From an uncultured Candidatus Micrarchaeota archaeon (GTDB lineage Archaea; Micrarchaeota; Micrarchaeia; Micrarchaeales; Micrarchaeaceae), in NCBI GenBank assembly GCA_963787745.1, contig CAWBEB010000005.1, forward strand, positions 2,260 to 66,259: a stretch of DNA of 64,000 nt. The letters are read 5' to 3'. This document shows, piece by piece, positions 1-64,000 of the stretch. A program made the translations under genes and the position numbers. The notes under the pieces are model-generated. The model did no database searches. It was not told where the DNA came from and saw nothing but the letters and a program-made list of their open reading frames with translations. Position 1 is the stretch's first letter; every line of letters starts with the position of its first letter.

Positions 1-792
1 GGCCCGGCCCGATATATTGCCCTTTCGCGGCTCTCTTAGGGGTAAGAGAGTCTGCTTATGGCCCATCAGGTTGAGATGCGCCTTCAGCGCGCCGTCTATC
101 TTTTCCCTGATAAACCTAGACTCCCAAAGGCTCTGCTTCTTCAGGTAGTCCCCGTGCTGCCCTCCAACCGCCCTCGCGGACATGAATCCGGACATCACAC
201 CCCTGCGCGCCCGGTAGCGGCATAGGGCCGGCCCCTCGTCAAGAGTGATCTCGCCTATGAAATCGGGTTGGATGTTGGCTAGCCAGGTAGAGTTCCATTT
301 GCCGTAGCCCCTATGGATCCCGATCACCAGCGACCCGATTTTCAGGTTCGTGAACCCTAGAGAGCGAAGCAGGTCGTGGGCCCTCTCCAGCGACTTTCCA
401 GAGCTGTTGAATTCCTCGAAGATGAAGATCCTGTCGGAATGCGACAGCATTTCCTTTTTGAGTAAGGGCCTAAGCCTCCCATCATAAAGGGCCCTCAGGC
501 TGCTTGGGCTCCTTTCGCAGGTGCGCCAATTGGACAGCCCTTTGAGGGGCAGCCTCTCGCCCGGTGCCTCGGTCATGAAACCCATCCCTATGAACAGAGG
601 ATTATAGTCCGGGTGTCTTGCCGCCATTACCTTCCTTAGTAGATAGGTGGCATATCCGACGTTGCCGCCGCTTGCGACCACCGCCTTCGTCTCGTTCCCT
701 CTTATGAAGGCGGCCATCCTGTCGGCCGCAGCTACGGTTTCCTCCAATGAGAGCTTCACCTTGGCCTTAGGGGTTGCAATCGCAGTTCTCAT
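1..792 (-). CDS. PRTase-fold-like hypothetical protein, C-terminus beyond window edge; paralog of 62637-63455
   Basis: The minus-strand frame is open from ATG (complement of 790-792) to base 1; I checked it triplet by triplet and found no in-phase TTA/CTA/TCA. It is absent from the ORF track only because no stop lies in the window. The translation MRTAIATPKAKVKL...DRIFIFEEFNSSGKSLERAHDLL has a hydrophobic/acidic strand plus a small-residue loop, like a PRPP-binding motif. It aligns block-wise with the 62637-63455 product. Confidence 0.5.
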   Translation of the reverse strand, partial: MRTAIATPKAKVKLSLEETVAAADRMAAFIRGNETKAVVASGGNVGYATYLLRKVMAARHPDYNPLFIGMGFMTEAPGERLPLKGLSNWRTCERSPSSLRALYDGRLRPLLKKEMLSHSDRIFIFEEFNSSGKSLERAHDLLRSLGFTNLKIGSLVIGIHRGYGKWNSTWLANIQPDFIGEITLDEGPALCRYRARRGVMSGFMSARAVGGQHGDYLKKQSLWESRFIREKIDGALKAHLNLMGHKQTLLPLREPRKGNISGRA

Positions 793-834
793 CCTATCGC
801 CAAGACTAGCGTATATCCCAATATATCAATCTTT

Positions 835-1392
835 CTAGGATCGGCCAGTTTTGCCCCTCAGCCAACCGGTGAGGCTACGTTCGAGCCTTCTCACGGATTC
901 CGGCTCCAGGCGAGAGGGCATTAAAAGTATGGTGGATTGCGGCCTGTCTATCTCATCGGGACGCTTTAGGTTCAGGGAGATGAAGGCGATCATCGCAAGG
1001 TCGATCGCCCTGTTAACTGATTCCCTCTCCGCGGCGTCCTCCCGCGCCACGTCTATGCCGAGCCTCCGGTCCCTGAAGACCTCGAATTGGTTGCCGTTGA
1101 GCGCGTCGTCGTAGAGCAAGGAGAGCATGTAGGCATGCTCCTTCCTCGCTGAGTTTGGGTCTCCCGCGGCGTCGAAGCAGAGGCTCGCCATCTTGTGCAG
1201 CGCCGCGGACTTCTTGAGGTCCGCAGACGCAAGGTTGTCTGTTAGGGCAGCGATTCTGGCGAGGTTGATGGCCACCTTGCGGTCGTTCCCCGTCTGCGGC
1301 AGCCTCCTTATTTCCTCAATGGTCTCGTTGAGGAGCGAGATCCGGCTCCCCTTCCTCTGCACCGTCGCCGTTTCCATTGATTTAATCACCAT
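835..1392 (-). CDS. Hypothetical protein
   Basis: ORF-track frame 835..1464. The upstream part would run through the divergent FKBP promoter. Internal ATGs at 1392 and 1377 lie next to TATATATT (1401-1410), so the start is uncertain. No family recognised. Confidence 0.5.
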   Translation of the reverse strand: MVIKSMETATVQRKGSRISLLNETIEEIRRLPQTGNDRKVAINLARIAALTDNLASADLKKSAALHKMASLCFDAAGDPNSARKEHAYMLSLLYDDALNGNQFEVFRDRRLGIDVAREDAAERESVNRAIDLAMIAFISLNLKRPDEIDRPQSTILLMPSRLEPESVRRLERSLTGWLRGKTGRS

Positions 1393-1445
1393 CTTCCAGA
1401 TATATATTGCTTGCTGGCGGCCAGACTGCAGACCCACAGCTAGCC

Positions 1446-1452
1446 ATTTAAA
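1446..1452 (+). promoter_or_regulatory. TATA-like box upstream of FKBP gene
   Basis: ATTTAAA lies about 22 nt upstream of ATG 1474, and there is no Shine-Dalgarno-like purine run between them. Confidence 0.35.
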
Positions 1453-1473
1453 CCCGAGCTCCAAATATGAAGC

Positions 1474-2013
1474 ATGGATTTGGAATCCGAGAAAAAGAAG
1501 GCGGCTAAGTTCAAGCCCGTATACGCCCTTGCGGTGATCGTGGCGCTTGCCCTTATAATTGGAGTGGCTTACATGGCGACAAACAGCAATGCGGCGACGC
1601 CAATCGTCGCTGTGGGAGACAACATCAGCGTATATTATACGGGCACGCTGACCAACGGCACGGTCTTTGATTCTAACGTGGGAAAGAGCCCGCTTACATT
1701 CACGGTCGGCTCGGGCCAGCTGATCAAGGGTTTTGACCAGGGCGTAATAGGCATGAGGCTCAACGAGACCAAGACGATAACCATACCTGCCAACGAGGCC
1801 TACGGAGAGGTCAACCAGAGCCTCATAGTAACAGTGCCAAGGTCGCAGTTCGGGAACGAAACCGTGACAGTGGGCATGGGCGTATCAACAGGCACAGGGA
1901 TGCAGGGTGTTGTCACGGCGCTAGGAACCGACAATGTAACCGTCGACTTCAACCCTGCTCTTGCGGGGAAGACGCTGATATTCAAAATCCAGGTAGTCGA
2001 AATAAAGAAGTGA
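1474..2013 (+). CDS. FKBP-type peptidyl-prolyl cis-trans isomerase with N-terminal membrane anchor
   Basis: VYYTGTLTNGTVFDSN, FTVGSGQLIKGFDQGVIGM, IPANEAYGE and the C-terminal GKTLIFKIQVVEI match an FKBP/SlyD-type fold with an insert. The N-terminal helix YALAVIVALALIIGVAYM is hydrophobic. Confidence 0.85.
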   Translation: MDLESEKKKAAKFKPVYALAVIVALALIIGVAYMATNSNAATPIVAVGDNISVYYTGTLTNGTVFDSNVGKSPLTFTVGSGQLIKGFDQGVIGMRLNETKTITIPANEAYGEVNQSLIVTVPRSQFGNETVTVGMGVSTGTGMQGVVTALGTDNVTVDFNPALAGKTLIFKIQVVEIKK

Positions 2014-2643
2014 TCAGTACTTCTTCCATTTTCCTTCGGAGACTACGCTTACCTTTCCGTCAATCCATATGATCGCAGATTCGTCATCAAGAGCATAGAG
2101 ATCCCCATCTAGCAACTTGGCTGCCTTCCTGAGGTTGCCATCCCTTATCTTTGGGAAGTACGGCGAGTTTAGGTGCGGCCTGAAATTGAAGTCTACATAT
2201 CCAAGACCTGAAGGTGCGTTCCTGGTCTCCCCTCCATAGAGGGATTCGGGCAGTTGAGGGAGGCGCCTGCAGAGCGCGACACTTCCTGCGCTTATCCCGA
2301 CGTAGACTCTGGTTTTCAGAAGACCGGGCAGCTCTTTTTTTAGTCCTGACTTCACCATCCATTTTACGAGATGCTCCGTCCACCCGCCGCCTACGAATAT
2401 GACATTCGCGGCCTTGAGGCGCCTCAGCCAGAACTTCTTGGGCATTGCTGATATGTCGACTATGTCCGTCGGCCCCAGCTGCTCGCACCTGCGGTATTGG
2501 TTGATTAGCCAGCCCTTGTCGCCATCCTCAAGGTTCGCTGCCGTTGGTATGAAGGCGATTCTCATCTTTCCCCGGACAAGACCTCCAAGGGCCCTTTCCA
2601 AGGACTTGTTGGTTATCCCTCCAGAGGTCAGCATCAGCTTCAT
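2014..2643 (-). CDS. Peptidase S51 family (dipeptidase E / cyanophycinase-like)
   Basis: LTSGG, RIAFIPTA, VIFVGGG and VYVGISAGS (nucleophile-serine context) are typical of S51 peptidases. Confidence 0.75.
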   Translation of the reverse strand: MKLMLTSGGITNKSLERALGGLVRGKMRIAFIPTAANLEDGDKGWLINQYRRCEQLGPTDIVDISAMPKKFWLRRLKAANVIFVGGGWTEHLVKWMVKSGLKKELPGLLKTRVYVGISAGSVALCRRLPQLPESLYGGETRNAPSGLGYVDFNFRPHLNSPYFPKIRDGNLRKAAKLLDGDLYALDDESAIIWIDGKVSVVSEGKWKKY

Positions 2644-2661
2644 TCCATCACTATAGGGTAA

Positions 2662-3066
2662 TTATCTCCTGGACTTCTTGGCTGCGGCCTTTCTCTGCTG
2701 CGTCGTGAATGGCTGGAAGAGCCCGACAACGTTCCCCTCCGGGTCCGTCGTTATGGCGCTCCATCCGACCATTGGTATCTCCTGCTTTCCCATAAGGATC
2801 CTTCCGCCGGCGCTTTTCACCTTCCTTATGGAGGAGTCGATGTTCTGGGTGTTTATGTAGTTCCTCGGTCCCTTGTCGGAATTGTCCCTCTTGTACATCC
2901 CCCCAGCAAGTGCCTTCTTGTTGCCCGGGCTGGTGTTTATCATCCAGTACTTCATCCCCGTCATTTTGGCGTCAGTGAACTTCCAGCCGAAGCAGCTGCC
3001 GTAGAACTTGCTGAGCTTCGCGGGATTCCTGGCGGGAATCTCAAAGTGTATTATTTCGCTCTTCAT
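2662..3066 (-). CDS. VOC/glyoxalase-bleomycin-resistance family protein
   Basis: IIHFEIPARNPAKLSKFYGSCFGWKF ... ITTDPEGNVVGLFQP is the paired beta-alpha-beta-beta-beta VOC pattern. Confidence 0.7.
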   Translation of the reverse strand: MKSEIIHFEIPARNPAKLSKFYGSCFGWKFTDAKMTGMKYWMINTSPGNKKALAGGMYKRDNSDKGPRNYINTQNIDSSIRKVKSAGGRILMGKQEIPMVGWSAITTDPEGNVVGLFQPFTTQQRKAAAKKSRR

Positions 3067-3152
3067 AACCTCACCGAAATGCGTTGCTCAGCACTGCTTT
3101 ATAGCCTTTGTTGAAAAAAGTGGTTCAGGCCGCTACAAAAGCGGTTTCGAGA

Positions 3153-3410
3153 TCAGTATGCGCCGTCCCATCGCGCGTAGGACGCCCTTATCTTCCTGCC
3201 TCGCGCCTTTATGAAATTCCTCCTGTCGCTCTCCTGCATGTACCTTGCGATGCGGGTGTGGATCCTCTTCTTGCTGATCCATTTCTCTCCGAACTTTATC
3301 GTGTCGACCACCCCGACTATCGGGGTATAGCTTATTATCACTTTGGCGACATCGACAGCGAACTCCATGTGTTCGCCCCCAAATCGAAGCCTGCTGGTAT
3401 AAACGTCCAT
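3153..3410 (-). CDS. Small hypothetical protein
   Basis: This is the only protein-like frame among three overlapping ORFs. ATG 3410 is preceded by GGAGG about 16 nt upstream. The product is MDVYTSRLRFGGEHMEFAVDVAKVIISYTPIVGVVD... No family recognised. Confidence 0.3.
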   Translation of the reverse strand: MDVYTSRLRFGGEHMEFAVDVAKVIISYTPIVGVVDTIKFGEKWISKKRIHTRIARYMQESDRRNFIKARGRKIRASYARWDGAY

Positions 3411-3657
3411 GATATCCCTCGTGATTCCTCCAAACGCCGTGGCATGCGACTGGTCGGGTCCGCCACCACAACACAAACCTTCGGATAAAAAAGTTTAAAA
3501 AGGGGACCGGATAAATTTTTTACCGGTAGTATAAGTTTTCTGCAAATTTGAATCTGTTTTTGCAAAGTATATTTTACCGCAGGCTGGGCTTTTGGCGTCG
3601 GTGACAAGCTTTGCGGCAGGTATAAGTATTTGAATCCGTTTAGGTATCTTTGATAAA

Positions 3658-4203
3658 ATGGTACTTCGGCCAGGAAAAACGGAGAGGGACGTGCTGGCGC
3701 TGAACGCAGGACACATTCTCCGCTATTCATCGATACCGGAGCAGGAGCAGCTGGTTCTGTTGAGGGAGACCGTTGGAGCCGGCCTTAAGGATCAGACGGC
3801 GACGGTTGCCTTGCTCTCGTTCACGAGCGCCTACGCTAGCGTCCAGCAGCAGCTGCTTGAGGCGGCCGCTCCAATGATGGCCAGCGACTTCAGCGGAGGC
3901 GCCGTAAAGAAGCATTTCAGCGCGCTGAGGCTTTCCGCACTTAGGCTGAATCCTAATCTTTCAGACGATGTGAAGAGCGGCCTTGATGCCCTTGATAAGG
4001 AATTCAAGATCAAATCTAACTCACTGGAGATAAGATGGAACAGGGAGAAGACAGGCATAGAATACTCGACTGTGCAGAAGAACATGAGGACGGAGGAGGT
4101 TTTATGGATAAAGTCCGGAGCCAAATACACCAGATCGCCCGAAGGGGTGATCTCATGCTTTGTGCTCTATGTGAATACTACATTGCTTCCGACAAGGTTC
4201 TAG
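3658..4203 (+). CDS. Hypothetical protein
   Basis: 181-aa ORF downstream of a 180-bp AT-rich intergenic region. No family recognised. Confidence 0.5.
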   Translation: MVLRPGKTERDVLALNAGHILRYSSIPEQEQLVLLRETVGAGLKDQTATVALLSFTSAYASVQQQLLEAAAPMMASDFSGGAVKKHFSALRLSALRLNPNLSDDVKSGLDALDKEFKIKSNSLEIRWNREKTGIEYSTVQKNMRTEEVLWIKSGAKYTRSPEGVISCFVLYVNTTLLPTRF

Positions 4204-4213
4204 ATGTGGTGGG

Positions 4214-4897
4214 ATGGCGGTCTCGACATTGAATTCCGACCGTGCGGGCATTAGGGCGCTCGAATCCGTGAAGGGGCTGCTGCGCACCATAGACGGTTTG
4301 CCGAAATCACTTAGGGAGGAGAGCCTCAACAGGCTGGTCGAATCCACTGCGCTGATGAACATAGAGCTAAAGCTTAGGAATGTCCACGGGTTGGGGTCGG
4401 CGCTCTCAAGCAATGAGGCGAAGGAGGCGATAGGGGACCTCAAGGCGCTCGACCTGAAGATCGCCTATCGGATTATTAGACGCTCCAAGGGCGCTGGCTT
4501 CGCCGTCATCTCTGATGCCGACCTGAGGAGCAGGCTGATACCGGGCCGATGGCAGTTTGGCAGCCTGGGAAGGGTTGCGGTGAAGAGCCACATTGAGGTT
4601 GGACTTGCCGCGCTGGACATAAGGCAGATCAGGGAATGTAGGACGTCGCTCCATGGGGATAAGACCATAATGGAGGATGCGATACGGGCGCACGAAGCGG
4701 TGGCGCTGAAGGCTTTGAGAATGCCGGAGGTCTATTTGTACAACGACACTGGCGGGAAGTGGACCATGGCCCACGTTGCAGTGAGCCACCACGAGAAGGC
4801 TGCAAAGTATGCCATGAAGCGCCCAAGAATAAGAAAACTAAAGAATGAGTTCGGGGAAACGGTGGCCAATCACGCCGGTTCCCACTGGAACGATTAG
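4214..4897 (+). CDS. Hypothetical protein
   Basis: 227-aa ORF 10 nt after the previous gene, probably co-transcribed. No family recognised. Confidence 0.5.
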   Translation: MAVSTLNSDRAGIRALESVKGLLRTIDGLPKSLREESLNRLVESTALMNIELKLRNVHGLGSALSSNEAKEAIGDLKALDLKIAYRIIRRSKGAGFAVISDADLRSRLIPGRWQFGSLGRVAVKSHIEVGLAALDIRQIRECRTSLHGDKTIMEDAIRAHEAVALKALRMPEVYLYNDTGGKWTMAHVAVSHHEKAAKYAMKRPRIRKLKNEFGETVANHAGSHWND

Positions 4898-5559
4898 CAG
4901 GCCGCCTTCGCTTTCTGGTTCCTATGGGCCTGTTTCTTAAGGAGATGCCCGTATCCCTCCTCTCTCAACCATCTCTTGATTGCATTTGGGGCATGCCACG
5001 CATTCTTGGCGGCCTGTGCAAGGTTTCCGTCGGCCTTCAATACCCTGACGGCTTTCTTCACCGTTTCAACCCGCTCATGCTCGTTTAGGTAATGCTTGAC
5101 GAAATGCTTCGGTATGCCAGTATGCTGCTCGACTGTGAGATGGTCCCTGAAAACAGAAAAGAAACTGAGCACCTGCTCCTTCTGCGCCGCAGTCAGGGGG
5201 CTCCTCTCCAACTTCCTTGCGCAGGGTCGGTTGGAGAGCTCGGAATTGGCCTTGATGGTTGCCTCCCCCAAAGGCGCCAGACGCGGCACCTGCATTTCGA
5301 CCGCCATGGTCAGCATCTCGGCGGTCCGATCAACTGTTTTCGGAGGCGGTTGAATGGTCGGCTTGGGCTCTGGCTCCTTTTGCCTTGCCCGGGCGGCCCT
5401 TGCGTAAATCCCTGTTGAGGCCTGCCTAAGTATGGTGTCATAATCCATATTCACTTCATGAACAGTAGTAAGCATTCCATTTGGCTTCGAGCAACCATTA
5501 GGTAGGACTATCACGGTCTTCTGCCCGTTCGCCGATTGTTTGTTTATCTGGTCCACCAT
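4894..5559 (-). CDS. Hypothetical protein with C-terminal helix-turn-helix-like motifs
   Basis: The C-terminal LTVEQHTGIPKHFVKHYL and GNLAQAAKNAWHAPNAIKRWLREEG resemble the HTH repeat unit of the 25519-26274 product. Confidence 0.5.
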   Translation of the reverse strand: MVDQINKQSANGQKTVIVLPNGCSKPNGMLTTVHEVNMDYDTILRQASTGIYARAARARQKEPEPKPTIQPPPKTVDRTAEMLTMAVEMQVPRLAPLGEATIKANSELSNRPCARKLERSPLTAAQKEQVLSFFSVFRDHLTVEQHTGIPKHFVKHYLNEHERVETVKKAVRVLKADGNLAQAAKNAWHAPNAIKRWLREEGYGHLLKKQAHRNQKAKAAC

Positions 5560-5585
5560 TTTATCCCCGTCTAAGTTTGCACCGT

Positions 5586-5960
5586 TCAGCCGAATTGCCT
5601 TTCCAGATTTCTTGCCGCAGTCATATCGTATCTCTTCAGGATGGATAGGGACGTCTCTACGTCATGACTTGTTATCGTAGCGGTACCGATCGCCTTTCCT
5701 CTCAGCAGGCCGAGCTTGAGCTGGTCGGTGGTGCTAAACTGCACGCCTAAGTTCTCCTCAACCTTCCCAAGTGCGTCAAAAATCCTTCCGATCTTGGTTA
5801 CATTTGAGGCGCCGTTTGAGCTTTCAGAATGGATCCTTCCAATCCCCTGCCTGAGCAGGGCGACCTGCGCCCTCCTGCCGTTTTCGGAGGAGTGCTCAAG
5901 GACTTCAAGCCTCTGGCCAAGGCCATTTATCTTCTTGCGGAGCGCCTTCTTGCTTACCAT
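5586..5960 (-). CDS. Hypothetical protein (helical)
   Basis: 124-aa ORF with no competing frame. No family recognised. Confidence 0.45.
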   Translation of the reverse strand: MVSKKALRKKINGLGQRLEVLEHSSENGRRAQVALLRQGIGRIHSESSNGASNVTKIGRIFDALGKVEENLGVQFSTTDQLKLGLLRGKAIGTATITSHDVETSLSILKRYDMTAARNLERQFG

Positions 5961-5996
5961 GATAAGGGAATAAGAATTTCAAATATAAAGAGTTTG

Positions 5997-6626
5997 CTAC
6001 GCCCTTAGGAGGACGGAGATCTTCCTTATTATCTCGTCGGCGCGCTGGCTGATTACCTCATCCTTGGAGCCGGTTTTGTCTGACTCATAGACCACAAAGC
6101 CATTGGAGGCGCCCTGGTAAAACGGGTGCCGCTTTATGAGGGTCTCGAGGGTTTTCTCCGGCAGCGGAGGCCTGTTGGGGTCCACTCCGCCCTGATTTTC
6201 TCTCTCCGTGAGGATTCTTGCACTAACTTCCGGATCCGGCGACGGAGTCAGGTATACCACCGGGCCCTTCCTTGTCACAATCCTTGTGTTTATCTTCATG
6301 TAATGGAGGCTTTCGGAATTCGCGAGGGCACCGCCCCCAAGGGAGACCACCGCAACGTCTGGAAGCCTTGAAAAGAGTTTCCTGATTACCACGGATTCGG
6401 CAGCCCTAAAGCCTAAAAGGCTTGACTTTGCCACATAATCGGTAATGCTGACACCATAGCGCTCGACGAATAACGCATCGGTGTCGAAGAACTGCGCCCC
6501 TATCCGCTCGGAAACGAGCTTTGCGATCGTGGTTTTGCCGCTAAACCTCATCCCGGTAAAGGAAAGCGCTCCGTGTATGTGTACGGGCCCGGCATGGGTG
6601 GGTTGAGCGATGGTCCTCTGGGCCAT
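5997..6626 (-). CDS. aroK: Shikimate kinase, AroK/AroL (P-loop) type
   Basis: FTGMRFSGKTTIAKLVSERIGAQFFDTDALFVERYG...FRAAESVVIRKL...VVSLGGGA matches the AroK Walker A, DxD, FR..E and GGG blocks. Confidence 0.65.
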   Translation of the reverse strand: MAQRTIAQPTHAGPVHIHGALSFTGMRFSGKTTIAKLVSERIGAQFFDTDALFVERYGVSITDYVAKSSLLGFRAAESVVIRKLFSRLPDVAVVSLGGGALANSESLHYMKINTRIVTRKGPVVYLTPSPDPEVSARILTERENQGGVDPNRPPLPEKTLETLIKRHPFYQGASNGFVVYESDKTGSKDEVISQRADEIIRKISVLLRA

Positions 6627-6675
6627 ATAATCACAAATGCGTTCAAATCTTTTATTGGTGCCTTATGGAATGGTG

Positions 6676-6876
6676 CTAGAAGTTGCGCAGGTCTGCCCTC
6701 CTGCTTGAGGGCCTGTTATGGAACTTGGTAACAAAGAGCTTCCTAGGTCCTGGCTTTGGGCCCCTGAGCAGAGCTTCTATGGATTCAATGACCCTGGCCC
6801 TGCGCTGCATGGCCGTCTCTTCCTTGCCGGAGCCGGCCGCCTCGCCGCCTCCTGCTTGCTTGGAAACTCCGGCCAT
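6676..6876 (-). CDS. Small basic hypothetical protein
   Basis: 66-aa ORF 10 nt downstream of the lipobox gene on the same strand. A long antisense ORF (6683-7294) looks like a GC shadow. Confidence 0.25.
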   Translation of the reverse strand: MAGVSKQAGGGEAAGSGKEETAMQRRARVIESIEALLRGPKPGPRKLFVTKFHNRPSSRRADLRNF

Positions 6877-6886
6877 GGAATCTTCA

Positions 6887-7144
6887 TTACCTTCTAAATC
6901 TCCAAGGGCCTCCCGGACCGTATCCTCCCCTGATCCAAACCGGACCTATGAATGGCTCGACAACGAGCGGGGATATAACTACCATGGGCTCGATTCTGGT
7001 CGTTGTAACGACCTGGGCCGGCTGTCCTGCCTGTGCCGGGCGAATTACCTGGCTGTCCCTTTCGACTACGCAGCCGGATGCGAGCATGCCAAGCGCAGCG
7101 CCCATCGCAGCGACCTTCGCGGTCTTCGAAGCGGTTTTGTTCAT
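6887..7144 (-). CDS. Small secreted protein with lipobox-like signal peptide
   Basis: MNKTASKTAKVAAMGAALGMLASGC has n-, h- and L-A-S-G-C lipobox-like regions. TATATATTT (complement of about 7168-7180) lies about 30 nt upstream of ATG 7144. Confidence 0.5.
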   Translation of the reverse strand: MNKTASKTAKVAAMGAALGMLASGCVVERDSQVIRPAQAGQPAQVVTTTRIEPMVVISPLVVEPFIGPVWIRGGYGPGGPWRFRR

Positions 7145-7210
7145 CTTATCACACCACTATTCTTGCCGCTTTCCAAATATATAAGCATTTCAGGGGGCCC
7201 CGACGGGCGT

Positions 7211-7996
7211 CTACTTCAGGCCGAAGAACTTCCTTATCCCGCCGCTGCGGCTGGGGGCCTGGGCGGACCCTTCGGATTCAGCACCGGCCTTTAGGAGGTA
7301 GGACCTGCAGAGGTCATCTATCGCCAGGGAGAAGAGTGATGTCCTGTTGAGCAGGTAGGCGGGGGTGTGCTTCGCCTCGCTCTCGTCGACGCTTTTCTCC
7401 TCGGGCACCATTGCATAGGCGACGTCGCCGTAGAGCTTCTCTATCGTGTCCTCGCCGAGCTGGTACTTGCCCTCCTTGACCCTGTTTATCACCAGCTTGT
7501 GGAGCAGGTGGTACTTTAGGTATGATTGCGAAAGCCTCTGGGCGCCCCTTACGGCAGTCTCCTCTGGGGTCGTTATTATCAGCGCCTCGTTTATGAGCTT
7601 GATTGCCGGCTCTATCTCCGACCCGGGAGGCGTGTCGACTATCACGAAGTCGAAGTCGCTCCTTGCGATCTCGGAGTAGAACTTGGAGATCTGGTCGGCG
7701 GAGGCCTTGGTTGCGGCGCCTTCGCTGCCCGCGGTCACATAGTAGAATCCGCCGGACGGATAGAGGACAAGAACGTCCTTCAAGCTGGCCTCGCCCGATA
7801 TGACCTCGGAGTAGCCCTGGCCCTCTAGGCCCGAGCCGAGCAGAAGCCCGACGCTTGGGTTGGGGACGTCCGTGTCTATGAGCAGCACATCGTAGCCTGC
7901 GGCTCTTAGCGCCGCAGTAACGTTTATCGATACTATAGTCTTGCCGACTCCACCCTTCGGTGAGGCCGTCACGATTATGTAGGGTTTCTTGGCCAT
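7211..7996 (-). CDS. MinD/ParA-family P-loop ATPase (archaeal MinD-like), paralog of 52244-53071
   Basis: Deviant Walker A SPKGGVGKT, then LLIDTD, NPSVG and IVDTPPG. The C-terminal GGIRKFFGLK resembles an amphipathic membrane-targeting helix. Confidence 0.85.
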   Translation of the reverse strand: MAKKPYIIVTASPKGGVGKTIVSINVTAALRAAGYDVLLIDTDVPNPSVGLLLGSGLEGQGYSEVISGEASLKDVLVLYPSGGFYYVTAGSEGAATKASADQISKFYSEIARSDFDFVIVDTPPGSEIEPAIKLINEALIITTPEETAVRGAQRLSQSYLKYHLLHKLVINRVKEGKYQLGEDTIEKLYGDVAYAMVPEEKSVDESEAKHTPAYLLNRTSLFSLAIDDLCRSYLLKAGAESEGSAQAPSRSGGIRKFFGLK

Positions 7997-8118
7997 CGAA
8001 TGCTATCTACTAGAAGCATAAAAGGTTTAATAACGTTGCGGGACGGACGGCGATGTGGGAAGCGGGGTGGCAATCACAAAGCATAAAAAGATTGATTGAC
8101 CCAGAGATAGGGATTCCG

Positions 8119-8919
8119 ATGGCGGGAGAACTACTGGAGGCCTACAGGAGGATAGAGAAGAGGCAGTACCTAATGGCGGTCTGCATGACAGTGTCGACGC
8201 TGGTGACCCTCCTCATAATCATACTCTACTCCCAGCTCTCATCATCTGCGGCGCAGAACGCCCGCGCCTACCTCGGCCTTTCCAGCAACTACTCATCGCT
8301 TAGTGCTACCTACGCGGTGCAGATCGCATCGCTGAAGGGGCAGCTCGGGAACCTGTCGGCAAAGTACAACCAGACGCTCTATGGCCTTGCCAACCCCTAC
8401 ACGGACCAGCTCTACAACAATTACCAGGTCAACATACCGGGCAGCAGCGTCGGCGGCTCTGGCACCAGCAACAATTATACAGGCCCGATTAGGACCTTCA
8501 ACACCACCTATTTCACCAGGTACTACACCTACAACTTCTCCTTCAACGCGCCCTACCCGGGTTACATTATACTCAACGCGACCGGAAGCGGGGCCAACAC
8601 CCAGACCAATTCGACCTGGGAGTTCCTTGTCTCAAACGGCCGCCTGATCAGGAACAGCACCTTAGAGTACTATAGCTACCAGAGCGGGGCCTACTACCAG
8701 GGAGACTACGCGCCCACCGTGACCAGCAGGGGGACTTATCGCACAAGCCTGAACACCAGCGATCCCGGTACCGTATACGCGCCACTTCCGTCCCAGTCAG
8801 GCGCCAGCGTGAGGATCCCGGTCCAGAACGGCACCGTCAGGGTCTGGATAGTCAACTTCGCAAACCAGAGCGCGGCAGTCACATTCTCTGCCAAATATGT
8901 GGGACTGCGCTCCGGATGA
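8119..8919 (+). CDS. Membrane-anchored, sequon-rich extracellular protein
   Basis: ATG 8119 lies about 30 nt downstream of CATAAAAAG. There is one TM helix (MAVCMTVSTLVTLLIIILY) followed by an N-x-S/T- and Tyr-rich domain. The ORF-track start 8053 is probably over-extended. Confidence 0.6.
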   Translation: MAGELLEAYRRIEKRQYLMAVCMTVSTLVTLLIIILYSQLSSSAAQNARAYLGLSSNYSSLSATYAVQIASLKGQLGNLSAKYNQTLYGLANPYTDQLYNNYQVNIPGSSVGGSGTSNNYTGPIRTFNTTYFTRYYTYNFSFNAPYPGYIILNATGSGANTQTNSTWEFLVSNGRLIRNSTLEYYSYQSGAYYQGDYAPTVTSRGTYRTSLNTSDPGTVYAPLPSQSGASVRIPVQNGTVRVWIVNFANQSAAVTFSAKYVGLRSG

Positions 8920-8927
8920 ATTGAGGG

Positions 8928-10043
8928 TTATGGGCCGGCCTTCTGCTGGCTTATCAGGTCCGCTAGGAGGTCGTATCCCTTGAGCGTGTCCTTGCCCTTT
9001 TGGGATTCGGAGATCGTCCCTATCTCTATCCTCATAGTACGGAAGTCTATCGCCGCCATTACCTTCTCCTTCTCGGAGCCCATCGCGTTGCTGAGCATCA
9101 CGAAGTCGCGGGCGCCGATGCCCTCCGCAACCAACTTGTCAAGGCGATCAATCGCCTTAACCTTTGTCTCGCTGCCCAGCATCACCGCGCCGAGGCAGGT
9201 GACTGTCATCATTCTCCCGTAGTCGGTCCCGTCGCTCACCCCAAGCATCCGGCCGACGATGCGGTCCGCATCCTCGGGAAAGATCTCTGAAAGATTGCTT
9301 AGCACGTTTCTTGCCCTCTTGCGGGCCAAATCAAGGTTTTCCAAAACCCCGGCATCGGTAAATGCGGCTAGGGCCTTCTTTTTCGAATAAAGCGAATCTA
9401 TCACCGAGATCGCGCTTTCGGTGATCCCGTAGTTCGGACCAGTCTGCGTCCCCCCATCAAGCTCGTCTTTGGTTCGCAGCAAATTGAACTCCATGTGGCC
9501 CGGCCCGTCGGTAAAGACGGATGACATCGCGTCCCTAAGTCCGACAAGACGATCCATTGTGGACTTCCTTATCGCCCGTATCGTTATCCCTGTCGGCCCG
9601 TGGAGGATTTCAAACCCGTCTATCTTCCCTTCCGTCTTGAGCACCTTTACGGAGAATGGGGTCGGCGGTCCGGATGCCTTCTCAAGGGACTTGACGAAGG
9701 ACTCGGAAAAAAGGTCCTTGAAGAGGACCTGTTCCCCTGCCGGAATCAGCGCGGGGTCCCGCTTTATGGTGAGTTGGAATATCACATGGTTGTATTTCAT
9801 GGTTTCCGGATCTTCCAGCACCAGGCTTCGGTCCGAAAGCGAGATGGAGACGCCGTGCCTTCCCTGCGAGGTGCGGAGCGCGGAGTTGAGAAGCCCCTCG
9901 ACAGAGGGCACGAGCTCGTTTACTTTCTTGTAGAACTCCTTGTATTCGGTAAGCTTGCCCCCCATCATGCGGCCAAACTTGGACTTCCTTATCTCCATCG
10001 GTATCATAGGATTGGGGTCCCAGGAGATATATAAGCTTTTCAT
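8928..10043 (-). CDS. Hypothetical protein
   Basis: 371-aa ORF. The overlapping ORFs are low-complexity shadows. No family recognised. Confidence 0.55.
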   Translation of the reverse strand: MKSLYISWDPNPMIPMEIRKSKFGRMMGGKLTEYKEFYKKVNELVPSVEGLLNSALRTSQGRHGVSISLSDRSLVLEDPETMKYNHVIFQLTIKRDPALIPAGEQVLFKDLFSESFVKSLEKASGPPTPFSVKVLKTEGKIDGFEILHGPTGITIRAIRKSTMDRLVGLRDAMSSVFTDGPGHMEFNLLRTKDELDGGTQTGPNYGITESAISVIDSLYSKKKALAAFTDAGVLENLDLARKRARNVLSNLSEIFPEDADRIVGRMLGVSDGTDYGRMMTVTCLGAVMLGSETKVKAIDRLDKLVAEGIGARDFVMLSNAMGSEKEKVMAAIDFRTMRIEIGTISESQKGKDTLKGYDLLADLISQQKAGP

Positions 10044-10162
10044 GAGGGGAATTCGAAGGCGCCATCTGACTACATAACGGGGATCGAGTTCAAGAGGATG
10101 ATGACGAACCTGCAGGAAGAATGGGCAAATTTACGGGATGGCAGATACCCATTCAGGAAGCT

Positions 10163-10171
10163 ATATATATT
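10163..10171 (+). promoter_or_regulatory. TATA-like box
   Basis: TATATATAT lies about 30 nt upstream of ATG 10200. Confidence 0.4.
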
Positions 10172-10199
10172 CCCATTTCAGAACCATTAGTGATCATAT

Positions 10200-10964
10200 A
10201 TGAACGTTAACAAGACTTCAGGGAATGCCAAGCAGGAGCAGACAGAAAGGCCTGCGCAGATTCCTCTGAGGGGGTCTTCCAAGACAGGAATGGCGATAGC
10301 AGCGGCAGGGCTCATGGCCATGCCAGTCGCCAATGCCTCAGTCGTCTCCACAAACGAGATGGCCTTCCCCAAGTTTACCGCAGACCTCACGCTAAGCCAG
10401 CCGGTCGCGCAACAGCTCGACTCGGTTAATCCGTTCAACACCAAGCTCGGGACCCTCGACTACGTCGAGATACAGCTCAGTGGGACGGCGAACATATCAG
10501 TCTCGGAGAACGGACTGAAGGGCTCGACCTTCGACATAATGCTCAACACCTTCTTCGACACCAAGGGCGACGCCCTCAACGGCGGGAACCCTGTCGACAC
10601 CTTAAGCTACACATTCAAGGGCGGCTCTTCGCAGAGCATGTCCAAGTCGCTTAGCTGGACTGACACCGAGACATTCACATCGCCGAGCATCCTTGCGCTC
10701 TTCGAGGGCAGCAAGCCGGTGAGCCTCTACGAGACCGTGAAACTGTCAGACAGCATCTCTACGCTCACCAAGTCCGAGAACATAAATGACTGCGGCCTCA
10801 ACGTCAGCGTGAAGGTACAGGACCTCGGGGACATAATATACGGCTACTCGCCGCGCTCGGTGCCGGAGCCCAAGGAATCCGAGCTGCTCCTCACAGGGGC
10901 AGTCGCGGTCGGCGCACTCTCCCTCCTGAGAAGGAAGCAGAACAAGGAGAGCGCCGAGGAGTAA
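10200..10964 (+). CDS. Secreted protein with PEP-CTERM-like C-terminal sorting signal
   Basis: Signal peptide KTGMAIAAAGLMAMPVANA. The C-terminus VPEPKESELLLTGAVAVGALSLLRRKQNK is a P-E-P motif followed by a TM helix and a basic cluster. Confidence 0.6.
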   Translation: MNVNKTSGNAKQEQTERPAQIPLRGSSKTGMAIAAAGLMAMPVANASVVSTNEMAFPKFTADLTLSQPVAQQLDSVNPFNTKLGTLDYVEIQLSGTANISVSENGLKGSTFDIMLNTFFDTKGDALNGGNPVDTLSYTFKGGSSQSMSKSLSWTDTETFTSPSILALFEGSKPVSLYETVKLSDSISTLTKSENINDCGLNVSVKVQDLGDIIYGYSPRSVPEPKESELLLTGAVAVGALSLLRRKQNKESAEE

Positions 10965-11008
10965 GGCGGGAGACGCCAGATAGCTGGCCTTTCCATCATG
11001 GTGGTCTT

Positions 11009-11383
11009 ATGAAAGCGATAAACATAGCCTTCGCATGCTATCCGGTGGAAAGCCTCGGCAGGGCAAGGGATTTCTACGAGAAGGTCCTGGGGCTCAAGGC
11101 GACAAGCGTCTGGGTTCAGGACGACAAGTCCGGAATGGTTGAATACGACATAGGCCCGACCACGCTCGCCATAGGGGCGGGAGCTGACACTTTCAAGGTT
11201 GGGGAGGGAGGGGCATCGGTCTCCGTGGAGGTTGAGGACTTCGACGCGACGCTCAAGGATCTCAAGGCGAAGGGCGCCAAATTCATAGTGGAGTCGACAG
11301 AGACGCCAGTATGCTTCATGGCGGTGGTGGCGGATCCTGATGGAAACAAGATAATGATACACCACAAGAAGCCGGCGAAGTAG
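11009..11383 (+). CDS. VOC/glyoxalase family protein
   Basis: YPVESLGRARDFYEKVLGLK ... FMAVVADPDGNKIMIHH. Confidence 0.75.
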   Translation: MKAINIAFACYPVESLGRARDFYEKVLGLKATSVWVQDDKSGMVEYDIGPTTLAIGAGADTFKVGEGGASVSVEVEDFDATLKDLKAKGAKFIVESTETPVCFMAVVADPDGNKIMIHHKKPAK

Positions 11384-11389
11384 ATTTCG

Positions 11390-11794
11390 TCAGTTTTTGG
11401 TCCTTCCTTTTGAGGGGCGCGCAAGGTCCGCTATCTGCAGCCTTGTCTTTTCTATCTCCCTGCGCATCAGCCCTCGGGATTCCTCGTGCATGCAGACCCC
11501 GCAGTAGGCATCCATACCCCGCAGCAGCCTTTCCAAAACCATCAGGCTTGGCAGGCGGACCTCGCCGGGGGCCTCGAATATCCGCGACCTCTGCAACTTT
11601 GACTCGTCGATGAATTCCTCAATGGTGCGGACGGGGAGCTTTTGCGCCCCGATTGTAAGCGCCACCGAGGCGCTGGAGGCCAGCCTTGCGGGGTCGCCGA
11701 GAACCATCAGGTCAAGAATGCCGGCGCTCATGAGCGCCTCTAGGGAGTGGTCCGCGCCTTCGCTTTGCTCGCTCTTCAGTCTAACCTGTTCCAT
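11390..11794 (-). CDS. Hypothetical protein
   Basis: The ORF-track frame 11390..12052 overlaps the 11961 gene and its promoter. The internal ATG at 11794 (MEQVRLKSEQ) avoids this overlap. Confidence 0.4.
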   Translation of the reverse strand: MEQVRLKSEQSEGADHSLEALMSAGILDLMVLGDPARLASSASVALTIGAQKLPVRTIEEFIDESKLQRSRIFEAPGEVRLPSLMVLERLLRGMDAYCGVCMHEESRGLMRREIEKTRLQIADLARPSKGRTKN

Positions 11795-11960
11795 ATTATC
11801 ACGCTGTGCTGCCTTTCTGCCAATCGTCGCTTGGTCATGATTAGATCGGGGTAATATAAATAACCCGACGTAGGCGGCCATCGTCCGCGCAATTCCGCTA
11901 ATCGAAAATCCGGGATCGACTTTAAATAATCTGTCTCCCACATCAGCAGCGACGATCAAT

Positions 11961-12386
11961 ATGACGAGACTGTCATTGAAGAAAGGAGAGCCGAAGGCTT
12001 CCATAATAGACGGGCTTGTCGCGAGCAAGCCAGGCCAGGACGTAGTGGTCACAGCAGTACAGAACCTTTACCTCAAGAGCGAGATAAAGGGCTTCATAAG
12101 GGAATATGTATCAAGGCTCATACCGGGAGAGGTTGTTGGGTCGGGCGCCAATGGGCAGACCTTCAACACCTACCTAAAGGAGGCCGCAGGCACGATTGGA
12201 CGGGCGTTCGAGAGGTTCAACGGCTCTGAGGAGTTTTCAGGCCCAGTGAGGGAGAAGTGGATGAAGGCGGTCCTTGAGGCAAGCGACCAGGATGGGACCC
12301 GCGGGCAGAGGCTCCGTGGGATGCTCAGGGGCGGTAGGCAGTCAAAGGAGCCTGCCGGCATCTTCGAGCTTGTCCCGGCCGGCTGA
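11961..12386 (+). CDS. Hypothetical protein
   Basis: ATG 11961 lies about 30 nt downstream of CTTTAAATAATC (11920-11931). No family recognised. Confidence 0.5.
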   Translation: MTRLSLKKGEPKASIIDGLVASKPGQDVVVTAVQNLYLKSEIKGFIREYVSRLIPGEVVGSGANGQTFNTYLKEAAGTIGRAFERFNGSEEFSGPVREKWMKAVLEASDQDGTRGQRLRGMLRGGRQSKEPAGIFELVPAG

Positions 12387-12390
12387 GCAA

Positions 12391-13419
12391 TTAACCAGCG
12401 GAGTATACAACGTAGCCAGAGGGATAGGAACCGCTTGATCCACTCGGGGTTACTGTGACGGTGTATGTGCCCGGGCTCTGGCCCGAGCATACATAGATGT
12501 AGGCATATCCGGAGTCTTCCTGATTTTCAGCTGTGGTGCATGTACCAGAAGATGGGGTCACGCCGACACTGGACATTGAGTAGACAACGCCGCTAAGCAT
12601 TATGAATGTGTACTGGCCCGTATCCCCAACCGAATAGGTGAAGGTATAGGGGGTGGTGGTACTGGAGCCCCTGTTGTTGCGGACGTAGGTGATCGCATTG
12701 TTGACCCCTACTCCCGCTATCGCGAATGCTGCCGATCCGGTTTGGGTGGCAGAGCATGTGGGGCTTGCCGATTGGTATCCTATGTCCGACCAGAAGTCCG
12801 GATATTCATCTGATGTCCACGAACTGCCGAATGAACCCTGGTAACCTACGGTGGTGCAGAAGTACCAGTTTGAGCCTGATGGAAGGGTGGTGGATATGGA
12901 ACTGCCGCTGGTGGTGGCCCCGTTTTGGCTGTAGGTTATCGGAGGTGAGGATGTGATGGCGACCTGGGTGGCCTTTGCGTTTATCGACCCTATCGGACTT
13001 TCTATCGTTTGCCCATTTTGGGTGTATTCTATCCATAATGTTCCTGTGAAAGAAGCACCCAATACATTTGAGGCGAGCGGGCAGGAGAAGTTTAGCGTGG
13101 CCGAGCCTCCTAGGTTTATTGTTGAGGCCTGGACACCGCTCCAACTTGCCGGAACGCCGGTGCCAGTGGCACAGCCGGTCTGTACAGAAGAAAGCAAGGT
13201 TACCTGAGATCCGACGGTTGCTGAAAGAAGACCGTTTGACGCCATTACTGGAGTCTTGCAGAGAAAGCCGGACTTTGCAACGCAGCTTCCTGAGGCAACC
13301 GCCCCCGAATTGAAGTTGAAGACGCCCAATGAAAAGAGGACGGCTATCACTACCGCTATGATGAGGATAGTCCACCCGTAGGTCATCAGGTACTCCATTG
13401 CTGACTGGGCCTTTGCCAT
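12391..13419 (-). CDS. Archaeal type IV pilin-like protein (class III signal peptide)
   Basis: The N-terminus MAKAQSAMEYLMTYGWTILIIAVVIAVLF is the QSAMEYL...GW prepilin-type signal. It is followed by a Cys-containing Ser/Thr/Gly-rich beta domain. Confidence 0.75.
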   Translation of the reverse strand: MAKAQSAMEYLMTYGWTILIIAVVIAVLFSLGVFNFNSGAVASGSCVAKSGFLCKTPVMASNGLLSATVGSQVTLLSSVQTGCATGTGVPASWSGVQASTINLGGSATLNFSCPLASNVLGASFTGTLWIEYTQNGQTIESPIGSINAKATQVAITSSPPITYSQNGATTSGSSISTTLPSGSNWYFCTTVGYQGSFGSSWTSDEYPDFWSDIGYQSASPTCSATQTGSAAFAIAGVGVNNAITYVRNNRGSSTTTPYTFTYSVGDTGQYTFIMLSGVVYSMSSVGVTPSSGTCTTAENQEDSGYAYIYVCSGQSPGTYTVTVTPSGSSGSYPSGYVVYSAG

Positions 13420-13503
13420 CTGATCCGAAATCCTTACCCAAGATGGGTTAAAATAGTTATTGGAGGCTCAGGTGGGGGCCATGGTTTCATGCCCTTTTTC
13501 TTT

Positions 13504-14121
13504 CTAGGCGGGACGCCTAAGGAGGAGGACCATCTTCTCGAACTTGGTGCCGAAGAGCTCGAATTCGGGTCCTATCTTCTCGAATCCCATTTTCCCGTAG
13601 AGCGCCTTCGCTCTCGTGTTGGAGGTGTGGACCGAAAGGTTTACAAGCCTGAAAAGCCTGGAAGAGTCCTCTATGACACCCTTCATTAGCTCCTTGCCGA
13701 GACCGATTCCCCTGTATTCATGGAGCAGGTGTATAGAGAGAGTGGGGCCTGCCTTCGGCGACAGGATGGATACATAGGCGATTCCCTTTATCTCGCTTCC
13801 GGCCTCTGCGACCCTTGAAACCGCGAGGCGCTCCTCAGCATCCCCCAGGAAGCGCGATACCCAGCGTTGGGTCTCGGGAAGGCGGACAGGATAGGTTAGG
13901 AACGAGAAGTTTTCCCTTCCGCTAATCAGCTCGAGGTGGAGCTGATTCCTGAAGTCTGTGAGCTTTTGGCCGTCTGAAGTTTCGAGCTGGCGTATCTTGA
14001 CGCCCTCCAGGGTCGGTGCCGGCCTGACAACTGCAGAGCCTAGCGGGAGCCGAAGCTGTAGGGATGGTGACAATTGGTAGCGGACCGTCCTTTGCCTGGT
14101 CTGGGTTCCTGCGCCGTCCAT
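13504..14121 (-). CDS. GNAT family N-acetyltransferase
   Basis: LLHEYRGIGLGKELMKGVIE...NTRAKALYGKMGFEK is the acetyl-CoA-binding R/Q-x-x-G-x-G/A motif region. Confidence 0.75.
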   Translation of the reverse strand: MDGAGTQTRQRTVRYQLSPSLQLRLPLGSAVVRPAPTLEGVKIRQLETSDGQKLTDFRNQLHLELISGRENFSFLTYPVRLPETQRWVSRFLGDAEERLAVSRVAEAGSEIKGIAYVSILSPKAGPTLSIHLLHEYRGIGLGKELMKGVIEDSSRLFRLVNLSVHTSNTRAKALYGKMGFEKIGPEFELFGTKFEKMVLLLRRPA

Positions 14122-14171
14122 GATATATGCACAAGTTGCTGTGCTGGATAATATTTAAAGTGCTCGGTTAA

Positions 14172-14651
14172 TCAGGATCTTGTACCTGCTCCGCCGTGCC
14201 TGGAATTGAGCTTGTGCTCCGAACGCATGAGCCCCGAAAATGAGATGTCCATCTCGATGCGGCCCCTGCCGTCCGACCTTATGCTGTACTTTGCATTGAT
14301 CCCATTCCCCGAAACCATTCCGGACTTCCTGGCTTCCCCATTCAAACGCGCGCTGGCGAAAACCGGCTGTCTCTCCATTTTGTACAGTCTCTCCTCGACC
14401 TCGAATTCGATTGTGGGATTCAGGCGCAGGCATGCATAGACAAGCCCGTCGTGGCCGGCCCTGGCGAGAAGGGATTTCACCCTGTGGTCGTCGCTGACCA
14501 TGGCGATGGCCATCTTCTCCGGTGTGGTGCCGTACATCGCCACGCCCTTCTGGGCGTTGCCCCCCATCGACCTGAGCTGATCTTGAAGTTCGGTAGTCAT
14601 CATAGCGCTGCCAAGGAATCTGAAGGAGATGGGTTTCTTCCGCTCGGCCAT
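14172..14651 (-). CDS. Hypothetical protein
   Basis: ATG 14651 (MAERKKPISF) lies about 30 nt downstream of AAATAAATATAT (complement of about 14680-14692). No family recognised. Confidence 0.5.
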   Translation of the reverse strand: MAERKKPISFRFLGSAMMTTELQDQLRSMGGNAQKGVAMYGTTPEKMAIAMVSDDHRVKSLLARAGHDGLVYACLRLNPTIEFEVEERLYKMERQPVFASARLNGEARKSGMVSGNGINAKYSIRSDGRGRIEMDISFSGLMRSEHKLNSRHGGAGTRS

Positions 14652-14788
14652 GTGATCGGCTCTACTGGGTGCTTCCATATATTTATTTGTTGTCCTACCT
14701 TGTCGGGAAGGCGCCGTTGTAGTTCCAAACAATCCCGCCGGGGATAGTGGTTTAGCCCTTTCCGGAGAATACTGGTCGGGGAGATTGT

Positions 14789-16132
14789 ATGGCGCTTGAG
14801 CAGGTTAGGAAGGCCGATCCGGAACTTTTTGGATTCATAAAAAGCGAGCTTGCCAGGCAGAGGGAGGGGCTTGAGATGATCCCTTCGGAGAACTTCCCAA
14901 GCCTTGCGGTTTTGGAGGCCTGCGGATCCGTGCTAAACAACAAGTACTCGGAAGGCTACCCGGGGAAGAGGTACTACGGCGGCAACCAGTACATTGACAA
15001 GGTGGAGTCCCTTGCAATAGCAAGGGCTAAGGCGCTCTTCAAGGTGCCCCATGCCAACGTCCAGCCCTATTCGGGGTCCCCGGCGAATCTCGCAGTCTAC
15101 CTTGCGCTCTGCAAGCCGGGCGACACGATAATGGGGCTCAGCCTCACCGATGGCGGCCATCTGACCCACGGATGGAACACCAGCGCAACGGGAATGCTCT
15201 TCAATAGCGTCCAGTACCACCTTGGACCCGACGGAAGGATAGACATCGAGGAGGCAAGGAAGCTGGCTAGGGAAAACAAGCCGAAGCTCATATGGGTCGG
15301 CGCGACCGCATATCCGAGGGAGCTGCCGTTTAGGGAGTTCGCCGAGATAGCCGACGAGGTGGGCGCCTACCTGGCGGCCGACATATCGCACGTTTCTGGG
15401 CTAGTGGCCGGAGGGGCGCATCCAAGCCCTGTTGATCATGTGCACATAGTAACAACGACCACCCACAAGACCCTAAGGGGCCCGAGGGGAGCCATCATAA
15501 TGGCCACCGAAAGGGGGCTCAAGAAGGACCCACAGCTCGCAGAGAAGATCGACAAGATGATATTCCCAGGACTGCAGGGCGGCCCGCACCAGCACACGAC
15601 CGCCGGCATTGCGATAGCCCTGCTGGAGGCATCAAAGCCGGAGTTCAGGGTTTATGCAGAGCAGATAGTGAAGAACTCCAGGGCCCTGGCGGAGCAGCTG
15701 AAGAAGAATGGTATAAGGCTCGTGTCGGACGGGAGCGAGAACCACCTTTTGCTGATCGACCTCACCCCGTTCGGGAAGGGAAAAGGGGTCTTCGTGCAGT
15801 ACGCCCTTGACGAAGCAGGGATAACGGTTAACAAGAACACAATACCCAACGAGCCGTCGCTCGCGTTCTATCCCAGCGGAATCAGGCTCGGGACGCCAGC
15901 GATAACCACGAGGGGCATGAAGGAACCCGAGATGGTGCAGATCGCTGACCTGCTCGCTAAGGCGATAATGGAGGTCAAGGACAACAATCTTCCCGATGAT
16001 AGGGATGAGAGGAACGCCTACCTGAAGAAGTACAAGGCTGACATCAAGTCCAACCAGAAAATCAAAGAGGTAAGGCAGGGCGTACTCGAGATCTGCGCGA
16101 GGTTCCCACTTTACCCTGAATTGGAACTCTAA
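14789..16132 (+). CDS. glyA: Serine hydroxymethyltransferase
   Basis: The full-length match includes IPSENF, YSEGYPGKRYYGG, the PLP-lysine context VTTTTHKTLRGPRG, and GGPH. Confidence 0.95.
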   Translation: MALEQVRKADPELFGFIKSELARQREGLEMIPSENFPSLAVLEACGSVLNNKYSEGYPGKRYYGGNQYIDKVESLAIARAKALFKVPHANVQPYSGSPANLAVYLALCKPGDTIMGLSLTDGGHLTHGWNTSATGMLFNSVQYHLGPDGRIDIEEARKLARENKPKLIWVGATAYPRELPFREFAEIADEVGAYLAADISHVSGLVAGGAHPSPVDHVHIVTTTTHKTLRGPRGAIIMATERGLKKDPQLAEKIDKMIFPGLQGGPHQHTTAGIAIALLEASKPEFRVYAEQIVKNSRALAEQLKKNGIRLVSDGSENHLLLIDLTPFGKGKGVFVQYALDEAGITVNKNTIPNEPSLAFYPSGIRLGTPAITTRGMKEPEMVQIADLLAKAIMEVKDNNLPDDRDERNAYLKKYKADIKSNQKIKEVRQGVLEICARFPLYPELEL

Positions 16133-16201
16133 TGTGTGTCCACATTTTAAAATAAATAACCAATTATGAAGAAATGTGGGCATACGAATTTAAGGAGCTT
16201 G

Positions 16202-17884
16202 TCAGAGATCCTGCTCGGAGCTTATCCCGCTCGCGAGGTTCTTACCAGCTATGCGCGACTGCTCCTTTGCCCTCGAGATCTTGTTCCCTGGATCGGTGTA
16301 ATCGACGAAACCCAGCACCGCCTTCGTCCACGGATGCCTGGCCTGCACCTGCCTTGACATCTCCATCATCATGCTCCTGTAGGAGAAGTGGCCGGCGGGC
16401 TGCGTCCTCAGCTCAGACATGTGCTGGAACTCCCTTAGGTTCATCCCGAACATGAATCTCATCCTGTGGTTGAAGAGGGTCGCATACTGGGACGCTGCTG
16501 CAAGACCCGAGGCCCTTATCTTGGAATTTAGCGCCTCCATTTCATTGGCAACCTCAAGGACTCGGGGTTCCATCCCGACCTCGATAACTTCTGACGGCAT
16601 TATGAATCCCAATTCGCAGCCGAGGAGCTGCCTTTGCTGGGTGAGCATCCTGTGCCTTTCTAAATCCCTGTACTCTGCGAATCCGCCAACAAGGTCGAAG
16701 ACGATTGGGTATCCTGCCTCAAGGCCCCTGCCGGTTCGGTCGCGCCTGTGCTCCCTCTTTCCAGTGTATTCGGATATGATTGCCTCCTTCTCCGACTGCG
16801 ACATTTTACTTACGGCTTCAAGGATCTGGGGCAGCGAGAGTTTCGAGTAGGGGAATAGTACGGATGCGACAAGCTCGGTAATGTAGTCCGCCTTCTCGAC
16901 CAGCTTTACAAAGTCCGCGGCGGGCTTTGCCTTGGGGAGCACCCTGTCGGCCAGCCCCATCATCCGTTTATTCTTCTCGGTGACTCTCTGGTCCTCCCTG
17001 TTCCTCTTAATGTATGTTGGTATGACCTTCTTTAGCTCCTCCTCCAGCTTCCTGCCGCGGTCCCTCTCCTCCTCAAGGCCTCCGCTCTTCATCACAGTTA
17101 TGAGATTGGAGAAGAACCGGCCGTTGCCGTATACGCCGACCTGCGTCAGCGTGGATGACGGGAGCACGCACCTCCCAACATCAAGGGCGGCACAGCGGAT
17201 GGTGAAGTTGTATGCGATCCTGAACGCCTTCTCTTCCGTTGGGCCAGCGAGGCCTGCCTTCCCGGTTTTGAGCCTCTGCCCATCCCTGTCGACCTCGATC
17301 TCGAACTTGTCCTCCGGGAGCTGCTTCCTGAAGTATTCTGAGAGCTTGTCGATGAGTTCAGAGTAAACGAAGAATGCCTTGTCATTGACCGCCTCGAATT
17401 CCTTGCCGAAACCGGCGTCCATTACCTCCTTTGGCCTTAAGTATCGCCATTTGCCCGAGGCATCCTTCTGGTCGTAGCGCACATAGCGGGTGGACTGCTC
17501 GATTGGGGACCCTCCTATCCTCCTATCCTCTATGGTCTTCGTGAGTATCTGGGATATGTTTTCAAGCCCGACGTGCACGCCCTCGAGCTCGCCGACCGAG
17601 TCGTCCCCGTAGGCGTTCAGCACCCTATCCATGAGCTCGGAACCCTTCTGCTGGGAGGGCTCGCCGTCGCTGCCAAGGAATTCATTGATTATGGTGAGCT
17701 GCATGCTTGTCGGGGCCCTTGAATATCTGGCGAGGGCGCCGCCGGTCAGTTCCGCGGGCAGGCCGTGCATCACAAAGGTGTCGCCGCCGACTGAGGTGAA
17801 GTATTTAGCAAGCTTCTCTTTTATCTCAAACGGAACCTCCTCTAGTGTCTGGTATTTCGCTGATGCTGCCTTGTTTTCCCCCAT
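16202..17884 (-). CDS. thyX: Flavin-dependent thymidylate synthase ThyX-like protein, long (~560 aa) form
   Basis: The C-terminal half has YRDLERHRMLTQQRQ (RHR motif) and the N-terminal half has ALARYSRAPTS (S-x-R-Y-like), consistent with a duplicated or degenerate Thy1 domain. ATG 17884 lies about 30 nt downstream of a TATA-like box (complement of about 17910-17922). Confidence 0.6.
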   Translation of the reverse strand: MGENKAASAKYQTLEEVPFEIKEKLAKYFTSVGGDTFVMHGLPAELTGGALARYSRAPTSMQLTIINEFLGSDGEPSQQKGSELMDRVLNAYGDDSVGELEGVHVGLENISQILTKTIEDRRIGGSPIEQSTRYVRYDQKDASGKWRYLRPKEVMDAGFGKEFEAVNDKAFFVYSELIDKLSEYFRKQLPEDKFEIEVDRDGQRLKTGKAGLAGPTEEKAFRIAYNFTIRCAALDVGRCVLPSSTLTQVGVYGNGRFFSNLITVMKSGGLEEERDRGRKLEEELKKVIPTYIKRNREDQRVTEKNKRMMGLADRVLPKAKPAADFVKLVEKADYITELVASVLFPYSKLSLPQILEAVSKMSQSEKEAIISEYTGKREHRRDRTGRGLEAGYPIVFDLVGGFAEYRDLERHRMLTQQRQLLGCELGFIMPSEVIEVGMEPRVLEVANEMEALNSKIRASGLAAASQYATLFNHRMRFMFGMNLREFQHMSELRTQPAGHFSYRSMMMEMSRQVQARHPWTKAVLGFVDYTDPGNKISRAKEQSRIAGKNLASGISSEQDL

Positions 17885-18025
17885 GCTAATGCCCCAGCAA
17901 CTCTTCGCCGCAAAAGTATAAATTATGCTCCACACTTTCCTTTACCTTGCCGGCTTTGCGCAAAAAGGTCAAAGGATCCGGGTTGTCAGGGTTATGCCAG
18001 GGTTCCCTGGCTGCCCGGACGCAGG

Positions 18026-18036
18026 ATATTTATAGA
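18026..18036 (+). promoter_or_regulatory. TATA-like box upstream of uppS
   Basis: ATATTTATAGA lies about 31 nt upstream of ATG 18067. Confidence 0.4.
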
Positions 18037-18066
18037 TACCCATGCTTATCAGTAGGGGAAGATGAG

Positions 18067-18756
18067 ATGGCGCTAGCTCCACAAGTGAGGAAAATACCCT
18101 CCCATATAGCGGTCATACCGGACGGCAACAGGCGCTGGTCTAGGATACATAGCCTTTCGATCCTAAACGGCTACCAGATAGGGGTAGACAAGGTCATTTC
18201 CTTTAGCATCTGGGCGAAGATGATGGGCGTTCAGACGCTCACCTTCTGGGCGCTCTCAACCGAGAACGCGAAGAGCAGGAGCAAGGCGGAACTGAGCATA
18301 CTATACCATCTTTACAAGAAGTTCGGAACCGACCCAAAGGTTCTCGCCCTCCTCATCAAGAACAGGGCAAGGATAAGGTTCGTGGGCAACCTGAAGCTAA
18401 TACCAGCCGCCACAAGGAAGGCGCTTCTCGCGCTTGAGTCGAAGACCAAGGCATACAAGGACCTCACGATAAACCTTCTCATCGGCTACGGAGGCAGGGA
18501 CGACCTTGTCTACGCCGCGGGGAGGGGAGCCGGCTCCGAGGAGGAGTTCTCCCGGAAAATAAGGACCGCCTCGATCCCAAACGTCGACCTGATAATCAGA
18601 ACCTCCGGCGAGCACAGGCTCTCGGGCTTCCTGCCGTGGCAGACCGACTACTCAGAGATATACTTCTCCAAGAAGTTCTGGCCGGACTTCCAGAGGCGCG
18701 ACCTGAAGAGGGCGGTCGACTCTTACACCGCAAGGGAAAGGCGGTTCGGGAAGTGA
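18067..18756 (+). CDS. uppS: cis-Prenyltransferase (undecaprenyl/dolichyl diphosphate synthase family)
   Basis: HIAVIPDGNRRWSR, FWALSTEN and the C-terminal RRFGK. The ORF-track start 17947 is over-extended; ATG 18067 fits the TATA spacing. Confidence 0.85.
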   Translation: MALAPQVRKIPSHIAVIPDGNRRWSRIHSLSILNGYQIGVDKVISFSIWAKMMGVQTLTFWALSTENAKSRSKAELSILYHLYKKFGTDPKVLALLIKNRARIRFVGNLKLIPAATRKALLALESKTKAYKDLTINLLIGYGGRDDLVYAAGRGAGSEEEFSRKIRTASIPNVDLIIRTSGEHRLSGFLPWQTDYSEIYFSKKFWPDFQRRDLKRAVDSYTARERRFGK

Positions 18757-18762
18757 GCGGGC

Positions 18763-20601
18763 ATGCCGGCCGCGAAGAAGGGAGACTTCCTTAATGGCCT
18801 TAACCCCTTTTCGTTCGGTCTCCCGGGATCCATGCCGCTGATCGCACTTCTGCTCGTGCTTAGCATCATCATGGGGATAGGCGCGACAGCCCTGCTAAAC
18901 CACAACTCCCTATCCAGCATCTACTACATACTGGCCAGCGGCTCCCTGACTGGGATAATCATAATAATGATGCCCGCGCTGCTTAGCATCATAGTCATAA
19001 AGCTCTTCAAGAGGTACATAGACTTAAAGTACATAATCTTCGTCGCGATAATAGGCGCGACTTGCTACGCCCTCTTCATCCTGCTATCATCGATAGTGTC
19101 AGTCACCCTTAGCAACTACGCAGTGGCCGGCCTTGTGATACTGGTCGGTGACGCAAGCATATTCGGCTGGTGGTTCTTCGCAAGCAAGATAATGATGAGC
19201 AGGAAGAAAATCGACCTGATCTTCGCGCTGGTGCAGCCCACCTTCAACATGCTGCTCTACATCCCCTACAGCAGCAGGATCATATCCTTCGCGACGCCCT
19301 TCAACATACTGATAATCAAGCTCTATGCGGGCATATTCATATTCCTCATAACCTGCTACACCATAATCTACATCGTCGACAGGCCCTACAAGAAGAACTT
19401 CGGGTTCTACAGCTTCGACGCCTTCGCCCAGATGGTCCAGAACTGGCTCTTCGATGCCAACACCGGCGCGCCCTTCGGATCGAAGTTCGGCAAGCCCGGC
19501 AACGTGACCACAGACACCCTGACCATAAAGAACCAGAAGGGGAAGATCAAGGCGATCTTCTTCGCGCCGGACCTCCACTACGGCCCGGCCGGAACAATAG
19601 GGGGGAGCGACTTCCCCTACATGCTGGAGAGGCACATAGGGGAGAGGTACGGAGCCCCCGGATTCATAATGCATAGGGCGGTCGACATGGACTCAAACCC
19701 GGTTTCCAGCGCCCAGTTCGGAAGGGTGCTCGACTCTTTGGAGAAGGGGATCTCTGAACCAAAGCTGCTGCAGAGTGGGATCACCTACACTGAGAGCGTC
19801 TGCGGCGACTCGCAGGTCTCGAGGCTTGGGATCGGCGGGATCTCGGTGGTGACGCTTACAAGGGCGCCCCGGGTGACAGAGGATGTGGCGCAGCCGGCAG
19901 CGGCGCTGTTCAACGAGGTCCTGGAGTTGAAGTTCGGAACGAGCATAATAGTTGACGCCCACAACTCGAGGCTTGAGGGCGCCCCGAAGGAGGAGCTTGA
20001 CGGGGTTAAGTTCAAGTCCAGGTTCGCGGAGGAGTACATGAGGGCGATGAAGCAGATGGGCAAGCCCTGGCACAGCGCCAAGACCATGAGGTTCGGCGCC
20101 GCGCGGCAGGAGCTCTACGACGAGCTTGGCGCGCCGACAGACCTCGCAAGAGGCAACCTCAACGTCGCGATATTCGGGTTCAACGGCTATAGGAGGGCGA
20201 TAGTGCAGATGAACGGCAACAACATGCTACCCAGCATGAGGAGGAAGCTGATCACCTACATGAAGCGGAGCTTCAAGGTGGAGGCGGAGATATACACCAC
20301 TGACACCCATGCGGTGAACTCGCTTGGATTCGAGGCCGACAACGTGGTCGGGAGGAAGACAAGCTTCGATAAGCTAAGGCCCATACTCGACGCCTGCACA
20401 AGGAGGGCGATGGAGGACATGGAGGAGGCGAGGGCGTACCATCGGCGCGATGTCATGCAGAACTTCATGATATGGGGGCAGAACAGCATGGAGAGCATAA
20501 TAACGGTCGCCAAGTCGGTCTATGACTTCACAAAGGTCCTGGTACCCGTGATAATAGTGATAGGGTTTATAATAGCCGCATGGGTAATATCGGTGGTGTG
20601 A
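18763..20601 (+). CDS. Multi-pass membrane protein with large soluble C-terminal domain (DUF2070-like)
   Basis: There are about six or seven N-terminal hydrophobic helices, then a roughly 380-aa soluble domain and a C-terminal TM. The architecture and size recall the archaeal DUF2070 family (from memory, not verified). Confidence 0.45.
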   Translation: MPAAKKGDFLNGLNPFSFGLPGSMPLIALLLVLSIIMGIGATALLNHNSLSSIYYILASGSLTGIIIIMMPALLSIIVIKLFKRYIDLKYIIFVAIIGATCYALFILLSSIVSVTLSNYAVAGLVILVGDASIFGWWFFASKIMMSRKKIDLIFALVQPTFNMLLYIPYSSRIISFATPFNILIIKLYAGIFIFLITCYTIIYIVDRPYKKNFGFYSFDAFAQMVQNWLFDANTGAPFGSKFGKPGNVTTDTLTIKNQKGKIKAIFFAPDLHYGPAGTIGGSDFPYMLERHIGERYGAPGFIMHRAVDMDSNPVSSAQFGRVLDSLEKGISEPKLLQSGITYTESVCGDSQVSRLGIGGISVVTLTRAPRVTEDVAQPAAALFNEVLELKFGTSIIVDAHNSRLEGAPKEELDGVKFKSRFAEEYMRAMKQMGKPWHSAKTMRFGAARQELYDELGAPTDLARGNLNVAIFGFNGYRRAIVQMNGNNMLPSMRRKLITYMKRSFKVEAEIYTTDTHAVNSLGFEADNVVGRKTSFDKLRPILDACTRRAMEDMEEARAYHRRDVMQNFMIWGQNSMESIITVAKSVYDFTKVLVPVIIVIGFIIAAWVISVV

Positions 20602-20602
20602 G

Positions 20603-21562
20603 ATGGTGTTCGCCCAGTTCGTGATGTTCGCCGTCGTCGCTTCGGCGGCAGTCGCGCTGTTCATGTACTGGTCGGTCCACAGGAGGGAGGGCAGGAACAT
20701 CTGGCCGATCGTCATCACGATTGCGGTGGCGGGGATCGTCACGGCGGTCGCCTACTCCCAGTACCTGGTGCTCAGCTGGTTCTTCTTCACCTCCGTCGCG
20801 GTCGCCTCTGTGGCCGCCATGCTGCCGGTGCTCTACAGGAAGAGGCCGATGGCCTTCATGCTCGCGGTCTTCATAGTCGCCTACGCGATAGCGATAAGCT
20901 TCGACAGGATGGCGACGATAGGGATGTTCGGGTTGGGCGTCATGATAGGGGCGCTCTACACGGAGCGCTACATCAACCGCAGCAGGGAGGACAGGACGAT
21001 GAGGAAGACAGTAATCGAGATGAGGAGGGACCTCGTCCAGATGGCCATAGGCGTGGCGGTCCTTGTGGTGATGCTGATATGGCAGCAGGGCTACCTATAC
21101 ATACTCTTCTGCGCCGTACTCCTCGCATACCTGTTCAACAACCTCATATCCAAGAGCGGCATCGCCTACAGGGAGCTCTCCAGGTTCGAGAGGAGGGACG
21201 TCGACTTCGGAACGGGCGCGACGCACCTGGCCGCTGGGCTTGCGATACTGCTCGGATTCGCGAGCTACAAGCTCGCGCTCTTCGGGATATTCCCGCTCTT
21301 CTTCGGCGACGCGCTCGCGACCATGACCGGCGTCAGCTTCTACAGGTCTAACAAGCTGCCCTACAACAGGAGGAAGAGCTTCGCCGGGACCATCAGCTTC
21401 TTCATAGCCGCTGCTGTTCCTGGTGTCATAATACTGGGACTCTGGGGCGTGCCCATCGCTCTGGTGCTTACGCTCATAGAAAGCGTAGAGATCCCGATTG
21501 ACGACAACATAGCTGTCCCTATCGGGACGGTGATACTCGGCGCGATGCTTGGACTCGGTTAG
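20603..21562 (+). CDS. Dolichol kinase / CTP-transferase-1 family membrane protein
   Basis: FFGDALATMTGVSFYRSNKLPYNRRKSFAGTISFF matches the G-D-x-x-A...K-S/T-x-x-G block of the dolichol kinase/CdsA family. The start is 1 nt after the previous stop. Confidence 0.55.
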   Translation: MVFAQFVMFAVVASAAVALFMYWSVHRREGRNIWPIVITIAVAGIVTAVAYSQYLVLSWFFFTSVAVASVAAMLPVLYRKRPMAFMLAVFIVAYAIAISFDRMATIGMFGLGVMIGALYTERYINRSREDRTMRKTVIEMRRDLVQMAIGVAVLVVMLIWQQGYLYILFCAVLLAYLFNNLISKSGIAYRELSRFERRDVDFGTGATHLAAGLAILLGFASYKLALFGIFPLFFGDALATMTGVSFYRSNKLPYNRRKSFAGTISFFIAAAVPGVIILGLWGVPIALVLTLIESVEIPIDDNIAVPIGTVILGAMLGLG

Positions 21563-21601
21563 GCGTCAACTTTGCGCAGCAGGGCGAAGGGGGCGTTCAG
21601 G

Positions 21602-22102
21602 TCAAGGAATGCATACTGAAGGCGGTACGCCGTCATCACCTTTCCGACATTCATATCGCATAGATACGGATCCTCGAAAACGAAATTCACCAGGTCGGAC
21701 CTCTCCCTTTGCGTCTGCGGCTTTGGCGTCTGTCCGGTCTTTCTTGTGAATGAATAGGCGACAACGGAGCCGGTTTTGCGAGTCCCTCAATGCTATTATC
21801 ATGGCCCTCTGGTCCCGGTCGCAGATGAAGGTGAAGAGGTCCCTGGCGCTGGGTCCGCAGCTCCATGAATTCGGGAAAGACGGGTCGGTAAAATGGGTGT
21901 GTATGCTGGAATAGCGCCTCCGTCCGGTTTGCACAAGGAGGGACCTTATCTGTTCGGTGTCTGTGTCGATCCCGAAGCGGCTGGTAGTCAAGGAGACGTC
22001 GACAATGCCCCTGAGCGGAACCTTGAAGTAGAATCGTTCTGCATCGCAGGGCGAGCGCTCGATTACCTCTGCGGGTTTCCTTGTGACCTCTTTTGCTGGC
22101 AT
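21602..22102 (-). CDS. Hypothetical protein (weak JAB/MPN-like HxH...PSxxD motif)
   Basis: IHTHFTDPSFPNSWSCGPSARD loosely resembles the HxH...PSxxD motif of prokaryotic JAB domains, but with an insertion. The overlapping frame 21687-22196 is Arg/Pro-rich nonsense. Confidence 0.35.
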   Translation of the reverse strand: MPAKEVTRKPAEVIERSPCDAERFYFKVPLRGIVDVSLTTSRFGIDTDTEQIRSLLVQTGRRRYSSIHTHFTDPSFPNSWSCGPSARDLFTFICDRDQRAMIIALRDSQNRLRCRLFIHKKDRTDAKAADAKGEVRPGEFRFRGSVSMRYECRKGDDGVPPSVCIP

Positions 22103-22192
22103 ATCTTATCGCCCCAGAAGACTCGGCGTAGCGTAATATAAATAATTTGCTGTGCTGCGAAGCTTGACGAACTGGATTAGATGCCGGCGGGC

Positions 22193-22759
22193 TCAATGGA
22201 AGGCCTTCCCTTCCCCAAGCATTTTGACTATCGATCTTATCTTCTCCCTTCTCTTTTCAGGGCTTTTCGCGTTCTCGATCCTGAATATTATCGAGTACCT
22301 GTTGGACCGGTTCAGCGTCTTGAGGAATTCCTTTGCCTTCTTGTTCCTGCCGACTGCCGTGATAAAATCCTTTGGCAGCACCGCGGTGCTGGGCGGGCTG
22401 TACGCCCTGGCCCATCTCCCGTCCGCCTTGGCCTCCTCTATCTGCCGGAGGCCGGACGGCTTCATCCTCCCTTCCCTTATGAGGCGCTCGGCATGGGCGG
22501 TGTTGACCTTTGACCAGATGCTCCTGGGCCTGCGCGGGCAGAAACGCCAGAGGCAGGAGTCCTTGTCGTAGGGCCGTGCCTGGCCCGTTATCCAGCCGTA
22601 GCAGAGCGCGACGTCGAGCGCCTCGGCGCCCTTGATGAATTTGGCCGTGTAGTGCTTCCTGAACATCCGCATCCATATGCCGCTGGAGCGGGAGTGGTTC
22701 CTGGAGAGCCAGCGCTCCCATTCGGCGCCAGACTTGAACCCCAGAACCTGTTCCTCCAT
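22193..22759 (-). CDS. YdeI/OmpD-associated family protein
   Basis: FKSGAEWERWLSRNH...GIWMRM...ALCYGWITGQ...RFCPRRPRSIWSKVN...KADGRW...SNRYSIIFRIENAKSPEKR is the typical YdeI pattern. The start is ATG 22759. Confidence 0.65.
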   Translation of the reverse strand: MEEQVLGFKSGAEWERWLSRNHSRSSGIWMRMFRKHYTAKFIKGAEALDVALCYGWITGQARPYDKDSCLWRFCPRRPRSIWSKVNTAHAERLIREGRMKPSGLRQIEEAKADGRWARAYSPPSTAVLPKDFITAVGRNKKAKEFLKTLNRSNRYSIIFRIENAKSPEKRREKIRSIVKMLGEGKAFH

Positions 22760-22766
22760 CCCACCA

Positions 22767-23620
22767 CTAGGAGTTGGCCTTGAGGCCGCAGTAGGCAAGG
22801 ATCCGCTGGAGCTCCTTCATGTTCTTTACGTCGTCCGACACCTCGTCCTCTGGGGTCTCCATCACGAAGTTCCCCTCCCTGAAGAGCTTGTTCGAGAATA
22901 TTTTCTTGAACCCCTCAATCCCTATGTTCCCCTTTCCCAGGTGCCAGTGCCTGTCGAGCCCGCTTCCCAGCTCGAACTTTGCGTCATTGAGGTGCACTAG
23001 GCCTAGGCGTTCCTTTCCGATATTTGAGGTGATTTCGTCAGCGACCTTAGAGTCACCCCCTCGGTCTTGGTGAGGTCGTATCCTGCGGCGAATGCGTGGC
23101 AGGTATCGAAACATACGCCAACCCGCTTCGATCCGATCCCCTTGATTATGTCGCCTATGTCAGCCATCTTGTCCCCCACGCAGTTCTTGTAGCCAGCGGA
23201 GTTCTCGAGAAGCACATTGACCCCGTCCACCGCATCAATGGCGGCCGAGACGGTCTCTATGGTCCTCTTCTTTCCGTATTCAACGCCCTTTCCAAGGTGG
23301 GAGCCCAGGTGTATAACAACGCTTCCGACCCCAATCTTCGCGCAGTTGGACATGTTGTCGATGAGCATCTTCCTGCTCTTGACGTAGACATCGGGGTTTG
23401 AGGTGGAGGGGTTGCAGAGGTAGGGTATGTGCGCGAACCCATTCCTTCCCTTTGAGAGCTCCCTGAACTTCTCGGCATCGGCATCTGAAATCTCGGTGTG
23501 GCCCCAGGTCCTGGGGCTCGATGCGAATAGCTGGAAAGCCTTGTAGCCCATGCGCTTTGCCTCCTCGGGCGCGTGGTAAATTCCGCCTGCGACCGATAGG
23601 TGAAATCCTGCCCTTATCAT
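22767..23620 (-). pseudogene. nfo: Endonuclease IV (Nfo) interrupted by a frameshift in a C5/G5 homopolymer
   Basis: The N-terminal ORF 23003-23620 ends ...CFDTCHAFAAGYDLTKTEG. The C-terminal ORF 22767-23114 carries ...IGKERLGLVHLNDAKFELGSGLDRHWHLGKGNIG...FVMETP. The frames switch at CCCCC 23056-23060, and one extra G on the coding strand would restore a single ORF of about 284 aa. Confidence 0.8.
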
Positions 23621-23752
23621 GCCATACCAACCAGTATTTAAACGATTCTGCGCGGCATGGGAATGCCGCTAATCTCTTGCAAAAGAAGCTATTTAAAAGG
23701 CGGTCATGACATAGAATCGCGCTAGGTTAAAGAGGGGGTTTTTCTGGCGACG

Positions 23753-24064
23753 ATGCGTGGATTTAGCTTATATGACATGGAACAATTCTTCAGGGACGCA
23801 GGGGCGCCCCGGGTGAACGAGAAGGCTATGGTATCCCTTGAAAAGGAGCTCAGCGACACGGTGAAGGAGCTCGTTGAGGAGGCCCAGGTATACGCCAATT
23901 ATGCCGGAAGGAAGAGGACCATAAAGAGGGCGGACCTGGAGTTCGTGCGGGGAAGGGCGAAAAGGCAGGGAAGGAGATACATGCCGGTCGCAAGGAAAGG
24001 CAAGGTTCCAGAAAAGCTTCGCCAGAGGAACAGGCTTGTTCATGCGGTTGCTAAATACCACTGA
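23753..24064 (+). CDS. Archaeal histone (HMf-type fold) with ~37-aa basic C-terminal extension
   Basis: FFRDAGAPRVNEKAMVSLEKELSDTVKELVEEAQVYANYAGRKRTIKRADLEFV parallels the HMfB pattern IIKNAGAERVSDDA...AGRKTIKAEDIE. It is followed by RGRAKRQGRRYMPVARKGKVPEKLRQRNRLVHAVAKYH. GAGGGGG lies about 14 nt upstream of the ATG. Confidence 0.8.
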   Translation: MRGFSLYDMEQFFRDAGAPRVNEKAMVSLEKELSDTVKELVEEAQVYANYAGRKRTIKRADLEFVRGRAKRQGRRYMPVARKGKVPEKLRQRNRLVHAVAKYH

Positions 24065-24076
24065 CAGGCCGTACAG

Positions 24077-24292
24077 CTATCGCCTAAGAATCCTCTGGGC
24101 AAATGATGCTATGGGCCCCCTTCTCATCGAGTCGCGCTCGCTCTCTGCATGCTTTCTTGCAATTTCCCTTAGCGCGGGAGCCATCTCGTCATGGAATTCA
24201 CGCCTGAACTTCGGGTAGGCCTCCTCCGTTTCAAATAGGTCTTTCATCAGCTTTGATGATCCGGGAAACAACTCGTACAATTCGGCCTGCAT
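24077..24292 (-). CDS. Small hypothetical protein
   Basis: 71-aa acidic/basic helical ORF. No family recognised. Confidence 0.4.
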   Translation of the reverse strand: MQAELYELFPGSSKLMKDLFETEEAYPKFRREFHDEMAPALREIARKHAESERDSMRRGPIASFAQRILRR

Positions 24293-24346
24293 GATATTAA
24301 TCGGGCATAAATCCTTTTATATGCTCTTGCTTAGATAGATAGCGGT

Positions 24347-24418
24347 GCCCCTGTAGCTCAGTGGTAGAGCGCTTGCATGGTAAGCAAGAGGCCAAGGGTT
24401 CAATTCCCTTCTGGGGCT
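24347..24418 (+). tRNA. tRNA-Thr (anticodon GGU)
   Basis: Hand-folded cloverleaf. Acceptor GCCCCTG/CTGGGGC has one T-T mismatch at 6:67. D arm GCTC-AGTGGTA-GAGC. Anticodon arm CTTGC-ATGGTAA-GCAAG. T arm AAGGG-TTCAATT-CCCTT. Discriminator T, no encoded CCA. TTTTATAT lies about 30 nt upstream. Confidence 0.85.
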
Positions 24419-24428
24419 TTGATTGGTG

Positions 24429-24466
24429 GTTAGGTAGATGGTTCCTGGTAATTTTATCTACCTAAC
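24429..24466. repeat. Palindromic element 1 (11-bp arms GTTAGGTAGAT / ATCTACCTAAC, 16-nt spacer)
   Basis: The arms at 24429-24439 and 24456-24466 are perfect reverse complements. Confidence 0.8.
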
Positions 24467-24474
24467 TAATTGGC

Positions 24475-24514
24475 AGTTAGGTAGATAGATTTAAATATTT
24501 TCATCTACCTAACT
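24475..24514. repeat. Palindromic element 2 (12-bp arms AGTTAGGTAGAT / ATCTACCTAACT); spacer holds the TATA-like TTTAAATATTTT of the fic promoter
   Basis: The arms at 24475-24486 and 24503-24514 are perfect reverse complements. The element ends 6 nt before the fic ATG. 24473-24488 matches the IS630 left end (47645-47660) at 15 of 16 nt. Confidence 0.8.
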
Positions 24515-24519
24515 CATTT

Positions 24520-25461
24520 ATGACGCTCGTAATAAAGAAGGTCAAAGGAAAAAGTTATTACTACTCCTTTCTAAGCTATTTTTTGGTCGACAAGTCAAGA
24601 AGCTTCAGTAAATATATCGGGGCTAAGAAACCTGCAGGAAAGGAATTTACTAAAATTGAAAACCGCTTTAAAGAAGAGATTATTAAACGGCTTTCTGGCA
24701 AATCTTATGCTGCAGAATCGATTGAAAAAGGAGAGATCGTAAGGACCTTACTGTTTCGGGATTTATTCGTCCAAAAATATAAAAAAATGACAGAATTAAA
24801 GAAGCGCAAATATGATATTGATAGTACTGTTTTGTTTACCCTCACAACGCTTACAACCGAGGAAGTTGAGGTAAGCTTAGATGACGTCAAGAACGCATTT
24901 GAAAAAGAATCCTCTTTTACGCAAAGGGAAAGGATAAGCAAAAATATGCTCAATGCTGTAGAATCGATTCGAGCGCCCTATCTTCTTGACAAAAATTACC
25001 TGCTTGAGCTACACAGGATGACAATGGCAAGCTTCGAGACCAAAAATCCTGGGCAATTTAGAGATAAGCAGGTATACCTGCATAAAATCGCTGCGGACAA
25101 TCCGATGGGCATAGAACTTAGTTATCGTCCTCCAAGCCCCGATAAGATAAGCGGGCTGATTGATCAATTTATTGACTGGTACAGGAGCAGCACGCTCAAT
25201 CCGATAGAAAAGGCCGCAATGGCGCATTACAAACTATATAGGATCCATCCGTTCCTTGATGGAAATAAAAGAATTTGTAGGTTGATATTCAACAAAACCT
25301 TACTTGATGGGGGTTTCCCGCTATTAAATGTCTCTGTTGAAAAGGAGAATTATTTTGAGGCGCTCATAGAATCAGTAGAGAAGGACCATGTTAAATTTCT
25401 TGTAGAATTTGTCTTAAAACAGTATTATAAGCAGGTCAAAGAGTTCCTCGCCTATAAATAA
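24520..25461 (+). CDS. Fic/DOC family protein (variant motif HPFLDGNKRICR)
   Basis: The Fic core HPFxxGNxRxxR lies at 25246-25281, with Lys replacing the second Gly of the canonical GNGR. The gene is AT-rich. Confidence 0.85.
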   Translation: MTLVIKKVKGKSYYYSFLSYFLVDKSRSFSKYIGAKKPAGKEFTKIENRFKEEIIKRLSGKSYAAESIEKGEIVRTLLFRDLFVQKYKKMTELKKRKYDIDSTVLFTLTTLTTEEVEVSLDDVKNAFEKESSFTQRERISKNMLNAVESIRAPYLLDKNYLLELHRMTMASFETKNPGQFRDKQVYLHKIAADNPMGIELSYRPPSPDKISGLIDQFIDWYRSSTLNPIEKAAMAHYKLYRIHPFLDGNKRICRLIFNKTLLDGGFPLLNVSVEKENYFEALIESVEKDHVKFLVEFVLKQYYKQVKEFLAYK

Positions 25462-25518
25462 TGAAAGGTTTTGTATCGCGTTTGGGGATTGAACAGAGTA
25501 AATAGAAACCTTCTGGGG

Positions 25519-26274
25519 CTATTTTTGAGCAGCATTAGGAACCTGGTAGTTGGGCGAACCTTTGGGAACCAGGCCCAACTCCTTCCATCTCCTGCAAACC
25601 AGGGATCTTGAGACCTTAAGCTTCTTTCTGGCCTGTTCCGAGTCAAGCCCCTTCTCGAATGCCTCGGCAAGCTGTTGGTCAGTCACTCTCTTTTTCATTC
25701 CGGGGGCGACCAAGTCGAGGAATTTCCATCCCCTTGAGATGGTAGACGGGTCAACACCTAGCTTTGCGGCCGCTTCTACGCTGGAAAGCTTTTTTGCATG
25801 CGCGCCTATGAGCTGTTCGTCAGTCACCTTCACCCGCCTGTCTTTCTTAGGCTCGAGATCCAGCTTCTTCCAGCGGGATAGGACGGTCGACGGCCTTACC
25901 AGGAGGCGAACCGCGGCTTCGCCTGTGGAAAGCCTGCTTTTGTGTGCGAGTTTGAACTGTTCGTCAGGCAGCCTCTTTTTTCCGCTGGCCGACCTCCCGT
26001 TGTACAAATGCGGCTCCAGGTTCAGCTTCCTCTGCCGTTTTACCACAGTGTCTGGATGGAGGTCCAGTTTTGCGGCTGCCACAAGCGGGTGGAGGCGCTG
26101 CCTGTGGACCTCCACGAAGTTTTCGTCCGAAAGAACCCTGACCGGCGGCGGGCTTTGCTCGCGCCTCAGGGTCTTCTCGATTGGTTTCGGCACTTTGAAG
26201 AATAGCAGGGCCTCCGGAGTCAGGGTGTCCTGGCGAAGGGTAATCCTAGCGGTTCTTGTTTGGGTTGATATCAT
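25519..26274 (-). CDS. DNA-binding protein with four tandem ~45-aa helix-turn-helix repeats
   Basis: Repeat units: LHPLVAAAKLDLHPDTVVKRQRKLNLEP / LSTGEAAVRLLVRPSTVLSRWKKLDLEP / LSSVEAAAKLGVDPSTISRGWKFLDLVAP / LDSEQARKKLKVSRSLVCRRWKELGLVP. Confidence 0.6.
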   Translation of the reverse strand: MISTQTRTARITLRQDTLTPEALLFFKVPKPIEKTLRREQSPPPVRVLSDENFVEVHRQRLHPLVAAAKLDLHPDTVVKRQRKLNLEPHLYNGRSASGKKRLPDEQFKLAHKSRLSTGEAAVRLLVRPSTVLSRWKKLDLEPKKDRRVKVTDEQLIGAHAKKLSSVEAAAKLGVDPSTISRGWKFLDLVAPGMKKRVTDQQLAEAFEKGLDSEQARKKLKVSRSLVCRRWKELGLVPKGSPNYQVPNAAQK

Positions 26275-26370
26275 TTAGATGCCTTCTGCTGGTTGATTAA
26301 ACTTCAATATATCAAGTTCGGATGGTCTTTAAACCCTACCCTAAATCGGGATTAATGGAAGTGCGACGGG

Positions 26371-26934
26371 CTATCTTTTTGAATTGAGGAGGTAGCCGCC
26401 GAATAGCAGCGCCCAGAGGAATACGGGATAGGCGATCATGCGCTCCATCCCGCCGTGGCCCAGGCCGAGCGTGGTGTGGAAGCCCACGGCAATAACAAAT
26501 GCGAGCAGGGTTATACCTCCGAGTACCGCCGCGATATACCTTATCGGCCCCTTCATCATCCTGGCGCTGTTGATGGCCGTTATCCCCCCACCCACAAAGG
26601 CGAAGGCGGCGAAGGTGTAGTGGAATATGCCGGTCGTTTCAGGGCAGGCGCCAACGCCGAACGCTGCTATGCCCACTATCGCAACGAGAATCGACATGGA
26701 ACGAAACTTGAGCGTCTTCCAGCTCAGCATCACCGCGAGCACCAGAAGCGCGCCGAGAAGCATTATGGAGGCGTTGAATATCGGAGCGGTCGAACCGACG
26801 CCGAGGTCGCTTATGTAGTTGGTGGAGACGCTATAGTGCGGGTAGAGTATCTCGGCCAGTATCATGAACATCATGAACTGCACCATCCCCGCCGCTACGA
26901 GGAAGCCAGCAATCCTGTTGCCGCCAACTTTCAT
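26371..26934 (-). CDS. DUF998-like integral membrane protein
   Basis: About six TM helices with YPHYSVSTNYISDLG after TM1, as in the DUF998 family. Confidence 0.55.
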   Translation of the reverse strand: MKVGGNRIAGFLVAAGMVQFMMFMILAEILYPHYSVSTNYISDLGVGSTAPIFNASIMLLGALLVLAVMLSWKTLKFRSMSILVAIVGIAAFGVGACPETTGIFHYTFAAFAFVGGGITAINSARMMKGPIRYIAAVLGGITLLAFVIAVGFHTTLGLGHGGMERMIAYPVFLWALLFGGYLLNSKR

Positions 26935-27019
26935 GGAACTACATCGATGGCAACCTTTTTAAAGTGGGGGCTGCAGGGCAGATTTAAGTATCTGAACCGG
27001 CTGACCAATATCCGATATT

Positions 27020-27829
27020 ATGAACAAGCTCGCCGAGAGGATAGCCGTACCGACTACCGGAAAGACCATAATTGAGGCGCGGGACCAGGTCATGGCCCTC
27101 AATGCGATGGGGGTTGCGGTCATCGAGCTGAGGCTCGATGCGATAAGGAACCTTTCATCCCAGAACATGGGCGAGCTGCTAGTGCCCCACAGGGGATCCA
27201 GTCTGCTGGTAACCAATAGGCGCATGGAGGAGGCATTCCCAGACAGGGCCACCTTCGGCTTCAAGAACGGGTTCGAAGGGGACAGGATATTCTACCTCAG
27301 GCGCTTTAGCTACCTTGCAGAGATGGTTGACGTCGAGATGGGGGCCTATTTCCCGATATCCAAGTTTGCGATGGCAAAGGCTGTCGGGTCGGCGCACTTT
27401 CCCCTAATGCCATCTGACGAAAAGCTATGGCAGGCATACAGGGAGGCGGCCGCCAAGGAGGAGGTAAAGATGGTGAAGATATGTCCCACGTCCCAAAGCT
27501 GGGAGGACAGCAGGAGGTTCCTTCGTTTCACGGATTCTGTCGTTAAAGAGGGCGGCAAGCCCATAATAGCCCCTGCGATGAGCCCCGCGCAGCAGGTGGG
27601 GGGCGAACGGCAAGGCAGCTACGGAGAGATTGTCAGGGTGCTTACGCTATTTTACGGGGGCTACCTTACTTTCGCGAGGATGGGGCAGGGATCTGCGCCG
27701 GGGCAGATATCCTATGAGGAGATGCCGCGGCTCATGGCGAACGTCGAGGGGGTGGGGCTCCCGGACCTGGAAAGGATCGACGGTGAAGGCCTCCGCCAGT
27801 ACGCGGGAAAGATAGGGCTCAGGGGCTAG
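27020..27829 (+). CDS. aroD: 3-Dehydroquinate dehydratase, type I-like
   Basis: VIELRLD near the N-terminus. SAHF (catalytic His position), VKMVKIC (Schiff-base Lys position) and SAPGQISYEE parallel the enterobacterial AroD blocks NHDF, IPKIA and SAPGQIS. Confidence 0.7.
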   Translation: MNKLAERIAVPTTGKTIIEARDQVMALNAMGVAVIELRLDAIRNLSSQNMGELLVPHRGSSLLVTNRRMEEAFPDRATFGFKNGFEGDRIFYLRRFSYLAEMVDVEMGAYFPISKFAMAKAVGSAHFPLMPSDEKLWQAYREAAAKEEVKMVKICPTSQSWEDSRRFLRFTDSVVKEGGKPIIAPAMSPAQQVGGERQGSYGEIVRVLTLFYGGYLTFARMGQGSAPGQISYEEMPRLMANVEGVGLPDLERIDGEGLRQYAGKIGLRG

Positions 27830-27870
27830 AGTTCGCAACGTTTTTATTCCTGCGCATACCAGCCTAAATC

Positions 27871-28167
27871 ATGAGGACTTGCAGATCAATACTAGGATCC
27901 GTAGCGGGAGGCGTAGTTATAACGCTGATTACGGGGTTATACAGCAACGGCCTTATCGGAGCCACGAGGTTCGGATTTCCGATTTATTGGCTGGTCAGGA
28001 GAGTTCTGGCGCCCCAGTACAACCCATGGCACATATACGTTATCGGCCTGGTAGTCGACATTGTAATCTGGACGCTTATCATAGAGATAATCTATCTCGC
28101 AGGCAGGGTCCTAAAGAAGGGCGACTCCAAACCGCGGGCGAAGCAGAAGGCTAGAAGGAGACGCTGA
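27871..28167 (+). CDS. Small membrane protein with basic C-terminal tail
   Basis: 98 aa with two or three hydrophobic helices and the tail KKGDSKPRAKQKARRRR. Confidence 0.45.
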   Translation: MRTCRSILGSVAGGVVITLITGLYSNGLIGATRFGFPIYWLVRRVLAPQYNPWHIYVIGLVVDIVIWTLIIEIIYLAGRVLKKGDSKPRAKQKARRRR

Positions 28168-28740
28168 TTAGTCTCTGACTGTCTTCCCTCCTCCGGCGAG
28201 GTCGACAACCCTGCTGGGCCTGTTATTCAGCGGGCCCGCATCGATTATGTAGTCCACGGATCTCGCTATTGAGGGTTCTATCTCATCGATTGAGGCCATG
28301 TGTGGCTTGCCGCTGAGGTTGACCGAGGTCGTGACGAACGGGATTGCGGCGCGGGCAATTACCTTGGCGAACCAGTTGTCGGGTATCCTGACGCCAATGG
28401 TGCCGAGTCCCCCGTTTACCTCGGTTGAAATTGCCCCGCTCTTTGATAGCTTGAGGATGAATGTGTAGGGCCCGGGGAGCTTCTCCAGCCATTCCTTCGC
28501 CTTTGGATTGACAATGCAGTTGCGGTTTATCCATTCGCGGGAGGGTGCAACGACCGAGAAGGGCTTGGAGTCCCTCTGCTTCATCGCCCGGATCCTTTTC
28601 ACAGAGGCGCCCCGGGTCGCATCGCATCCGATCCCATATATGGTGTCGGTGGGGTAGACGAAGATCTTGCCTGCCCTTATCTCTTTTAGCATCTCCTGGA
28701 TTCTGGACTCGATGCCGGCCCGGTCCAGGATCTCGCTCAT
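28168..28740 (-). CDS. tsaC: L-threonylcarbamoyladenylate synthase, YrdC/Sua5 family (short form)
   Basis: IFVYPTDTIYGIGCDA...KQRDSKPFSVVAP...PGPYTFIL...GVRIPD...TSVNLSGKP. Confidence 0.85.
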   Translation of the reverse strand: MSEILDRAGIESRIQEMLKEIRAGKIFVYPTDTIYGIGCDATRGASVKRIRAMKQRDSKPFSVVAPSREWINRNCIVNPKAKEWLEKLPGPYTFILKLSKSGAISTEVNGGLGTIGVRIPDNWFAKVIARAAIPFVTTSVNLSGKPHMASIDEIEPSIARSVDYIIDAGPLNNRPSRVVDLAGGGKTVRD

Positions 28741-29453
28741 ATCAGGTTCACCAGGAACCCGACGATGAATCCCATGAATATGCCTACGTATACCAGCTTC
28801 TGCTTCATGTTGTCAACATCCCTGACCTGGTGCCTTATCATCGGTATTATCACGTAGAGGATCGCGCCCACCGCAAGGCCGTCGAATATGATGTTGAACA
28901 GGGTCGAGCTGAAGAAGAAGCCTATGGTTCCGCCAAGTATGGTCGGTATTCCACCCACCAGGAAGAGCGCCGGGATCATCCACTTCCTCTTGTCCTTCTT
29001 GCCCACCATCGGGGCGGCTATAGGGAAACCCTCTGTTATGTTCTGCAGTATGAAGCCGACTAGTATCACCAGCGCTATCCCGGAGAACAGGCCCAATGTT
29101 TTGGCGGCTGACCCAAACACCAACCCCTCGGTAAGGTTCTGTAGGCCTATCCCTATCGCGATCATGAGCGACATCTTAGTCGGGGTAAGGCCGGTCTTTG
29201 AGCCGTTCTCGAAGACGTAGAGCATGAAGAAGCCGATCGCAAGGGAGCCTGCGAAGACGATGCTAAGGAACGGGTCTGCCCCATACCCGGCGAGGGAGCC
29301 GCTCGCATAGAGATGCGGGGCGACATCGGAGAAGATGTCGGCCAGCAGGAATATGAGTATGCCTATGGCCGCCGAGTTCAGGAACCTGGTGACCCGCTCG
29401 CTGGTCTTGCGCCTCAGGACAATGGGCAGGGATATGAATATAGACAGGCCCAT
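28737..29453 (-). CDS. ZIP family divalent-metal transporter
   Basis: Multi-TM protein with GLQNLTEGLVFG and ILQNITEGFPIAAP, the ZupT-like metal-binding helices. It overlaps tsaC by 4 nt (ATGA). Confidence 0.8.
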   Translation of the reverse strand: MGLSIFISLPIVLRRKTSERVTRFLNSAAIGILIFLLADIFSDVAPHLYASGSLAGYGADPFLSIVFAGSLAIGFFMLYVFENGSKTGLTPTKMSLMIAIGIGLQNLTEGLVFGSAAKTLGLFSGIALVILVGFILQNITEGFPIAAPMVGKKDKRKWMIPALFLVGGIPTILGGTIGFFFSSTLFNIIFDGLAVGAILYVIIPMIRHQVRDVDNMKQKLVYVGIFMGFIVGFLVNLI

Positions 29454-29631
29454 TATCAGGGAGAAAAGTATGACGGCAAACAGGTTAGCTATTGGAACAC
29501 CGGACTTTGATTTAGATGCATCTTGTCCCAGAATATTTAAAAGGGTATGCGGGTGGGCGGGATAGGCCCCTCCCTTTTTGCGCGAGGCCGGTCCGCCACT
29601 TATTTATATTTCAAGCGGGCCATAGAGGGTT

Positions 29632-30201
29632 ATGATTACTGCTCGGACATCCGGGGAGGGTGCAGTGAAGCACTTCGGGCCTGTGCATTTGCTTAGGCAG
29701 CCCCGCCTTTCCGATTACATAGAATTGCGTTTGCCAAACAAATCGGACTATGACAGGGTCTTCGAATTCAAAAACGCCCTCCATGGGGAAGGCCTCACAT
29801 TCTTCGGTTCTAGCCAGAGGTTCGGTGCCGAAAAATGGGTTGACTGGGCGGTAGATGCATCTGCAGAAAGGAAGGCCGCGATATCGGTTGCCTCGATCGG
29901 TAACAGAATCGCCGGAGTATCAGAAGTAACCCAGCAGTACTATGGAGAGGGTATTCTTGTAATGGCGGTCGCTCAATGGGCGAGGAGGCAGGGAGTCGGG
30001 GATGCGCTGATGAGCGACGTTCTCCAGAAAAGCCGCAACCTGTTCCCAAGGGTTCTGTTATACGTCAACTTCTCTAACGACGCTGCGCAGGCGCTTTACC
30101 ACAAACACGGATTTAGGCAGTGCATAGGCGATGATGGACCATACCTGAAGATGGAACTTGTTCTTCCTTCAGGGACAACTTCGAAAGCAACTAATCCTTA
30201 A
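29632..30201 (+). CDS. GNAT family N-acetyltransferase
   Basis: VAQWARRQGVGDALMSDVL...NDAAQALYHKHGFRQ. TTATTTATATTT lies about 25 nt upstream of the ATG. Confidence 0.7.
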   Translation: MITARTSGEGAVKHFGPVHLLRQPRLSDYIELRLPNKSDYDRVFEFKNALHGEGLTFFGSSQRFGAEKWVDWAVDASAERKAAISVASIGNRIAGVSEVTQQYYGEGILVMAVAQWARRQGVGDALMSDVLQKSRNLFPRVLLYVNFSNDAAQALYHKHGFRQCIGDDGPYLKMELVLPSGTTSKATNP

Positions 30202-30222
30202 ATAATCATCCTCCCAAACAGC

Positions 30223-30603
30223 TTGGTGGATGAAGTGAAGCTGAACAAGTTGACAAAGGAAGAGGAGGACGTGATAGTGCACAAGGGCACCGAGATGCCT
30301 TTTAGCGGTGAGTACGAGCACAACATTGCGGAAGGCACATATGTCTGCAGGAGGTGCGGCGCAGTGCTTTATAGGTCAAAGGACAAGTTCGACGCAAGGT
30401 GCGGTTGGCCCTCCTTCGACGATGAGGTCAAGGGCGCGGTCAAGAAGATCCCTGACGCAGATGGACAGAGGACGGAGATCCAATGCGCAAGGTGCGGAGC
30501 CCATCTCGGTCACGTCTTTGAGGGGGAGGGGTTCACGCCCAAGAACGTGAGGCACTGCGTTAACTCGATATCCTTAAAGTTCATTCCCGCGGACAAGAAG
30601 TGA
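30223..30603 (+). CDS. msrB: Peptide-methionine (R)-S-oxide reductase
   Basis: [24 protein letters not shown]...[12 protein letters not shown]...RHCVNS has two CxxC zinc motifs and the catalytic RxCxN. The start codon (TTG 30223 or GTG 30226) is uncertain. Confidence 0.9.
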
Positions 30604-30607
30604 GCCC

Positions 30608-31171
30608 ATGGCAAAGGAGCACGAGATAGACATACTTGAGATAAACAAGCCTGAGGCGGCGAGGAGGCTAAGGAAGCTGGGCGCCACTTACAGGGGCCAC
30701 CTGAGGTATAGGAGAATAGAATTCCTGATAGACGGCAAGGTTGGCGGAGGCCACAGCTGGGCGAGGGTAAGGACCGACGGCAAGGAAACCACCATAACTG
30801 TTAAGCGCTTCAGGGGGAAGCACCTGCCCATGGACGAGCACGAGATTTCCACGGGGAACTTTGAGGACGCCGTAAGGCTGATGAGCAGGCTGACAAGATC
30901 CAAGATCTTCTACTTCGAGAACGAGAGGGACGTATACGAGTTGGGCGGGGCGACCATAACCATAGACAAGTGGCCCCTGATACCTCCGTTCATGGAGATA
31001 GAGGGAAAGTCGATGGCCCAGGTGAAGTCGCTCTACAATAGGCTCGGCATCGGAGGCGAGATGGTTGGCAACGCCACCATGGACAGCATATTCAAGAGGT
31101 ACGGCCTGGACTTCAGGAAGGAGATGTCGAAGAAGCAGGAAAAGCTCACGCGCATACTAGAAAAGGACTAG
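30608..31171 (+). CDS. CYTH-domain protein (class IV adenylate cyclase / triphosphatase-like)
   Basis: KEHEIDILEI (ExExK-like start), RVRTDGKETTITVKR, ITIDKWPLIPPFMEIEG. Confidence 0.65.
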   Translation: MAKEHEIDILEINKPEAARRLRKLGATYRGHLRYRRIEFLIDGKVGGGHSWARVRTDGKETTITVKRFRGKHLPMDEHEISTGNFEDAVRLMSRLTRSKIFYFENERDVYELGGATITIDKWPLIPPFMEIEGKSMAQVKSLYNRLGIGGEMVGNATMDSIFKRYGLDFRKEMSKKQEKLTRILEKD

Positions 31172-31980
31172 GCCTTGACAAGCGCCCCATCGAGGGCGTT
31201 CTTGCAGTTGCACATCCTCTCCGATGGGAGATCCTTCACCGTCTCAGTTATTATCGTCTTCACCTTCTCCACGTTCTGGGAGAAGATCTCGATCATGCTT
31301 GAGTACTCTACGGGCGCGATGCCGTCCTGCGCCACAACTCCGGCGTCGTAATCGGTAACTATCCCTATCCCGAGGTAGCACATCGCCTTCTCCCGGACGA
31401 GCGCGGCCTCCGGGTACTGGGTCATGTTTATCAGGTCGAATCCGCTGCTTATGAAACGGCTTGACTCCGCCTTCGTCGAGAACCGCGGACCGTTCACAAC
31501 AACCACGCAGCCGCCGTCCTTGTGGTCTATGCCGAGCTCCGTTGCAGTGGAGGATGCCCTCCCCCTCAGGCCGTTGCAGTAGGGCTCGGCCGTGCTCACA
31601 TGGGCCACCTGCCCCTTGTCGAAGAAGGTGTCGTCGCGGCCCCAGGTCATGTTGACGAACTGGTCGAAGAACACCACGTGCCCCATCCTAAACTCCCTCT
31701 TGAGCGAGCCGCAGGCGGCAGTCGAGATGACCCTCTTGACCCCTAGCGAGCTGAACGCCTCTATGTTGGCCCTGTATGGCACCTTGTGCGGCGGCATCGT
31801 GTGGCCGCTTCCGTGGCGGGGTATGAACGCGACCTTCCTGTCGCCGATCATGCCTATCGCGACCTTGTCGCTCGGCTTGCCGTACTCCGTGTCGATCTCC
31901 ACCATCTCTGCGTTCTCCAAAAGGGAATAGAAACCAGATCCGCCAATTATCCCAACCTCTGCCTCCATGAAATCACTCAA
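31168..31980 (-). CDS. mtnP: S-methyl-5'-thioadenosine phosphorylase / purine nucleoside phosphorylase (PNP/MTAP family)
   Basis: VGIIGGSGFY, FIPRHGSGH, ISTAACGSL, VNGPRFSTKAES, INMTQYPEA. Confidence 0.85.
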   Translation of the reverse strand: MSDFMEAEVGIIGGSGFYSLLENAEMVEIDTEYGKPSDKVAIGMIGDRKVAFIPRHGSGHTMPPHKVPYRANIEAFSSLGVKRVISTAACGSLKREFRMGHVVFFDQFVNMTWGRDDTFFDKGQVAHVSTAEPYCNGLRGRASSTATELGIDHKDGGCVVVVNGPRFSTKAESSRFISSGFDLINMTQYPEAALVREKAMCYLGIGIVTDYDAGVVAQDGIAPVEYSSMIEIFSQNVEKVKTIITETVKDLPSERMCNCKNALDGALVKA

Positions 31981-32294
31981 ACCTCGTCAAGTATTATACG
32001 CTTGCTAAAAGAGCCGCGCGCCTTGGCCTTCGCAACCCTAATTTGTTCTATCTTTGTGAATGTCGTCTTGTTGGCGGCGCACAGCGACCTCAAAACCTCG
32101 AGCAGGTCGGCCAGCTCCTCCGGGTCGCGGCTCTGGCCGTACTCCATCGCCTCCTCCACCAGCTTCTGGGTTAGCTTCTTTTTGTACTCCGCGGCGCCGG
32201 CTCTGTGGGTCTTTGGGTTCCCGCCTGTCGACCTTATTATCTCTGGTATTCTATCCCTCACAAGCTTGTTGCGCTTGGGGAGGGAATCTCCCAT
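31977..32294 (-). CDS. MazG-like nucleoside triphosphate pyrophosphohydrolase (phosphoribosyl-ATP pyrophosphohydrolase-like)
   Basis: KLVRDRIPEIIRSTG...KLVEEAMEY...EELADLLEVL pattern. The ORF-track start 32411 would overlap tRNA-Leu, so ATG 32294 is preferred. Confidence 0.55.
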   Translation of the reverse strand: MGDSLPKRNKLVRDRIPEIIRSTGGNPKTHRAGAAEYKKKLTQKLVEEAMEYGQSRDPEELADLLEVLRSLCAANKTTFTKIEQIRVAKAKARGSFSKRIILDEV

Positions 32295-32398
32295 ATTGCT
32301 TTCGTCGACCCCCCATCCAGTAAGACCCGAACGACCCGCCATGCTAATCAGAAGGAGTAGGAATATATTAACCCTTTCATCCACAATATCGGTTGAAT

Positions 32399-32484
32399 GC
32401 AGGGATAGCAAAGCTTGGCCAAATGCGCTAGATTCAGGGTCTAGTCCCTTAGCGGGTTCGAGAGTTCAAATCTCTCTCCCTGCA
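32399..32484 (+). tRNA. tRNA-Leu (anticodon CAG), long variable arm
   Basis: Acceptor GCAGGGA/TCCCTGC. Anticodon arm CTAGA-TTCAGGG-TCTAG. T arm GAGAG-TTCAAAT-CTCTC. Discriminator A, no CCA. AATATATTA lies about 30 nt upstream. Confidence 0.85.
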
Positions 32485-32684
32485 TTTCAAAATTACGAAG
32501 ACAAAAATCAAAGTTAAAACAGAGTTTAATTTTAAGGGGGATTGCCTTTGGACATAGACAGGGATAAACTATCCCCCTTTCTTATTCTGATTCGTTCAGG
32601 GATTTTTGGCAGCAACGGTTTCGTATCTGAAAATTAAACGGGAAGCCTTAAATAAGTGCAGAACGATAAACATATTGTGATTGG

Positions 32685-32924
32685 ATGCAAAGACAGAGCC
32701 AGATACAGAAAGACGAGAAAACCATCGAGTCTAAACTTGATGAAATAATAAAACGCATTGATGCATTGACTCATATAGTTGAAGAAGAGATCTATCCTCC
32801 CGAAAACCAATTTAAGGCCAGTTACCTAAAAAAAGAGGCAAAGCTTGACAATAAAATAAAGTCCGCGAAGAATAAACTGCGTGCTTTTAGAAACTTTGCA
32901 GAACTAGACCGTTCTATAAGCTAA
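32685..32924 (+). CDS. Putative antitoxin (assigned by position upstream of the RelE-like toxin)
   Basis: 79-aa helical, charged ORF that ends just upstream of the toxin gene. No family recognised. Confidence 0.4.
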   Translation: MQRQSQIQKDEKTIESKLDEIIKRIDALTHIVEEEIYPPENQFKASYLKKEAKLDNKIKSAKNKLRAFRNFAELDRSIS

Positions 32925-32935
32925 GCGTGCATGGA

Positions 32936-33199
32936 ATGGCTTATTCCATTTCGCCCACAAACGAATTTGAAGAATCCTTAGCTAGTATAAAGAAAAGTGA
33001 TAGAGCGCTTTACAATAGATTAGGAAAGAAGATCGATGAACTGCGCATAGAACCGCATTTTAGGAAGCCCCTAAGCAACGCACTTAAAGGCTCGTTTAGG
33101 GTCCACATTGGCCATTTTGTGTTAAGGTACAGGATAGATGAAGGTGCCAAAACCATTATTCTGGTATCTTTCACGCATCATGATGAAGCCTACCGATAG
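32936..33199 (+). CDS. relE: RelE/ParE-family type II toxin
   Basis: IKKSDRALYNRLGKKIDELRIEPHFRKPLSNALKGSFRVHIGHFVLRYRIDEGAKTIILVSFTHHDEAY fits the RelE/ParE consensus (L.g.l.g..r.r.G.yR..Y.i......i....hR..aY). Confidence 0.75.
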   Translation: MAYSISPTNEFEESLASIKKSDRALYNRLGKKIDELRIEPHFRKPLSNALKGSFRVHIGHFVLRYRIDEGAKTIILVSFTHHDEAYR

Positions 33200-33277
33200 A
33201 AACTTGGATGTTAATTGGGTTAGAGTGATTCCACGAGGAAGGTAACAATAAGAGTTGCAGAAAACGAGCTTTTAGCT

Positions 33278-33490
33278 TTGGAAGATACGTTGATGGTATG
33301 GAATCTATGTAAAAGACATAAAACCAAAATTTGGACCCCTGAAACTGGTGCGTTAAGTGACCAAGAGATATTCAAGATTCAGAATGAATGTAAATCATGC
33401 CAAAAATATAATAAAGAAATACGTGGCAAGTCAATGGCAATTATGAGCAGACTTTTCAGTGCTTATGACAAACAAAAACGCAGGGGTTGA
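33278..33490 (+). CDS. Small Cys-containing hypothetical protein
   Basis: 70-aa AT-rich ORF with CKRH...CKSC. It ends just before the islet boundary repeat. Confidence 0.3.
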   Translation: MEDTLMVWNLCKRHKTKIWTPETGALSDQEIFKIQNECKSCQKYNKEIRGKSMAIMSRLFSAYDKQKRRG

Positions 33491-33534
33491 AATCGCCAAA
33501 CCTTACCCCAAGCTCAAATCTCTCTCCCTGCATC

Positions 33535-33545
33535 TATTTATATTT
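33535..33545 (+). promoter_or_regulatory. TATA-like box
   Basis: TATTTATATTT lies immediately after the direct repeat and about 28 nt upstream of ATG 33573. Confidence 0.4.
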
Positions 33546-33572
33546 GAATCGGCGAGAAGCTGCTTGGATAAA

Positions 33573-34442
33573 ATGGACAAGCAGAATCGCACGAAGCAGC
33601 CGCTTAGGTCTTTCGGGGCAGGCAACGCCCTTCCGCTGCCCTTCGAGAAGGCGGACAGGATGCTTAGGAAGGATAGGATCGGCAGGATGATCAACCGCTG
33701 GCCGATAGCCTCGCGCACCATGTTCGATTCCATAGTCAGGGACGAGAGGCTCGCCGCCTGGAGAGGAATCATGGAAAGCCCAAATACGGTGAAGAGGCTT
33801 GGCGCCCTGGACGAGATGCCGCGCAAGGCGCTTCTCTGGATGCTTGACAACAGCTCGGTTGAGGGCAAGCAGTCCCTAAAGCCAACGGCCAGGACAGCGA
33901 GGGCGTTCGACCTTTTCACCTATTCGCCGATCCTAACGGAGCTGTCGGCCGCGAGGGGATGGGACTTCGATTCGTCCAGGAGGCTGATTAAGTCCATCGT
34001 CGAGGCGGATTTGCAGCCGGCTTTCGCCAGCCAGAAGAATCTGACAGTTCTCAGCAAGCTTAGTCCGAACGCCAGGACAGCGATTCTTTCTGTGGCCGAG
34101 GTAGCCACGAAGCATGGACTGGGCGAGCTTTTCTCAGATGGGGTGTTCTCGCTGCTCAAGAGCGGCAGGCTCGACGACTGGGACCAGCAATCTCACGAGG
34201 CGCTTTTTAGGGCGATATCCGCAAGGGGCGCGAGGTTTTTCCTGAAGGATGATGTGATCACGAGGCTAAACAGCGTAAACGACAACCTGAGGAGGGCCCT
34301 TTTGACCGCGGCGCTGTCGGCGCAGGATCCCGGCCACGCATTCACTGACTCGGCGATCGGCTTTGCGCTAAAGAACCCGATGCGGCCCGAAACGCTCGCG
34401 GCTAGGCTAATAATTGCAACCGGCATAAGGCCGAGGGCCTAA
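33573..34442 (+). CDS. Hypothetical protein
   Basis: ATG 33573 (MDKQNRTKQP) fits the TATA spacing. The ORF-track start 33459 would read through the att-like repeat. No family recognised. Confidence 0.5.
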   Translation: MDKQNRTKQPLRSFGAGNALPLPFEKADRMLRKDRIGRMINRWPIASRTMFDSIVRDERLAAWRGIMESPNTVKRLGALDEMPRKALLWMLDNSSVEGKQSLKPTARTARAFDLFTYSPILTELSAARGWDFDSSRRLIKSIVEADLQPAFASQKNLTVLSKLSPNARTAILSVAEVATKHGLGELFSDGVFSLLKSGRLDDWDQQSHEALFRAISARGARFFLKDDVITRLNSVNDNLRRALLTAALSAQDPGHAFTDSAIGFALKNPMRPETLAARLIIATGIRPRA

Positions 34443-34448
34443 AGCCAA

Positions 34449-35267
34449 TCAGTCCGAGTGTATCGGCTTGTGGGCAAGCCCTGGGCTTATTGAGAAGTCG
34501 CCGGCCGGAAGCTCCCGTATTATGTGGTCTAGGTCCTTGTAGCCGATTATCTTTGATATCTTCTTTGCGGCGTCGGACTTCTTGTCCCTACCCTGCAGGA
34601 CAGCCGCGTATGCAGAGTCAGACTTGAGCGCCTCGAACGTCGACCTTGGAACAACAGATAGGAAGCCGCTCTTGTCTACGGAGAATATGAGCTCCAGGGG
34701 GCAGTTCCGATACCATTCGCGCTCCCCCTTTAGCAGGAAGCTGCCGGTTCCAAGCGACCCCTTCTGGCTTGATTTTGTCACCTGCTCCCTCCTCATTGAG
34801 TATACGTCTATCACCCTGAGCCCTTGCTTCCAGGCGCTCGAGTAGCAGGCCGCGAAGTTGGCGACCTCGTCCCTGACCGGCCTTGGCGCTGACGCACCGT
34901 CCTTTAGTATGAACACCGAAGCCCCGAAGATGTCGGCGTGGAAAAACAGGTCGGCCTCGCTGAAATACTTGGAGTTGAGCATCTCATTCTGCGCCGCATC
35001 CCTCCCCCCGACCGCAAGCATGCCGTTTGACGCCCTAAGCCAGTGGAACTTCTCGTACCACTCCTTCTTTAGTATCACCGATACCCTGACCTCCTTCTTG
35101 CGGGAGGCCTTTTCCCTCGCCTCCTCAAGCTGCGCGCCGAGGTCCTTGAGGGCCTTCGCCGCGCCCTTCTGCTTCTGGCCCAGCTTTTTGGCCCGGTCGT
35201 AGTAATGTCCGGCATTCTCGTAGGCCGACTTGGTGTAATCGAGCTCTATCTCCATTCCCATAGGCAC
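34449..35267 (-). CDS. NFACT-R (DUF814) domain protein, short Rqc2/FbpA-like
   Basis: KKEWYEKFHWLRASNGMLAVGGRDAAQNEMLNSKY...DLFFHADIFGASVFILKDG is the characteristic DUF814 block. The NFACT-N domain is absent. Confidence 0.65.
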   Translation of the reverse strand: MPMGMEIELDYTKSAYENAGHYYDRAKKLGQKQKGAAKALKDLGAQLEEAREKASRKKEVRVSVILKKEWYEKFHWLRASNGMLAVGGRDAAQNEMLNSKYFSEADLFFHADIFGASVFILKDGASAPRPVRDEVANFAACYSSAWKQGLRVIDVYSMRREQVTKSSQKGSLGTGSFLLKGEREWYRNCPLELIFSVDKSGFLSVVPRSTFEALKSDSAYAAVLQGRDKKSDAAKKISKIIGYKDLDHIIRELPAGDFSISPGLAHKPIHSD

Positions 35268-35270
35268 CGC

Positions 35271-35552
35271 CTAGAGCGTGCCGCTTATTATCAGGGATAC
35301 GATTACCGAGATGACGAAGCCCAGCGCGCCCATGAGCACTATCCCGAAGATTATCAGCCTCGCGCTCTTCCTGAACTCGGCATCGGTGGGCTTGTAGCTC
35401 ACGCTGAGCACGTGCTTGGAGTTGTCGATGAACTTCTTTATGCTCTCTGATATGTTGATGCGAACACCGTTAGCTTGTATTTGTTGTATACCAATTAAAG
35501 GGTTTGCATTTGTCCTTAATAGCTTTTGCTGAAAAAGAGTTTGGATCCGCAT
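35271..35552 (-). CDS. secE: Preprotein translocase subunit SecE / Sec61-gamma (start uncertain)
   Basis: IKKFIDNSKHVLSVSYKPTDAEFRKSARLIIFGIVLMGALGFVISVI parallels the archaeal SecE pattern (KKPTxxE plus a single TM). All in-frame ATGs (35552-35621) overlap the divergent EamA gene or its promoter. Confidence 0.6.
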   Translation of the reverse strand: MRIQTLFQQKLLRTNANPLIGIQQIQANGVRINISESIKKFIDNSKHVLSVSYKPTDAEFRKSARLIIFGIVLMGALGFVISVIVSLIISGTL

Positions 35553-36423
35553 GGACTTCGCCCTGGGCATCATAGCCGCAGTCATAGCCATGGTTGCCTG
35601 GGGGTTCGGAGACTTCCTCATACAGAAGTTCGCCCGGAGAATAGGGGACTGGGAGTCCCTGTTCTACATATCCGCCTTCGGCGCGATTGTCATACTCCCG
35701 TTCGTATACGGCCAGCTTGCCGCGCTCGCCTTTAATCTGGGGGAGCTGGCGCTGCTGCTCTCCACCTCGGTTGTTCTCCTTGCCGCCGCCCTGCTGGACT
35801 TCGAGGCGCTAAAGGAGGGCAAGATCGCGGTTGCGGAGCCGGTGTTCGTGCTGGAGATACCAGTCGCGGCCCTGCTCGCCTTCGTCATAATAAGGGAGGG
35901 GATAACGTTCTACCAGACCCTGCTGATCTGCGGGCTGATAGTCGGGCTGGTTCTCGTATCGGTGAGGCAATTTAGGCTCAAGCGGAGGATGTGGCTGGAG
36001 AAGGGCGTGGCGCTCGCGGTCATAGGGTCGGTGTTCATGGGCGCGACAAACTTCCTTTTCGGCATCGCCGCAAGGGAGACATCGGCCCTCATGGTGAATT
36101 GGTTCACCTCTCTCTTCCTTGCCGTCGCCTGTATCGCCTATCTCGCCTACAAGTCAAAGCTCCACAAGCTGAGGATCGACGGCGGCCGGAAGGCGGGATT
36201 GCTCTTGTGCCTCTGCGCATCCGACAACGTAGCCTGGATAGCCTTCGCCTATGCCACCGTGTTCCTGCCGATAGCGATAGCGGTCTCGATTTCCCAGTGC
36301 TTCATAATAATAACCGTGCTGCTCGGGATCTTCGTCTCGCGCGAGAAGCTGATGGCCCACCAGAAGATTGGGGTGGTGGTGGCGATAGTGCTGGCGATCG
36401 CGCTTGCGGTGGTAAGCGGTTGA
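35551..36423 (+). CDS. EamA/DMT-superfamily transporter
   Basis: About ten TM helices in two EamA-like halves, with the N-terminus IIAAVIAMVAWGFGDFLIQK. Confidence 0.75.
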   Translation: MDFALGIIAAVIAMVAWGFGDFLIQKFARRIGDWESLFYISAFGAIVILPFVYGQLAALAFNLGELALLLSTSVVLLAAALLDFEALKEGKIAVAEPVFVLEIPVAALLAFVIIREGITFYQTLLICGLIVGLVLVSVRQFRLKRRMWLEKGVALAVIGSVFMGATNFLFGIAARETSALMVNWFTSLFLAVACIAYLAYKSKLHKLRIDGGRKAGLLLCLCASDNVAWIAFAYATVFLPIAIAVSISQCFIIITVLLGIFVSREKLMAHQKIGVVVAIVLAIALAVVSG

Positions 36424-36457
36424 TTATTAAGCGCAAATGCGAAAGCTAGGTGATTTG

Positions 36458-37597
36458 ATGAAACCAAAGTTCATAGTCATACACTTCGGCGAGATATGGC
36501 TCAAGGGCGGCAATCGGAGGATGTTCACCCAGAGGCTCTATAGCAACATAGTGTCCGCGCTGGAAGAGGAGAGATACGAGAAGCTGGAGAACGAGAGGGA
36601 CAGGTTCATGCTGCGCCTCGGCAAGAAGTCCGATTACAAAAGCATAGAAGGCAAGCTCTCCAGGGTGTTCGGGATAAGCTGGTTCGGCGGATGCACCACC
36701 GTGAAGAGCAGCAGAAAGGAGATCATCGATGCGGTAGTTGAGGTGAGCAAGGGGAGGACCGTGAGGATAGAGGCGCACAGGTCGGACAAGAGGCTTCCCT
36801 TCAAGTCCTACGAGCTTGTCTCCGAGCTCATCAGGCTCTCCAAGAAGAAAAAGATCTCGCTGGATGTCAAGTCGGACGACACCGTTTACGTCAACGCCCA
36901 GACCAAGCAGACCTACGTCTCGTTCGACAAGCACAGGGGCGCTCAGGGGCTGCCCGTCGGGGTCTCCGGAAAGGCGGTCATCCTCCTATCTGGCGGCATC
37001 GACTCGCCGGTCGCATCATACTACGCAATGAAGAGGGGGCTTGAGCCCGTGTACCTGCATGTCCATGGATTCCCGTCAGCCGACAAGAAGAAGCTCGATA
37101 AGATATACAAGGTGATGGAGTCGCTCAAGGGCTATTCGCCCGAGTCGGCGGTGTACTTCGCCCCGTTCCACCTATTCCAGGGAAGCGCCCTCGGCGTGCC
37201 AAGGCGCTATGAGTTGGTCCTCTTCAAGAGGTTCCTCTACCTCCTTGCAGAGGAGGTCTCCCACGCAGAGAAGGCGGACTGCATAGTGACAGGCGAGAGC
37301 CTCGGGCAGGTGGCCTCGCAGACGATGCAGAACCTCAAGGCGAGCTCGGCGGGAGTGGAGCAGATAATACTGAGGCCGCTCATTGGCATGGACAAGCAGG
37401 AGATCATAGACCTGGCCAGTGGCATAGGCACCTACAGGGCCTCGATATCAGCCTACAAGGACGTGTGCTCTATCGCGATAAAGGGATCGGAGCTCAGGGC
37501 AAAGGCGAAGGAGATAGACGCTCTTTGCAAGGAGATGAAGATGAAGAGCGTGCTGCTCGCAACCCTGAAGAAGTCAAAGAGAGAAGCGCTAAAGTGA
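36458..37597 (+). CDS. thiI: tRNA 4-thiouridine synthase ThiI (THUMP + PP-loop)
   Basis: FIVIHFGEIWLKGGNR at the start and the PP-loop VILLSGGIDSPVASYY. Confidence 0.85.
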   Translation: MKPKFIVIHFGEIWLKGGNRRMFTQRLYSNIVSALEEERYEKLENERDRFMLRLGKKSDYKSIEGKLSRVFGISWFGGCTTVKSSRKEIIDAVVEVSKGRTVRIEAHRSDKRLPFKSYELVSELIRLSKKKKISLDVKSDDTVYVNAQTKQTYVSFDKHRGAQGLPVGVSGKAVILLSGGIDSPVASYYAMKRGLEPVYLHVHGFPSADKKKLDKIYKVMESLKGYSPESAVYFAPFHLFQGSALGVPRRYELVLFKRFLYLLAEEVSHAEKADCIVTGESLGQVASQTMQNLKASSAGVEQIILRPLIGMDKQEIIDLASGIGTYRASISAYKDVCSIAIKGSELRAKAKEIDALCKEMKMKSVLLATLKKSKREALK

Positions 37598-38356
37598 TTT
37601 GAGTATCTCCTGCTCATCGAGATCCAGCTTGTACCTTTGGTTGAAGTAGCGCACTATGTTGTGGACGTCCCGCTCCAGGAACTCCATTGCCATCGGGTGC
37701 CTGATCACTACACCCTGGCCTATGTCTATCAGCACGGGCTTCTGCTTCTCGCCCTGTATCAGCACGTTGAACTCGCTTAGGTCCGCGTGCACAAGGCCAG
37801 CCCTGCGCATGAGCCTTATCTGGTTGATTATGTTTTTGGCCGTCTTCTCGGGGTTGTCTAGCACTATGTCCTTCATCTTCTTTGATGGGTGCCCCAATTC
37901 ATCCCCGATGAACTCCATCGCGAGTATGTTGCCGTTGAACATGTAGGGGGTTGGCACATTCGCCCCCGCCTCGCCCGCTAGGACAAGGTTCCCGAACTCC
38001 TTGCGGCACCATATCTCAACTATCGCAGTCCTGCTGGACTTGAGGTTCCCGAAGCGCGGGTCGCCCTCTATGTACTCCCGCATCTTGTTGAACGATATCC
38101 CTTCTCCCCGAAAGAACTTGAGCGCCACGAGACCCGACTTGACGATTTCTGACGCGCCGGGCGCAGCCAGATAGACGTCCGCCTCCTTTCCGGTCGATAT
38201 CACGAAGTCTACTTTCTCAATGACCCCCTTGTTGTAGAATTTCGCAAGGAACTTCATGGTGCGCTCGTTGAATATGCCGCCCTTGCGCTGCGAAACCTCC
38301 ATTATCATGTGCTTGTCGCGGTCCGGGCGCTTGCGCTTGCTCCATTTCCTTGCCAT
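37589..38356 (-). CDS. rio1: RIO-type serine/threonine protein kinase
   Basis: ISTGKEADVYLA, and LVHADLSEFNVLI followed by IDIGQGV. Confidence 0.9.
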   Translation of the reverse strand: MARKWSKRKRPDRDKHMIMEVSQRKGGIFNERTMKFLAKFYNKGVIEKVDFVISTGKEADVYLAAPGASEIVKSGLVALKFFRGEGISFNKMREYIEGDPRFGNLKSSRTAIVEIWCRKEFGNLVLAGEAGANVPTPYMFNGNILAMEFIGDELGHPSKKMKDIVLDNPEKTAKNIINQIRLMRRAGLVHADLSEFNVLIQGEKQKPVLIDIGQGVVIRHPMAMEFLERDVHNIVRYFNQRYKLDLDEQEILKSL

Positions 38357-38418
38357 GAGGGGTTTATCCGAGCTATAGCTTATAAGCCTTCCTTTACTAT
38401 ATCTATTTGGTGCTTCTT

Positions 38419-38706
38419 ATGGCAGAAAGGGGGGGACGCCGCGGAAACGTAATGCGGATAGACTCCAGCATGGACTGGGAACGCCGCCTGAGCTACAAGG
38501 AGAAGGAGGCCGGGTGGATCGTCTTTCGGTACCTGTTCTGGGCCCTCTATGTATTCGTGGTCGGCTGCATGCTGGTCGTGACAGGCCTAACCGCCGCCAG
38601 GCTTACATTCATTGCGGGATGGGCCGCCATAATACTGGCCGTATTCATGGTCGTCTACGGTTTCACCCAGTCGCTGCACCACAGGCTGATGCGAAAGCAC
38701 GGCTGA
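38419..38706 (+). CDS. Small membrane protein
   Basis: Two hydrophobic helices. ATG 38419 is preferred over TTG 38407. Confidence 0.4.
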   Translation: MAERGGRRGNVMRIDSSMDWERRLSYKEKEAGWIVFRYLFWALYVFVVGCMLVVTGLTAARLTFIAGWAAIILAVFMVVYGFTQSLHHRLMRKHG

Positions 38707-38722
38707 TTCTCGGAAGGTTCGC

Positions 38723-39886
38723 ATGGCAAGAAACATCTACGAAAGCAAGCACTACAAGCTGTTCATACTCATTCCGGTAGCATTGATGCTAATTAGCATA
38801 TACTTCATACCCCACATACAGCTCGACTCCTCCCTGAGGGGAGGCATAAGCGTCCAGCTGCAGACCAACGCGACCCCGAACGTGAGGGCGCTAACCACAT
38901 CGATAAACGGAGAGATACCGGGGGCGCAGGCAAGCGTCTCCAGGGCGCCGGGCGGGCTGTCAATAACAATGGTCGACAACCAGAGCCTGGCATCAGGCGA
39001 GGTCGCGCTGCTTGCCATGTATTCCGACTATTCGAACTACACGCAGTACAACCTGAACTTCACGACCGCATCGGCCGCATACTCGTCGCAGCCATCAAAC
39101 TCAACGCTTGCTGGGATAATCGCCACCTCGCAAAAGGGGATGAATGGCTCCTCGGCAAGGATGTTGGTGGACTACAACTTAGAGCGCGCGGCGCTGGCCC
39201 AGGTTGGGGGGAGCTCGCTACCGGCTGCGAACGTGACCGGCGGCAACTACCAGGCTCTAGTGAACCAGGGGCAGAGCATCTATACCAGCGCCTCCGCAAA
39301 GTACCAGAGCTATGTGATATCAAAGCTATCCTCGCTCGTCCAATTCAGCTCCTACTCCTACAATGAGGTGACCCCGACTCTGGGGGCGTATTTCCTCAGC
39401 GAGATAAAGAACGTCATAATAGTCGCATTCATACTGGTCGCAATAGCAGTATTCTTCATATTCAGGACGCCGATACCTTCGTTTGCGGTTGTGTTCGGCG
39501 CCACAACGGACATAGTGGTCGCCCTTGGCGGTATGGGCCTCTTCGGGATACCGCTCGGCATCGCATCGGTCGGAGGCCTGCTCATGCTGCTAGGCTTCTC
39601 GATAGACACGGACATGCTTACCGCGGTTAGGATACTCAAGAGGAACGACGCGACGCCCGAGATAAGGGCGTTCTCCACATTCAAGACAGGGCTCACGATG
39701 ACATCGACAGCGATAATATCCTTCGCGGTCCTGTTCGCGGTTTCATATTTCGCATTCATACCGACCTATTCGGAGATATCTTCAGTGGTGCTAATAGGGC
39801 TGGTCGCGGACCTGATGGCCACATGGCTTGCCAACACGCCTATCATACTCTGGTACAAGAAGAGGAAGGAGGGGATTAAGGGATGA
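38723..39886 (+). CDS. secF: Protein-export membrane protein SecF
   Basis: N-terminal TM, a periplasmic-type loop, and a C-terminal 5-TM bundle with FSIDTDMLTAVRILKR. It overlaps secD by 4 nt. Confidence 0.8.
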   Translation: MARNIYESKHYKLFILIPVALMLISIYFIPHIQLDSSLRGGISVQLQTNATPNVRALTTSINGEIPGAQASVSRAPGGLSITMVDNQSLASGEVALLAMYSDYSNYTQYNLNFTTASAAYSSQPSNSTLAGIIATSQKGMNGSSARMLVDYNLERAALAQVGGSSLPAANVTGGNYQALVNQGQSIYTSASAKYQSYVISKLSSLVQFSSYSYNEVTPTLGAYFLSEIKNVIIVAFILVAIAVFFIFRTPIPSFAVVFGATTDIVVALGGMGLFGIPLGIASVGGLLMLLGFSIDTDMLTAVRILKRNDATPEIRAFSTFKTGLTMTSTAIISFAVLFAVSYFAFIPTYSEISSVVLIGLVADLMATWLANTPIILWYKKRKEGIKG

Positions 39887-41463
39887 GCACCGCGAAGGAT
39901 TACCTGATGGACAGGAGGATACTTGTCCTGATAGTGGTGGTAGTCGCACTCGGGATCCTAGACCTCACCTACGGAATACATTTTGGGATAGAGTTCGTCG
40001 GAGGGACGCAAATACCCATAACGCTTGAGCATCCGGTCAACGTCACCGCGATGTCGGCACTCGTATCCGCCCTGCAGCAGAGAGTCTCGACCTTCGGCCT
40101 CAAGCAGACTACGGTCGAGGGAGTTGGCAACTCGCATGCCTATGTGATGATACCCGCAGTATCTGGCAGCGAGATTAACCAGACGATAGCGATCATACAG
40201 AGCCAGGGGCGATTCGACGGAATCGTCAACGGAAGGGAGGCGGTAAACGGATCCGGGATACTAAAGGGCAGCATCGGTGCGGTGCAGCCAGCGGCGATCA
40301 ACGGGACGGTCCAATGGGCAGTCACATTTTATATAACGGACTCCGGTGTGAAGCAGTTCAACAAGGCGGTCCTAGGGCAGGCCAACCAGCCGCTCTACAT
40401 GTTCCTTGACAGGCCGACCAATGCGATAGTGGTGATAAACGCCTCGCAATTGACCTCCCTTTCGACAGGGCTCAGCTCGGGAACCTCAATGTCCGCGATG
40501 AGGCAGGCGCTAAGCTTCGGGCAGCAGACCATACCGATAATCTCGGTCTCCGGCTCCAACAGCAGCATCAATGCGACAGAGTCGCTGCTGGTGCAGGACA
40601 GGGCCAAGTACAGCGAGGTGGTCGCAAGCTCGAACCTTCCGCCTGAACTGATAAGCCTGATGAAGGCGGAGAACTACACGATTAAGCTGGTGGACAAGGC
40701 GAACATGACCCCCCAGGTGAGCGCGATCTCCGCAAACCAGAGCATAGTGGAGGCATGGCCGGCGGTCGGACTGCTTTCATCCCCGATACTCAACCCATCG
40801 ATAACCAACGGCAGCGCAGGGAACAGCTATGAGATATCGGGAGTCTCGCCCTCCAACCTTTCGACCGCTGCCAAATTGGCCTATGCAACGCAGACGGGCA
40901 AGACCATCGAGAGCATACTAAACGGTGGGGCCCTCCCGGTGGCGATAATAGCGGGAACGCCGACAACGATACCGGCGACTCTTGGAAGCCAGTTCCTCTT
41001 CTACAGCGCCGTGGCAGGGGTTGCCGCGATCCTGCTGGTGTCAGTGTTCATAACGATAAGATACAGGAAGCTCTTCCTCGTGCTGCCGATACTGCTCACC
41101 ACATTCATGGAGCTCTTCTTAATAGTGTCAATAATAGGGCTGCTAGGGACGATAGACCTCGCCGCGGTAGCCGGAATGATCGCGGTCGTCGGAACGGGCG
41201 TGGACGCCCAGATAATAATAACCGACGAGCTGCTCAGGCACACGGGCGAGAGCGGATCGGCGAAGTCCATGCTGGGCGGCGCGTTCTACATAATACTTCG
41301 GGACGCGATGCTGCTGATAGTGGTAATGCTTCCGCTCTTCTTCTCCACATCGCTTGTAAGCGTGGTCGGGTTCGCGGAATCAACGATAATAGGCGCGATA
41401 CTCGGATTCATGATAACCAGGCCTGCCTACGGAGCGATAATAAGCAAGCACTATTCAACGTGA
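39883..41463 (+). CDS. secD: Protein-export membrane protein SecD
   Basis: N-terminal TM, a large extracytoplasmic domain, and a C-terminal TM bundle with VVGTGVDAQIIITDELL. Confidence 0.8.
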   Translation: MSTAKDYLMDRRILVLIVVVVALGILDLTYGIHFGIEFVGGTQIPITLEHPVNVTAMSALVSALQQRVSTFGLKQTTVEGVGNSHAYVMIPAVSGSEINQTIAIIQSQGRFDGIVNGREAVNGSGILKGSIGAVQPAAINGTVQWAVTFYITDSGVKQFNKAVLGQANQPLYMFLDRPTNAIVVINASQLTSLSTGLSSGTSMSAMRQALSFGQQTIPIISVSGSNSSINATESLLVQDRAKYSEVVASSNLPPELISLMKAENYTIKLVDKANMTPQVSAISANQSIVEAWPAVGLLSSPILNPSITNGSAGNSYEISGVSPSNLSTAAKLAYATQTGKTIESILNGGALPVAIIAGTPTTIPATLGSQFLFYSAVAGVAAILLVSVFITIRYRKLFLVLPILLTTFMELFLIVSIIGLLGTIDLAAVAGMIAVVGTGVDAQIIITDELLRHTGESGSAKSMLGGAFYIILRDAMLLIVVMLPLFFSTSLVSVVGFAESTIIGAILGFMITRPAYGAIISKHYST

Positions 41464-41524
41464 CTCCGCTTTAGCAGAGCTAGAAGCTATTTATACGGTT
41501 AAAACATAAGGCTAGTGGATCATC

Positions 41525-42172
41525 ATGCCGATATACTGCCCGACCTGCAACAGGTCGAGCGACGACTGCCTATTCGTGGGCGAGTTCTGCGAGTTCTGCA
41601 CAGCGGGGAAGCTAGGCAAGAAGCTGCCGAAGTCGATTAAGGTCTTCCAGTGCCGCTTCTGCAAGAGGGTCAAGGTCGGGAAAGGATGGATGGAGCCGGG
41701 CAACGAGAAGAGGGTCCTCGGGAAGGCGATAATGCACGAGATCGGGGGAGGATTTGAGGTCGGGATTCTTGAGTTCGGAAGGAACGGCATCGCCGAATGC
41801 ACGATAACCAAGAAGATGGATGAGGGGGACGTGAAGTTCGAGGCCGAGATCGAGATCAAGAGGTTCCACGAGACCTGCCAAAGATGCTTCCGCATCAGCT
41901 CCGGTTATTATCAGGGGATAGTCCAACTGAGGGGAGACAGGGAGAAGATGAACAGAATGATGGCGAAGCTCAGCAGGTACCTGGAGAGGAGGGGAGGCTA
42001 CATAACAAAGGCCGAGGACGTCACCAACGGGATGGACATATACGTCAGCGACAAGGAGGCGGCGAACAATTTCTTCATGGACCATGACCTCAAGCCGCTG
42101 AAGTCGTTTAGGCTATGGGGAATGAAGAAGGGAAAGAAGGTCTACAGGAACACTTATTCACTGCACCTTTGA
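41525..42172 (+). CDS. NMD3-family (ribosome biogenesis/export adaptor-like) zinc protein, short form
   Basis: CPTCN...CEFC...CRFCKR Cys clusters and SGYYQGIVQLRG. CTATTTATAC lies about 30 nt upstream of the ATG. Confidence 0.7.
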   Translation: MPIYCPTCNRSSDDCLFVGEFCEFCTAGKLGKKLPKSIKVFQCRFCKRVKVGKGWMEPGNEKRVLGKAIMHEIGGGFEVGILEFGRNGIAECTITKKMDEGDVKFEAEIEIKRFHETCQRCFRISSGYYQGIVQLRGDREKMNRMMAKLSRYLERRGGYITKAEDVTNGMDIYVSDKEAANNFFMDHDLKPLKSFRLWGMKKGKKVYRNTYSLHL

Positions 42173-42185
42173 TCCGATGCTGGGG

Positions 42186-42665
42186 TCAGGTCGGTGCTAT
42201 CACGACGCAGGGGGTCTGGGCTCCGGCGTAGGTGCAGGGGGACTGGGCGCTGACGTTGACAAGATAGGTTCCCTGCGATATGACGGTGGCGAGCGAGCCC
42301 GTTACATTGATCGGAACGTAGGCAACGGCATCGCTGAGACCTGCGTTGGTGTTGACGACGAATATTATCTGGTGGCCGAGGCCCGGGACCGCGAGGCTGT
42401 TCCCTATTATTATCTGCTGGACGTCGGGAGGCATGTCTATGAGGATGAGCTGCTTGGCGGGGGCGCCCTGGGCGCCTACGTTGACCGCGACCTCGGCGAG
42501 CTTGGTGGCCGCCGCCTGGGCCTCGCCGGTGGCAAGGTTTGAGCTGGTCGATGCCATCTGTACGAATGCTAGTATGACTATCGGGAGAAGTATTATCAGG
42601 GCGAAGGATACGGTTATCAGGAGCTCGAGGCTCGACTGACCCCTTAGGCTTCGGTTATTCCTCAT
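42186..42665 (-). CDS. Archaeal type IV pilin-like protein (class III signal peptide)
   Basis: MRNNRSLRGQSSLELLITVSFALIILLPIVILAF has an RG/QSSLELL prepilin-peptidase-type site followed by a hydrophobic helix. Confidence 0.7.
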   Translation of the reverse strand: MRNNRSLRGQSSLELLITVSFALIILLPIVILAFVQMASTSSNLATGEAQAAATKLAEVAVNVGAQGAPAKQLILIDMPPDVQQIIIGNSLAVPGLGHQIIFVVNTNAGLSDAVAYVPINVTGSLATVISQGTYLVNVSAQSPCTYAGAQTPCVVIAPT

Positions 42666-43800
42666 CCCTCACGCCCTTCCGGTTCTTCCTGTCAGTGATC
42701 ATCTCCTCCTTGTGCCTGGTCGCCTGCTTCTTGAGGCGGTTCATCAGCTCCCTGAAGGCGTCATGGAAGGACTCGCCATCGGAGTGCACCCGAACCATCC
42801 CGTTCTTTCCAAGGGACAGCCTTGCCTGCATCTCGTAGGACTTGAGGTTGACACCCTTCACCCGCATGGCGAGGTACTCGACGTCCAGCTTGTGCATCTG
42901 CTCTATGTAGTGCATGAAGGATTTGAGCTCCTCCCTCACCGATTCCTCGTACTGGAAGCTGTATTCGTCGAAGCCAGTCAGGAAGACCTTCTTCTCCTCC
43001 ACCTTGCGCCTCGCGACGACGTTCTCTAGTATGTCCGATATCGTAAGTATGCCGATTGGGTTCCTGCCCTTTATGACCACAAGCGAGAATGCGCCTGCCC
43101 CTATCATCTCGCGCGCTGCATCAGCGAGGGTCTCGCCGGGCTCTATGGTCCGAACGTTGGTGTCCATGATGCCGTCGACCCTAGAGTCGGAGGCCTTGGA
43201 GCTTCTCGATTTGAGCTCCGGGAGCCTGTCACCGGCGGAGCCGTAGCTGCTGTGTATCTTCCTCTTTGTTACCATTCCGCTGAACCGGCCCTCGTCGAGG
43301 ACGACCAGCCGGTTGACCTTGTTGCTTGACATGGTGCTAAGCGCCTGGCCTAAGGTCGCCTCGGAGCCTATCGCAAGGACCGGCGAGCTGAGCGCGTCGG
43401 ACACCTTCGCCTCGTCAAGGGCGTGGAGCGAGAGCAGCATCTTCAAAAGCGTGCCCCTCTCTATGACGCCGGTTATCTTGCCGCCCTGGGTGTAGGGCAG
43501 GTTCTTCACCCTGAGCTTGTAGAAGTAGTATGCGAGGTCCTCGACGGAGCTGCTGTCCGAGACCTGCGGGGCCCTGATTGCCAGCTTCCCGATCTTCTCC
43601 GATGCCGGGGCCCTACCGGAGTTCATCCTGTTGAGGATTCTTGAATCAACCAGGCCGTAGTACTCACCGTCCTTCGTCACAATGACAGCAGGTGCGCCCT
43701 TGCGCGCCTCCACCGCCTTTGAGAGAGAGGAGTTGTAATCCACAAACTCAACTTCAGAAACAAGCTCCTTCGGAATCTGTCTTTCCTCTATATCTACCAT
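42655..43800 (-). CDS. Four-CBS-domain protein with C-terminal HPF/RaiA (S30AE)-like domain
   Basis: CBS repeats include AVIVTKDGEYYGLVDSRIL, KITGVIERGTLL, RFSGMVTKRKI and NPIGILTISDIL. The C-terminal ~97 aa (42700-42990) reads FLTGFD...REELKSFMHYIEQ...YLAMRVK...ARLSLGKNGMVRVHSDGESFHDAFRELMNRLKKQATRHKE. Confidence 0.7.
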   Translation of the reverse strand: MVDIEERQIPKELVSEVEFVDYNSSLSKAVEARKGAPAVIVTKDGEYYGLVDSRILNRMNSGRAPASEKIGKLAIRAPQVSDSSSVEDLAYYFYKLRVKNLPYTQGGKITGVIERGTLLKMLLSLHALDEAKVSDALSSPVLAIGSEATLGQALSTMSSNKVNRLVVLDEGRFSGMVTKRKIHSSYGSAGDRLPELKSRSSKASDSRVDGIMDTNVRTIEPGETLADAAREMIGAGAFSLVVIKGRNPIGILTISDILENVVARRKVEEKKVFLTGFDEYSFQYEESVREELKSFMHYIEQMHKLDVEYLAMRVKGVNLKSYEMQARLSLGKNGMVRVHSDGESFHDAFRELMNRLKKQATRHKEEMITDRKNRKGVRDEE

Positions 43801-43822
43801 ATGAACACCACGCAAACTGCGA

Positions 43823-43856
43823 ACCGATTAGATATAAATAACAAAGTATATAAGTA
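43823..43856. promoter_or_regulatory. Bidirectional AT-rich promoter region (TATA-like boxes for the CBS gene and tRNA-Cys)
   Basis: GATATAAATAAC and GTATATAAGTAG lie between ATG 43800 (minus strand) and the tRNA start at 43870. Confidence 0.4.
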
Positions 43857-43869
43857 GTAGTCAAGTAGC

Positions 43870-43940
43870 GCCAGGATGGCAGATCAGCTATGCGTCCGCC
43901 TGCAGAGCGGAAAAGAAGGGTGCAACTCCCTTTCCTGGCT
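43870..43940 (+). tRNA. tRNA-Cys (anticodon GCA)
   Basis: Acceptor GCCAGGA/TCCTGGC. D stem GCA(G)/(A)TGC with a 13:22 G-A mismatch. Anticodon arm TCCGC-CTGCAGA-GCGGA. 4-nt variable loop. T arm AAGGG-TGCAACT-CCCTT. Discriminator U73. No CCA. T6 run just downstream. Confidence 0.8.
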
Positions 43941-43975
43941 AAATTATTTTTTACGGCGACAGATAGACGACAGAA

Positions 43976-44185
43976 TTAGATAATTAAAGAAATCAAATAT
44001 ATGACCAATAAAAGTACTATTGTTATAGCCATAACCTTCGCATAGAGTGGAATCTTGTCGGAGTGTTGTAGTGGTCGCTTTTGGATCTTCTCGGTTCCTA
44101 TAAACTTTCCTTCTTTATCAGTTATCTCGATTTCTTGTACACCAAGGTTTGGAACCGGGCCGCCTACTGGTGGGCTAATGGGCAT
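43976..44185 (-). CDS. Small tail-anchored membrane protein
   Basis: 69 aa with the C-terminal helix VMAITIVLLLVIYLISLII. AT-rich. Confidence 0.35.
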   Translation of the reverse strand: MPISPPVGGPVPNLGVQEIEITDKEGKFIGTEKIQKRPLQHSDKIPLYAKVMAITIVLLLVIYLISLII

Positions 44186-44203
44186 TGTGATACACCTAAT
44201 GAA

Positions 44204-45997
44204 TCAGAACTTGGATATAGATCTGAACCAATTTATTATCTCGCTTATTATCCCCAGAAAGCTTGACTGCTGGACCTGTGGCATAGTCGTGGTAGCCGAG
44301 GTCGTAGCTGGTATGCTGCTGCCCGAGGTTGCTATTGTTGTTGACACCGATGTTGATGCCGCAGTGGTTGGAACAACAGTGGATGAGCTAGGCGCAGTGG
44401 TGCCGGAAGTGCTTGTGTAACCTGAAATTGTGCTTGTTGATGTGGATTGGAGCGCCACGGGGGATGGTACGACAAGCGTTTTATTTCCGTTTGATGCGAC
44501 GACGCTTAGGCAGTAATAGGGAGATGCAGATACGTTGTATACCTGCTTCACATTAGACTGGTACCAGTATGGATCGGTCATTATACTGGACCAGAGCACG
44601 GTCCTAGTCCCTTGCGGGCATGTTGATGAAGTGCTTGAGTAGAACGTTACGTTGTAGGGTGCAATTGCATCTTCCCATGCCCCGTTTAAAAATTCAGTGG
44701 TGCCTGTTTGCCTCACGGCCAGATTTAACCCAACCGTCGGCACCAGTATCGAAGGTGCCGTACCTGGTACTGTTATTACGACGGGCGTTGAATAAATGAT
44801 GCCATTGGGGCTTACTGCCTTCACACACATGTAGGTCGAATGAGGGAATGTTGCGAAGAACTCTATAGATGAAGAATAGGGAGTGTAGCCTCCTGCTCCC
44901 AGTGAAAGATAGGTATATGTATCGCTATTGCATGAGGCTGAAGGCCCAGAAACAATACTGAGGTTATAATTGCTTGCATTCCTGCCCCCTATCCAATACG
45001 CCTCCAGGCTCGTGTAATTTCCGGCTGTTGTAGTCCAGTTTAACCTATGGTTCGAGTGCCCATTGGTGGCTGGGGTTGGTAGTATAAACAGGCCTACGCT
45101 GAATGAAGCATTCTGGGATCCTAATATTGTAGTTGTGGATGTGCTAGAGATGCTCGATGATGAAGTTGATGTGCTTGTAGTTGTAGGTACTGTAGGACTT
45201 GAAGAAGCGTTTACAGGAACTATTTGGGAATAAGTAATATCTCCAACAGAATCCGACACTTTAGCGCAATATTTGTAATTTCCCGCTTGGGTTAGGGGTT
45301 GGAGCGTATAGGTTGCAATAACAGCATAGGAAGCACTTAATGATACATTATAGGTTTTTATAACACTTGCAGAGCAGTTGGTAGATGACCCTGTTTGTAT
45401 GAGGCTTAAATTGTATGGAGCGACCCCTCCAGACCAACTGAATGCGAAGCTCAGTGGATACCCAAGTTGGACATAGTTGGATGTGGTTAGTGCTGGTGCC
45501 GTCAAGGTCCCGGGAGTCCCAATGGGAGCGGTTATAGAAGCAACCCAAGCAGTTATCCACGGATTCTGGGGTGATGGTGCGCCGGGATTTGCAGTATAAT
45601 TAATCCATATATTACCCCCAAAGACAGCGCCTGTCCCCCAGCCTGGTCCCCCTATCGGACCGCTCTGTTCGTAGCACGTTATACCGTGTGCAAATATCGC
45701 TTGTCCGGATTGCAGTGAGCTTTGCTGAAGCGAGGTATATATCACAGTATTTGACGGTGATGAATATGAGGAATTAGATAGAGAAAGGCATGAGATTTTG
45801 GGGTTGTATATTGTGACGCCAGTCCCCTGTATAAGCGTAAAACTCAACGTACCTGATGTAGAAACGCTGAAATTTGTGCATGAGAATGAACCAGGCGCAA
45901 CGCAAGCCCTAGCGGTTGACCCTCCGAAAGCAACAGAACTAGCTCCTATTACAATAAAAATAGAAAGAAGACCAAGAAGTCTTAGATTATAACTCAT
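44204..45997 (-). CDS. Large secreted Ser/Thr-rich, sequon-rich surface protein (islet cargo)
   Basis: N-terminal signal MSYNLRLLGLLSIFIVIGASSVAFG, spaced Cys pairs, two poly-S/T linkers (TTTSTSTSSSSISSTSTTT; STSTSTISGYTSTSGTT...) and many N-x-S/T sequons. Confidence 0.6.
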   Translation of the reverse strand: MSYNLRLLGLLSIFIVIGASSVAFGGSTARACVAPGSFSCTNFSVSTSGTLSFTLIQGTGVTIYNPKISCLSLSNSSYSSPSNTVIYTSLQQSSLQSGQAIFAHGITCYEQSGPIGGPGWGTGAVFGGNIWINYTANPGAPSPQNPWITAWVASITAPIGTPGTLTAPALTTSNYVQLGYPLSFAFSWSGGVAPYNLSLIQTGSSTNCSASVIKTYNVSLSASYAVIATYTLQPLTQAGNYKYCAKVSDSVGDITYSQIVPVNASSSPTVPTTTSTSTSSSSISSTSTTTILGSQNASFSVGLFILPTPATNGHSNHRLNWTTTAGNYTSLEAYWIGGRNASNYNLSIVSGPSASCNSDTYTYLSLGAGGYTPYSSSIEFFATFPHSTYMCVKAVSPNGIIYSTPVVITVPGTAPSILVPTVGLNLAVRQTGTTEFLNGAWEDAIAPYNVTFYSSTSSTCPQGTRTVLWSSIMTDPYWYQSNVKQVYNVSASPYYCLSVVASNGNKTLVVPSPVALQSTSTSTISGYTSTSGTTAPSSSTVVPTTAASTSVSTTIATSGSSIPATTSATTTMPQVQQSSFLGIISEIINWFRSISKF

Positions 45998-46114
45998 TTA
46001 ATGACCCATTTAATATCGGCACTAAACCTTATAAACTATTGCAGAGAAAGGTTTTGCGGTAGATTCTTATGACCCACCCCCAACAGAAGAAGGGGGTGCC
46101 TAGTGGCTATACAG

Positions 46115-46127
46115 CCCTTTCCTGGCT
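46115..46127. repeat. att-like copy 1 of the tRNA-Cys 3' end (CCCTTTCCTGGCT)
   Basis: Exact 13-mer identical to 43928-43940. The upstream AGAAGGGGGTGC also echoes the tRNA T-arm GAAGGGTGC. Confidence 0.8.
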
Positions 46128-46220
46128 TTTTTCGACGGCAAATCGACGACAGAAATGATCGAGCTTTCTGCTCTGACAAGCAAGATATATATAAGTTTAA
46201 TCCCATAAATATTTGATTAT

Positions 46221-46418
46221 ATGTCAGATTTGCGCATTTTCAAGAGCGAAGGGTGGTATGTCGCTGAACTGCCGTCATTACATGTAGTTACCAGAGCAAA
46301 GAATATGCCGTCTCTTGAAAGGAATTTGAAGGAGGCCATAGACGTGGCAGTAGAGGGAATGTTGGCACTAAAATCTATGAAGATAAAAACATCCAGGGTC
46401 ATGGCGGCAAGAGCATGA
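46221..46418 (+). CDS. hicB: HicB-like antitoxin (UPF0150 N-terminal domain only)
   Basis: IFKSEGWYVAELPSLHVVTRAKNMPSLERNLKEAIDVAVEG fits the HicB fold pattern. It sits directly upstream of hicA. Confidence 0.65.
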   Translation: MSDLRIFKSEGWYVAELPSLHVVTRAKNMPSLERNLKEAIDVAVEGMLALKSMKIKTSRVMAARA

Positions 46419-46427
46419 GTGGTAATC

Positions 46428-46646
46428 ATGTCAAGGTTGGTGATAAAACCAGCTAAGCTTCTAAAGATACTTGTGAAATACTACAATTTCAGGCCCATAA
46501 GGCAGAAGGGAAGTCATATATTCCTGACTAATTTTGAGAAGTCTACAACACTGCCGATGCATGGCGGGGATTTGGACCAGGGCACTTTAGGTGCCATATT
46601 AGACCAGGCTGGATTGACAAAGGATGACATCAGAAAGTACCTTTAG
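46428..46646 (+). CDS. hicA: HicA-family mRNA interferase toxin
   Basis: KPAKLLKILVKYYNFRPIRQKGSHIFLTN...TLPMHGGDLDQGTLGAILDQAGL is the YcfA/HicA pattern. Confidence 0.8.
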   Translation: MSRLVIKPAKLLKILVKYYNFRPIRQKGSHIFLTNFEKSTTLPMHGGDLDQGTLGAILDQAGLTKDDIRKYL

Positions 46647-46704
46647 CATCAAAAAAACGTATTAACCGATTATAACGATAAACTATCGGGATTCCCCGAT
46701 ACGT

Positions 46705-46717
46705 CCCTTTCCTGGCT
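46705..46717. repeat. att-like copy 2 of the tRNA-Cys 3' end
   Basis: Exact CCCTTTCCTGGCT. Confidence 0.8.
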
Positions 46718-46756
46718 TATATACCAGAGCTCACCCGCCGGGTTAATGCGCAAAGA

Positions 46757-47134
46757 TTATTCAACAACTATTATTTTCTCTGTCCCCAGCCTTTTGAAAT
46801 CCTTATCCTGAGTCACGAATGTCTCTCCGTTGGAAAGTGCCGTAGATACTATGAGGAGGTCGGCCTCGCTAAGTTTCAGTCCGGATGCCTTTAGTTTTTT
46901 ATACAGTTCGCCGGCCACCCAGGCAGCTGACAGATCCATATTGTATACCCTTACCCTTTCGAACAGAGTTATAAGGAGCTCTTTGTCGGCATCACCTATG
47001 CCCTTCACTAGCTCGTAACCAGTTATGGAAGCTATTCCTATGGCCCCAGAGCCTTGATGCTTATCTATGATGCCGGCAGCTGTTTTTGAGCCATTTAGAT
47101 AGTCTATCATTATGTTGGTGTCAAAGACCGCCAT
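46757..47134 (-). CDS. vapC: PIN-domain toxin VapC
   Basis: MAVFDTNIMIDYL...ITGYEL...DLLIVSTAL...FVTQDKDF carries the PIN acidic residues. Confidence 0.85.
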   Translation of the reverse strand: MAVFDTNIMIDYLNGSKTAAGIIDKHQGSGAIGIASITGYELVKGIGDADKELLITLFERVRVYNMDLSAAWVAGELYKKLKASGLKLSEADLLIVSTALSNGETFVTQDKDFKRLGTEKIIVVE

Positions 47135-47136
47135 AT

Positions 47137-47355
47137 TTATCCCCTTGCGAACATGCCCTTTCTCTCTTCTCTTATCGTTTCCTTTAGGGCCTTTACCTTT
47201 TCGGGGCTCATGTTAAGTGCACCGAACAGATCGCTTATGTCTGTTTTCTTCTTGTCGGTGAGTTCTATTATTATCTTCGTGAAGGACTTGTCCTTGCCCT
47301 TGAGCTTGCTTAACCTGGAATAAGCCTCTTCAGAGACTGCTATTAGTTTGGCCAT
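47137..47355 (-). CDS. vapB: VapB-type antitoxin (archaeal COG1753-like)
   Basis: MAKLIAVSEEAYSRLSKLKGKDKSFTKIIIEL is typical of this antitoxin family. It lies 2 nt upstream of vapC. Confidence 0.7.
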   Translation of the reverse strand: MAKLIAVSEEAYSRLSKLKGKDKSFTKIIIELTDKKKTDISDLFGALNMSPEKVKALKETIREERKGMFARG

Positions 47356-47645
47356 ATAACCACTTGTATATAGGTGTATATTAATATATAAATATCTTGT
47401 GGTTGGGTAGGCTCAGCCTAATTTTGAGCTAAAATTCCCACGGAACAAGCTAAGCGCGTATTCTTTGGATAATCCTGTCAGTGTGACGTTAAATAAAAGG
47501 CACACCATAAAGATCGCCCCAATAGAGCTACAGGTCGCTTATAAGTTATATTTGGGCAGTGAAAAGGATTACATGGACGCGGCACACCTATATGCAGTAT
47601 TCAAGGAAACACTCGACAAAAAAAAGGCTGGATGTCTTCGTTAAG

Positions 47646-48816
47646 CAGTTAGGTATATAGCTAACCCAAAAAGTGTTACAACTTCCACTACTCTGAACTT
47701 TTGATAAAGTTGTTATCCTTTCTCATCGTCTTCCAAGAGACGACAATGTTGGAAAACGACTCCAACATCCTGGGAGAACTGTACAGAAACTGCAAGGATG
47801 GACGGGAGAAGATAAGGTATGAGGCACTTTACGCCGTAAGTAGAGGTCGCAGCGTAAAGGATGTTGCAGACTTCATAGAAGTTGAAGAATCCACAGTCTA
47901 CGATTGGATAAACAAGTGGATTTTCGACAAGAATATCCGTGATAAACCAAGGAGCGGCAGACCTTCGAAAATCACGAAAGAGGACGACAAAGAGATACGC
48001 CGCCTTATCGACGAAAATGACCCAAAGAAGTACGGGATAAATGCATCTTCCTATACAACAAAAGAACTGCAACTGTACTTTGCAGAATACAGAGGCAAAT
48101 TCATCGACGAAGAGACGTTCAGGATTCATCTTGTCGGGACTGGTGCACACTATGTAAAGGCGCAACTTCGATACAAAGAAGGCGACTTGAACAGGCAGAT
48201 CGAATTCGCACAGAATCTCGTGTTTCTCCTGAAGAACGGATTCTTCACAAAGATACTGTTTGTCGACGAAATGTCAGTATCGACATCCGCACGAAATGGA
48301 TACGGATGGACATACAACCAGAGACTTGTCGTTGATGCACCGCAGAATCATGTTGACAGGGCAAACTACTTCGGCGCAGTCGAAGTCACAGAGGGAACGA
48401 TAATTGAAACGGTGAGGAAATCTGCAAAAGCACCGTCATTCTTGCACCTTCTTCACAAGATAGAACAGTATTACCCTGACGACAAAATGCTGATAGTGAT
48501 GGACAACGGTGCGGTTCACCATAGTTGGAGGGTTGGCAAGTTCTTCAACGAAAGAGACAACATGAAACCTCTTTTCCTGCCGCCATACTCTCCTGACCTC
48601 AACCCAGAGGAGTATGTACATAACGTTTTGCGAGATAAACTTCTCAATAACCGCAACTTCAAGAGCACCAAACAGATCGGATTCGTGATCGACCGCTTCG
48701 TCAAACAGATGACGGCAGAGACGGTCAGGAGTATTGCGACATTGATACCAATAGAGGCGCTACTCTCTGCGCAAATCCAGTTGTGAGACTTTCAAGGAAA
48801 GCTATAAAAGATTCTG
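47646..48816 (+). mobile_element. IS630/Tc1-mariner-family insertion sequence (~1.17 kb)
   Basis: Single transposase ORF. Imperfect ~36-bp terminal inverted repeats: 47646-47681 against the reverse complement of 48781-48816, about 23/36 by hand alignment, with both ends starting CAG and sharing TATAGC. No clean TA target duplication was seen. Confidence 0.55.
47746..48786 (+). CDS. IS630-family DDE transposase
   Basis: N-terminal HTH region (GRSVKDVADFIEVEESTVYDWINKW; PRSGRPSKIT). DDE_3 core: LFVDEMSVS, IVMDNGAVHHS, LPPYSPDLNPEEYVHNVLRD. Confidence 0.85.
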   Translation: MLENDSNILGELYRNCKDGREKIRYEALYAVSRGRSVKDVADFIEVEESTVYDWINKWIFDKNIRDKPRSGRPSKITKEDDKEIRRLIDENDPKKYGINASSYTTKELQLYFAEYRGKFIDEETFRIHLVGTGAHYVKAQLRYKEGDLNRQIEFAQNLVFLLKNGFFTKILFVDEMSVSTSARNGYGWTYNQRLVVDAPQNHVDRANYFGAVEVTEGTIIETVRKSAKAPSFLHLLHKIEQYYPDDKMLIVMDNGAVHHSWRVGKFFNERDNMKPLFLPPYSPDLNPEEYVHNVLRDKLLNNRNFKSTKQIGFVIDRFVKQMTAETVRSIATLIPIEALLSAQIQL

Positions 48817-48844
48817 TTGTGAAAGAAATTTTAGGTGAAATTCG

Positions 48845-49108
48845 ATGAGAGCTGACGTTAACCTAATAAAAGCGATTGAAGAGGAAAAGAGGATGAACTT
48901 CAAAAGCAACTTGAAATTCGTACTCTTTTATGGAGACTGGCTAAAGCACACCAGCAATGAAGTATGGTCCCAACAGCAGGCGTTGCTTATAAACTCCCAA
49001 TTGTTGGGTGCAGATCAGGACCGTGCGAGATATTTAACTGTCAAGGCTGCAGGTAAGAGGGCTAGGGCAGCACAAGACATCAGTGCAGTAATGGAGTCTG
49101 ATCTTTAG
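48845..49108 (+). CDS. Hypothetical protein
   Basis: 87-aa ORF between the IS and the last att-like copy. No family recognised. Confidence 0.3.
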   Translation: MRADVNLIKAIEEEKRMNFKSNLKFVLFYGDWLKHTSNEVWSQQQALLINSQLLGADQDRARYLTVKAAGKRARAAQDISAVMESDL

Positions 49109-49114
49109 TTCCAG

Positions 49115-49138
49115 TCCTTTTCTGGGCTTATCCTGGCT
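49115..49138. repeat. Degenerate att-like copy 3 of the tRNA-Cys 3' end
   Basis: GTCCTTTTCTGGGCT followed by TATCCTGGCT. See islet 3. Confidence 0.6.
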
Positions 49139-49246
49139 TAAATTCATGATGGGAATAAATGACGGATTTGACATACGTCTCCTGTCTAACACCCCGAATA
49201 GGGCTTTAAATAGCCCCATCCACTAATAGGAGACGACGGGAGACCC

Positions 49247-49747
49247 ATGAACGTTAAAACGGTAGAGTTGCACTTCGACAAGACCGAGCCCGGGGTCCAG
49301 ATAACGGACATAACAAGGCAGGTGGACCACTCGGTGATCGACTCGAAGGCAAAGGACGGCATAGTGATAGTTCACGTCAGCTCGCCCCGTCTGAGCATAA
49401 GCACCATGGACTACGAGGAGGGCAACATACAGGACCTAAAGGATGCGCTCTCAAAGCTCGAGCAGAAGCAGTCCGACAAGACCAACAGCATCTACGGGCA
49501 CAGCGTCGGCGGGCTGGGGACCGCCGTGAGCTTCATAGAGCACAAGGGCAAGCACTTAGGCCTGCCGAAGGCGCCGGGCGACAGGAGCATAATGCACGCC
49601 ATACTCGGGCCGAGCATAACCATACCGGTGAAGGAGAATAGGACGATGCTGGGCAAGTGGCAGCAGATACTGCTCTGGGACTTTGGGAAGGTCTCTGAGG
49701 TAAAGAGGGTCGTGGTGCAGATAATAGGGGACTTTTATACTGAGTGA
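49247..49747 (+). CDS. YjbQ/UPF0047 family protein (copy 1)
   Basis: ITDITRQV...GIVIVHVSSPRLSISTMDYEE...HAILGPSITIPVKENRTMLGKWQQILLWDF...VVVQIIG. A TATA-like box (GCTTTAAATAGC) lies about 30 nt upstream. Confidence 0.75.
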   Translation: MNVKTVELHFDKTEPGVQITDITRQVDHSVIDSKAKDGIVIVHVSSPRLSISTMDYEEGNIQDLKDALSKLEQKQSDKTNSIYGHSVGGLGTAVSFIEHKGKHLGLPKAPGDRSIMHAILGPSITIPVKENRTMLGKWQQILLWDFGKVSEVKRVVVQIIGDFYTE

Positions 49748-50196
49748 TTGTCATGGGAGTAAAAACTGCCGAGATTCAGGTTGAGAAGAAGGAGGAGGAC
49801 CTTTACGTTACGAAGATAACAGGGGAGGTGCAATCGGCCATAAAGAGCTCGAACTTCAAAAGCGGCATCGCCACGATATTCATAGGCTGCACCACCGCCA
49901 GCATAAGCACCATGGAGTACACGCCGGAGAGCATAAAGCACATGAGGGAGGCGCTCGAGCGGGTCGCGCCGTCGGACGGCCACTACCTGCACAACACCTC
50001 GGTGGGCGACATAAACGGCTACGGCGCCGACGACAACGGGAAGAGCCATGTAAGGGCCGCGATAATGGGGCCGAGCATAACCATACCGTTTAGCGAGGGC
50101 AAGATGCTGCTCGACAGCGGCCTCGAGGTCGTGCTGCTGGACTTCGACCTGATAAAGAGGAAGAGGAAGGTAATAGTGCAGCTGATAGGAGAATAG
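49744..50196 (+). CDS. YjbQ/UPF0047 family protein (copy 2, tandem paralog)
   Basis: ITGEVQSAI...GIATIFIGCTTASISTMEY...AAIMGPSITIPFSEGKMLLDSGLEVVLLDFD...VIVQLIG. It overlaps copy 1 by 4 nt. Confidence 0.75.
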   Translation: MIVMGVKTAEIQVEKKEEDLYVTKITGEVQSAIKSSNFKSGIATIFIGCTTASISTMEYTPESIKHMREALERVAPSDGHYLHNTSVGDINGYGADDNGKSHVRAAIMGPSITIPFSEGKMLLDSGLEVVLLDFDLIKRKRKVIVQLIGE

Positions 50197-50220
50197 GCCC
50201 AATCCTGACCAAATACCTAC

Positions 50221-50230
50221 TTTTATAATT
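50221..50230 (+). promoter_or_regulatory. TATA-like box of the surface-structure operon
   Basis: TTTTATAATT lies about 30 nt upstream of ATG 50260. Confidence 0.4.
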
Positions 50231-50259
50231 CTGTTAGTTGCATCATTAGCTGTGTCTCA

Positions 50260-52242
50260 ATGAAGGTTGACCAGTTTGTGACACTTGCAGCGTTAGCTTC
50301 GTTGCTTGTCCTAGCGCAGCCATTCGCCGGGTCCGCCACCCAGGTGAACGCCAGCGTGACAGTGATATGCCCCTTCGGCCTCTCCCTTTCGATGCTTTCC
50401 ACCTATCCGCGGGTTCCTATCATCAGCGTCAATTACACCGCGACGGCGACATCGGCATGCGCAGTGGGGAACCTCACCGGCAGCTTCAAGGTCCTCAACT
50501 CCAGCAGCAATGCCATAGTCTACCAGGAGCCGGTTGGCATACTTGGGAATGGGCACCCGCAGCTGCACGGAAGCGTCTCGTTCAGCACGTCGAACATGGC
50601 CAACTCCAGCTACACCGGTCTGCTATCTCTCGACGTCGGACCGTACACCGCTAGCACCCAGAATACCTTCGTGCTCCTCAATTACGCCAACGTCCTCATA
50701 ACCCAGTTCAGCGCGCCTCAGTCAGTTGGCCTAGGGGCTGCGCTTCCATTCTTTGTATCGCTGCAGAACGTGGGGCAGGTGGCATCAAGCCCGATAACGC
50801 TCTCGCTCCATGTCGCAGGCCCGCAGCCCTTCAATACGGTCTATGTATTTTCCGCCCTTTCGCCGGGCCAGAGCTCCAACACCACGATAGCGCTTGCGAA
50901 CGAAACGGGAGTGGCAGGTTCTTATAACGCGACGCTGGTGGCGACCTACAACTCGCTTGGCCAGACGGAGAACTCGACGCCGGCGACGGTTTCCTACTCT
51001 GTGACCGTGCCGCAGCAGAGCATCCCGGTCTCCACCTCTACGGGAGGCCTGCCGGTCAACGTGACCAACCTGCCGCCGAACCTTGTGTTCACCTACATGC
51101 CCCTTATAATCTCGGGCCAGCCCGGCACAATCGAGCAGAGCCAGATAGGGCTCAGGAACACCGGGCCGCTGGAGGAGCAGATAGGCCTCGGCGTTCCCGG
51201 AGTCTATTCTGGGCTGCTGGGTCTTTCATCCTACAGCGTTTCGCTGGCTCCGAATGAGAGCACGACGGTGCAGGTCTTCCTGAAGCCGAATCTGACGCTG
51301 CAGACAGGCGTATACACGGTGCCGATCAACGTCTCCGTGGTCTACCAGGGAGGCGGGATGGCAAACATCACCGAGTATATCACCTTCAGCCTTTTCAGGC
51401 AGAACGCCACCCAGCCCTCCATTTCGACGCAGATGTACCGGATAAACTCAACAGGAACAGCAAGTGGTGTCATATCGATTATCGCGCCGCGCGGAAGGGA
51501 CATAAGCAACACGACCCTCGTGCAGTGGATCCCGGCATCTGTGGCGGCGAACCTCTCAGACCTCAGCTTCTACGGCCTGCCCACGGTCATAACATTGGAG
51601 AACGGGACTTACAAGGTCGTCTCCTACATAGGCAACCTGCCGAGGAACCAGACGCTCTACGAATACTATTCCATAAAGGGAGCCATTGACCCGCAGCTCA
51701 TGCTAAGGTCCCAGTATGAGTTCTACACGCTCTCGCAGACCAACTCCTCCAGCATACTCAGGCTCGCCGGCATAAGCGCCCCGACCGTTACCAGCAATTC
51801 AATAGGGATCATAACGGTGTCGGTCCTTTACACAGGAACCAAGCCGGCGAACGTCAGCTTCTATGCCGTTCCGCCTCCGCAGATAACCCTTCAGAACTAC
51901 ACCCAGAATGCGAGCGCGGTGCCCAACGAGCTCCTTGTCAAGCAGTTCAAGATAATCGGGCACTCGAGCAACGGCACTTTCATACTGCAGTTATACATAA
52001 GAACATTGGGCGCCAACCTGAGCTACGGGATACCGATACTGATAAACCCTCCGCCGCAGTTCAAGCCAAGCCAAAGCACCCCGCTGATCCCATTTTATCT
52101 CCGAGTAGCAATATTTATAGTGTTAATCGTCATAGTAATAGCGTTGCTCAGGAGCCGCTTCGGAGGAAGGCAGACATATTCCTCAGAGAGGGCCGGGCGG
52201 TTGGTAAGGATTAAGGAGCAGATAAAAAGAGAGAGAGAATGA
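50260..52242 (+). CDS. Type I membrane glycoprotein with CARDB/Ig-like repeats (surface operon gene 1)
   Basis: Sec signal MKVDQFVTLAALASLLVLAQPFAG. CARDB-like segment ITQFSAPQSVGLGAALPFFVSLQNVGQVAS...ALSPGQSS. 26 N-x-S/T sequons by my hand count. C-terminal TM VAIFIVLIVIVIALL plus a short basic tail. Confidence 0.65.
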   Translation: MKVDQFVTLAALASLLVLAQPFAGSATQVNASVTVICPFGLSLSMLSTYPRVPIISVNYTATATSACAVGNLTGSFKVLNSSSNAIVYQEPVGILGNGHPQLHGSVSFSTSNMANSSYTGLLSLDVGPYTASTQNTFVLLNYANVLITQFSAPQSVGLGAALPFFVSLQNVGQVASSPITLSLHVAGPQPFNTVYVFSALSPGQSSNTTIALANETGVAGSYNATLVATYNSLGQTENSTPATVSYSVTVPQQSIPVSTSTGGLPVNVTNLPPNLVFTYMPLIISGQPGTIEQSQIGLRNTGPLEEQIGLGVPGVYSGLLGLSSYSVSLAPNESTTVQVFLKPNLTLQTGVYTVPINVSVVYQGGGMANITEYITFSLFRQNATQPSISTQMYRINSTGTASGVISIIAPRGRDISNTTLVQWIPASVAANLSDLSFYGLPTVITLENGTYKVVSYIGNLPRNQTLYEYYSIKGAIDPQLMLRSQYEFYTLSQTNSSSILRLAGISAPTVTSNSIGIITVSVLYTGTKPANVSFYAVPPPQITLQNYTQNASAVPNELLVKQFKIIGHSSNGTFILQLYIRTLGANLSYGIPILINPPPQFKPSQSTPLIPFYLRVAIFIVLIVIVIALLRSRFGGRQTYSSERAGRLVRIKEQIKRERE

Positions 52243-52243
52243 G

Positions 52244-53071
52244 ATGAGAAAAGGATCTTATGTGATACGGATTTCTTCCCAGAAGGGGGGTGTCGGGAAG
52301 ACCACGATTGCGGTAAATATCGCGGCGGTCCTTAGCGCCTTGAACTACAAGGTCCTTCTCGTCGACGCGGATTACTCGAATCCGAGCGTGGGGTTTCACC
52401 TCGGGCTTGAGCAGGCGAGCCGGGGCTACATAGACGCTATTAAGGGAAAGACCAACCTCAAAGAGATCATCGTGCCACACGGGCCGAGCGGCATCCATGT
52501 CCTTCCGGGGAGGCTGGCGTCCAGGGTCAAGACCCCGAGCGCGGAGGAGATGGTGGACCTCTACAGGAAACTGCGCGAATTGAATTACGACTTCGTCCTG
52601 GTGGACACTGCGCCAGGTCTCCTGCCGGACAGGGACTTCGCCGACCTCAAGAGCTTCGACGAATCCATAATAGTCACGACGCCGGAGATGTCCTCCTGCA
52701 CCAGCGCCATAAGGCTGGCCCACGTCTACGACGAGATCGGCCTCAAGCACTCGCTCATAGCCAATAGGATAAAGAACAAGAAGTACGAGGTGAGCATGCA
52801 GGAGATAGAGGAGTCCTACGAAGGCACGGTGACCGGCATGATACCGGAGGATGAGGTGGTGCCGATCAGCATAGCCGAGCACATACCGGCGTACCTCCTC
52901 AACCAGAGGAGCGGCTTCTCAATCAGCATAGGCAAGACCTCAAGGAGGTACGGAGCCAAGATCGGTGCGGGATACGACATCGGAATGGGCGGATCCGGAA
53001 TCCTTGCGATGATCCTCTCCTGGCTTGGCTTTAGGAGAAGGAACAGGATAGCGGAGTCGGTAAAGGAGTAG
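52244..53071 (+). CDS. MinD/ParA-family P-loop ATPase (surface operon gene 2), paralog of 7211-7996
   Basis: SSQKGGVGKTT, LLVDADYSNPSVG, LVDTAPG and IPAYLLN are shared with the 7211-7996 product. C-terminal amphipathic/hydrophobic segment GILAMILSWLGFRRR. The start is 1 nt after the previous stop. Confidence 0.85.
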   Translation: MRKGSYVIRISSQKGGVGKTTIAVNIAAVLSALNYKVLLVDADYSNPSVGFHLGLEQASRGYIDAIKGKTNLKEIIVPHGPSGIHVLPGRLASRVKTPSAEEMVDLYRKLRELNYDFVLVDTAPGLLPDRDFADLKSFDESIIVTTPEMSSCTSAIRLAHVYDEIGLKHSLIANRIKNKKYEVSMQEIEESYEGTVTGMIPEDEVVPISIAEHIPAYLLNQRSGFSISIGKTSRRYGAKIGAGYDIGMGGSGILAMILSWLGFRRRNRIAESVKE

Positions 53072-55435
53072 GTGGCGAGCGTGGACAAAGACTCGGCAGA
53101 GGCGGCCGCGATATTTGTCATTGTAATCGCTGCACTCGGAGTGCTGAACATGGGGGTCGCAATGGGCGCGAACGTCACCAACTCCACGACAAGCAACACC
53201 TTCAATTCAATAAGCTCATCCTCCAGCACAGTCAACACAAGTACAATCTCGACATCCAGTACTGTAAACACTACCTCTACAACTAGCATAGTCGACACAA
53301 TGACGTCCAGCACTGTAAACACGACTTCCACAATCAACATCTTCAACACTACCACTACGCTGAACGGCACGACATCGAACATACCATCCCTGATACCAAG
53401 GTCACCGGGCATCCCCATCCTGAACGGAACAGGAAACACGGTAAGAGGTCCATCCACGGCGTTGATAAACGCAAGGGGAGGATTCGCCAGGACCAGCCTT
53501 GCAGTAAGATCGAGGGGCGCCAACCTGAACATAAGCACCGGATCGGTGCTATACGGAGTCAGGGTTAGATTCAAGAATAGCACCGTGACGAGGTTCAACG
53601 TCAGCGTGGCCAATGGAACTCAGGTGCCGGCAATGGCGCCGGCACCTAGCGCGCTGGTCTACCAGTACATACAGATAAACGACACGGTCTACAACACCAC
53701 CAATTCGGTGGATCCCTACATATCAAACGTGACCTACAACTTTCAGGTCCAAAGCGGATGGCTCGCCCAGCAGGGAATCGCCCCGCAGAACATAACCCTC
53801 CTCAAGTACATAAACTCGAGCCAGAGCTGGATCTCGCTCCAGACTTCGGTAGTGGGCTTCAACTCCAGCGATTTCTTCTATTCGGCGGTTTCCAACTCGT
53901 TCTCCACCTATGCGATAACGTATCCGGGCCCGGCGAACGCGGCAGTGACCGGGCAGAACAGCATAACCCTGTTGCTTTCCTCCCAGCCCTCGTTCAACTA
54001 CTTTTGGGCTTTCGCGGTCAATGCGCTATCAGGAGCCAGGGCCGGAGTTGGATTCAATTGGACTTCGACCTCCAATGCCTTTCTCACGGTCAATGCACCC
54101 AACAATGCCAACGCCATAGTGTCGACCGGCTGGTCGACCAAGCCATCAGCGACCTACAACAACCCGGCTGCCACCGCCAACACCGGAAACATGGTTATCG
54201 TCGGGGTGGCGGCCAATGTGGTGGAAGCGAACAGCAAGGTATTCGTCGGGAACGGGCTGAAGGTCTCTTCGAACAGCCTGACTTTCACCGTCGCCACGGC
54301 AAACAGCCTTGTGATAGTCATGTCGGGGATATCCAACGGCCTTAATGCAACCACCAACTGGCTCACGGTCAATTCCGCGCTCGCAAACGTTGTGTATGGA
54401 AACAGCCTGACGAATGTGTGGGCTGGCATTAGGATCTTTAACTCCCTCCCGGCAGGCACCTACAAGGAGAGCACTAACGCGATAAACACGAATGCGATAA
54501 TAGCCACCTCCATTTTCGTCTTCCCCACCTATACGGTTACTTTCAACGACATACCCGGGACAGGAAGCATCGCGACCAACGGGGTCAGCCAGAAAACCGC
54601 GAACGCGGTCGCCGGGCTACTTGGAACTGGGACCATAAACGCCATAGCCCCGAATGCCAACTTCATCTTCAGCAGCTGGACCGTAAAAAATGCGGTTAAC
54701 ACAATAGTCGCCTCGTCCACATCATCCAACACTTATCTTACAGTAGAGGGGAACTCTGTTGTTACCGCCAACTACAACGGCCTGACCACCTTCCTCGAGA
54801 CTGGCCTTCCGGGCGGAACAACCTGGAACGTGGTCTACAATGGAATACTCAGCTACAACTCGCTTTCGCCCAACAATGCAAACGTGGTATTCAATACTAT
54901 CTGGCTAGGGAGCGCCTCCTACACCGTGAACAGCCAGGTGGTTGGGGGGAGCACCTACATCCCCAGCCCGGCATCCGGAACAGTAGTGGTGGGCAACGGG
55001 ATCAGCGTCGCGTTCTCCCTGGCCAGCTGCTTCGTATCAGTAAGCAACACTTTGGTGAATTTCGGATCCATAACTACGGGCTCCAATGTTCCTACGCAAA
55101 ACGCGGTGACCGTGACAGACAATAGCGGAAGCGTCGCCGCCAACATACTCATAGAAGGAGGAATAGGAAACGTGATAAACCCGGCAAACGACATATGGAA
55201 AGGGACGAGCGCGGGCAACACGATCGGGATATCGAACACGGTATGGAGCGCATCCCTCAACACCGCCTATGGAAGTGCAACCAGGGTAAGCAACACCCCG
55301 GTCGACACGCAGATACAGATACCCTCTCCCGGAGGCGGCTCGGCATCGAACAACATATACCTGGGCATGGGGATTCCAAGGGGCACGCCGGCGGACACCT
55401 ACACCACGAATGTGGTGATAGAGATCACCTGTTGA
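53072..55435 (+). CDS. 787-aa signal-anchored surface adhesin-like protein ending in the Cys-bracketed domain (surface operon gene 3)
   Basis: GTG start directly after the previous stop, preceded by AAGGAG. N-terminal anchor AAAIFVIVIAALGVL. S/T stalk with three SSTVNT-type repeats (DNA TCCAGYACWGTMAACAC at about 53222, 53255 and 53306). InlB-B-repeat-like YTVTFNDIPGTGSIATNG...FSSWTV. Thermopsin-type FLETGLPGGTTWNVVYNG. The last 135 aa are paralogous to the 55590 product. Confidence 0.65.
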   Translation: MASVDKDSAEAAAIFVIVIAALGVLNMGVAMGANVTNSTTSNTFNSISSSSSTVNTSTISTSSTVNTTSTTSIVDTMTSSTVNTTSTINIFNTTTTLNGTTSNIPSLIPRSPGIPILNGTGNTVRGPSTALINARGGFARTSLAVRSRGANLNISTGSVLYGVRVRFKNSTVTRFNVSVANGTQVPAMAPAPSALVYQYIQINDTVYNTTNSVDPYISNVTYNFQVQSGWLAQQGIAPQNITLLKYINSSQSWISLQTSVVGFNSSDFFYSAVSNSFSTYAITYPGPANAAVTGQNSITLLLSSQPSFNYFWAFAVNALSGARAGVGFNWTSTSNAFLTVNAPNNANAIVSTGWSTKPSATYNNPAATANTGNMVIVGVAANVVEANSKVFVGNGLKVSSNSLTFTVATANSLVIVMSGISNGLNATTNWLTVNSALANVVYGNSLTNVWAGIRIFNSLPAGTYKESTNAINTNAIIATSIFVFPTYTVTFNDIPGTGSIATNGVSQKTANAVAGLLGTGTINAIAPNANFIFSSWTVKNAVNTIVASSTSSNTYLTVEGNSVVTANYNGLTTFLETGLPGGTTWNVVYNGILSYNSLSPNNANVVFNTIWLGSASYTVNSQVVGGSTYIPSPASGTVVVGNGISVAFSLASCFVSVSNTLVNFGSITTGSNVPTQNAVTVTDNSGSVAANILIEGGIGNVINPANDIWKGTSAGNTIGISNTVWSASLNTAYGSATRVSNTPVDTQIQIPSPGGGSASNNIYLGMGIPRGTPADTYTTNVVIEITC

Positions 55436-55589
55436 AAGGCTGAACGGCCCGTTGGAAAAGTGCTACCTAAAAAGTGACTTGCGCTTAGAAAATGTGCCTG
55501 AAAGTATCTCTGAGCCGAAGAAAATAGGAATCAATTTAAAGGTGGTGGCTTTTTAAGCGTTTCTTTGCTATATTATCAAAGGCGATCAG

Positions 55590-56156
55590 ATGGACTTGAA
55601 GAGAATGATTTTGGGAGGCATGCTCACCATGGCGACGGTGGCTTTCCTGTTCGGCGCGCTGCTGAACCTGGGAGGCCTAATATCGTTTGGTGCTGGCACT
55701 ACCACCAACACGATTGGAGGAACCGTAGGGGTGCAGGCGGTCTGCGCCATCACCACAGTCAGCAACACGGCAGTGAACTTCGGATCTCTGGCTCCTGGAA
55801 CTAACGTGGGAACCCAGAACGTGGTAACGCTTACTGACAGCGGCGGAAACACCGCGTCTAACATACTAATAGCAGGAGGGCTTGGAAGCCTAAGCCCATA
55901 CAACGGGATATGGCTGGGCACCAGCGTTGCCAACCAGATAGGCATATCCAACACAGTTTGGAGCGCCACTTTGAACACAGCGTACGGCAGCGCAACCAAG
56001 GTTACTAACGCTTTGGTGATAACGCCGATACTCTTAACTGCCCCATCACAGGCAAACCCTTCCACATCAAACACAGTATTCCTTGGTATGGGAGTGCCGA
56101 GCGGGACAGCGGCGGACACATACACCACAAACATAGTGTTGGAAACAACGTGCTGA
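55590..56156 (+). CDS. 188-aa secreted protein consisting of signal peptide + Cys-bracketed domain (candidate fibre subunit; surface operon gene 4)
   Basis: Signal MDLKRMILGGMLTMATVAFLFGALL. The mature part CAITTVSNTAVNFGSLAPG...IGISNTVWSATLNTAYGSAT...ADTYTTNIVLETTC aligns along its whole length with 55028-55432. It has its own TATA-like box, CTATATTATC, about 20 nt upstream. Confidence 0.6.
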   Translation: MDLKRMILGGMLTMATVAFLFGALLNLGGLISFGAGTTTNTIGGTVGVQAVCAITTVSNTAVNFGSLAPGTNVGTQNVVTLTDSGGNTASNILIAGGLGSLSPYNGIWLGTSVANQIGISNTVWSATLNTAYGSATKVTNALVITPILLTAPSQANPSTSNTVFLGMGVPSGTAADTYTTNIVLETTC

Positions 56157-56166
56157 GCGGATTCCA

Positions 56167-56880
56167 ATGAATAGGACCTCGCTTGCCGTTCTTTCTCTTT
56201 TTTCTTTTCTATTCCTTTTTTCTTCCATTTCGACAGCGCAGCTTGGCGAAGTCGCAGGCCAGCCGCACTTCAATGTAAGCATAGGCGGCAGCAACTCGAT
56301 CCAGATAACAGTAATAAACGAGGCGACATACCCGCTTCCGGTTAGGGTCATACTCCCCTCGCTGACAAGCACCGACGCCAATGCCATAACGCCGGACCTT
56401 ACAGCGAATCCGATGGTTGCCACGATACCGGCAGGAAAGGAACTCAACATAAACCTCACTGTCAGGATGCCGGGGGGCACCAACAAGCCGGGCTATTCCT
56501 GGAGCGGCATACTTCAGGTCGTTACCGCACCCAATTCGACAAGCGGAGGGTCCACGGGCGCCACGATAATCGAGGGAGTCGCAAAGATAGTCAGCATAAG
56601 CGCGATAAAGTCCACGTTCAACATCTATGATTACCTGATACCGGCCGTCATTGTGATAATCGTCGTTGCGGCCATTGTTGTCGCATACAAGAAGGGCATG
56701 TTCGCAAGGAAGAAGAAGGCGCAGCCGACAGCGGCCAAGACCAAGGCGGCGGCAACTAGGAAGGGTAAGAAAGTGGCGGCTAAGTCAAGAAGGGCTAGAA
56801 AGGGCAAGAAGAGCGGTGCCGGCAGGCCGAGGGGCAGGAGCAAAAGGACCACAAGGCCGCGCCGGCGCAGCAGGAGGTAG
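56167..56880 (+). CDS. Signal-peptide Ig-like protein with C-terminal TM and 63-aa polybasic cytoplasmic tail (surface operon gene 5)
   Basis: Signal LAVLSLFSFLFLFSSISTAQ. Beta-rich ectodomain (IQITVINEATYPLPVRVILP...ELNINLTVRMPGG). TM LIPAVIVIIVVAAIVVAY. The tail has 30 K/R in 63 residues by hand count. Confidence 0.6.
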   Translation: MNRTSLAVLSLFSFLFLFSSISTAQLGEVAGQPHFNVSIGGSNSIQITVINEATYPLPVRVILPSLTSTDANAITPDLTANPMVATIPAGKELNINLTVRMPGGTNKPGYSWSGILQVVTAPNSTSGGSTGATIIEGVAKIVSISAIKSTFNIYDYLIPAVIVIIVVAAIVVAYKKGMFARKKKAQPTAAKTKAAATRKGKKVAAKSRRARKGKKSGAGRPRGRSKRTTRPRRRSRR

Positions 56881-56939
56881 CCCTTTTCAGTCCCCACCCT
56901 TTTATACTTTCGGTTCTTTCCAACTAACGCAGGGAGGGC

Positions 56940-58694
56940 ATGGGGCAAGCGGCATCTTACAAGACAATTGACACCAGCATACTTGTGATAGGCTCCGGCG
57001 CTGCGGGGCTTAGGACCGCGATAGAATCCCATGACTCTGGAGTCAAGGACATAATAGTCATAGGCAAGTGCAGGAGGGGCGATGCCCACACGGTGCTTGC
57101 GACAGGCGGGATAAATGCGGCCCTTGCGACCATGGACAAGAAGGACAGTTACCTGGTCCACGCGGCCGACACGGCGAAGGAGGGCTGGTTCATAGCTGAC
57201 CCAAAGGCTGTATTGACGCTCTGCAGGAACGGACCTGACGCAGTCAACGAGTTGGTGAAGTGGGGTGCGAGGTTCCACAGGGAGAAGGACGGAAGACTGA
57301 CGCAAAGGTTCTTCGGCGCCCATACTTACAGGAGGACCTGCTTCTTTGGTGACCAGACTGGCAAGGAGATAATGCGCGTGCTGGTCAGGCAGGTCAGGAA
57401 AAGAAAGATACGCTTCCTTGGAGACATCTTCGTTGTCTCACTGCTGACAAACGGGAAAAGGGTTGCGGGCGCGCTGGCGGTAGACTTTGCAAAGGGGGAG
57501 ATTGTTGTTTTCAGGGCTAAGGCAGTGGTGATTGCGGCCGGAGGCTACAGCAAGATATACTCGAGGAGCTCATCTAGGGGATTCGAGAACCATGGGGACG
57601 GGGCGGCGCTGGCCTTCGAGGCGGGGGTGCCGCTGGTTGACATGGAGATGATCCAGTTCCATCCCACGGGGATGGTCTACCCCAAGTCGATGGTTGGATC
57701 GCTTGTGACAGAGGCGGTTAGGGGTGAGGGGGGCACACTGCTCAACGCCAGGATGGAGCGATTCATGAAGAGGTACGATCCAATGAACATGGAGCTCGGC
57801 CCCAGAGACTTCGTTGCCAGGTCGATATACACAGAGATAATGGAAGGCCGGGGGACTAGGCACGGCGGAGTCTGGCTTGACATAACCATGCTGCCGAAGT
57901 CGAGGATACTTGACAGGCTGCCTAAGATGTACGAGAAGTTCAAAAGATACAACAACGTGGACATATCGAGGCAGAAGATGGAGGTGGCGCCGACCGCGCA
58001 CTACACGATGGGAGGTGTGGACGTCGACCTCGCGGGCAGGACAATGATAAAGGGGCTTTACGCGGCAGGCGAAACGGTGGGGCAGATACACGGGGCGAAC
58101 AGGTTGGGCGGCAACAGCCTGCTCGAGACGATTGTCTTCGGGAAGATTGTGGGCAAAGATGCGGCCAGATTCGCCAAGGCAAACAAGATAGTAGAGCCGA
58201 GTAGCGGACAGATAGCGGGCAAGGTTCGGTACCTGAACTCGTTCTTTGGAGAGGGGAACGCTGATCCGGAAATGATAAGGGATGGGATGCAGAGGACGAT
58301 GTGGGCCTATGCAGGAATAGCGCGCGACCAGAAGAGGCTGGAGGAGGGACTTAAGGAGATCGAAAGACTCAAGGCACAGTTCAGGCGCGCCAAGGTCCAA
58401 AAGGGGGGCCTGAAGGGGAACCATAAGCTAAAGTTCGCGATAGAGACAGGAAAGATGCTGGCGCTCTGCGAGGCGGTCATGAAAAGCGCGATACTTAGGA
58501 GGGAGAGCAGGGGCGCCCATTACAGGACCGACTATCCTGCTGCCGAGGAGGGATTCCGGGTCAACATAGTGTCGACCCCGAACAGGAGCGGATGGGTTAA
58601 GCTATCAATAAGAAAGGTTCCAAAGGTCAGCGGCGCGCTGAAAAGAGAGATAGAGAAGCTAGAGGAGACGCCGGTGCATAGGTCCTTTGAGTAG
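56940..58694 (+). CDS. Succinate dehydrogenase/fumarate reductase flavoprotein-subunit family (SdhA/FrdA/TfrA-like; NadB not excluded)
   Basis: ILVIGSGAAGLRTAIE, DAHTVLATGGINAA (His at the covalent-FAD position of SdhA/FrdA), MIQFHPTG, RGEGG, HYTMGG, GANRLGGNSL, ESRGAHYRTDYP. Confidence 0.8.
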   Translation: MGQAASYKTIDTSILVIGSGAAGLRTAIESHDSGVKDIIVIGKCRRGDAHTVLATGGINAALATMDKKDSYLVHAADTAKEGWFIADPKAVLTLCRNGPDAVNELVKWGARFHREKDGRLTQRFFGAHTYRRTCFFGDQTGKEIMRVLVRQVRKRKIRFLGDIFVVSLLTNGKRVAGALAVDFAKGEIVVFRAKAVVIAAGGYSKIYSRSSSRGFENHGDGAALAFEAGVPLVDMEMIQFHPTGMVYPKSMVGSLVTEAVRGEGGTLLNARMERFMKRYDPMNMELGPRDFVARSIYTEIMEGRGTRHGGVWLDITMLPKSRILDRLPKMYEKFKRYNNVDISRQKMEVAPTAHYTMGGVDVDLAGRTMIKGLYAAGETVGQIHGANRLGGNSLLETIVFGKIVGKDAARFAKANKIVEPSSGQIAGKVRYLNSFFGEGNADPEMIRDGMQRTMWAYAGIARDQKRLEEGLKEIERLKAQFRRAKVQKGGLKGNHKLKFAIETGKMLALCEAVMKSAILRRESRGAHYRTDYPAAEEGFRVNIVSTPNRSGWVKLSIRKVPKVSGALKREIEKLEETPVHRSFE

Positions 58695-58705
58695 CTTGGG
58701 ATAGA

Positions 58706-58718
58706 TTTAAATATAAAT
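58706..58718 (+). promoter_or_regulatory. TATA-like box upstream of guaA
   Basis: TTTAAATATAAAT lies about 20-30 nt upstream of ATG 58737. Confidence 0.4.
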
Positions 58719-58736
58719 CTGCGTAGATAGTAGGAT

Positions 58737-60308
58737 ATGGGGGAGCGGACCAAGGTTGCGGTAGCAAAGACTGCGGGCAATGGCCGAGACACCATACTGA
58801 TCCTTAATTTCGGAGGCCAGTACACCCACCTTATCGGCAGGAACGTCAGGGAGAACAACGTTTATTCTGAGATCGTGCCTTTTGGAATCAGCGCCGAGAA
58901 GATAAAGGAGCTGAGCTCCACTACCAACATAAAGGGCATCATACTCTCTGGTGGCCCCGACAGCGTCTACCTAGAGGGGGCGCCCCGATTTGACCCGAAG
59001 ATACTTGATCTTGGCATCCCTGTCCTCGGCCTCTGCTATGGCCACCAGCTAATCGCCCAGATGTCGAACGGAAGGGTGGAATCGGCATTGAGGAAGGAAT
59101 ACGGGGACGCGACTGCAGTTATAGACAATCCCGTCTGCATATTGAAGGGCCTTAAGCGCAAGGAGGAGATATGGATGAGCCATGGTGACACCGTGTTCGA
59201 CATACCGGCAGACTTCGAGGTTCTGGCACATACAGAGAGCACCCCTGTCGCTGCGTTCAGGCACAGGACCAAGCAGATATTCGGTCTGCAGTGGCACCCG
59301 GAGGTGGTGCAGACGAAGGGCGGCGTCCAGGTTATCAGGAACTTTATATTTGACGAGTGCAAGTGCGAGCCCAATTGGAAGATGGACGACTTTGTGGACA
59401 AGTCCCTAAAGGACCTGAGGGAGAGGATAGGGAGCGGGAAGGCCGTGGTTGCTTTGAGCGGAGGAGTCGACTCGAGCGTTGCAGCTGCGCTGGTGGCGAA
59501 GGCGGTCGGCGGCCAGAGGCTCGTGGTAGTGTATGTCGATACCGGAATGATGAGGAAGGGCGAAACAGAGCAGGTGAGGGAAACATTCACCGCACTCGGC
59601 ACGGATTTGAGGATAGTGGACGCAGGAGACAGGTTCTTCGATGCCCTAAAGGGAGTAAGGGACCCAGAGATGAAGAGAAAGATAATAGGAAACACCTTCA
59701 TACGCATCTTTGAGGAGCAGGCTGCTCCGATAGGGGCGGACTACTTCGTCCAGGGGACGATTTACCCGGACACCATAGAAACAGCAGGGGGCATAAAGAC
59801 GCACCACAACAAGGCGATCCCGTTCGACATAAAGTTCAAGGAGATAATAGAGCCGCTTACAGACCTCTACAAGGACGAGGTCAGGAAGGTAGGAGGAGAG
59901 ATCGGCCTTCCGGAAGCGGTGGTGAACAGGCAGCCGTTCCCAGGACCCGGGCTGGCGGTCAGGATAATGGGTGAGGTAACTAGGGAGAAGGTGGCGATCG
60001 TCAGGGAGGCCGACCACATTGTGACGAGCGAGATAGAGAAGGCAGGGCTGGCCAGGGGACTCTGGCAGTATTTTGGTGTCTTGACTGATACGATGACCAC
60101 AGGCGTCAAGGGCGACGGGAGGGCATACGGATATCTGGTAGGGTTCAGGGCGCTGGTGAGCAGGGAGGCGATGACGGCCAAATTCGCAGAGCTACCATGG
60201 GATCTGATAAGGAAGATATCGACCAGGATAACAAATGAGGTGCCCGGGGTAGTCAGGGTAGCCTACGACACGACCGACAAGCCGCCAGCCACTGTCGAGT
60301 GGGAGTGA
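58737..60308 (+). CDS. guaA: GMP synthase (glutamine-hydrolysing), fused GATase + ATP-pyrophosphatase
   Basis: GATase block LGLCYGHQL...WMSHGD, PP-loop VVALSGGVDSSVAA, and the C-terminal dimerisation block through KPPATVEWE. Confidence 0.95.
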   Translation: MGERTKVAVAKTAGNGRDTILILNFGGQYTHLIGRNVRENNVYSEIVPFGISAEKIKELSSTTNIKGIILSGGPDSVYLEGAPRFDPKILDLGIPVLGLCYGHQLIAQMSNGRVESALRKEYGDATAVIDNPVCILKGLKRKEEIWMSHGDTVFDIPADFEVLAHTESTPVAAFRHRTKQIFGLQWHPEVVQTKGGVQVIRNFIFDECKCEPNWKMDDFVDKSLKDLRERIGSGKAVVALSGGVDSSVAAALVAKAVGGQRLVVVYVDTGMMRKGETEQVRETFTALGTDLRIVDAGDRFFDALKGVRDPEMKRKIIGNTFIRIFEEQAAPIGADYFVQGTIYPDTIETAGGIKTHHNKAIPFDIKFKEIIEPLTDLYKDEVRKVGGEIGLPEAVVNRQPFPGPGLAVRIMGEVTREKVAIVREADHIVTSEIEKAGLARGLWQYFGVLTDTMTTGVKGDGRAYGYLVGFRALVSREAMTAKFAELPWDLIRKISTRITNEVPGVVRVAYDTTDKPPATVEWE

Positions 60309-60310
60309 CC

Positions 60311-61702
60311 CTACTTCTTCAGCGGGAGATCAGGGCTTGTGAGCCGAGACGGGCTTAGGGCGCTGTCAATCTCCTTCTTTGTCAGCAGCCTCTTCTTGAG
60401 TGCAAGATCCCTTATGCTTACTCCAGTTGCTTCTGCCTCCTTCACGAGCTTGGCCGTTGTGGCGTAGCCGAGCATCGGCGAGAGCGCCGTGGCGAGCTCT
60501 GAGTTGTGCTCGAAGTAGTATTCCAGCCTGGCCCTGTTGGGCTTTATGCCCGATATGCATCTCCTCGTGACCACCCTAAGTGAGTTGGCAAGCGTGCTTA
60601 TCGATTCCAGGAGGCAGTATGCGGCCAGCGGGCCGAAGATGTTGAGCTCGAACTGGCCGCCCTGGGCGCACATCATTATCGTGGTGTCGTTGCCGATCAC
60701 CCTAAAGCAGACCATGGTGAGCGCCTCAGGCATGGAGGGATTCACCTTGCCCGGCATGATTGATGATCCTGGCTGTAGCGCCGGGAGGGATATCTCCCCG
60801 ATCCCGGTGTGGGGGCCGGAGGACATCAGCCTGAGGTCGTTGGAGGTCTTGATGAGCTTGAGGGAGAGCTGCCTAAGGGCGGCGCTCGCCTCGGCGACGG
60901 CGGGAAGGTTCTGCGTCATCTCGAAATTGTTCCTGGACTTTGTAAAGCTATGGCCGGAGAGCTTGTTTAGCTCCTTTAGGAAGAGAGCAGGGTATCTAGG
61001 ATAACTATTCAGCCCGGTTCCGACTGCTGTCCCCCCTATGTGCAAAGGCAGTAACTCGCGCGATGCGCTTCTTATCATCCTCATCTCCCGCTCGATCGAG
61101 TATCCGCTGAACTCCTGGCCCAGCGTTATGGGAACAGCATCCATCAGGTGCGTGCGGCCGGACTTGATTATCTTGGAGAACTCCCCTGACTTTTTCATTA
61201 TCGCTGCCTGGTACTCTGAAAGGGCGGGAACGAGGTCTTCCTCTATCGCTATGTGGGCGGCAATGTTGATGGCGCACTGGAAGGTGTCGTTTGTGGACTG
61301 GCACATGTTGACGTGGTCGTTGGGGTTTATTGTTTTGTAGTCCCCTTTCTTCCTATGAATTATCTCCAGCGCCCTGTTGGCCACCACCTCGTTGAGGTTC
61401 ATGTTGGTGGAGGTGCCTGTGCCGGCCTGGAAGATGTCTACGGGAAATTGATCTGCGAGCCTGCCCGCGATTATGTCGTCGCAGGCTTTGACTATCGCGC
61501 CGGAGATCTTCTGGTCCAGCCCGCCCAGCTCTGAGTTTGCTATGGCGGCGGATCGCTTTATCATCGCATAGGACTTTATGAAACAGGACTGGAAGGGAAC
61601 GCCCGAGATCGGGAAGTTCTCGATCGCCCTCTGGGTCACTGGGCCATAATAGGCGCCATCGGGCACGCTTACCTTCCCCAGGGAGTCTGACTCGGTCCTC
61701 AT
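60311..61702 (-). CDS. aspA: Class II fumarase/aspartase family lyase, most like aspartate ammonia-lyase
   Basis: RTESDSLGKVSVPDGAYYGPVTQRAIENFPISG, QFPVDIFQAGTGTSTNMN, NPNDHVNMCQSTND, and the signature GSSIMPGKVNPSMPEA. The QFPVD and VNP-x-x-PE contexts resemble AspA more than FumC. The start is ATG 61702. Confidence 0.85.
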   Translation of the reverse strand: MRTESDSLGKVSVPDGAYYGPVTQRAIENFPISGVPFQSCFIKSYAMIKRSAAIANSELGGLDQKISGAIVKACDDIIAGRLADQFPVDIFQAGTGTSTNMNLNEVVANRALEIIHRKKGDYKTINPNDHVNMCQSTNDTFQCAINIAAHIAIEEDLVPALSEYQAAIMKKSGEFSKIIKSGRTHLMDAVPITLGQEFSGYSIEREMRMIRSASRELLPLHIGGTAVGTGLNSYPRYPALFLKELNKLSGHSFTKSRNNFEMTQNLPAVAEASAALRQLSLKLIKTSNDLRLMSSGPHTGIGEISLPALQPGSSIMPGKVNPSMPEALTMVCFRVIGNDTTIMMCAQGGQFELNIFGPLAAYCLLESISTLANSLRVVTRRCISGIKPNRARLEYYFEHNSELATALSPMLGYATTAKLVKEAEATGVSIRDLALKKRLLTKKEIDSALSPSRLTSPDLPLKK

Positions 61703-61802
61703 CACAATACCCAAAGCCCATCTCACTTAAGGGTTTTATAGGTTCCCACTATCCATTCAGATAGGTATTAATCCCTTGCCGGGGATTTATTATTGTGATT
61801 AG

Positions 61803-61979
61803 ATGAAGGGCAGCATGAAGTCGTGGATTGCGATCCTCATGGGGATAGTGATCCTCGTAGCGGACCTGTACTGGACCTATACCAGCTACTATGATATGAC
61901 CTGGCTTGTGCTCGGCGTGGTGATAGCGCTGGCGGACATAATATGGCTCCTGATGGACTGGAGACTTATGAAGGGCTGA
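61803..61979 (+). CDS. Small two-TM membrane protein (58 aa, below ORF-track cutoff)
   Basis: Hand-translated: MKGSMKSWIAILMGIVILVADLYWTYTSYYDMTWLVLGVVIALADIIWLLMDWRLMKG, with stop TGA at 61977-61979. Confidence 0.4.
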   Translation: MKGSMKSWIAILMGIVILVADLYWTYTSYYDMTWLVLGVVIALADIIWLLMDWRLMKG

Positions 61980-61999
61980 TTATACTTAGGTGAATATCT

Positions 62000-62593
62000 A
62001 TGAACAAAGCAGCAGCGATCGGAGCAGTAATAGTGCTCCTGATCATAATAGTGGGCGTGGCTTACGTCCTCTCGGGCAGCAAGAGCGCGCAGGTCACGTC
62101 GACCTCTATTGGCTCGAGCAGCATAGCCTCCACAACGGTCGCCGCAACGACCATCTCTCCGGCCAATAACAGCACATCCTCAAGCCCGATGATTCCGGCC
62201 AACACTGTGAACGGGACCAACTCCAGCATGGCAGGCAACTCGGTGATGACGAGCAACACCGCATACACGGTTGAGCTCGAGAACAGCTCCAGTCTGGGTT
62301 GGTACCTTGCAAACGGAACCGGCTTCACCCTGTACACCTACACCAATGACGTGGCGCACAGCAACGCGAGCGCCTGCGCAGGCTCATGCGCGGCAAATTG
62401 GCCGCCGTTCTACACGGCGAACCTTGTGCTCGCACCGGGCCTCAACGCCTCCAGCTTCGGAACGATAAGCAGGGGCGGCGGAGCGATGCAGACGACATAC
62501 AATGGCTACCCGCTCTACTTCTTCCAGGGAGACGGCAAGACAGGTCAGGTCAACGGCAACGGAGTGGGCGGCTTCAAGCTGGCCACAAAGTAA
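62000..62593 (+). CDS. Secreted protein of the COG4315 / Lipoprotein_15 (Y-x-[FWY]-x-x-D repeat) family
   Basis: N-terminal anchor, an S/T-rich linker, then GWYLANGTGFTLYTYTND...CAGSCAANWPPF...TYNGYPLYFFQGDGKTGQVNG. Confidence 0.7.
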   Translation: MNKAAAIGAVIVLLIIIVGVAYVLSGSKSAQVTSTSIGSSSIASTTVAATTISPANNSTSSSPMIPANTVNGTNSSMAGNSVMTSNTAYTVELENSSSLGWYLANGTGFTLYTYTNDVAHSNASACAGSCAANWPPFYTANLVLAPGLNASSFGTISRGGGAMQTTYNGYPLYFFQGDGKTGQVNGNGVGGFKLATK

Positions 62594-62636
62594 GGGCAAT
62601 TCTGCCGTCCGGCCCTTTTGGCCGGGCTCTTTCTTT

Positions 62637-63455
62637 TTATTGAGGTCTCTCCAGACCGCGGAATACCCCAGATATGTCGTTCCTCAGCCGCATCACATGG
62701 CCAGGAGGGAAGGAGAAATCCTGGCGCTTGTGGGAGACTAGGCCGCTGTCTTTGGTCACCGCAAAGAGCGTGGCAAAGGGGGTGCAGCCCAGGTCAGGCT
62801 CGCGGCGGAGCATCGAGGCGTATTTTACCCCCTTTGCCTTCTCAGGGATGTCCGGGCTAACTATGCATGCGTGTATGTCCTTGAATCCGGCGCCCTTGAG
62901 GTATCCGGTCACTTTATTCATCGTGTTGCCACGGTGGACGCAGGTGTCGAACACTGCGACCGGAAGCTTGGACCTCTGGTAGAGGTACTTGTGCTGCTTC
63001 TTGAACTCTCTTGCAATGTTAAATCGGAGGACTCTATTGCAGCCATCGGGGTTGATGAAATATATTTCAGGTTTCTTCTCACCCGGATACTTTAGTTCCC
63101 ATGCCTTCATCAATGGGAGATACCCCATCCTCGCCGACCGGTCAACGAAGACCGCTGTCGGAATCTTGTTGTCGTGCAGGTAGCCGGCCAAGTTCATTCC
63201 TATCTCAGCTATGTCCGCCTTGGCGGCCGCGGAGAAGCCCTCTTGGGTGCTATTGGCAGTGAGACGCCTCAGCTGCTCTTGCATGTCACTGAGGGCGAGC
63301 GCTATCATCATCCCCATTACGCTCTCCTTCGGCATGTCGGTGGGGTGCGACCCCATTATTATGACCTCGGTAACGTTTCCGTCCCTGCTCCTGAGGGTCC
63401 TCCTTAGAACTTGCCGCTCCCTAGGCTGGCCATCGTTTTGCTTGCAACTTGGCAC
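62637..63455 (-). CDS. PRTase-fold-like hypothetical protein (paralog of 1-792)
   Basis: PTAVFVDRSARMGYLPL...LPVAVFDTCVHRGNTMNKVTGYLKGAGF has a PRPP-loop-like D-T-x-x-x-x-G-N-T. GTG 63455 lies about 30-45 nt downstream of TCTATATATATTACC (complement of 63486-63500). Confidence 0.55.
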   Translation of the reverse strand: MPSCKQNDGQPRERQVLRRTLRSRDGNVTEVIIMGSHPTDMPKESVMGMMIALALSDMQEQLRRLTANSTQEGFSAAAKADIAEIGMNLAGYLHDNKIPTAVFVDRSARMGYLPLMKAWELKYPGEKKPEIYFINPDGCNRVLRFNIAREFKKQHKYLYQRSKLPVAVFDTCVHRGNTMNKVTGYLKGAGFKDIHACIVSPDIPEKAKGVKYASMLRREPDLGCTPFATLFAVTKDSGLVSHKRQDFSFPPGHVMRLRNDISGVFRGLERPQ

Positions 63456-63528
63456 TTTATCACAGGCGAACTTATGCCGTCAGGTAATATATATAGATTT
63501 TGTATGGGTCGTGGGCCTTAGTAGCCCG

Positions 63529-64000
63529 TCAGCTCTGCTTGAGAAGCTCGTTGAGCTTGGAGCCCTTGTCGTAGCGCATTATCACTATGCCAACCACCAC
63601 AAGATAGAGCCATGTGAGTGCGATCAGATCGTTGAAACTGGGCCTGTTGATCGGGGATAGTGCGTCCGGCCCGCCGGCTGCGTCGAAGATGTAGTTTATT
63701 ATCGCGGCTATTATCAGGAAGCCAGCTACTGGGCCGTACCACATCCTCAGGCCGAGGAAGTAGATTATCGCTATTAGTATGAACGCTGCGGAGGCGAAAC
63801 CGAGCCAGAGGCTGTAGAAGCTCGCGACGTTCCAGTTTGGAGAGCCGAGCGCGAGGGCAGCGAAGTTGAGCAGCGAGAATATGACCAGGCTGAACCTCAC
63901 CACCTTTATCCAGCTGTAGCTTCCGCTGAACCATATCTTCGGCGTGTCCTTTCTGACAGAAAGCCATGCGAAGTAGTACCTGAGCTGGTTGGTGAAGTCC
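63529..64000 (-). CDS. Multi-pass membrane protein, N-terminus beyond window edge
   Basis: The frame of ORF 63529-63903 stays open upstream to the window end by hand translation (DFTNQLRYYFAWLSVRKDTPKIWFSGSYSWIKVVRFSL...). There are several hydrophobic helices. Family not assigned. Confidence 0.5.
   Translation of the reverse strand, partial: DFTNQLRYYFAWLSVRKDTPKIWFSGSYSWIKVVRFSLVIFSLLNFAALALGSPNWNVASFYSLWLGFASAAFILIAIIYFLGLRMWYGPVAGFLIIAAIINYIFDAAGGPDALSPINRPSFNDLIALTWLYLVVVGIVIMRYDKGSKLNELLKQS

Follow-up and report, generated by a model that had tools for sequence, protein, structure and literature searches.

How short, AT-rich islets that carry toxin genes and no integrase come to lie directly 3' of tRNA genes is the question raised by the window analysed here, a 64,000-nt stretch of the roughly 1-Mb genome of a Micrarchaeota (DPANN) archaeon. 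Archaea of the DPANN group are host-dependent and tiny in genome size, and few ways in which they exchange genes have been recognised. Exactly three tRNA genes are found in the window by ARAGORN, all on the plus strand:

24347-24418, plus strand: tRNA-Thr(GGU) (ARAGORN; Rfam tRNA, 71.4 bits)
32398-32485, plus strand: tRNA-Leu(CAG) (ARAGORN)
43870-43940, plus strand: tRNA-Cys(GCA) (ARAGORN; Rfam tRNA)

The DNA 3' of all three is AT-rich (GC 0.38-0.47 vs 0.55 or, in 1-kb windows, 0.42-0.48 on the islets vs 0.53-0.59 outside) and terminates in each case with an exact copy of the 3' end of its own tRNA, leaving an intact tRNA and a displaced 3' fragment as far-end direct repeat, the anatomy of Islander-type islands. 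The original prediction had described this pattern (three of three tRNAs, an AT-rich islet, a 3'-end repeat, no integrase), and tRNA calling with ARAGORN, repeat matching, GC profiles and domain searches confirm it, as sequence matching does the repeat positions given there, including three exact Cys copies and a degenerate one. The last 12 nt of tRNA-Thr, CCTTCTGGGGCT, occur at 24407 and 25509 and nowhere else, and none of 100 shuffles yielded two or more matches; the 20-mer TCAAATCTCTCTCCCTGCAT from the tRNA-Leu end occurs at 32466 and 33514 and nowhere else, growing to 23 nt with one mismatch; and the tRNA-Cys end, CCCTTTCCTGGCT, is found exactly at 43928, 46115 and 46705. Altogether, repeat lengths span 8 to 23 nt. 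Their identity blocks begin at the boundary between T-loop and T-stem 3' strand in all three tRNAs (for tRNA-Leu within the T-loop, at 32463/32466), and Cys att copy 1 is the last 13 nt of the tRNA, comprising the 3' strands of T-stem and acceptor stem and the discriminator base. Crossover may be envisaged at the T-loop.

Two of the repeats are short (12-13 nt), as chance matches or an assembly artefact might produce, but this reading is refuted and retains practically no probability. Besides the shuffle tests, exact same-strand copies of tRNA terminal 10-nt sequences number 13 in 307 kb downstream of tRNA genes vs none in 407 kb upstream; an independent assembly (L001, 99.96% identity over 9.2 kb) and a separate Logan contig each extend across the right-hand Cys junction; and the architecture of tRNA plus displaced fragment recurs in many independent MAGs, across the phylum. 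The shuffle tests and the downstream-only enrichment bear out the claim that the repeats are no coincidence, and the same enrichment, with the islands of relatives, the idea that the pattern extends beyond these loci.

An islet with a GC content of 0.38 follows tRNA-Thr:

24419-25520, plus strand: Thr islet, 1.1 kb
24407-24418, plus strand: proximal Thr att copy, the last 12 nt of tRNA-Thr
24422-24515: two 47-nt tandem units; both contain GTTAGGTAGAT...ATCTACCTAAC, an operator-like inverted repeat
24520-25461: Fic gene (profile match, E 2.7e-22)
25509-25520: distal Thr att copy (repeat match)

The unit of operator and Fic gene also occurs in three relatives (L082, L083, L085). The islet is absent from the related species L002 and present in L082, where it occupies the same position and shows 81% nucleotide identity, a value that its flanks match. 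The islet must therefore be old and have stayed in place since the window and L082 lineages split. Downstream of tRNA-Leu lies an islet with a toxin-antitoxin operon:

32486-33533, plus strand: Leu islet, 1.05 kb
32685-32924: 79-aa ORF, putative antitoxin with no family match, its partner role assigned by position only
32927-33199: RelE/ParE toxin (ParE_toxin, 37 bits, cut-off 23; NCBIfam RelE_StbE, 28.9 bits, cut-off 27.9)
33251/33278-33490: small CxxC protein with a homologue in the Leu islet of L034
33511-33533: distal Leu att copy (repeat match)

A RelE pair had been predicted here, and the RelE/ParE toxin is indeed present, but the operon consists of three genes; in L034 the CxxC homologue is the third gene of a DUF4258/DUF2283 toxin-antitoxin operon. 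The third island follows tRNA-Cys:

43941-46127, plus strand: Cys cassette 1, 2.2 kb
43948-43975: left-end motif A of cassette 1
43976-44185, minus strand: 69-aa membrane ORF of cassette 1
44204-45997, minus strand: 597-aa secreted Ser/Thr-rich surface protein, no family match
46085-46114: tRNA-like stretch immediately before Cys att copy 2
46115-46127: Cys att copy 2, exact repeat
46128-46717, plus strand: Cys cassette 2 (HicAB), 590 bp
46127-46154: motif A' with CGACGACA box, left end of cassette 2
46221-46418: hicB, assigned by position only
46419-46646: hicA (Pfam HicA, E 2.5e-12, 47.2 bits, cut-off 27)
46654-46704: conserved right arm of the HicAB cassette
46705-46717: Cys att copy 3, exact repeat
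46718-49138, plus strand: Cys "cassette 3", composite, 2.4 kb
46718-46738: left-end motif B of cassette 3
46757-47134, minus strand: vapC (PIN; 55.5 bits, cut-off 23.6)
47137-47355, minus strand: vapB (50.7 bits, cut-off 27.9)
47465-47644: gene remnant, the 3' third of a gene of about 200 aa that is intact in L087
47656-48806: IS630 element, transposase at 47701-48786 (NCBIfam transpos_IS630 equivalog, 173.9 bits, cut-off 100)
48845-49108: DUF8150 gene of cassette 3
49115-49128: degenerate Cys att copy, then TCCTGGCT at 49131-49138

The HicAB, VapBC and adhesin-like cargo proposed for this island is there, as HicA, a PIN toxin with VapB, and the 597-aa surface protein. In HicAB, VapBC and the RelE/ParE operon of the Leu islet alike, the toxin scores above the cut-off of its family and a small partner gene lies beside it, as in type II toxin-antitoxin systems. 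The IS630 element has the features of an insertion sequence: a DDE_3 transposase, 28-nt terminal inverted repeats (47656-47683 and 48779-48806) and a TA target, the outermost bases being TA (TATAGCT...AGCTATA). Together with the gene remnant, it makes cassette 3 composite; both had been overlooked in the original prediction.

Comparison with relatives establishes that the islets are true insertions. In L002 the tRNA-Cys site is empty, with the equivalent of window position 43940 joined to 49139 and the entire 43941-49138 absent, which shows that the Cys island in fact extends rightward to 49138. The RelE islet is missing from the closest relative, L086, as well as from L002 and L004, and L086 has other DNA between tRNA-Leu and the same native flank, CTATTTATAT. 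The presence/absence polymorphism that was to be sought among relatives is accordingly seen for the Cys island and the RelE islet; the Fic islet, though absent from L002, is static between the window and L082. Micrarchaeota differ in the length of the spacer between tRNA-Leu and the NFACT gene, from as little as 12 bp to as much as 6.3 kb, and displaced tRNA fragments of 12-52 nt occur in six genomes (L004, L008, L012, L013, L030 and L034), in L034 twice in tandem. In about ten relatives, tRNA-Leu or tRNA-Cys is the site of different islands, again without an integrase and for the most part carrying toxin-antitoxin genes; among the cargo of relatives are AbiEi/AbiEii, HEPN/MNT, DUF4258/DUF2283 and PIN. 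Cargo is, however, not almost exclusively toxic, as had been supposed, since surface proteins and IS elements are also carried and, in relatives, a MerA-like reductase, a class II aminoacyl-tRNA synthetase, a permease and an ExoIII-like nuclease.

No ORF of any window islet has a recombinase domain in Pfam, NCBIfam or PHROGs searches, nor do int(N)/int(C) fragments occur at any islet end. When the window and related loci were screened by regex and phmmer, the only match was a XerC-like gene at an unrelated Nanoarchaeota locus; for the relatives this screen used one seed and a regex, which a divergent recombinase could escape. The integrase with matching attP that had been predicted was not found in viral contigs, metagenome contigs or 1.1 Mb of related loci, and the islands examined had no recurrent uncharacterised ORF family beside their tRNAs. 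A XerD-family integrase has been reported on a large island of one Micrarchaeota genome (PMC5498576).

Islets of this kind could be eroded remnants of once-autonomous plasmids or proviruses, whose integrase and most other genes were deleted while toxin-antitoxin genes were kept since their deletion is harmful, with nothing mobile today. Erosion is also at work here: the gene at 47465-47644 is truncated relative to the intact 200-aa gene of L087, an IS630 element has inserted into the outer Cys cassette, and the outermost Cys att copy is degenerate. In the same direction point the CxxC ORF, N-terminally shortened relative to L034, the displaced fragments of relatives, which grade from perfect 38-mers to decayed 12-mers, and the static Fic islet. 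Yet we regard erosion as a rather unlikely account of the whole, given that neither an integrase nor a fragment of one occurs in about 15 independent islands, and given the manner in which cassettes are distributed among genomes.

The 590-bp HicAB cassette is found in the tRNA-Cys arrays of two other genomes (L090 and L095/96). The window and L090 copies share 88.5% nucleotide identity, vs 73-76% for core genes, and both are att-flanked, in arrays whose cassette order is permuted. An end arm of about 50 nt (ATAAACTAT-N4-ATTCCC-N13-TCCTGGC) closes the HicAB cassette, a Fic element (L085) and another element (L090), and occurs in four genomes; left-end motifs A and B are common to the window, L087 and L090, motif B lying directly 3' of tRNA-Cys in L090. 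What the remnant account would have as a piece of a larger element is thus, between species, a conserved unit of one small cassette with both its arms, and one end arm closes three different cargos. The idea that these small units are cassettes is upheld by this sharing among several species at an identity above that of the core genome and by an arm that closes other cargo too. The att cores, moreover, follow the tRNA variant of their own genome (CCCTTT in the window vs CCCTCT in L090), so that recombination postdates the species split. Since one cassette recurs in other species, the units look mobile, moved by an enzyme encoded elsewhere, and they may be active at present.

Strains L097 and L099, with core DNA 99.4% identical, differ in cassette content: the segments flanking a common HicAB block downstream of tRNA-Thr(UGU) are not the same, which also speaks against remnants. 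These variable segments lack an att copy at some edges, and at least three of their four edges meet shared sequence without one, a feature favouring a different explanation, in which homologous recombination swaps DNA between a tRNA and a conserved downstream gene and the repeats are old scars with no current role. Conservation of the island flanks among many relatives agrees with it. Such flexible islands would not, however, produce tRNA-end direct repeats and tandem att arrays, and they leave unexplained both the conserved non-coding arms on different cargo and the occurrence of one cassette at different array positions; we consider them improbable as the source of the pattern.

Small, toxin-antitoxin-rich cassettes in arrays, whose end recombination sites are common to unrelated cargo, also call to mind chromosomal integrons. 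An attC site combines an imperfectly palindromic structure, built of R''/L''-L'/R' boxes, with GTTRRRY where the cassette begins or ends; an integrated SSV-type element carries one half of the integrase gene, int(N) or int(C), at each end; and casposons are recognised by their terminal inverted repeats, by Cas1 and PolB, and by a target duplication of 14-15 bp. Archaeal arrays without a neighbouring integrase (CALINs) have been reported, and such arrays can be served in trans (PMC9668308). The cassette ends of the window, however, form no attC-like palindrome, their single strands folding no better than shuffles (z-scores -1.6 to +0.5) and the lone hairpin not being conserved in L090; the boundaries read ...CCTGGCT, then T, with no GTTRRRY. 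Each site duplicates a tRNA 3' end and has linear arms in place of a folded attC, neither IntI nor attI is present, and the array begins at, and is anchored by, a tRNA gene. Nor do the cassette ends show the terminal inverted repeats of a casposon, Cas1 and PolB being absent too, or the integrase-like ORF fragments of an SSV-type ("suicidal") integrase element, for which the 590-bp HicAB cassette is in any case too small. That the array is a CALIN, a casposon or an SSV-type element is, then, very improbable.

The explanation we favour, with some confidence, is that conservative site-specific recombination builds tandem mini-islands on Micrarchaeota tRNA genes, acting at their T-loop and 3' end with a recombinase supplied in trans. 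The unit would be a cassette, short and self-contained and in most cases a toxin-antitoxin operon, that brings its own copy of the 3' part of the tRNA and conserved arms on its flanks but no recombinase. As a circle, it would recombine either with the tRNA gene itself or with one of the att copies present in the array, restoring the tRNA, while the displaced 3' fragment would stay behind as the distal direct repeat. Successive events would stack cassettes, and the older ones, displaced outward, would decay. Loss would be costly on account of the toxin-antitoxin cargo, so that units could persist in a genome of about 1 Mb under deletion pressure. The enzyme is probably a tyrosine recombinase whose gene lies at another place in the genome, on a larger island, or on a plasmid or virus. 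Against this explanation count the failure to find an integrase with a matching attP in the contigs and loci scanned, the static Fic islet, the eroded outer Cys cassette, the uneven repeat lengths and the variable segments of L097 and L099 that lack att copies at their edges.

The original prediction knew no match to a described archaeal system, but close analogues exist in bacteria. Cis-mobilizable elements (CIMEs) of Firmicutes, derived from integrative and conjugative elements (ICEs), are att-flanked, lack recombination and transfer genes, accrete in tandem at a conserved gene's 3' end and are expected to use the integrase of a related element (PMC5704250). The window islets are likewise att-flanked and carry no modules for recombination or transfer, but known CIMEs are bacterial, usually several kb or more in size and linked to an identified ICE integrase, whereas the present host belongs to the DPANN archaea, the units are as small as 0.6 kb and mostly toxin-antitoxin operons, and no cognate integrase is known. 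In the streamlined genomes of Prochlorococcus, tRNA islands built by tycheposons have several partial-tRNA repeats, tandem integration, older DNA outward and mostly integrase-less DNA (10.1101/2020.12.28.424599). The window islands share the streamlined host genome, the tRNA-adjacent position, partial-tRNA repeats, tandem structure and general lack of integrases; tycheposons, however, are 10-20 kb long with their own tyrosine or serine recombinases and replication genes, while no such master element is seen here and the conserved arms are on the small cassettes themselves. Islander islands (PMC4383910) and archaeal integrated elements (PMC6563490) have an intact tRNA, a displaced 3' fragment, atypical composition and empty sites in relatives, all shared by the window islets, from which the defining tyrosine or serine integrase is missing; even the smallest integrated element in a survey of Thaumarchaeota, at 2.6 kb, still encodes one (PMC6563490). 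Within Micrarchaeota, small islands with toxin-antitoxin and laminin-G surface genes have been noted in "Ca. Mancarchaeum acidiphilum" Mia14, along with the XerD-family integrase on a large island mentioned above, but its report gives no att/tRNA anatomy, cassette structure or cross-genome comparison (PMC5498576). A review of archaeal tyrosine recombinases describes no counterpart of such non-autonomous integrative elements. What is novel is the archaeal form of a kind known in bacteria from CIMEs, tycheposon islands and integrase-less integron arrays.

More tentatively, Micrarchaeota, and perhaps DPANN archaea more widely, might possess an integron-like cassette exchange that docks at tRNA 3' ends. 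Sub-kilobase, promoter-bearing cassettes with a standard recombination end (the arm of about 50 nt plus the tRNA core, and the CGACGACA box on the opposite side) would then be captured, stacked and swapped between species by a recombinase unlinked to the arrays, possibly host- or partner-encoded and of an unrecognised family. The conserved arms are a searchable signature, which makes the missing recombinase a testable target. Att-flanked, integrase-less mini-cassettes common to several species would carry the idea of non-autonomous integrative elements, known from the CIMEs and CALINs of bacteria, over to archaea, and would represent a concrete route by which DPANN archaea gain and keep toxin-antitoxin, defence and cell-surface genes, those likeliest to matter in host attachment and in conflict with viruses.

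Three tRNA genes, all on the forward strand, lie in the window, and the DNA 3' of each is low in GC (0.42-0.48 vs 0.53-0.59 in the rest of the window, in 1-kb windows; 0.38 for the Fic islet) and closes with a direct copy of the 3' end of that same tRNA. These AT-rich islets or islands, and the copies that close them (att copies or cores), are laid out as follows.

tRNA genes, att copies and cargo (window positions)
24347-24418, + strand: tRNA-Thr(GGU), with agreement from Rfam
24407 and 25509: Thr repeat, 12 nt, exact
Thr islet: Fic protein of 313 aa, with two 47-nt units on its 5' side, each carrying the inverted repeat GTTAGGTAGAT...ATCTACCTAAC
32398-32485, + strand: tRNA-Leu(CAG), from ARAGORN
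32466 and 33514: Leu repeat, 20 nt exact (23 nt with one mismatch)
Leu islet: three-gene operon of a 79-aa ORF (no family match), a RelE/ParE toxin and a small CxxC protein
43870-43940, + strand: tRNA-Cys(GCA), with agreement from Rfam
43928, 46115 and 46705: Cys repeat, 13 nt
43941-49138: Cys region, in three parts
Cys part 1: 69-aa ORF and 597-aa secreted Ser/Thr-rich protein
Cys part 2: HicB-HicA cassette, 590 bp
Cys part 3 (outer, composite): VapBC, a gene remnant, IS630 and a DUF8150 gene
47656-48806: IS630 element, 28-nt terminal inverted repeats, 173.9 bits against the NCBIfam equivalog
49115-49128: degenerate Cys copy, followed by TCCTGGCT at 49131-49138

For each of the three tRNAs the block of identity starts where the T-loop meets the 3' T-stem strand and ends at the discriminator base, and none of the shuffles reproduced the exact repeats. 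The arrangement first noticed in the original prediction, namely a tRNA, low-GC cargo DNA and an exact repeat of the tRNA 3' end, is confirmed. The tRNA-Leu gene, matched by ARAGORN, falls below the Rfam gathering score in a scan of the whole window. Flanking genes assign the window to the Micrarchaeota (DPANN archaea), the closest genomes being 76-81% identical at the nucleotide level. Public read data comprised sparse Logan contigs only, from soil and peat metagenomes at a depth of 1-4; the right junction of the Cys island is spanned by separate Logan contigs and by L001, an independent assembly (99.96% identity over 9.2 kb), which rules out misassembly as the source of the architecture. Chance repeats and artefact are excluded as explanations.

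Related genome loci (denoted by L numbers) show the islands both present and absent. At L002, an empty tRNA-Cys site, position 43940 is joined to 49139 and the tRNA leads directly into the conserved region upstream of YjbQ, placing the right edge of the Cys island at 49138. The RelE islet is missing from the closest relative, L086 (on the same contig as L082), where the interval from tRNA-Leu to the native flank (CCTGCA[T/C]CTATTTATAT) holds other DNA of normal GC with a decayed att copy. The Fic islet, missing from L002, occupies the same site in L082 within one continuous alignment whose 81% identity equals that of the flanks, and is therefore older than the split between the window and L082 and has not moved since. 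Such a static islet, together with the features of decay, would be accounted for if the islets were simply what pure erosion has left of larger elements.

A recombinase was sought among all islet ORFs with Pfam, NCBIfam and PHROGs and no match was found, bearing out the earlier claim that an integrase is missing; the earlier cargo list, by comparison, had overlooked the IS630 element and the gene remnant. IS630 is complete, lies between the remnant and the DUF8150 gene, and has TA as the outermost bases of its inverted repeats; that the L001 assembly breaks within its right end suggests that it is multi-copy in the genome. The remnant is the 3' third of a gene of ~200 aa (no family match) that is intact in L087. 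Two genomes have this gene, paired with DUF8150, at the outer end of their tRNA-Cys arrays (window 47465-47644 and 48845-49108; L087 19628-20405), the two genes overlapping in L087, while in the window the first is truncated and split from DUF8150 by IS630; the pair may be another two-gene addiction or defence module.

Other cargo has traits of its own. Members of the Fic family from Micrarchaeota, Aenigmarchaeota and Iainarchaeota share 57-83% identity and are AT-rich throughout (GC 0.37-0.47 in genomes of GC ~0.53). Every Fic copy is preceded by two units of an inverted repeat of 10-11 nt (window 24422-24515, L082 5905-5995, L083 5907-5995, and L085 5915-5992 in the form TTAGGTATAC...GTATACCTAA), which looks like an autoregulation operator. 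Directly outside the Fic islet, a 251-aa protein (25519-26274, - strand) that consists of about four helix-turn-helix repeats is fast-evolving, sharing 66% identity with its L082 orthologue. The CxxC protein (window 33251-33490, shorter at the N-terminus; L034 10920-11186) has a conserved ECKxCQK motif and no family match, and is the third gene of two unrelated toxin-antitoxin operons, RelE/ParE in the window and DUF4258/DUF2283 in L034, both in tRNA-Leu islets. Its candidacy as an excisionase or int(N) fragment was rejected, as it forms the 3' end of a toxin-antitoxin operon and its orientation relative to att is opposite in the window and L034.

Sequences shared between genomes support a family of cassettes. 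The HicAB cassette at 46182-46721 is 88.5% identical in DNA to its counterpart in L090 (20745-21283), as against 73-76% for core genes, and is bounded in each genome by copies of the end of that genome's tRNA-Cys (CCCTTTCCTGGCT in the window, TCCCTCTCCTGGCTT in L090). The array order is permuted between the two: tRNA, surface-protein unit, HicAB and VapBC unit in the window; tRNA, IS/surface-protein unit, HicAB and native flank in L090. In a third genome (L095/L096) the cassette adjoins the native Cys flank, and an IS200/605 transposase replaces part of hicB. An arm of ~50 nt, AAC...ATAAACTAT-N4-ATTCCC-N13-TCCTGGC, precedes the core at five sites with three cargos in four genomes: where HicAB ends in the window, L090 and L095, where the unit before it ends in L090, and where a Fic cassette that has inserted at tRNA-Cys ends in L085. 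Left-end motifs after the core also recur, motif A (a T-run and CGACG..CAA.TCGACGACAGA) at 43948 and 46127 in the window and after tRNA-Cys in L087, and motif B (TATATACCAGAGCTCACCCGC) at 46718 and immediately 3' of tRNA-Cys in L090. Pure erosion leaves unexplained a conserved cassette, with both arms, common to several species, the presence of one arm on three cargos, and the total lack of integrase fragments.

The 50 nt that follow tRNA 3' ends are ~96-fold enriched in the 8-mer CGACGACA, which is seen 3' of tRNA-Leu, tRNA-Cys and tRNA-Glu in different genomes. As the box CGACGACA(A/G) it is found 11-23 nt beyond a tRNA 3' end or an att core (window 46144 and 43965; L004, L010 and L034 at tRNA-Leu; L087 16486 at tRNA-Cys; L036 20572 at tRNA-Glu), followed in L010, L034 and L036 by a T-arm-like GGGTTCxAAxCC; the box may represent a shared recombinase arm site or a feature of tRNA trailers.

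Variation is also found between close strains. L097 and L099, whose core DNA is 99.4% identical, share a 694-bp HicAB block 3' of tRNA-Thr(UGU) but differ in the two segments that flank it. The region, on the reverse strand, comprises this tRNA and 3-4 kb downstream, with peptidase S51, NUDIX and methyltransferase genes in one strain and a fructosamine-kinase-like gene, a His phosphatase and small ORFs in the other; one edge of the block they share carries a decayed core resembling that of tRNA-Thr. Homologous replacement of the DNA between conserved anchors is probably a contributor, as some of the L097/L099 edges have no att copies, but it is unable to generate tandem att repeats.

Across ~30 Micrarchaeota loci, tRNA-Leu and the next conserved gene are separated by anything from 12 bp to 6.3 kb, and displaced tRNA-Leu fragments occur in L004 (12 nt), L008 (13 nt), L012 (26+ nt), L013 (30 nt), L030 (38 nt exact, ~52 nt with one mismatch) and L034 (two tandem units, 26 and 31 nt); repeat-bearing tRNA-Cys islands are also found in L087, L090, L033 and L085. 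For 78 tRNAs, the terminal 10-mer recurred on the same strand 13 times in 307 kb downstream and not once in 407 kb upstream, the reverse complement giving zero and two matches, respectively. In L036, tRNA-Glu is followed by two extra copies of the 5' T-stem strand and T-loop (GGGTTCAAATCC) within ~80 nt (20560-20660), the half opposite to that repeated in the window; these copies may represent successive att sites that are empty or have collapsed.

Islands in relatives carry AbiEi/AbiEii, HEPN/MNT with an ExoIII-like nuclease, DUF4258/DUF2283, PIN and PadR; an ArsR/MerA-like pair, an amino-acid permease, surface proteins and IS elements; and a class II aminoacyl-tRNA synthetase with acetyltransferases; none encodes a recognisable recombinase. 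In the 4.5-kb tRNA-Leu island of L012, AbiEi/AbiEii is accompanied by an ArsR-family regulator, a thioredoxin-like protein and a MerA-like pyridine nucleotide-disulphide oxidoreductase, a possible metal-resistance cargo. The tRNA-Cys island of L087 (16464-19582, bounded by a 15-nt repeat) holds acetyltransferases and a full-length class II synthetase (D/K/N type, 481 aa), a second synthetase of this type lying outside the island in the same locus. Aspartyl-tRNA synthetases have been described in DPANN 'proviruses' in a study of AMD viruses, and these may be islands of the same kind.

The interpretation originally offered is supported in part, as regards a cassette family lacking an integrase; it overstated the case in making the cargo almost exclusively toxins, since surface proteins, IS elements, a permease and a synthetase are also carried in the window or its relatives, and in finding no described system to match. 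The closest known systems, all bacterial, are CIMEs, or cis-mobilizable elements (PMC5704250), tycheposon-built tRNA islands with scattered partial tRNAs (10.1101/2020.12.28.424599), and CALINs, integron cassette arrays without an integrase, of which archaeal cases have also been reported (PMC9668308). Archaeal surveys have described integrase-bearing integrated elements as small as 2.6 kb (PMC6563490), and both DPANN and non-autonomous elements go unmentioned in a review of the tyrosine recombinases of archaea. Other identities were considered: integron attC sites were rejected, no significant or conserved hairpin being found, and casposons and SSV-type elements on anatomy, as the tested defining features fail.

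Scans of viral and metagenome collections with att core, arm and cargo queries turned up neither an attP nor an integrase that matched. The Leu att core, the Fic and 597-aa proteins, the arm 19-mer and a 22-base gapped arm pattern were not found in viral contigs, and four matches to the arm 19-mer in a single scan of metagenome contigs were unrelated, chance ones. A sequence model of arm and core (R1) recovered only its own five training sites from 1.1 Mb of loci; a regex and phmmer screen of all ORFs matched solely a XerC-like gene in an unrelated Nanoarchaeota locus; clustering of tRNA-adjacent ORFs gave no recurrent unknown family as a candidate hidden recombinase; and inspection of att sites by eye showed no dif/XerA-like 11-6-11 palindrome.

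The anatomy fits conservative site-specific recombination with crossover within or beside the T-loop, in which the sequence right of the core on the tRNA side would be the P' arm of the element and that left of each distal core its P arm. New units would enter at the tRNA or an internal att copy, with older ones ending up further out and decaying; in the outermost unit of the window a gene is truncated, an IS has inserted and the att copy is degenerate. As a 590-bp unit with only hicB and hicA cannot encode a recombinase, we infer an enzyme acting in trans. A Micrarchaeota genome is reported to have an XerD-family integrase on a 36.5-kb island, as well as small islands with toxin-antitoxin and laminin-G genes (PMC5498576), and a source of the enzyme in the same cell is therefore plausible. 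Mobilisation of the cassettes in trans is a plausible hypothesis. The att cores match the tRNA variant of the genome that carries them, which implies that cassettes entered after the tRNAs diverged or that the copies were homogenised by continuing recombination, and either way that the system was active after speciation.

Follow-up and report, generated by a model that had tools for sequence, protein, structure and literature searches.

Fibres joined by strand donation are known from chaperone-usher pili (type 1 and P pili, and the archaic Csu/SCPU type) and from archaea, for which we compared Sulfolobus threads (Saci_0406/0405), Pyrodictium cannulae (CanA/CanX), haloarchaeal tafi (TafA/C/E/F) and bundling pili (AbpA/AbpX). 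The archaeal fibres are exported by Sec (or Tat), do without type IV machinery and consist of beta-sandwich subunits that are thought or shown to be linked by strand donation. MinD/ParA genes lie inside other surface-appendage loci, including TadZ/CpaE in Tad pili, FlhG in flagellar operons and BcsQ, but we know of no precedent for a MinD linked to a donor-strand-type fibre. No MinD/ParA gene is named for the thread cluster in the thread paper. For tafi, a layout of tip, core and C-terminal-TM anchor (TafF) has been proposed, with a lectin-like domain in the tip protein, and ParA, MinD or ATPase are not mentioned (PMC11821415).

Here we analysed 64,000 nucleotides of an uncultured Candidatus Micrarchaeota archaeon (the window), and give a probability of about 0.5 to the reading that five of its genes encode a Micrarchaeota surface assembly that is Sec-dependent, not of type IV and based on a new pilin-like domain, the D domain. 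The product is most likely a fimbria-like surface fibre or adhesin stalk coupled to a cytoplasmic MinD; the locus, which is real and phylum-wide, would then stand for a MinD-linked archaeal fibre of the donor-strand type with an unannotated pilin-like domain. All five open reading frames are present on one strand (Table 1) and as tightly packed as the original prediction had described, with gaps of 1 nt (g1/g2), 0 nt (g2/g3), 154 nt (g3/g4) and 10 nt (g4/g5), and with AAGGAG 5' of the GTG start of g3. The A/T boxes of g1 (ATG 50260) and g4 (ATG 55590) lie at a comparable distance from each start. The first is a putative promoter of a g1-g2-g3 module and the second, already noted as a TATA-like box of g4's own, a putative separate promoter of a g4-g5 module. 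The cluster consists of these two modules, probably with a promoter each, and other genomes have them in permuted or divergent arrangement. Class III signal peptides are absent from the five genes, in keeping with the non-type-IV logic first proposed.

Table 1 Coordinates of the genes and features of the locus within the window.
Feature	Position	Strand	Basis
g1 (G1 family)	50260-52242	+	ORF, 660 aa
g2 (MinD/ParA-family ATPase)	52244-53071	+	ORF, 275 aa
g3 (LARGE family)	53072-55435	+	ORF, 787 aa, GTG start
g4 (D family)	55590-56156	+	ORF, 188 aa
g5 (G5 family)	56167-56880	+	ORF, 237 aa
TATA-like box TTTTATAATT, ~35 nt 5' of g1 start	50221-50230	+	sequence reading
TATA-like box TTTTTAA, ~37 nt 5' of g4 start	55550-55556	+	sequence reading
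g1 mature N-terminus ATQVNASVTVIC, alternating-hydrophobic strand to invariant C37	50332-50370	+	G1 alignment
g1 cytoplasmic tail, motif Y640-x3-R644...L..IKE.IKR	52150-52239	+	G1 alignment
D domain of g3, residues 653-787, C653...C787	55028-55432	+	61% identity to g4
g4 N-terminal strand, residues 36-51	55695-55742	+	D family alignment
D domain core of g4, C52...C188	55743-56153	+	family alignment

The protein encoded by g4, the proposed shaft subunit, consists of a Sec-type signal peptide, an N-terminal strand and the D domain core, and is thus little more than the terminal domain of g3, as had been noticed from the sequence alone (residues 50-188 against g3 residues 651-787; E = 4e-47, pairwise). 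The domain has no Pfam or NCBIfam model and, judged by sequence, is a new family, comprising 253 clusters at 50% identity that are essentially restricted to Micrarchaeota. It occurs in three architectures: single-domain, tandem two-domain, and at the C-terminus of hypervariable secreted proteins of 500-2678 aa. The pairing of a small subunit with a large protein ending in the same domain proved general, since 45 large proteins carry the domain at their extreme C-terminus; overall, 229 of 281 D domains stop exactly at the protein C-terminus. Small D genes also form arrays of up to 5 in other Micrarchaeota loci. Two cysteines are nearly always present or absent together (both present in 259 of the 281 domains, neither in 18 and one alone in 4), indicating an intradomain disulfide. 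The D domain is a ~137-aa beta-sandwich whose disulfide links its first and last residues.

The AF2 model of the domain (pLDDT 90.7) has a predicted fold closest to donor-strand pilins, consistent with the Csu/SCPU kinship named in the original prediction. The top 35 Foldseek matches in the PDB were almost solely donor-strand fibre subunits (probability 0.9-1.0), including FimA, FimF/G, CsuA/B, CfaB, PapE/A, Caf1, SafA and, among archaeal fibres, the cannulae (9h8b); scores were weak, with a best E of 2.7e-3, TM-scores of 0.37-0.55 and no match at E ≤ 1e-3. Neither structure nor profile searches placed the domain in a non-polymerising family. SCPU and DUF4402 gave weak Pfam matches to a few D members, and hhalign comparisons with E. 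coli pilins and chaperones showed no relation at the level of sequence (probabilities 2%, 12% and 0.9%). The locus thus differs from chaperone-usher systems in lacking sequence homology to the Fimbrial/SCPU families or FimC, and a sequence relation to the archaeal fibres is likewise undetectable. A TasA/camelysin- or DUF1102-type matrix fibre, as in the bundling-pilus or tafi family, would share the Sec-type signal peptides, the small secreted beta-sandwich subunit and the larger accessory protein, and tafi own a C-terminal-TM anchor protein. We nevertheless regard this relation, also raised at first, as highly improbable: Peptidase_M73/TasA and DUF1102 were absent at E ≤ 1 from 56 D members, the Foldseek top 50 held no TasA or AbpA structure, and the cluster and its neighbours have no DUF5305 genes and no dedicated signal peptidase of the SipW/TafD type.

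Just ahead of the invariant Cys, small D subunits carry an alternating-hydrophobic strand, V(-10) A(-8) V(-6) V(-4). Its conservation extends over 106 single-domain proteins and both domains of tandem proteins, and signal-peptide AxA sites of small D proteins lie 3-6 residues N-terminal to it. DSSP did not call this segment a strand in the monomer model. In contrast, the same region of 81 LARGE proteins shows no consensus and flat hydrophobicity, and the D domain of g3 has no such conserved strand. A conserved strand in the small proteins and none in the large is the pattern of shaft subunits and a tip adhesin; polymerisation of the D domain is an inference. Chaperone-usher pili share several of these traits, including an N-terminal alternating-hydrophobic extension on subunits, a conserved intradomain disulfide (which in D joins the first and last residues instead), small paralogous subunit genes in a row and a two-part adhesin with a C-terminal pilin domain, as in FimH and PapG.

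A comparable strand opens the mature g1 protein, where the motif [ST][IVL]xAxVxVxCPF has a hydrophobic fraction of 0.9 at positions -8, -6, -4 and -2 (25 members of the G1 alignment). It matched the D-family strand in hhalign with 44% probability (E = 2.3e-4, over a short match of 29 columns) and is a candidate donor strand. This likeness between g1 and the small subunits was absent from the original prediction. The remainder of g1 comprises a signal peptide, a predicted multi-Ig-like glycosylated ectodomain, a TM helix (residues 612-630) and a conserved 30-aa cytoplasmic tail. An earlier hand count of 26 N-x-S/T sequons was exact; the CARDB match was sub-threshold (E = 0.0016 in g1; 5 of 25 G1 members). 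In the tail, R644 is invariant and Y640 near-invariant, making it a candidate MinD-interacting peptide, and we propose g1 as a membrane anchor or assembly base and as the MinD partner.

Sequon content separates these proteins further. D domains hold 12 N-glycosylation sequons against 209.5 expected (17-fold depletion) and g4 has zero, compared with enrichments of 2.0-fold in G1 and 2.5-fold in G5. The D domain appears almost never to be N-glycosylated, and the contrast suggests that it meets the glycosylation machinery but is selected to stay bare, as expected of tightly packed interfaces. Sulfolobus threads differ in being heavily glycosylated.

The large protein g3 combines a signal peptide, an S/T/N-rich stalk and beta-rich modules with its C-terminal D domain. 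Residues 168-283 match the PGF-pre-PGF domain (NCBIfam, 4e-14); Pfam gave no match at E ≤ 1, leaving the earlier InlB-B-repeat-like and thermopsin-type labels without support, and the GLPGGTTW motif occurs in one copy at residue 578. Relatives of g3 are conserved at their termini only, and some contain DUF2341. We propose g3 as the distal adhesin, with the pilin-like domain C-terminal rather than N-terminal as in TafC of tafi.

The g5 protein has a signal peptide, an Ig ectodomain (residues 25-148), a TM helix (156-174) and a K/R-rich polybasic tail (175-237); the last three of these parts had been described at first. Its mature N-terminus, QLGEVAGQP, is conserved, as is the last Ig strand, GVAKI, with invariant K140. 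Pfam matches were to Cep192_D6 (24 of 35 members), OCRL ASH (17 of 35; 1.2e-5), CFAP65 Ig, HYDIN and MSP, and the G5 profile found CFAP65 (2.9e-4) and HYDIN (4.6e-4) in the PDB. By these profile matches the ectodomain is an ASH/MSP-type Ig of the PapD-like superfamily; such domains are remote homologues of PapD/FimC (PMC4094338). A PapD-like-superfamily protein encoded alongside the subunits is again a chaperone-usher trait, although g5 is single-domain and membrane-anchored with a polybasic tail. We propose it as a membrane-tethered, chaperone-like or anchoring partner of D domains. The ASH/PapD-like nature of g5, its strict coupling to D-domain genes and the two-module split were likewise absent from the original prediction.

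D could instead be a non-polymerising docking module by which giant adhesins, and the small D proteins too, are fixed to a membrane receptor (the g5 ectodomain or g1) without any fibre, an adhesin display or anchoring analogous to cohesin-dockerin or SLH anchoring. In its favour, G5 comes directly after a D-domain gene (44 of 46 cases), conservation in the large proteins is confined to the D domain and a cleavable signal peptide, the genes of cultured A_DKE run G1-MinD-LARGE-G5 without an intervening small D gene, and the weak Foldseek scores also fit. We hold docking to be unlikely, as it leaves unexplained the arrays of small D genes and the tandem proteins, the N-terminal strand specific to small D proteins, and the finding that the closest folds are donor-strand pilins, not generic Ig domains.

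As first described, g2 is a MinD/ParA ATPase with a deviant Walker A (KGGVGKT, residues 14-20) and an amphipathic, basic, membrane-targeting-like C-terminal segment (residues 252-275) that is kept in 30 orthologues. It matched AAA_31, CbiA and ParA in Pfam and TIGR01969 in NCBIfam (3e-36; 124.8 bits, below the family cutoff of 201.75); in the PDB, archaeal MinD was closest (1HYQ, 1e-22; 1ION), and FleN and FlhG were also matched. The Walker A, the C-terminal segment and the position among surface-structure genes recall ParA/MinD positioners (TadZ/CpaE, FlhG/FleN, BcsQ and Haloferax MinD4/MinD2), and the earlier statement that a MinD/ParA among exported components lacks precedent was overstated. 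Unlike those proteins, g2 is nearest to archaeal MinD, its presumed partner is the cytoplasmic tail of a single-pass membrane protein, and it would have as cargo no type IV or flagellar machine but an assembly of the donor-strand type, Sec-exported and ATP-independent.

The gene order including MinD is conserved across the Micrarchaeota, a phylum of tiny symbionts, recurring in ~25 independent contigs, so the five-gene arrangement is not a product of chance. MinD directly follows G1 in 25 of 29 cases, and a LARGE or D gene follows MinD in 22 of 28. Both cultured A_DKE and ARM-1 possess the locus; in ARM-1, and likewise in a few other loci, neither MinD nor G1 lies within 10 kb of the D-G5 pair. 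A FtsZ gene lies within 5 kb in 11 loci, convergent directly after G5 in 6, making a division-related role for MinD possible. On this basis, MinD could couple envelope remodelling to division, with g1 and g5 as pseudo-periplasmic stalk proteins and D proteins associated with the S-layer, beneath which Micrarchaeota have a 20-25 nm pseudo-periplasm (bioRxiv 10.1101/2021.04.28.441871). A_DKE also has a paralogous module, G1 (669 aa)-MinD (249 aa)-5095-aa protein, flanked by AglB and the S-layer gene Micr_00292; its transcript values are average and it gave no proteome signal, which speaks against the fibre reading. Such an envelope or division module seems to us more doubtful still than docking: the S-layer protein belongs to another family (PF05123), Pfam and NCBIfam S-layer models match none of the five proteins, the giant hypervariable proteins with lectin-type modules resemble adhesins, neither FtsZ nor an S-layer gene adjoins the window locus, and a separate MinD paralogue in the window (7211-7996) could serve division.

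Under the preferred reading of a Sec-dependent surface assembly, small D proteins of the g4 type would polymerise head-to-tail in the manner of chaperone-usher pili, Sulfolobus threads, tafi and cannulae, with the pre-Cys alternating-hydrophobic strand of each subunit donated to the one that follows. The large g3, which has no conserved strand and, once the signal peptide is cleaved, no membrane anchor, would sit at the distal end as the adhesin, attached solely via its C-terminal D domain. The proximal end would be plugged by the N-terminal strand of g1, which would anchor the structure in the membrane through a ~570-aa glycosylated Ig-like stalk, the TM helix and the cytoplasmic tail, a role akin to the strand-donating cap without an acceptor site in Sulfolobus threads. 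The g5 protein may hold D domains like a chaperone or help to assemble them, or it may provide an alternative anchor. MinD, membrane-bound via its C-terminal segment, would engage the g1 tail and position or cluster assembly, plausibly at the host-contact site. Compared with chaperone-usher pili, such a system has no usher and no outer membrane and adds a type I membrane protein with a donor-like strand and a MinD ATPase, a gene found in none of the archaeal donor-strand fibre loci compared. In TEM, ARM-1 touches its host via fibrous structures (PMC8784108).

The five plus-strand genes g1 to g5 are most economically read as encoding a donor-strand-type assembly, a reading to which we assign a probability of roughly 50%. 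All five open reading frames of the original prediction were found where it had placed them, with gaps of 1, 0, 154 and 10 nt between successive genes, AAGGAG ahead of the GTG start of g3, and A/T boxes ~35–37 nt upstream of the g1 and g4 starts that are predicted to be two promoters. N-x-S/T sequons number 26 in g1, exactly as first counted, 20 in g3, 4 in g5 and 0 in g4. Residues 651–787 of g3 and 50–188 of g4 are 61% identical (E = 4e-47), which bears out the proposal that the two proteins have a domain in common (the D domain, ~137 aa). In contrast, the InlB and thermopsin labels suggested for g3 were not reproduced, and NCBIfam instead gives a PGF-pre-PGF domain at residues 168–283. The proposed identity of g2 as a deviant-Walker-A MinD/ParA ATPase with an amphipathic C-terminus agrees with its Walker A motif (KGGVGKT, residues 14–20), its Pfam matches (AAA_31, CbiA and ParA) and its matches to archaeal MinD structures in the PDB at 1e-22. 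It has the KGGxGK[ST] motif and MinD-type fold of MinD/ParA proteins and a C-terminus resembling their membrane-targeting helix; the short basic amphipathic C-terminus is conserved in orthologues within related clusters. Because g2 falls below the TIGR01969 cutoff it is, judged from its sequence, a MinD-like MinD/ParA ATPase rather than an equivalog.

Features of the five-gene locus and of its surroundings in the window
Feature	Position	Strand	Remark
MinD paralogue	7211-7996	-	261 aa; 37% identical to g2; short basic amphipathic C-terminus
Protein with class III leader	12391-13419	-	342 aa; no Pfam match
tRNA gene	24347		low-GC 2-kb bin
tRNA gene	32398		low-GC 2-kb bin
tRNA gene	43870		low-GC 2-kb bin
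PIN-domain gene	46757-47134	-	low-GC stretch
Transposase	~47746-48786	+	IS630/Tc1-like, DDE_3 with HTH domains; low-GC stretch
UPF0047/YjbQ-family pair	49247-50196	+	two tandem genes, 4-nt overlap
A/T box before g1	50221-50230		predicted promoter
g1	50260-52242	+	G1 family
g2	52244-53071	+	MinD-like ATPase
g3	53072-55435	+	GTG start; large protein with C-terminal D domain
A/T box before g4	55550-55556		predicted promoter
g4	55590-56156	+	single D domain
g5	56167-56880	+	G5 family
g5 cytoplasmic tail	56689-56877		K/R-rich

The close homologues of g4 are encoded on contigs of Micrarchaeota, and a g4 profile run with HMMER against all 1.84 billion representatives returned 253 clusters at E ≤ 1e-3. 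These fall into three architectures: a signal peptide followed by one domain (170–200 aa), two domains in tandem (~315–340 aa), and large proteins of 500–2678 aa in which the domain forms the extreme C-terminal part. In almost every case the terminal sequence is Y[TS]Q[NT]IxIENSC-COOH. The D domain had no significant match in Pfam, in NCBIfam or, when searched with D-family profiles, in the PDB; of 56 members, 3 gave sub-threshold Pfam matches to SCPU, the best at E = 0.024, with no significant Fimbrial or SCPU profile match in the family, and alignment with hhalign to the E. coli pilins FimA, FimI, FimF, FimG and SfmA was not significant (probability 2%). An AlphaFold (AF2) model of g4 built from the 56-sequence alignment reached a pLDDT of 90.7 (57.7 from an 8-sequence alignment) and has an Ig-like fold as in chaperone-usher pilins. 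Its top Foldseek matches in the PDB were nearly all donor-strand fibre subunits at probabilities of 0.9–1.0, among them the FimA rod, CsuA/B, FimF/G, CfaB, PapE/A, Caf1, SafA and the Pyrodictium cannula subunit, and the only other recurrent match among them was the N-domain of GH123 enzymes. Since the scores are modest (best E = 2.7e-3, TM ≤0.55 on target length), we treat the model as suggesting a resemblance to Ig-like chaperone-usher pilins in fold only, not membership of their family.

Conservation around the first cysteine differs between the architectures. The ~14 residues preceding it make up a strand of alternating hydrophobicity, V(-10) A(-8) V(-6) V(-4), with hydrophobic fractions of 0.8, 0.7, 0.8 and 0.9 at these positions in 106 single-domain proteins. 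The strand is also conserved in both domains of tandem proteins, where that of the second domain lies a short way (a few residues) beyond the C-terminal Cys of the preceding one, whereas in 81 large proteins it is not conserved and the hydrophobic profile is flat (0.3–0.5). An integral cis strand should be conserved in every class of D protein, while a donor strand should be a feature of shaft subunits that a tip adhesin lacks; chaperone-usher systems have the same distribution, with an alternating-hydrophobic N-terminal extension in polymerizing subunits that is absent from the tip adhesin. Beside this pattern stands the alternative that D is a non-polymerizing docking module, which we consider unlikely. 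The large proteins mostly have an ordinary cleavable signal peptide and no other anchor, which leaves the D domain as the one conserved part able to keep them attached to the cell.

The cysteines and glycosylation sites of D domains are equally patterned. Among 281 domains, 259 have both the first and the last Cys, 18 have neither and 4 have one alone; the 18 Cys-less domains accompany an intact second domain, and the eight listed are all first domains of tandem proteins (loci L008, L011, L012, L013, L029, L035 and others). Joint loss of this kind favours an intradomain over an inter-subunit disulfide. Mean-field DCA on the same 281 domains, aimed at the partner strand of the N-terminal extension, confirmed the Cys–Cys coupling, and its remaining signal, dominated by gap artefacts, was discarded. 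N-x-S/T sequons are depleted ~17-fold in D domains (12 observed, 209.5 expected from composition), 46 of 56 members having none, compared with 2.0-fold and 2.5-fold enrichment in the G1 and G5 ectodomains and neutrality in the rest of the large proteins. Selection against glycosylation would make sense only for an exported domain that needs a bare surface, and such near-complete avoidance, seen in a single domain while the remainder of these proteins is heavily glycosylated, is a clean, testable signature.

The partner proteins have their own conserved features. G5 family members (35 sequences) have a nearly invariant mature N-terminus, QLGEVAGQP, followed by an Ig domain whose last strand, GVAKI, contains an invariant Lys, a TM helix and a K/R-rich tail. 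Their Pfam matches are to Ig models of the ASH/MSP type (Cep192_D6 in 24 of 35, OCRL ASH in 17 of 35, best 1.2e-5; also CFAP65, HYDIN and MSP), and a PDB search with the family profile matched chains of CFAP65, HYDIN and OCRL ASH. The ASH/MSP domains share a remote homology with PapD and FimC (PMC4094338); hhalign of G5 against FimC and SfmC gave a probability of 12%, with no direct similarity, and profile–profile comparison of G5 with D gave nothing significant. The cytoplasmic tails consist of 20–90 residues, nearly all of them K/R/A/S/T and in many cases with RRRRR at the end (alignment A4), and are very variable in length and absent from a few members; binding to lipid, nucleic acid or MinD are all possible roles. 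The G1 family (25 sequences) consists of multi-Ig-like type I membrane proteins with the mature N-terminal motif [ST][IVL]xAxVxVxCPF, which aligns to the D strand and its Cys (hhalign probability 44%, E = 2.3e-4, 29 columns); profile–profile comparison of G1 with pilins gave nothing significant. The G1 cytoplasmic tail has a basic helix-like motif in which one Arg is invariant and one Tyr nearly so. The window's second MinD is distinct from the cluster MinDs and, having no G1-, D- or G5-like gene beside it, is a candidate for a role in housekeeping or division.

Comparison with known appendage families places the locus outside each of them. Relative to chaperone-usher systems, no usher-like gene was found in or around the cluster, and the two-domain periplasmic PapD-family chaperone has no equivalent beyond g5, which has one ASH/MSP-type Ig domain and a TM helix and shares only the superfamily. 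A TasA/DUF1102-type fibre, an option raised at the outset, is highly improbable: neither the window proteins nor the D members match Peptidase_M73 (TasA/camelysin) or DUF1102 in Pfam, and the conserved neighbours of the cluster include no SipW/TafD-type signal peptidase gene. The original prediction was right to set type IV pili aside, as g1 and g3–g5 have Sec-type leaders with AxA-like sites, and neither class III signal peptides in these proteins nor PilB/PilC-type genes nearby were found. S-layer identity was likewise rejected: none of the five proteins matches S-layer N-terminal domain models (PF05123 type, as in Ca. Micrarchaeum harzensis), whose SLP_Mh is a separate 979-aa protein. Elsewhere in the window, an unrelated protein starts with a textbook class III signal peptide of the type IV pilin/archaellin-like kind, MAKAQSAMEYLMTYGWTILIIAVV (leader MAKAQSAMEYLMTYGW). 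Proteins resembling type IV pilins are therefore encoded in this genome as well; the protein's jackhmmer match to the profile of D and large D-domain proteins was dismissed as apparent drift.

Gene order was examined by searching six-frame ORFs of related loci with profiles that jackhmmer built from each of the five proteins. No stretch of the full 56-sequence D alignment was conserved enough to seed the locus scan, and the 53 loci, from one genome per GTDB species, were obtained with a 12-sequence subset and the pattern Y[TS]Q[TN]Ix[ILM]ENS, which skews the sample towards one part of the D family. Nearly all are labelled Micrarchaeota, including cultured Ca. Micrarchaeum A_DKE; the locus of ARM-1, also cultured, was reached separately. 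The A_DKE orthologues are Micr_00918–00921, and the D and G5 genes of ARM-1 are ARM1_0671/0672. Three loci in 'Marsarchaeota' bins (L014, L018 and L026) and one in a 'Gammaproteobacteria' bin (L034) have typical D-G5 or full clusters; probably these MAGs were mis-binned or mislabelled and the clusters do not truly occur in other phyla. MinD directly follows G1 in 25 of 29 cases, a large-protein or D gene follows MinD in 22 of 28, and a D-domain gene precedes G5 in 44 of 46. G1 and MinD lie within 10 kb in 25 of the 45 loci with G5; most of the others are cut by contig ends, while true exceptions exist, such as ARM-1, where D-G5 occurs with neither G1 nor MinD nearby. The modules G1-MinD(-large protein) and D-G5 are swapped or divergent in some loci, which fits the g3/g4 gap and second A/T box in the window.

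That the locus is an envelope- or division-linked module seems to us quite improbable. It draws on FtsZ genes beside the cluster in 11 loci and on a paralogous G1-MinD-5095-aa module between AglB and an S-layer gene in A_DKE. The FtsZ gene is convergent and right after G5 in six loci (L026, at 11765–12901, L006, L019, L033, L038 and L049), a different paralogue lies within ~5 kb in five (L031, L032 and L045–L047), and the window has no such arrangement. In A_DKE (supplement of PMC8975820), Micr_00288–00294 run AglB, a 669-aa hypothetical protein, a 249-aa MinD/FlhG, a 5095-aa ConA-like lectin protein, S-layer protein Micr_00292, and proteins of 709 and 175 aa, apparently a third G1-MinD-giant-protein-like module, beside S-layer and oligosaccharyltransferase genes.

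Of the steps in the donor-strand reading, fold resemblance, strand pattern, disulfide logic, sequon depletion and gene coupling are shown here, while polymerization, its polarity and what g1, g5 and MinD each do are inferred. In such an assembly g3 would sit at the distal end, accepting a strand, copies of g4 would form the shaft, and g1 would be the strand-donating, membrane-spanning base; g5, tethered to the membrane, may serve D domains as a chaperone-like or anchoring factor, and MinD may act on the g1 tail, placing the structure. A fuller version, which we regard as doubtful, makes the locus the archaeal equivalent of a whole chaperone-usher pathway that dispenses with the usher, in which g5 would cap D subunits leaving the Sec pore, g4 would form the shaft, g3 would be an adhesin with a C-terminal pilin domain, g1 would be a strand-donating TM terminator and anchor, and g2 would read the g1 tail, with the fibre built or clustered at host contact. 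If true, no earlier machinery for assembling and positioning an archaeal donor-strand fibre would be known, and the locus would also be the molecular basis of Micrarchaeota host attachment.

MinD-family ATPases in appendage loci have precedents in TadZ, FlhG and BcsQ, so the claim that an embedded MinD is without precedent falls for appendage loci generally and holds for donor-strand-type fibres. Known archaeal examples of the latter are threads (PMC9715654), cannulae (bioRxiv 10.1101/2024.12.30.630787), tafi (PMC11821415) and bundling pili (PMC9245690), and the D family has no sequence relationship to any of them. ParA, MinD and ATPase go unmentioned in the tafi text (PMC11821415), the cannulae text mentions no ATPase (bioRxiv 10.1101/2024.12.30.630787), and the thread paper names no MinD/ParA-type gene in the thread cluster (PMC9715654). 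A tip/core/TM-anchor layout has already been proposed for tafi (PMC11821415), and threads have a strand-donating cap (PMC9715654); our literature search found no paper on this Micrarchaeota D family. Nucleation, anchoring and placement of archaeal donor-strand fibres are still open: the papers on threads and tafi describe polarity, anchoring and any assembly factor as unknown (PMC9715654, PMC11821415). One conserved operon pair now offers candidates for these roles: an unannotated pilin-like family, an anchor with a donor-like strand, a PapD-like-superfamily partner and a MinD ATPase. Its occurrence in A_DKE and ARM-1 makes it testable, and it offers DPANN biology a concrete candidate both for the fibres, as yet unidentified, linking ARM-1 to its host (PMC8784108) and for how hypervariable giant adhesins stay on a cell that has no other sorting signals.

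Just upstream of the locus, the PIN-domain and transposase genes lie in a low-GC stretch (0.43–0.46 versus ~0.55); other low-GC 2-kb bins of the window coincide with tRNA genes. The UPF0047/YjbQ-family pair directly 5' of g1 is kept only in the closest relative, L001.
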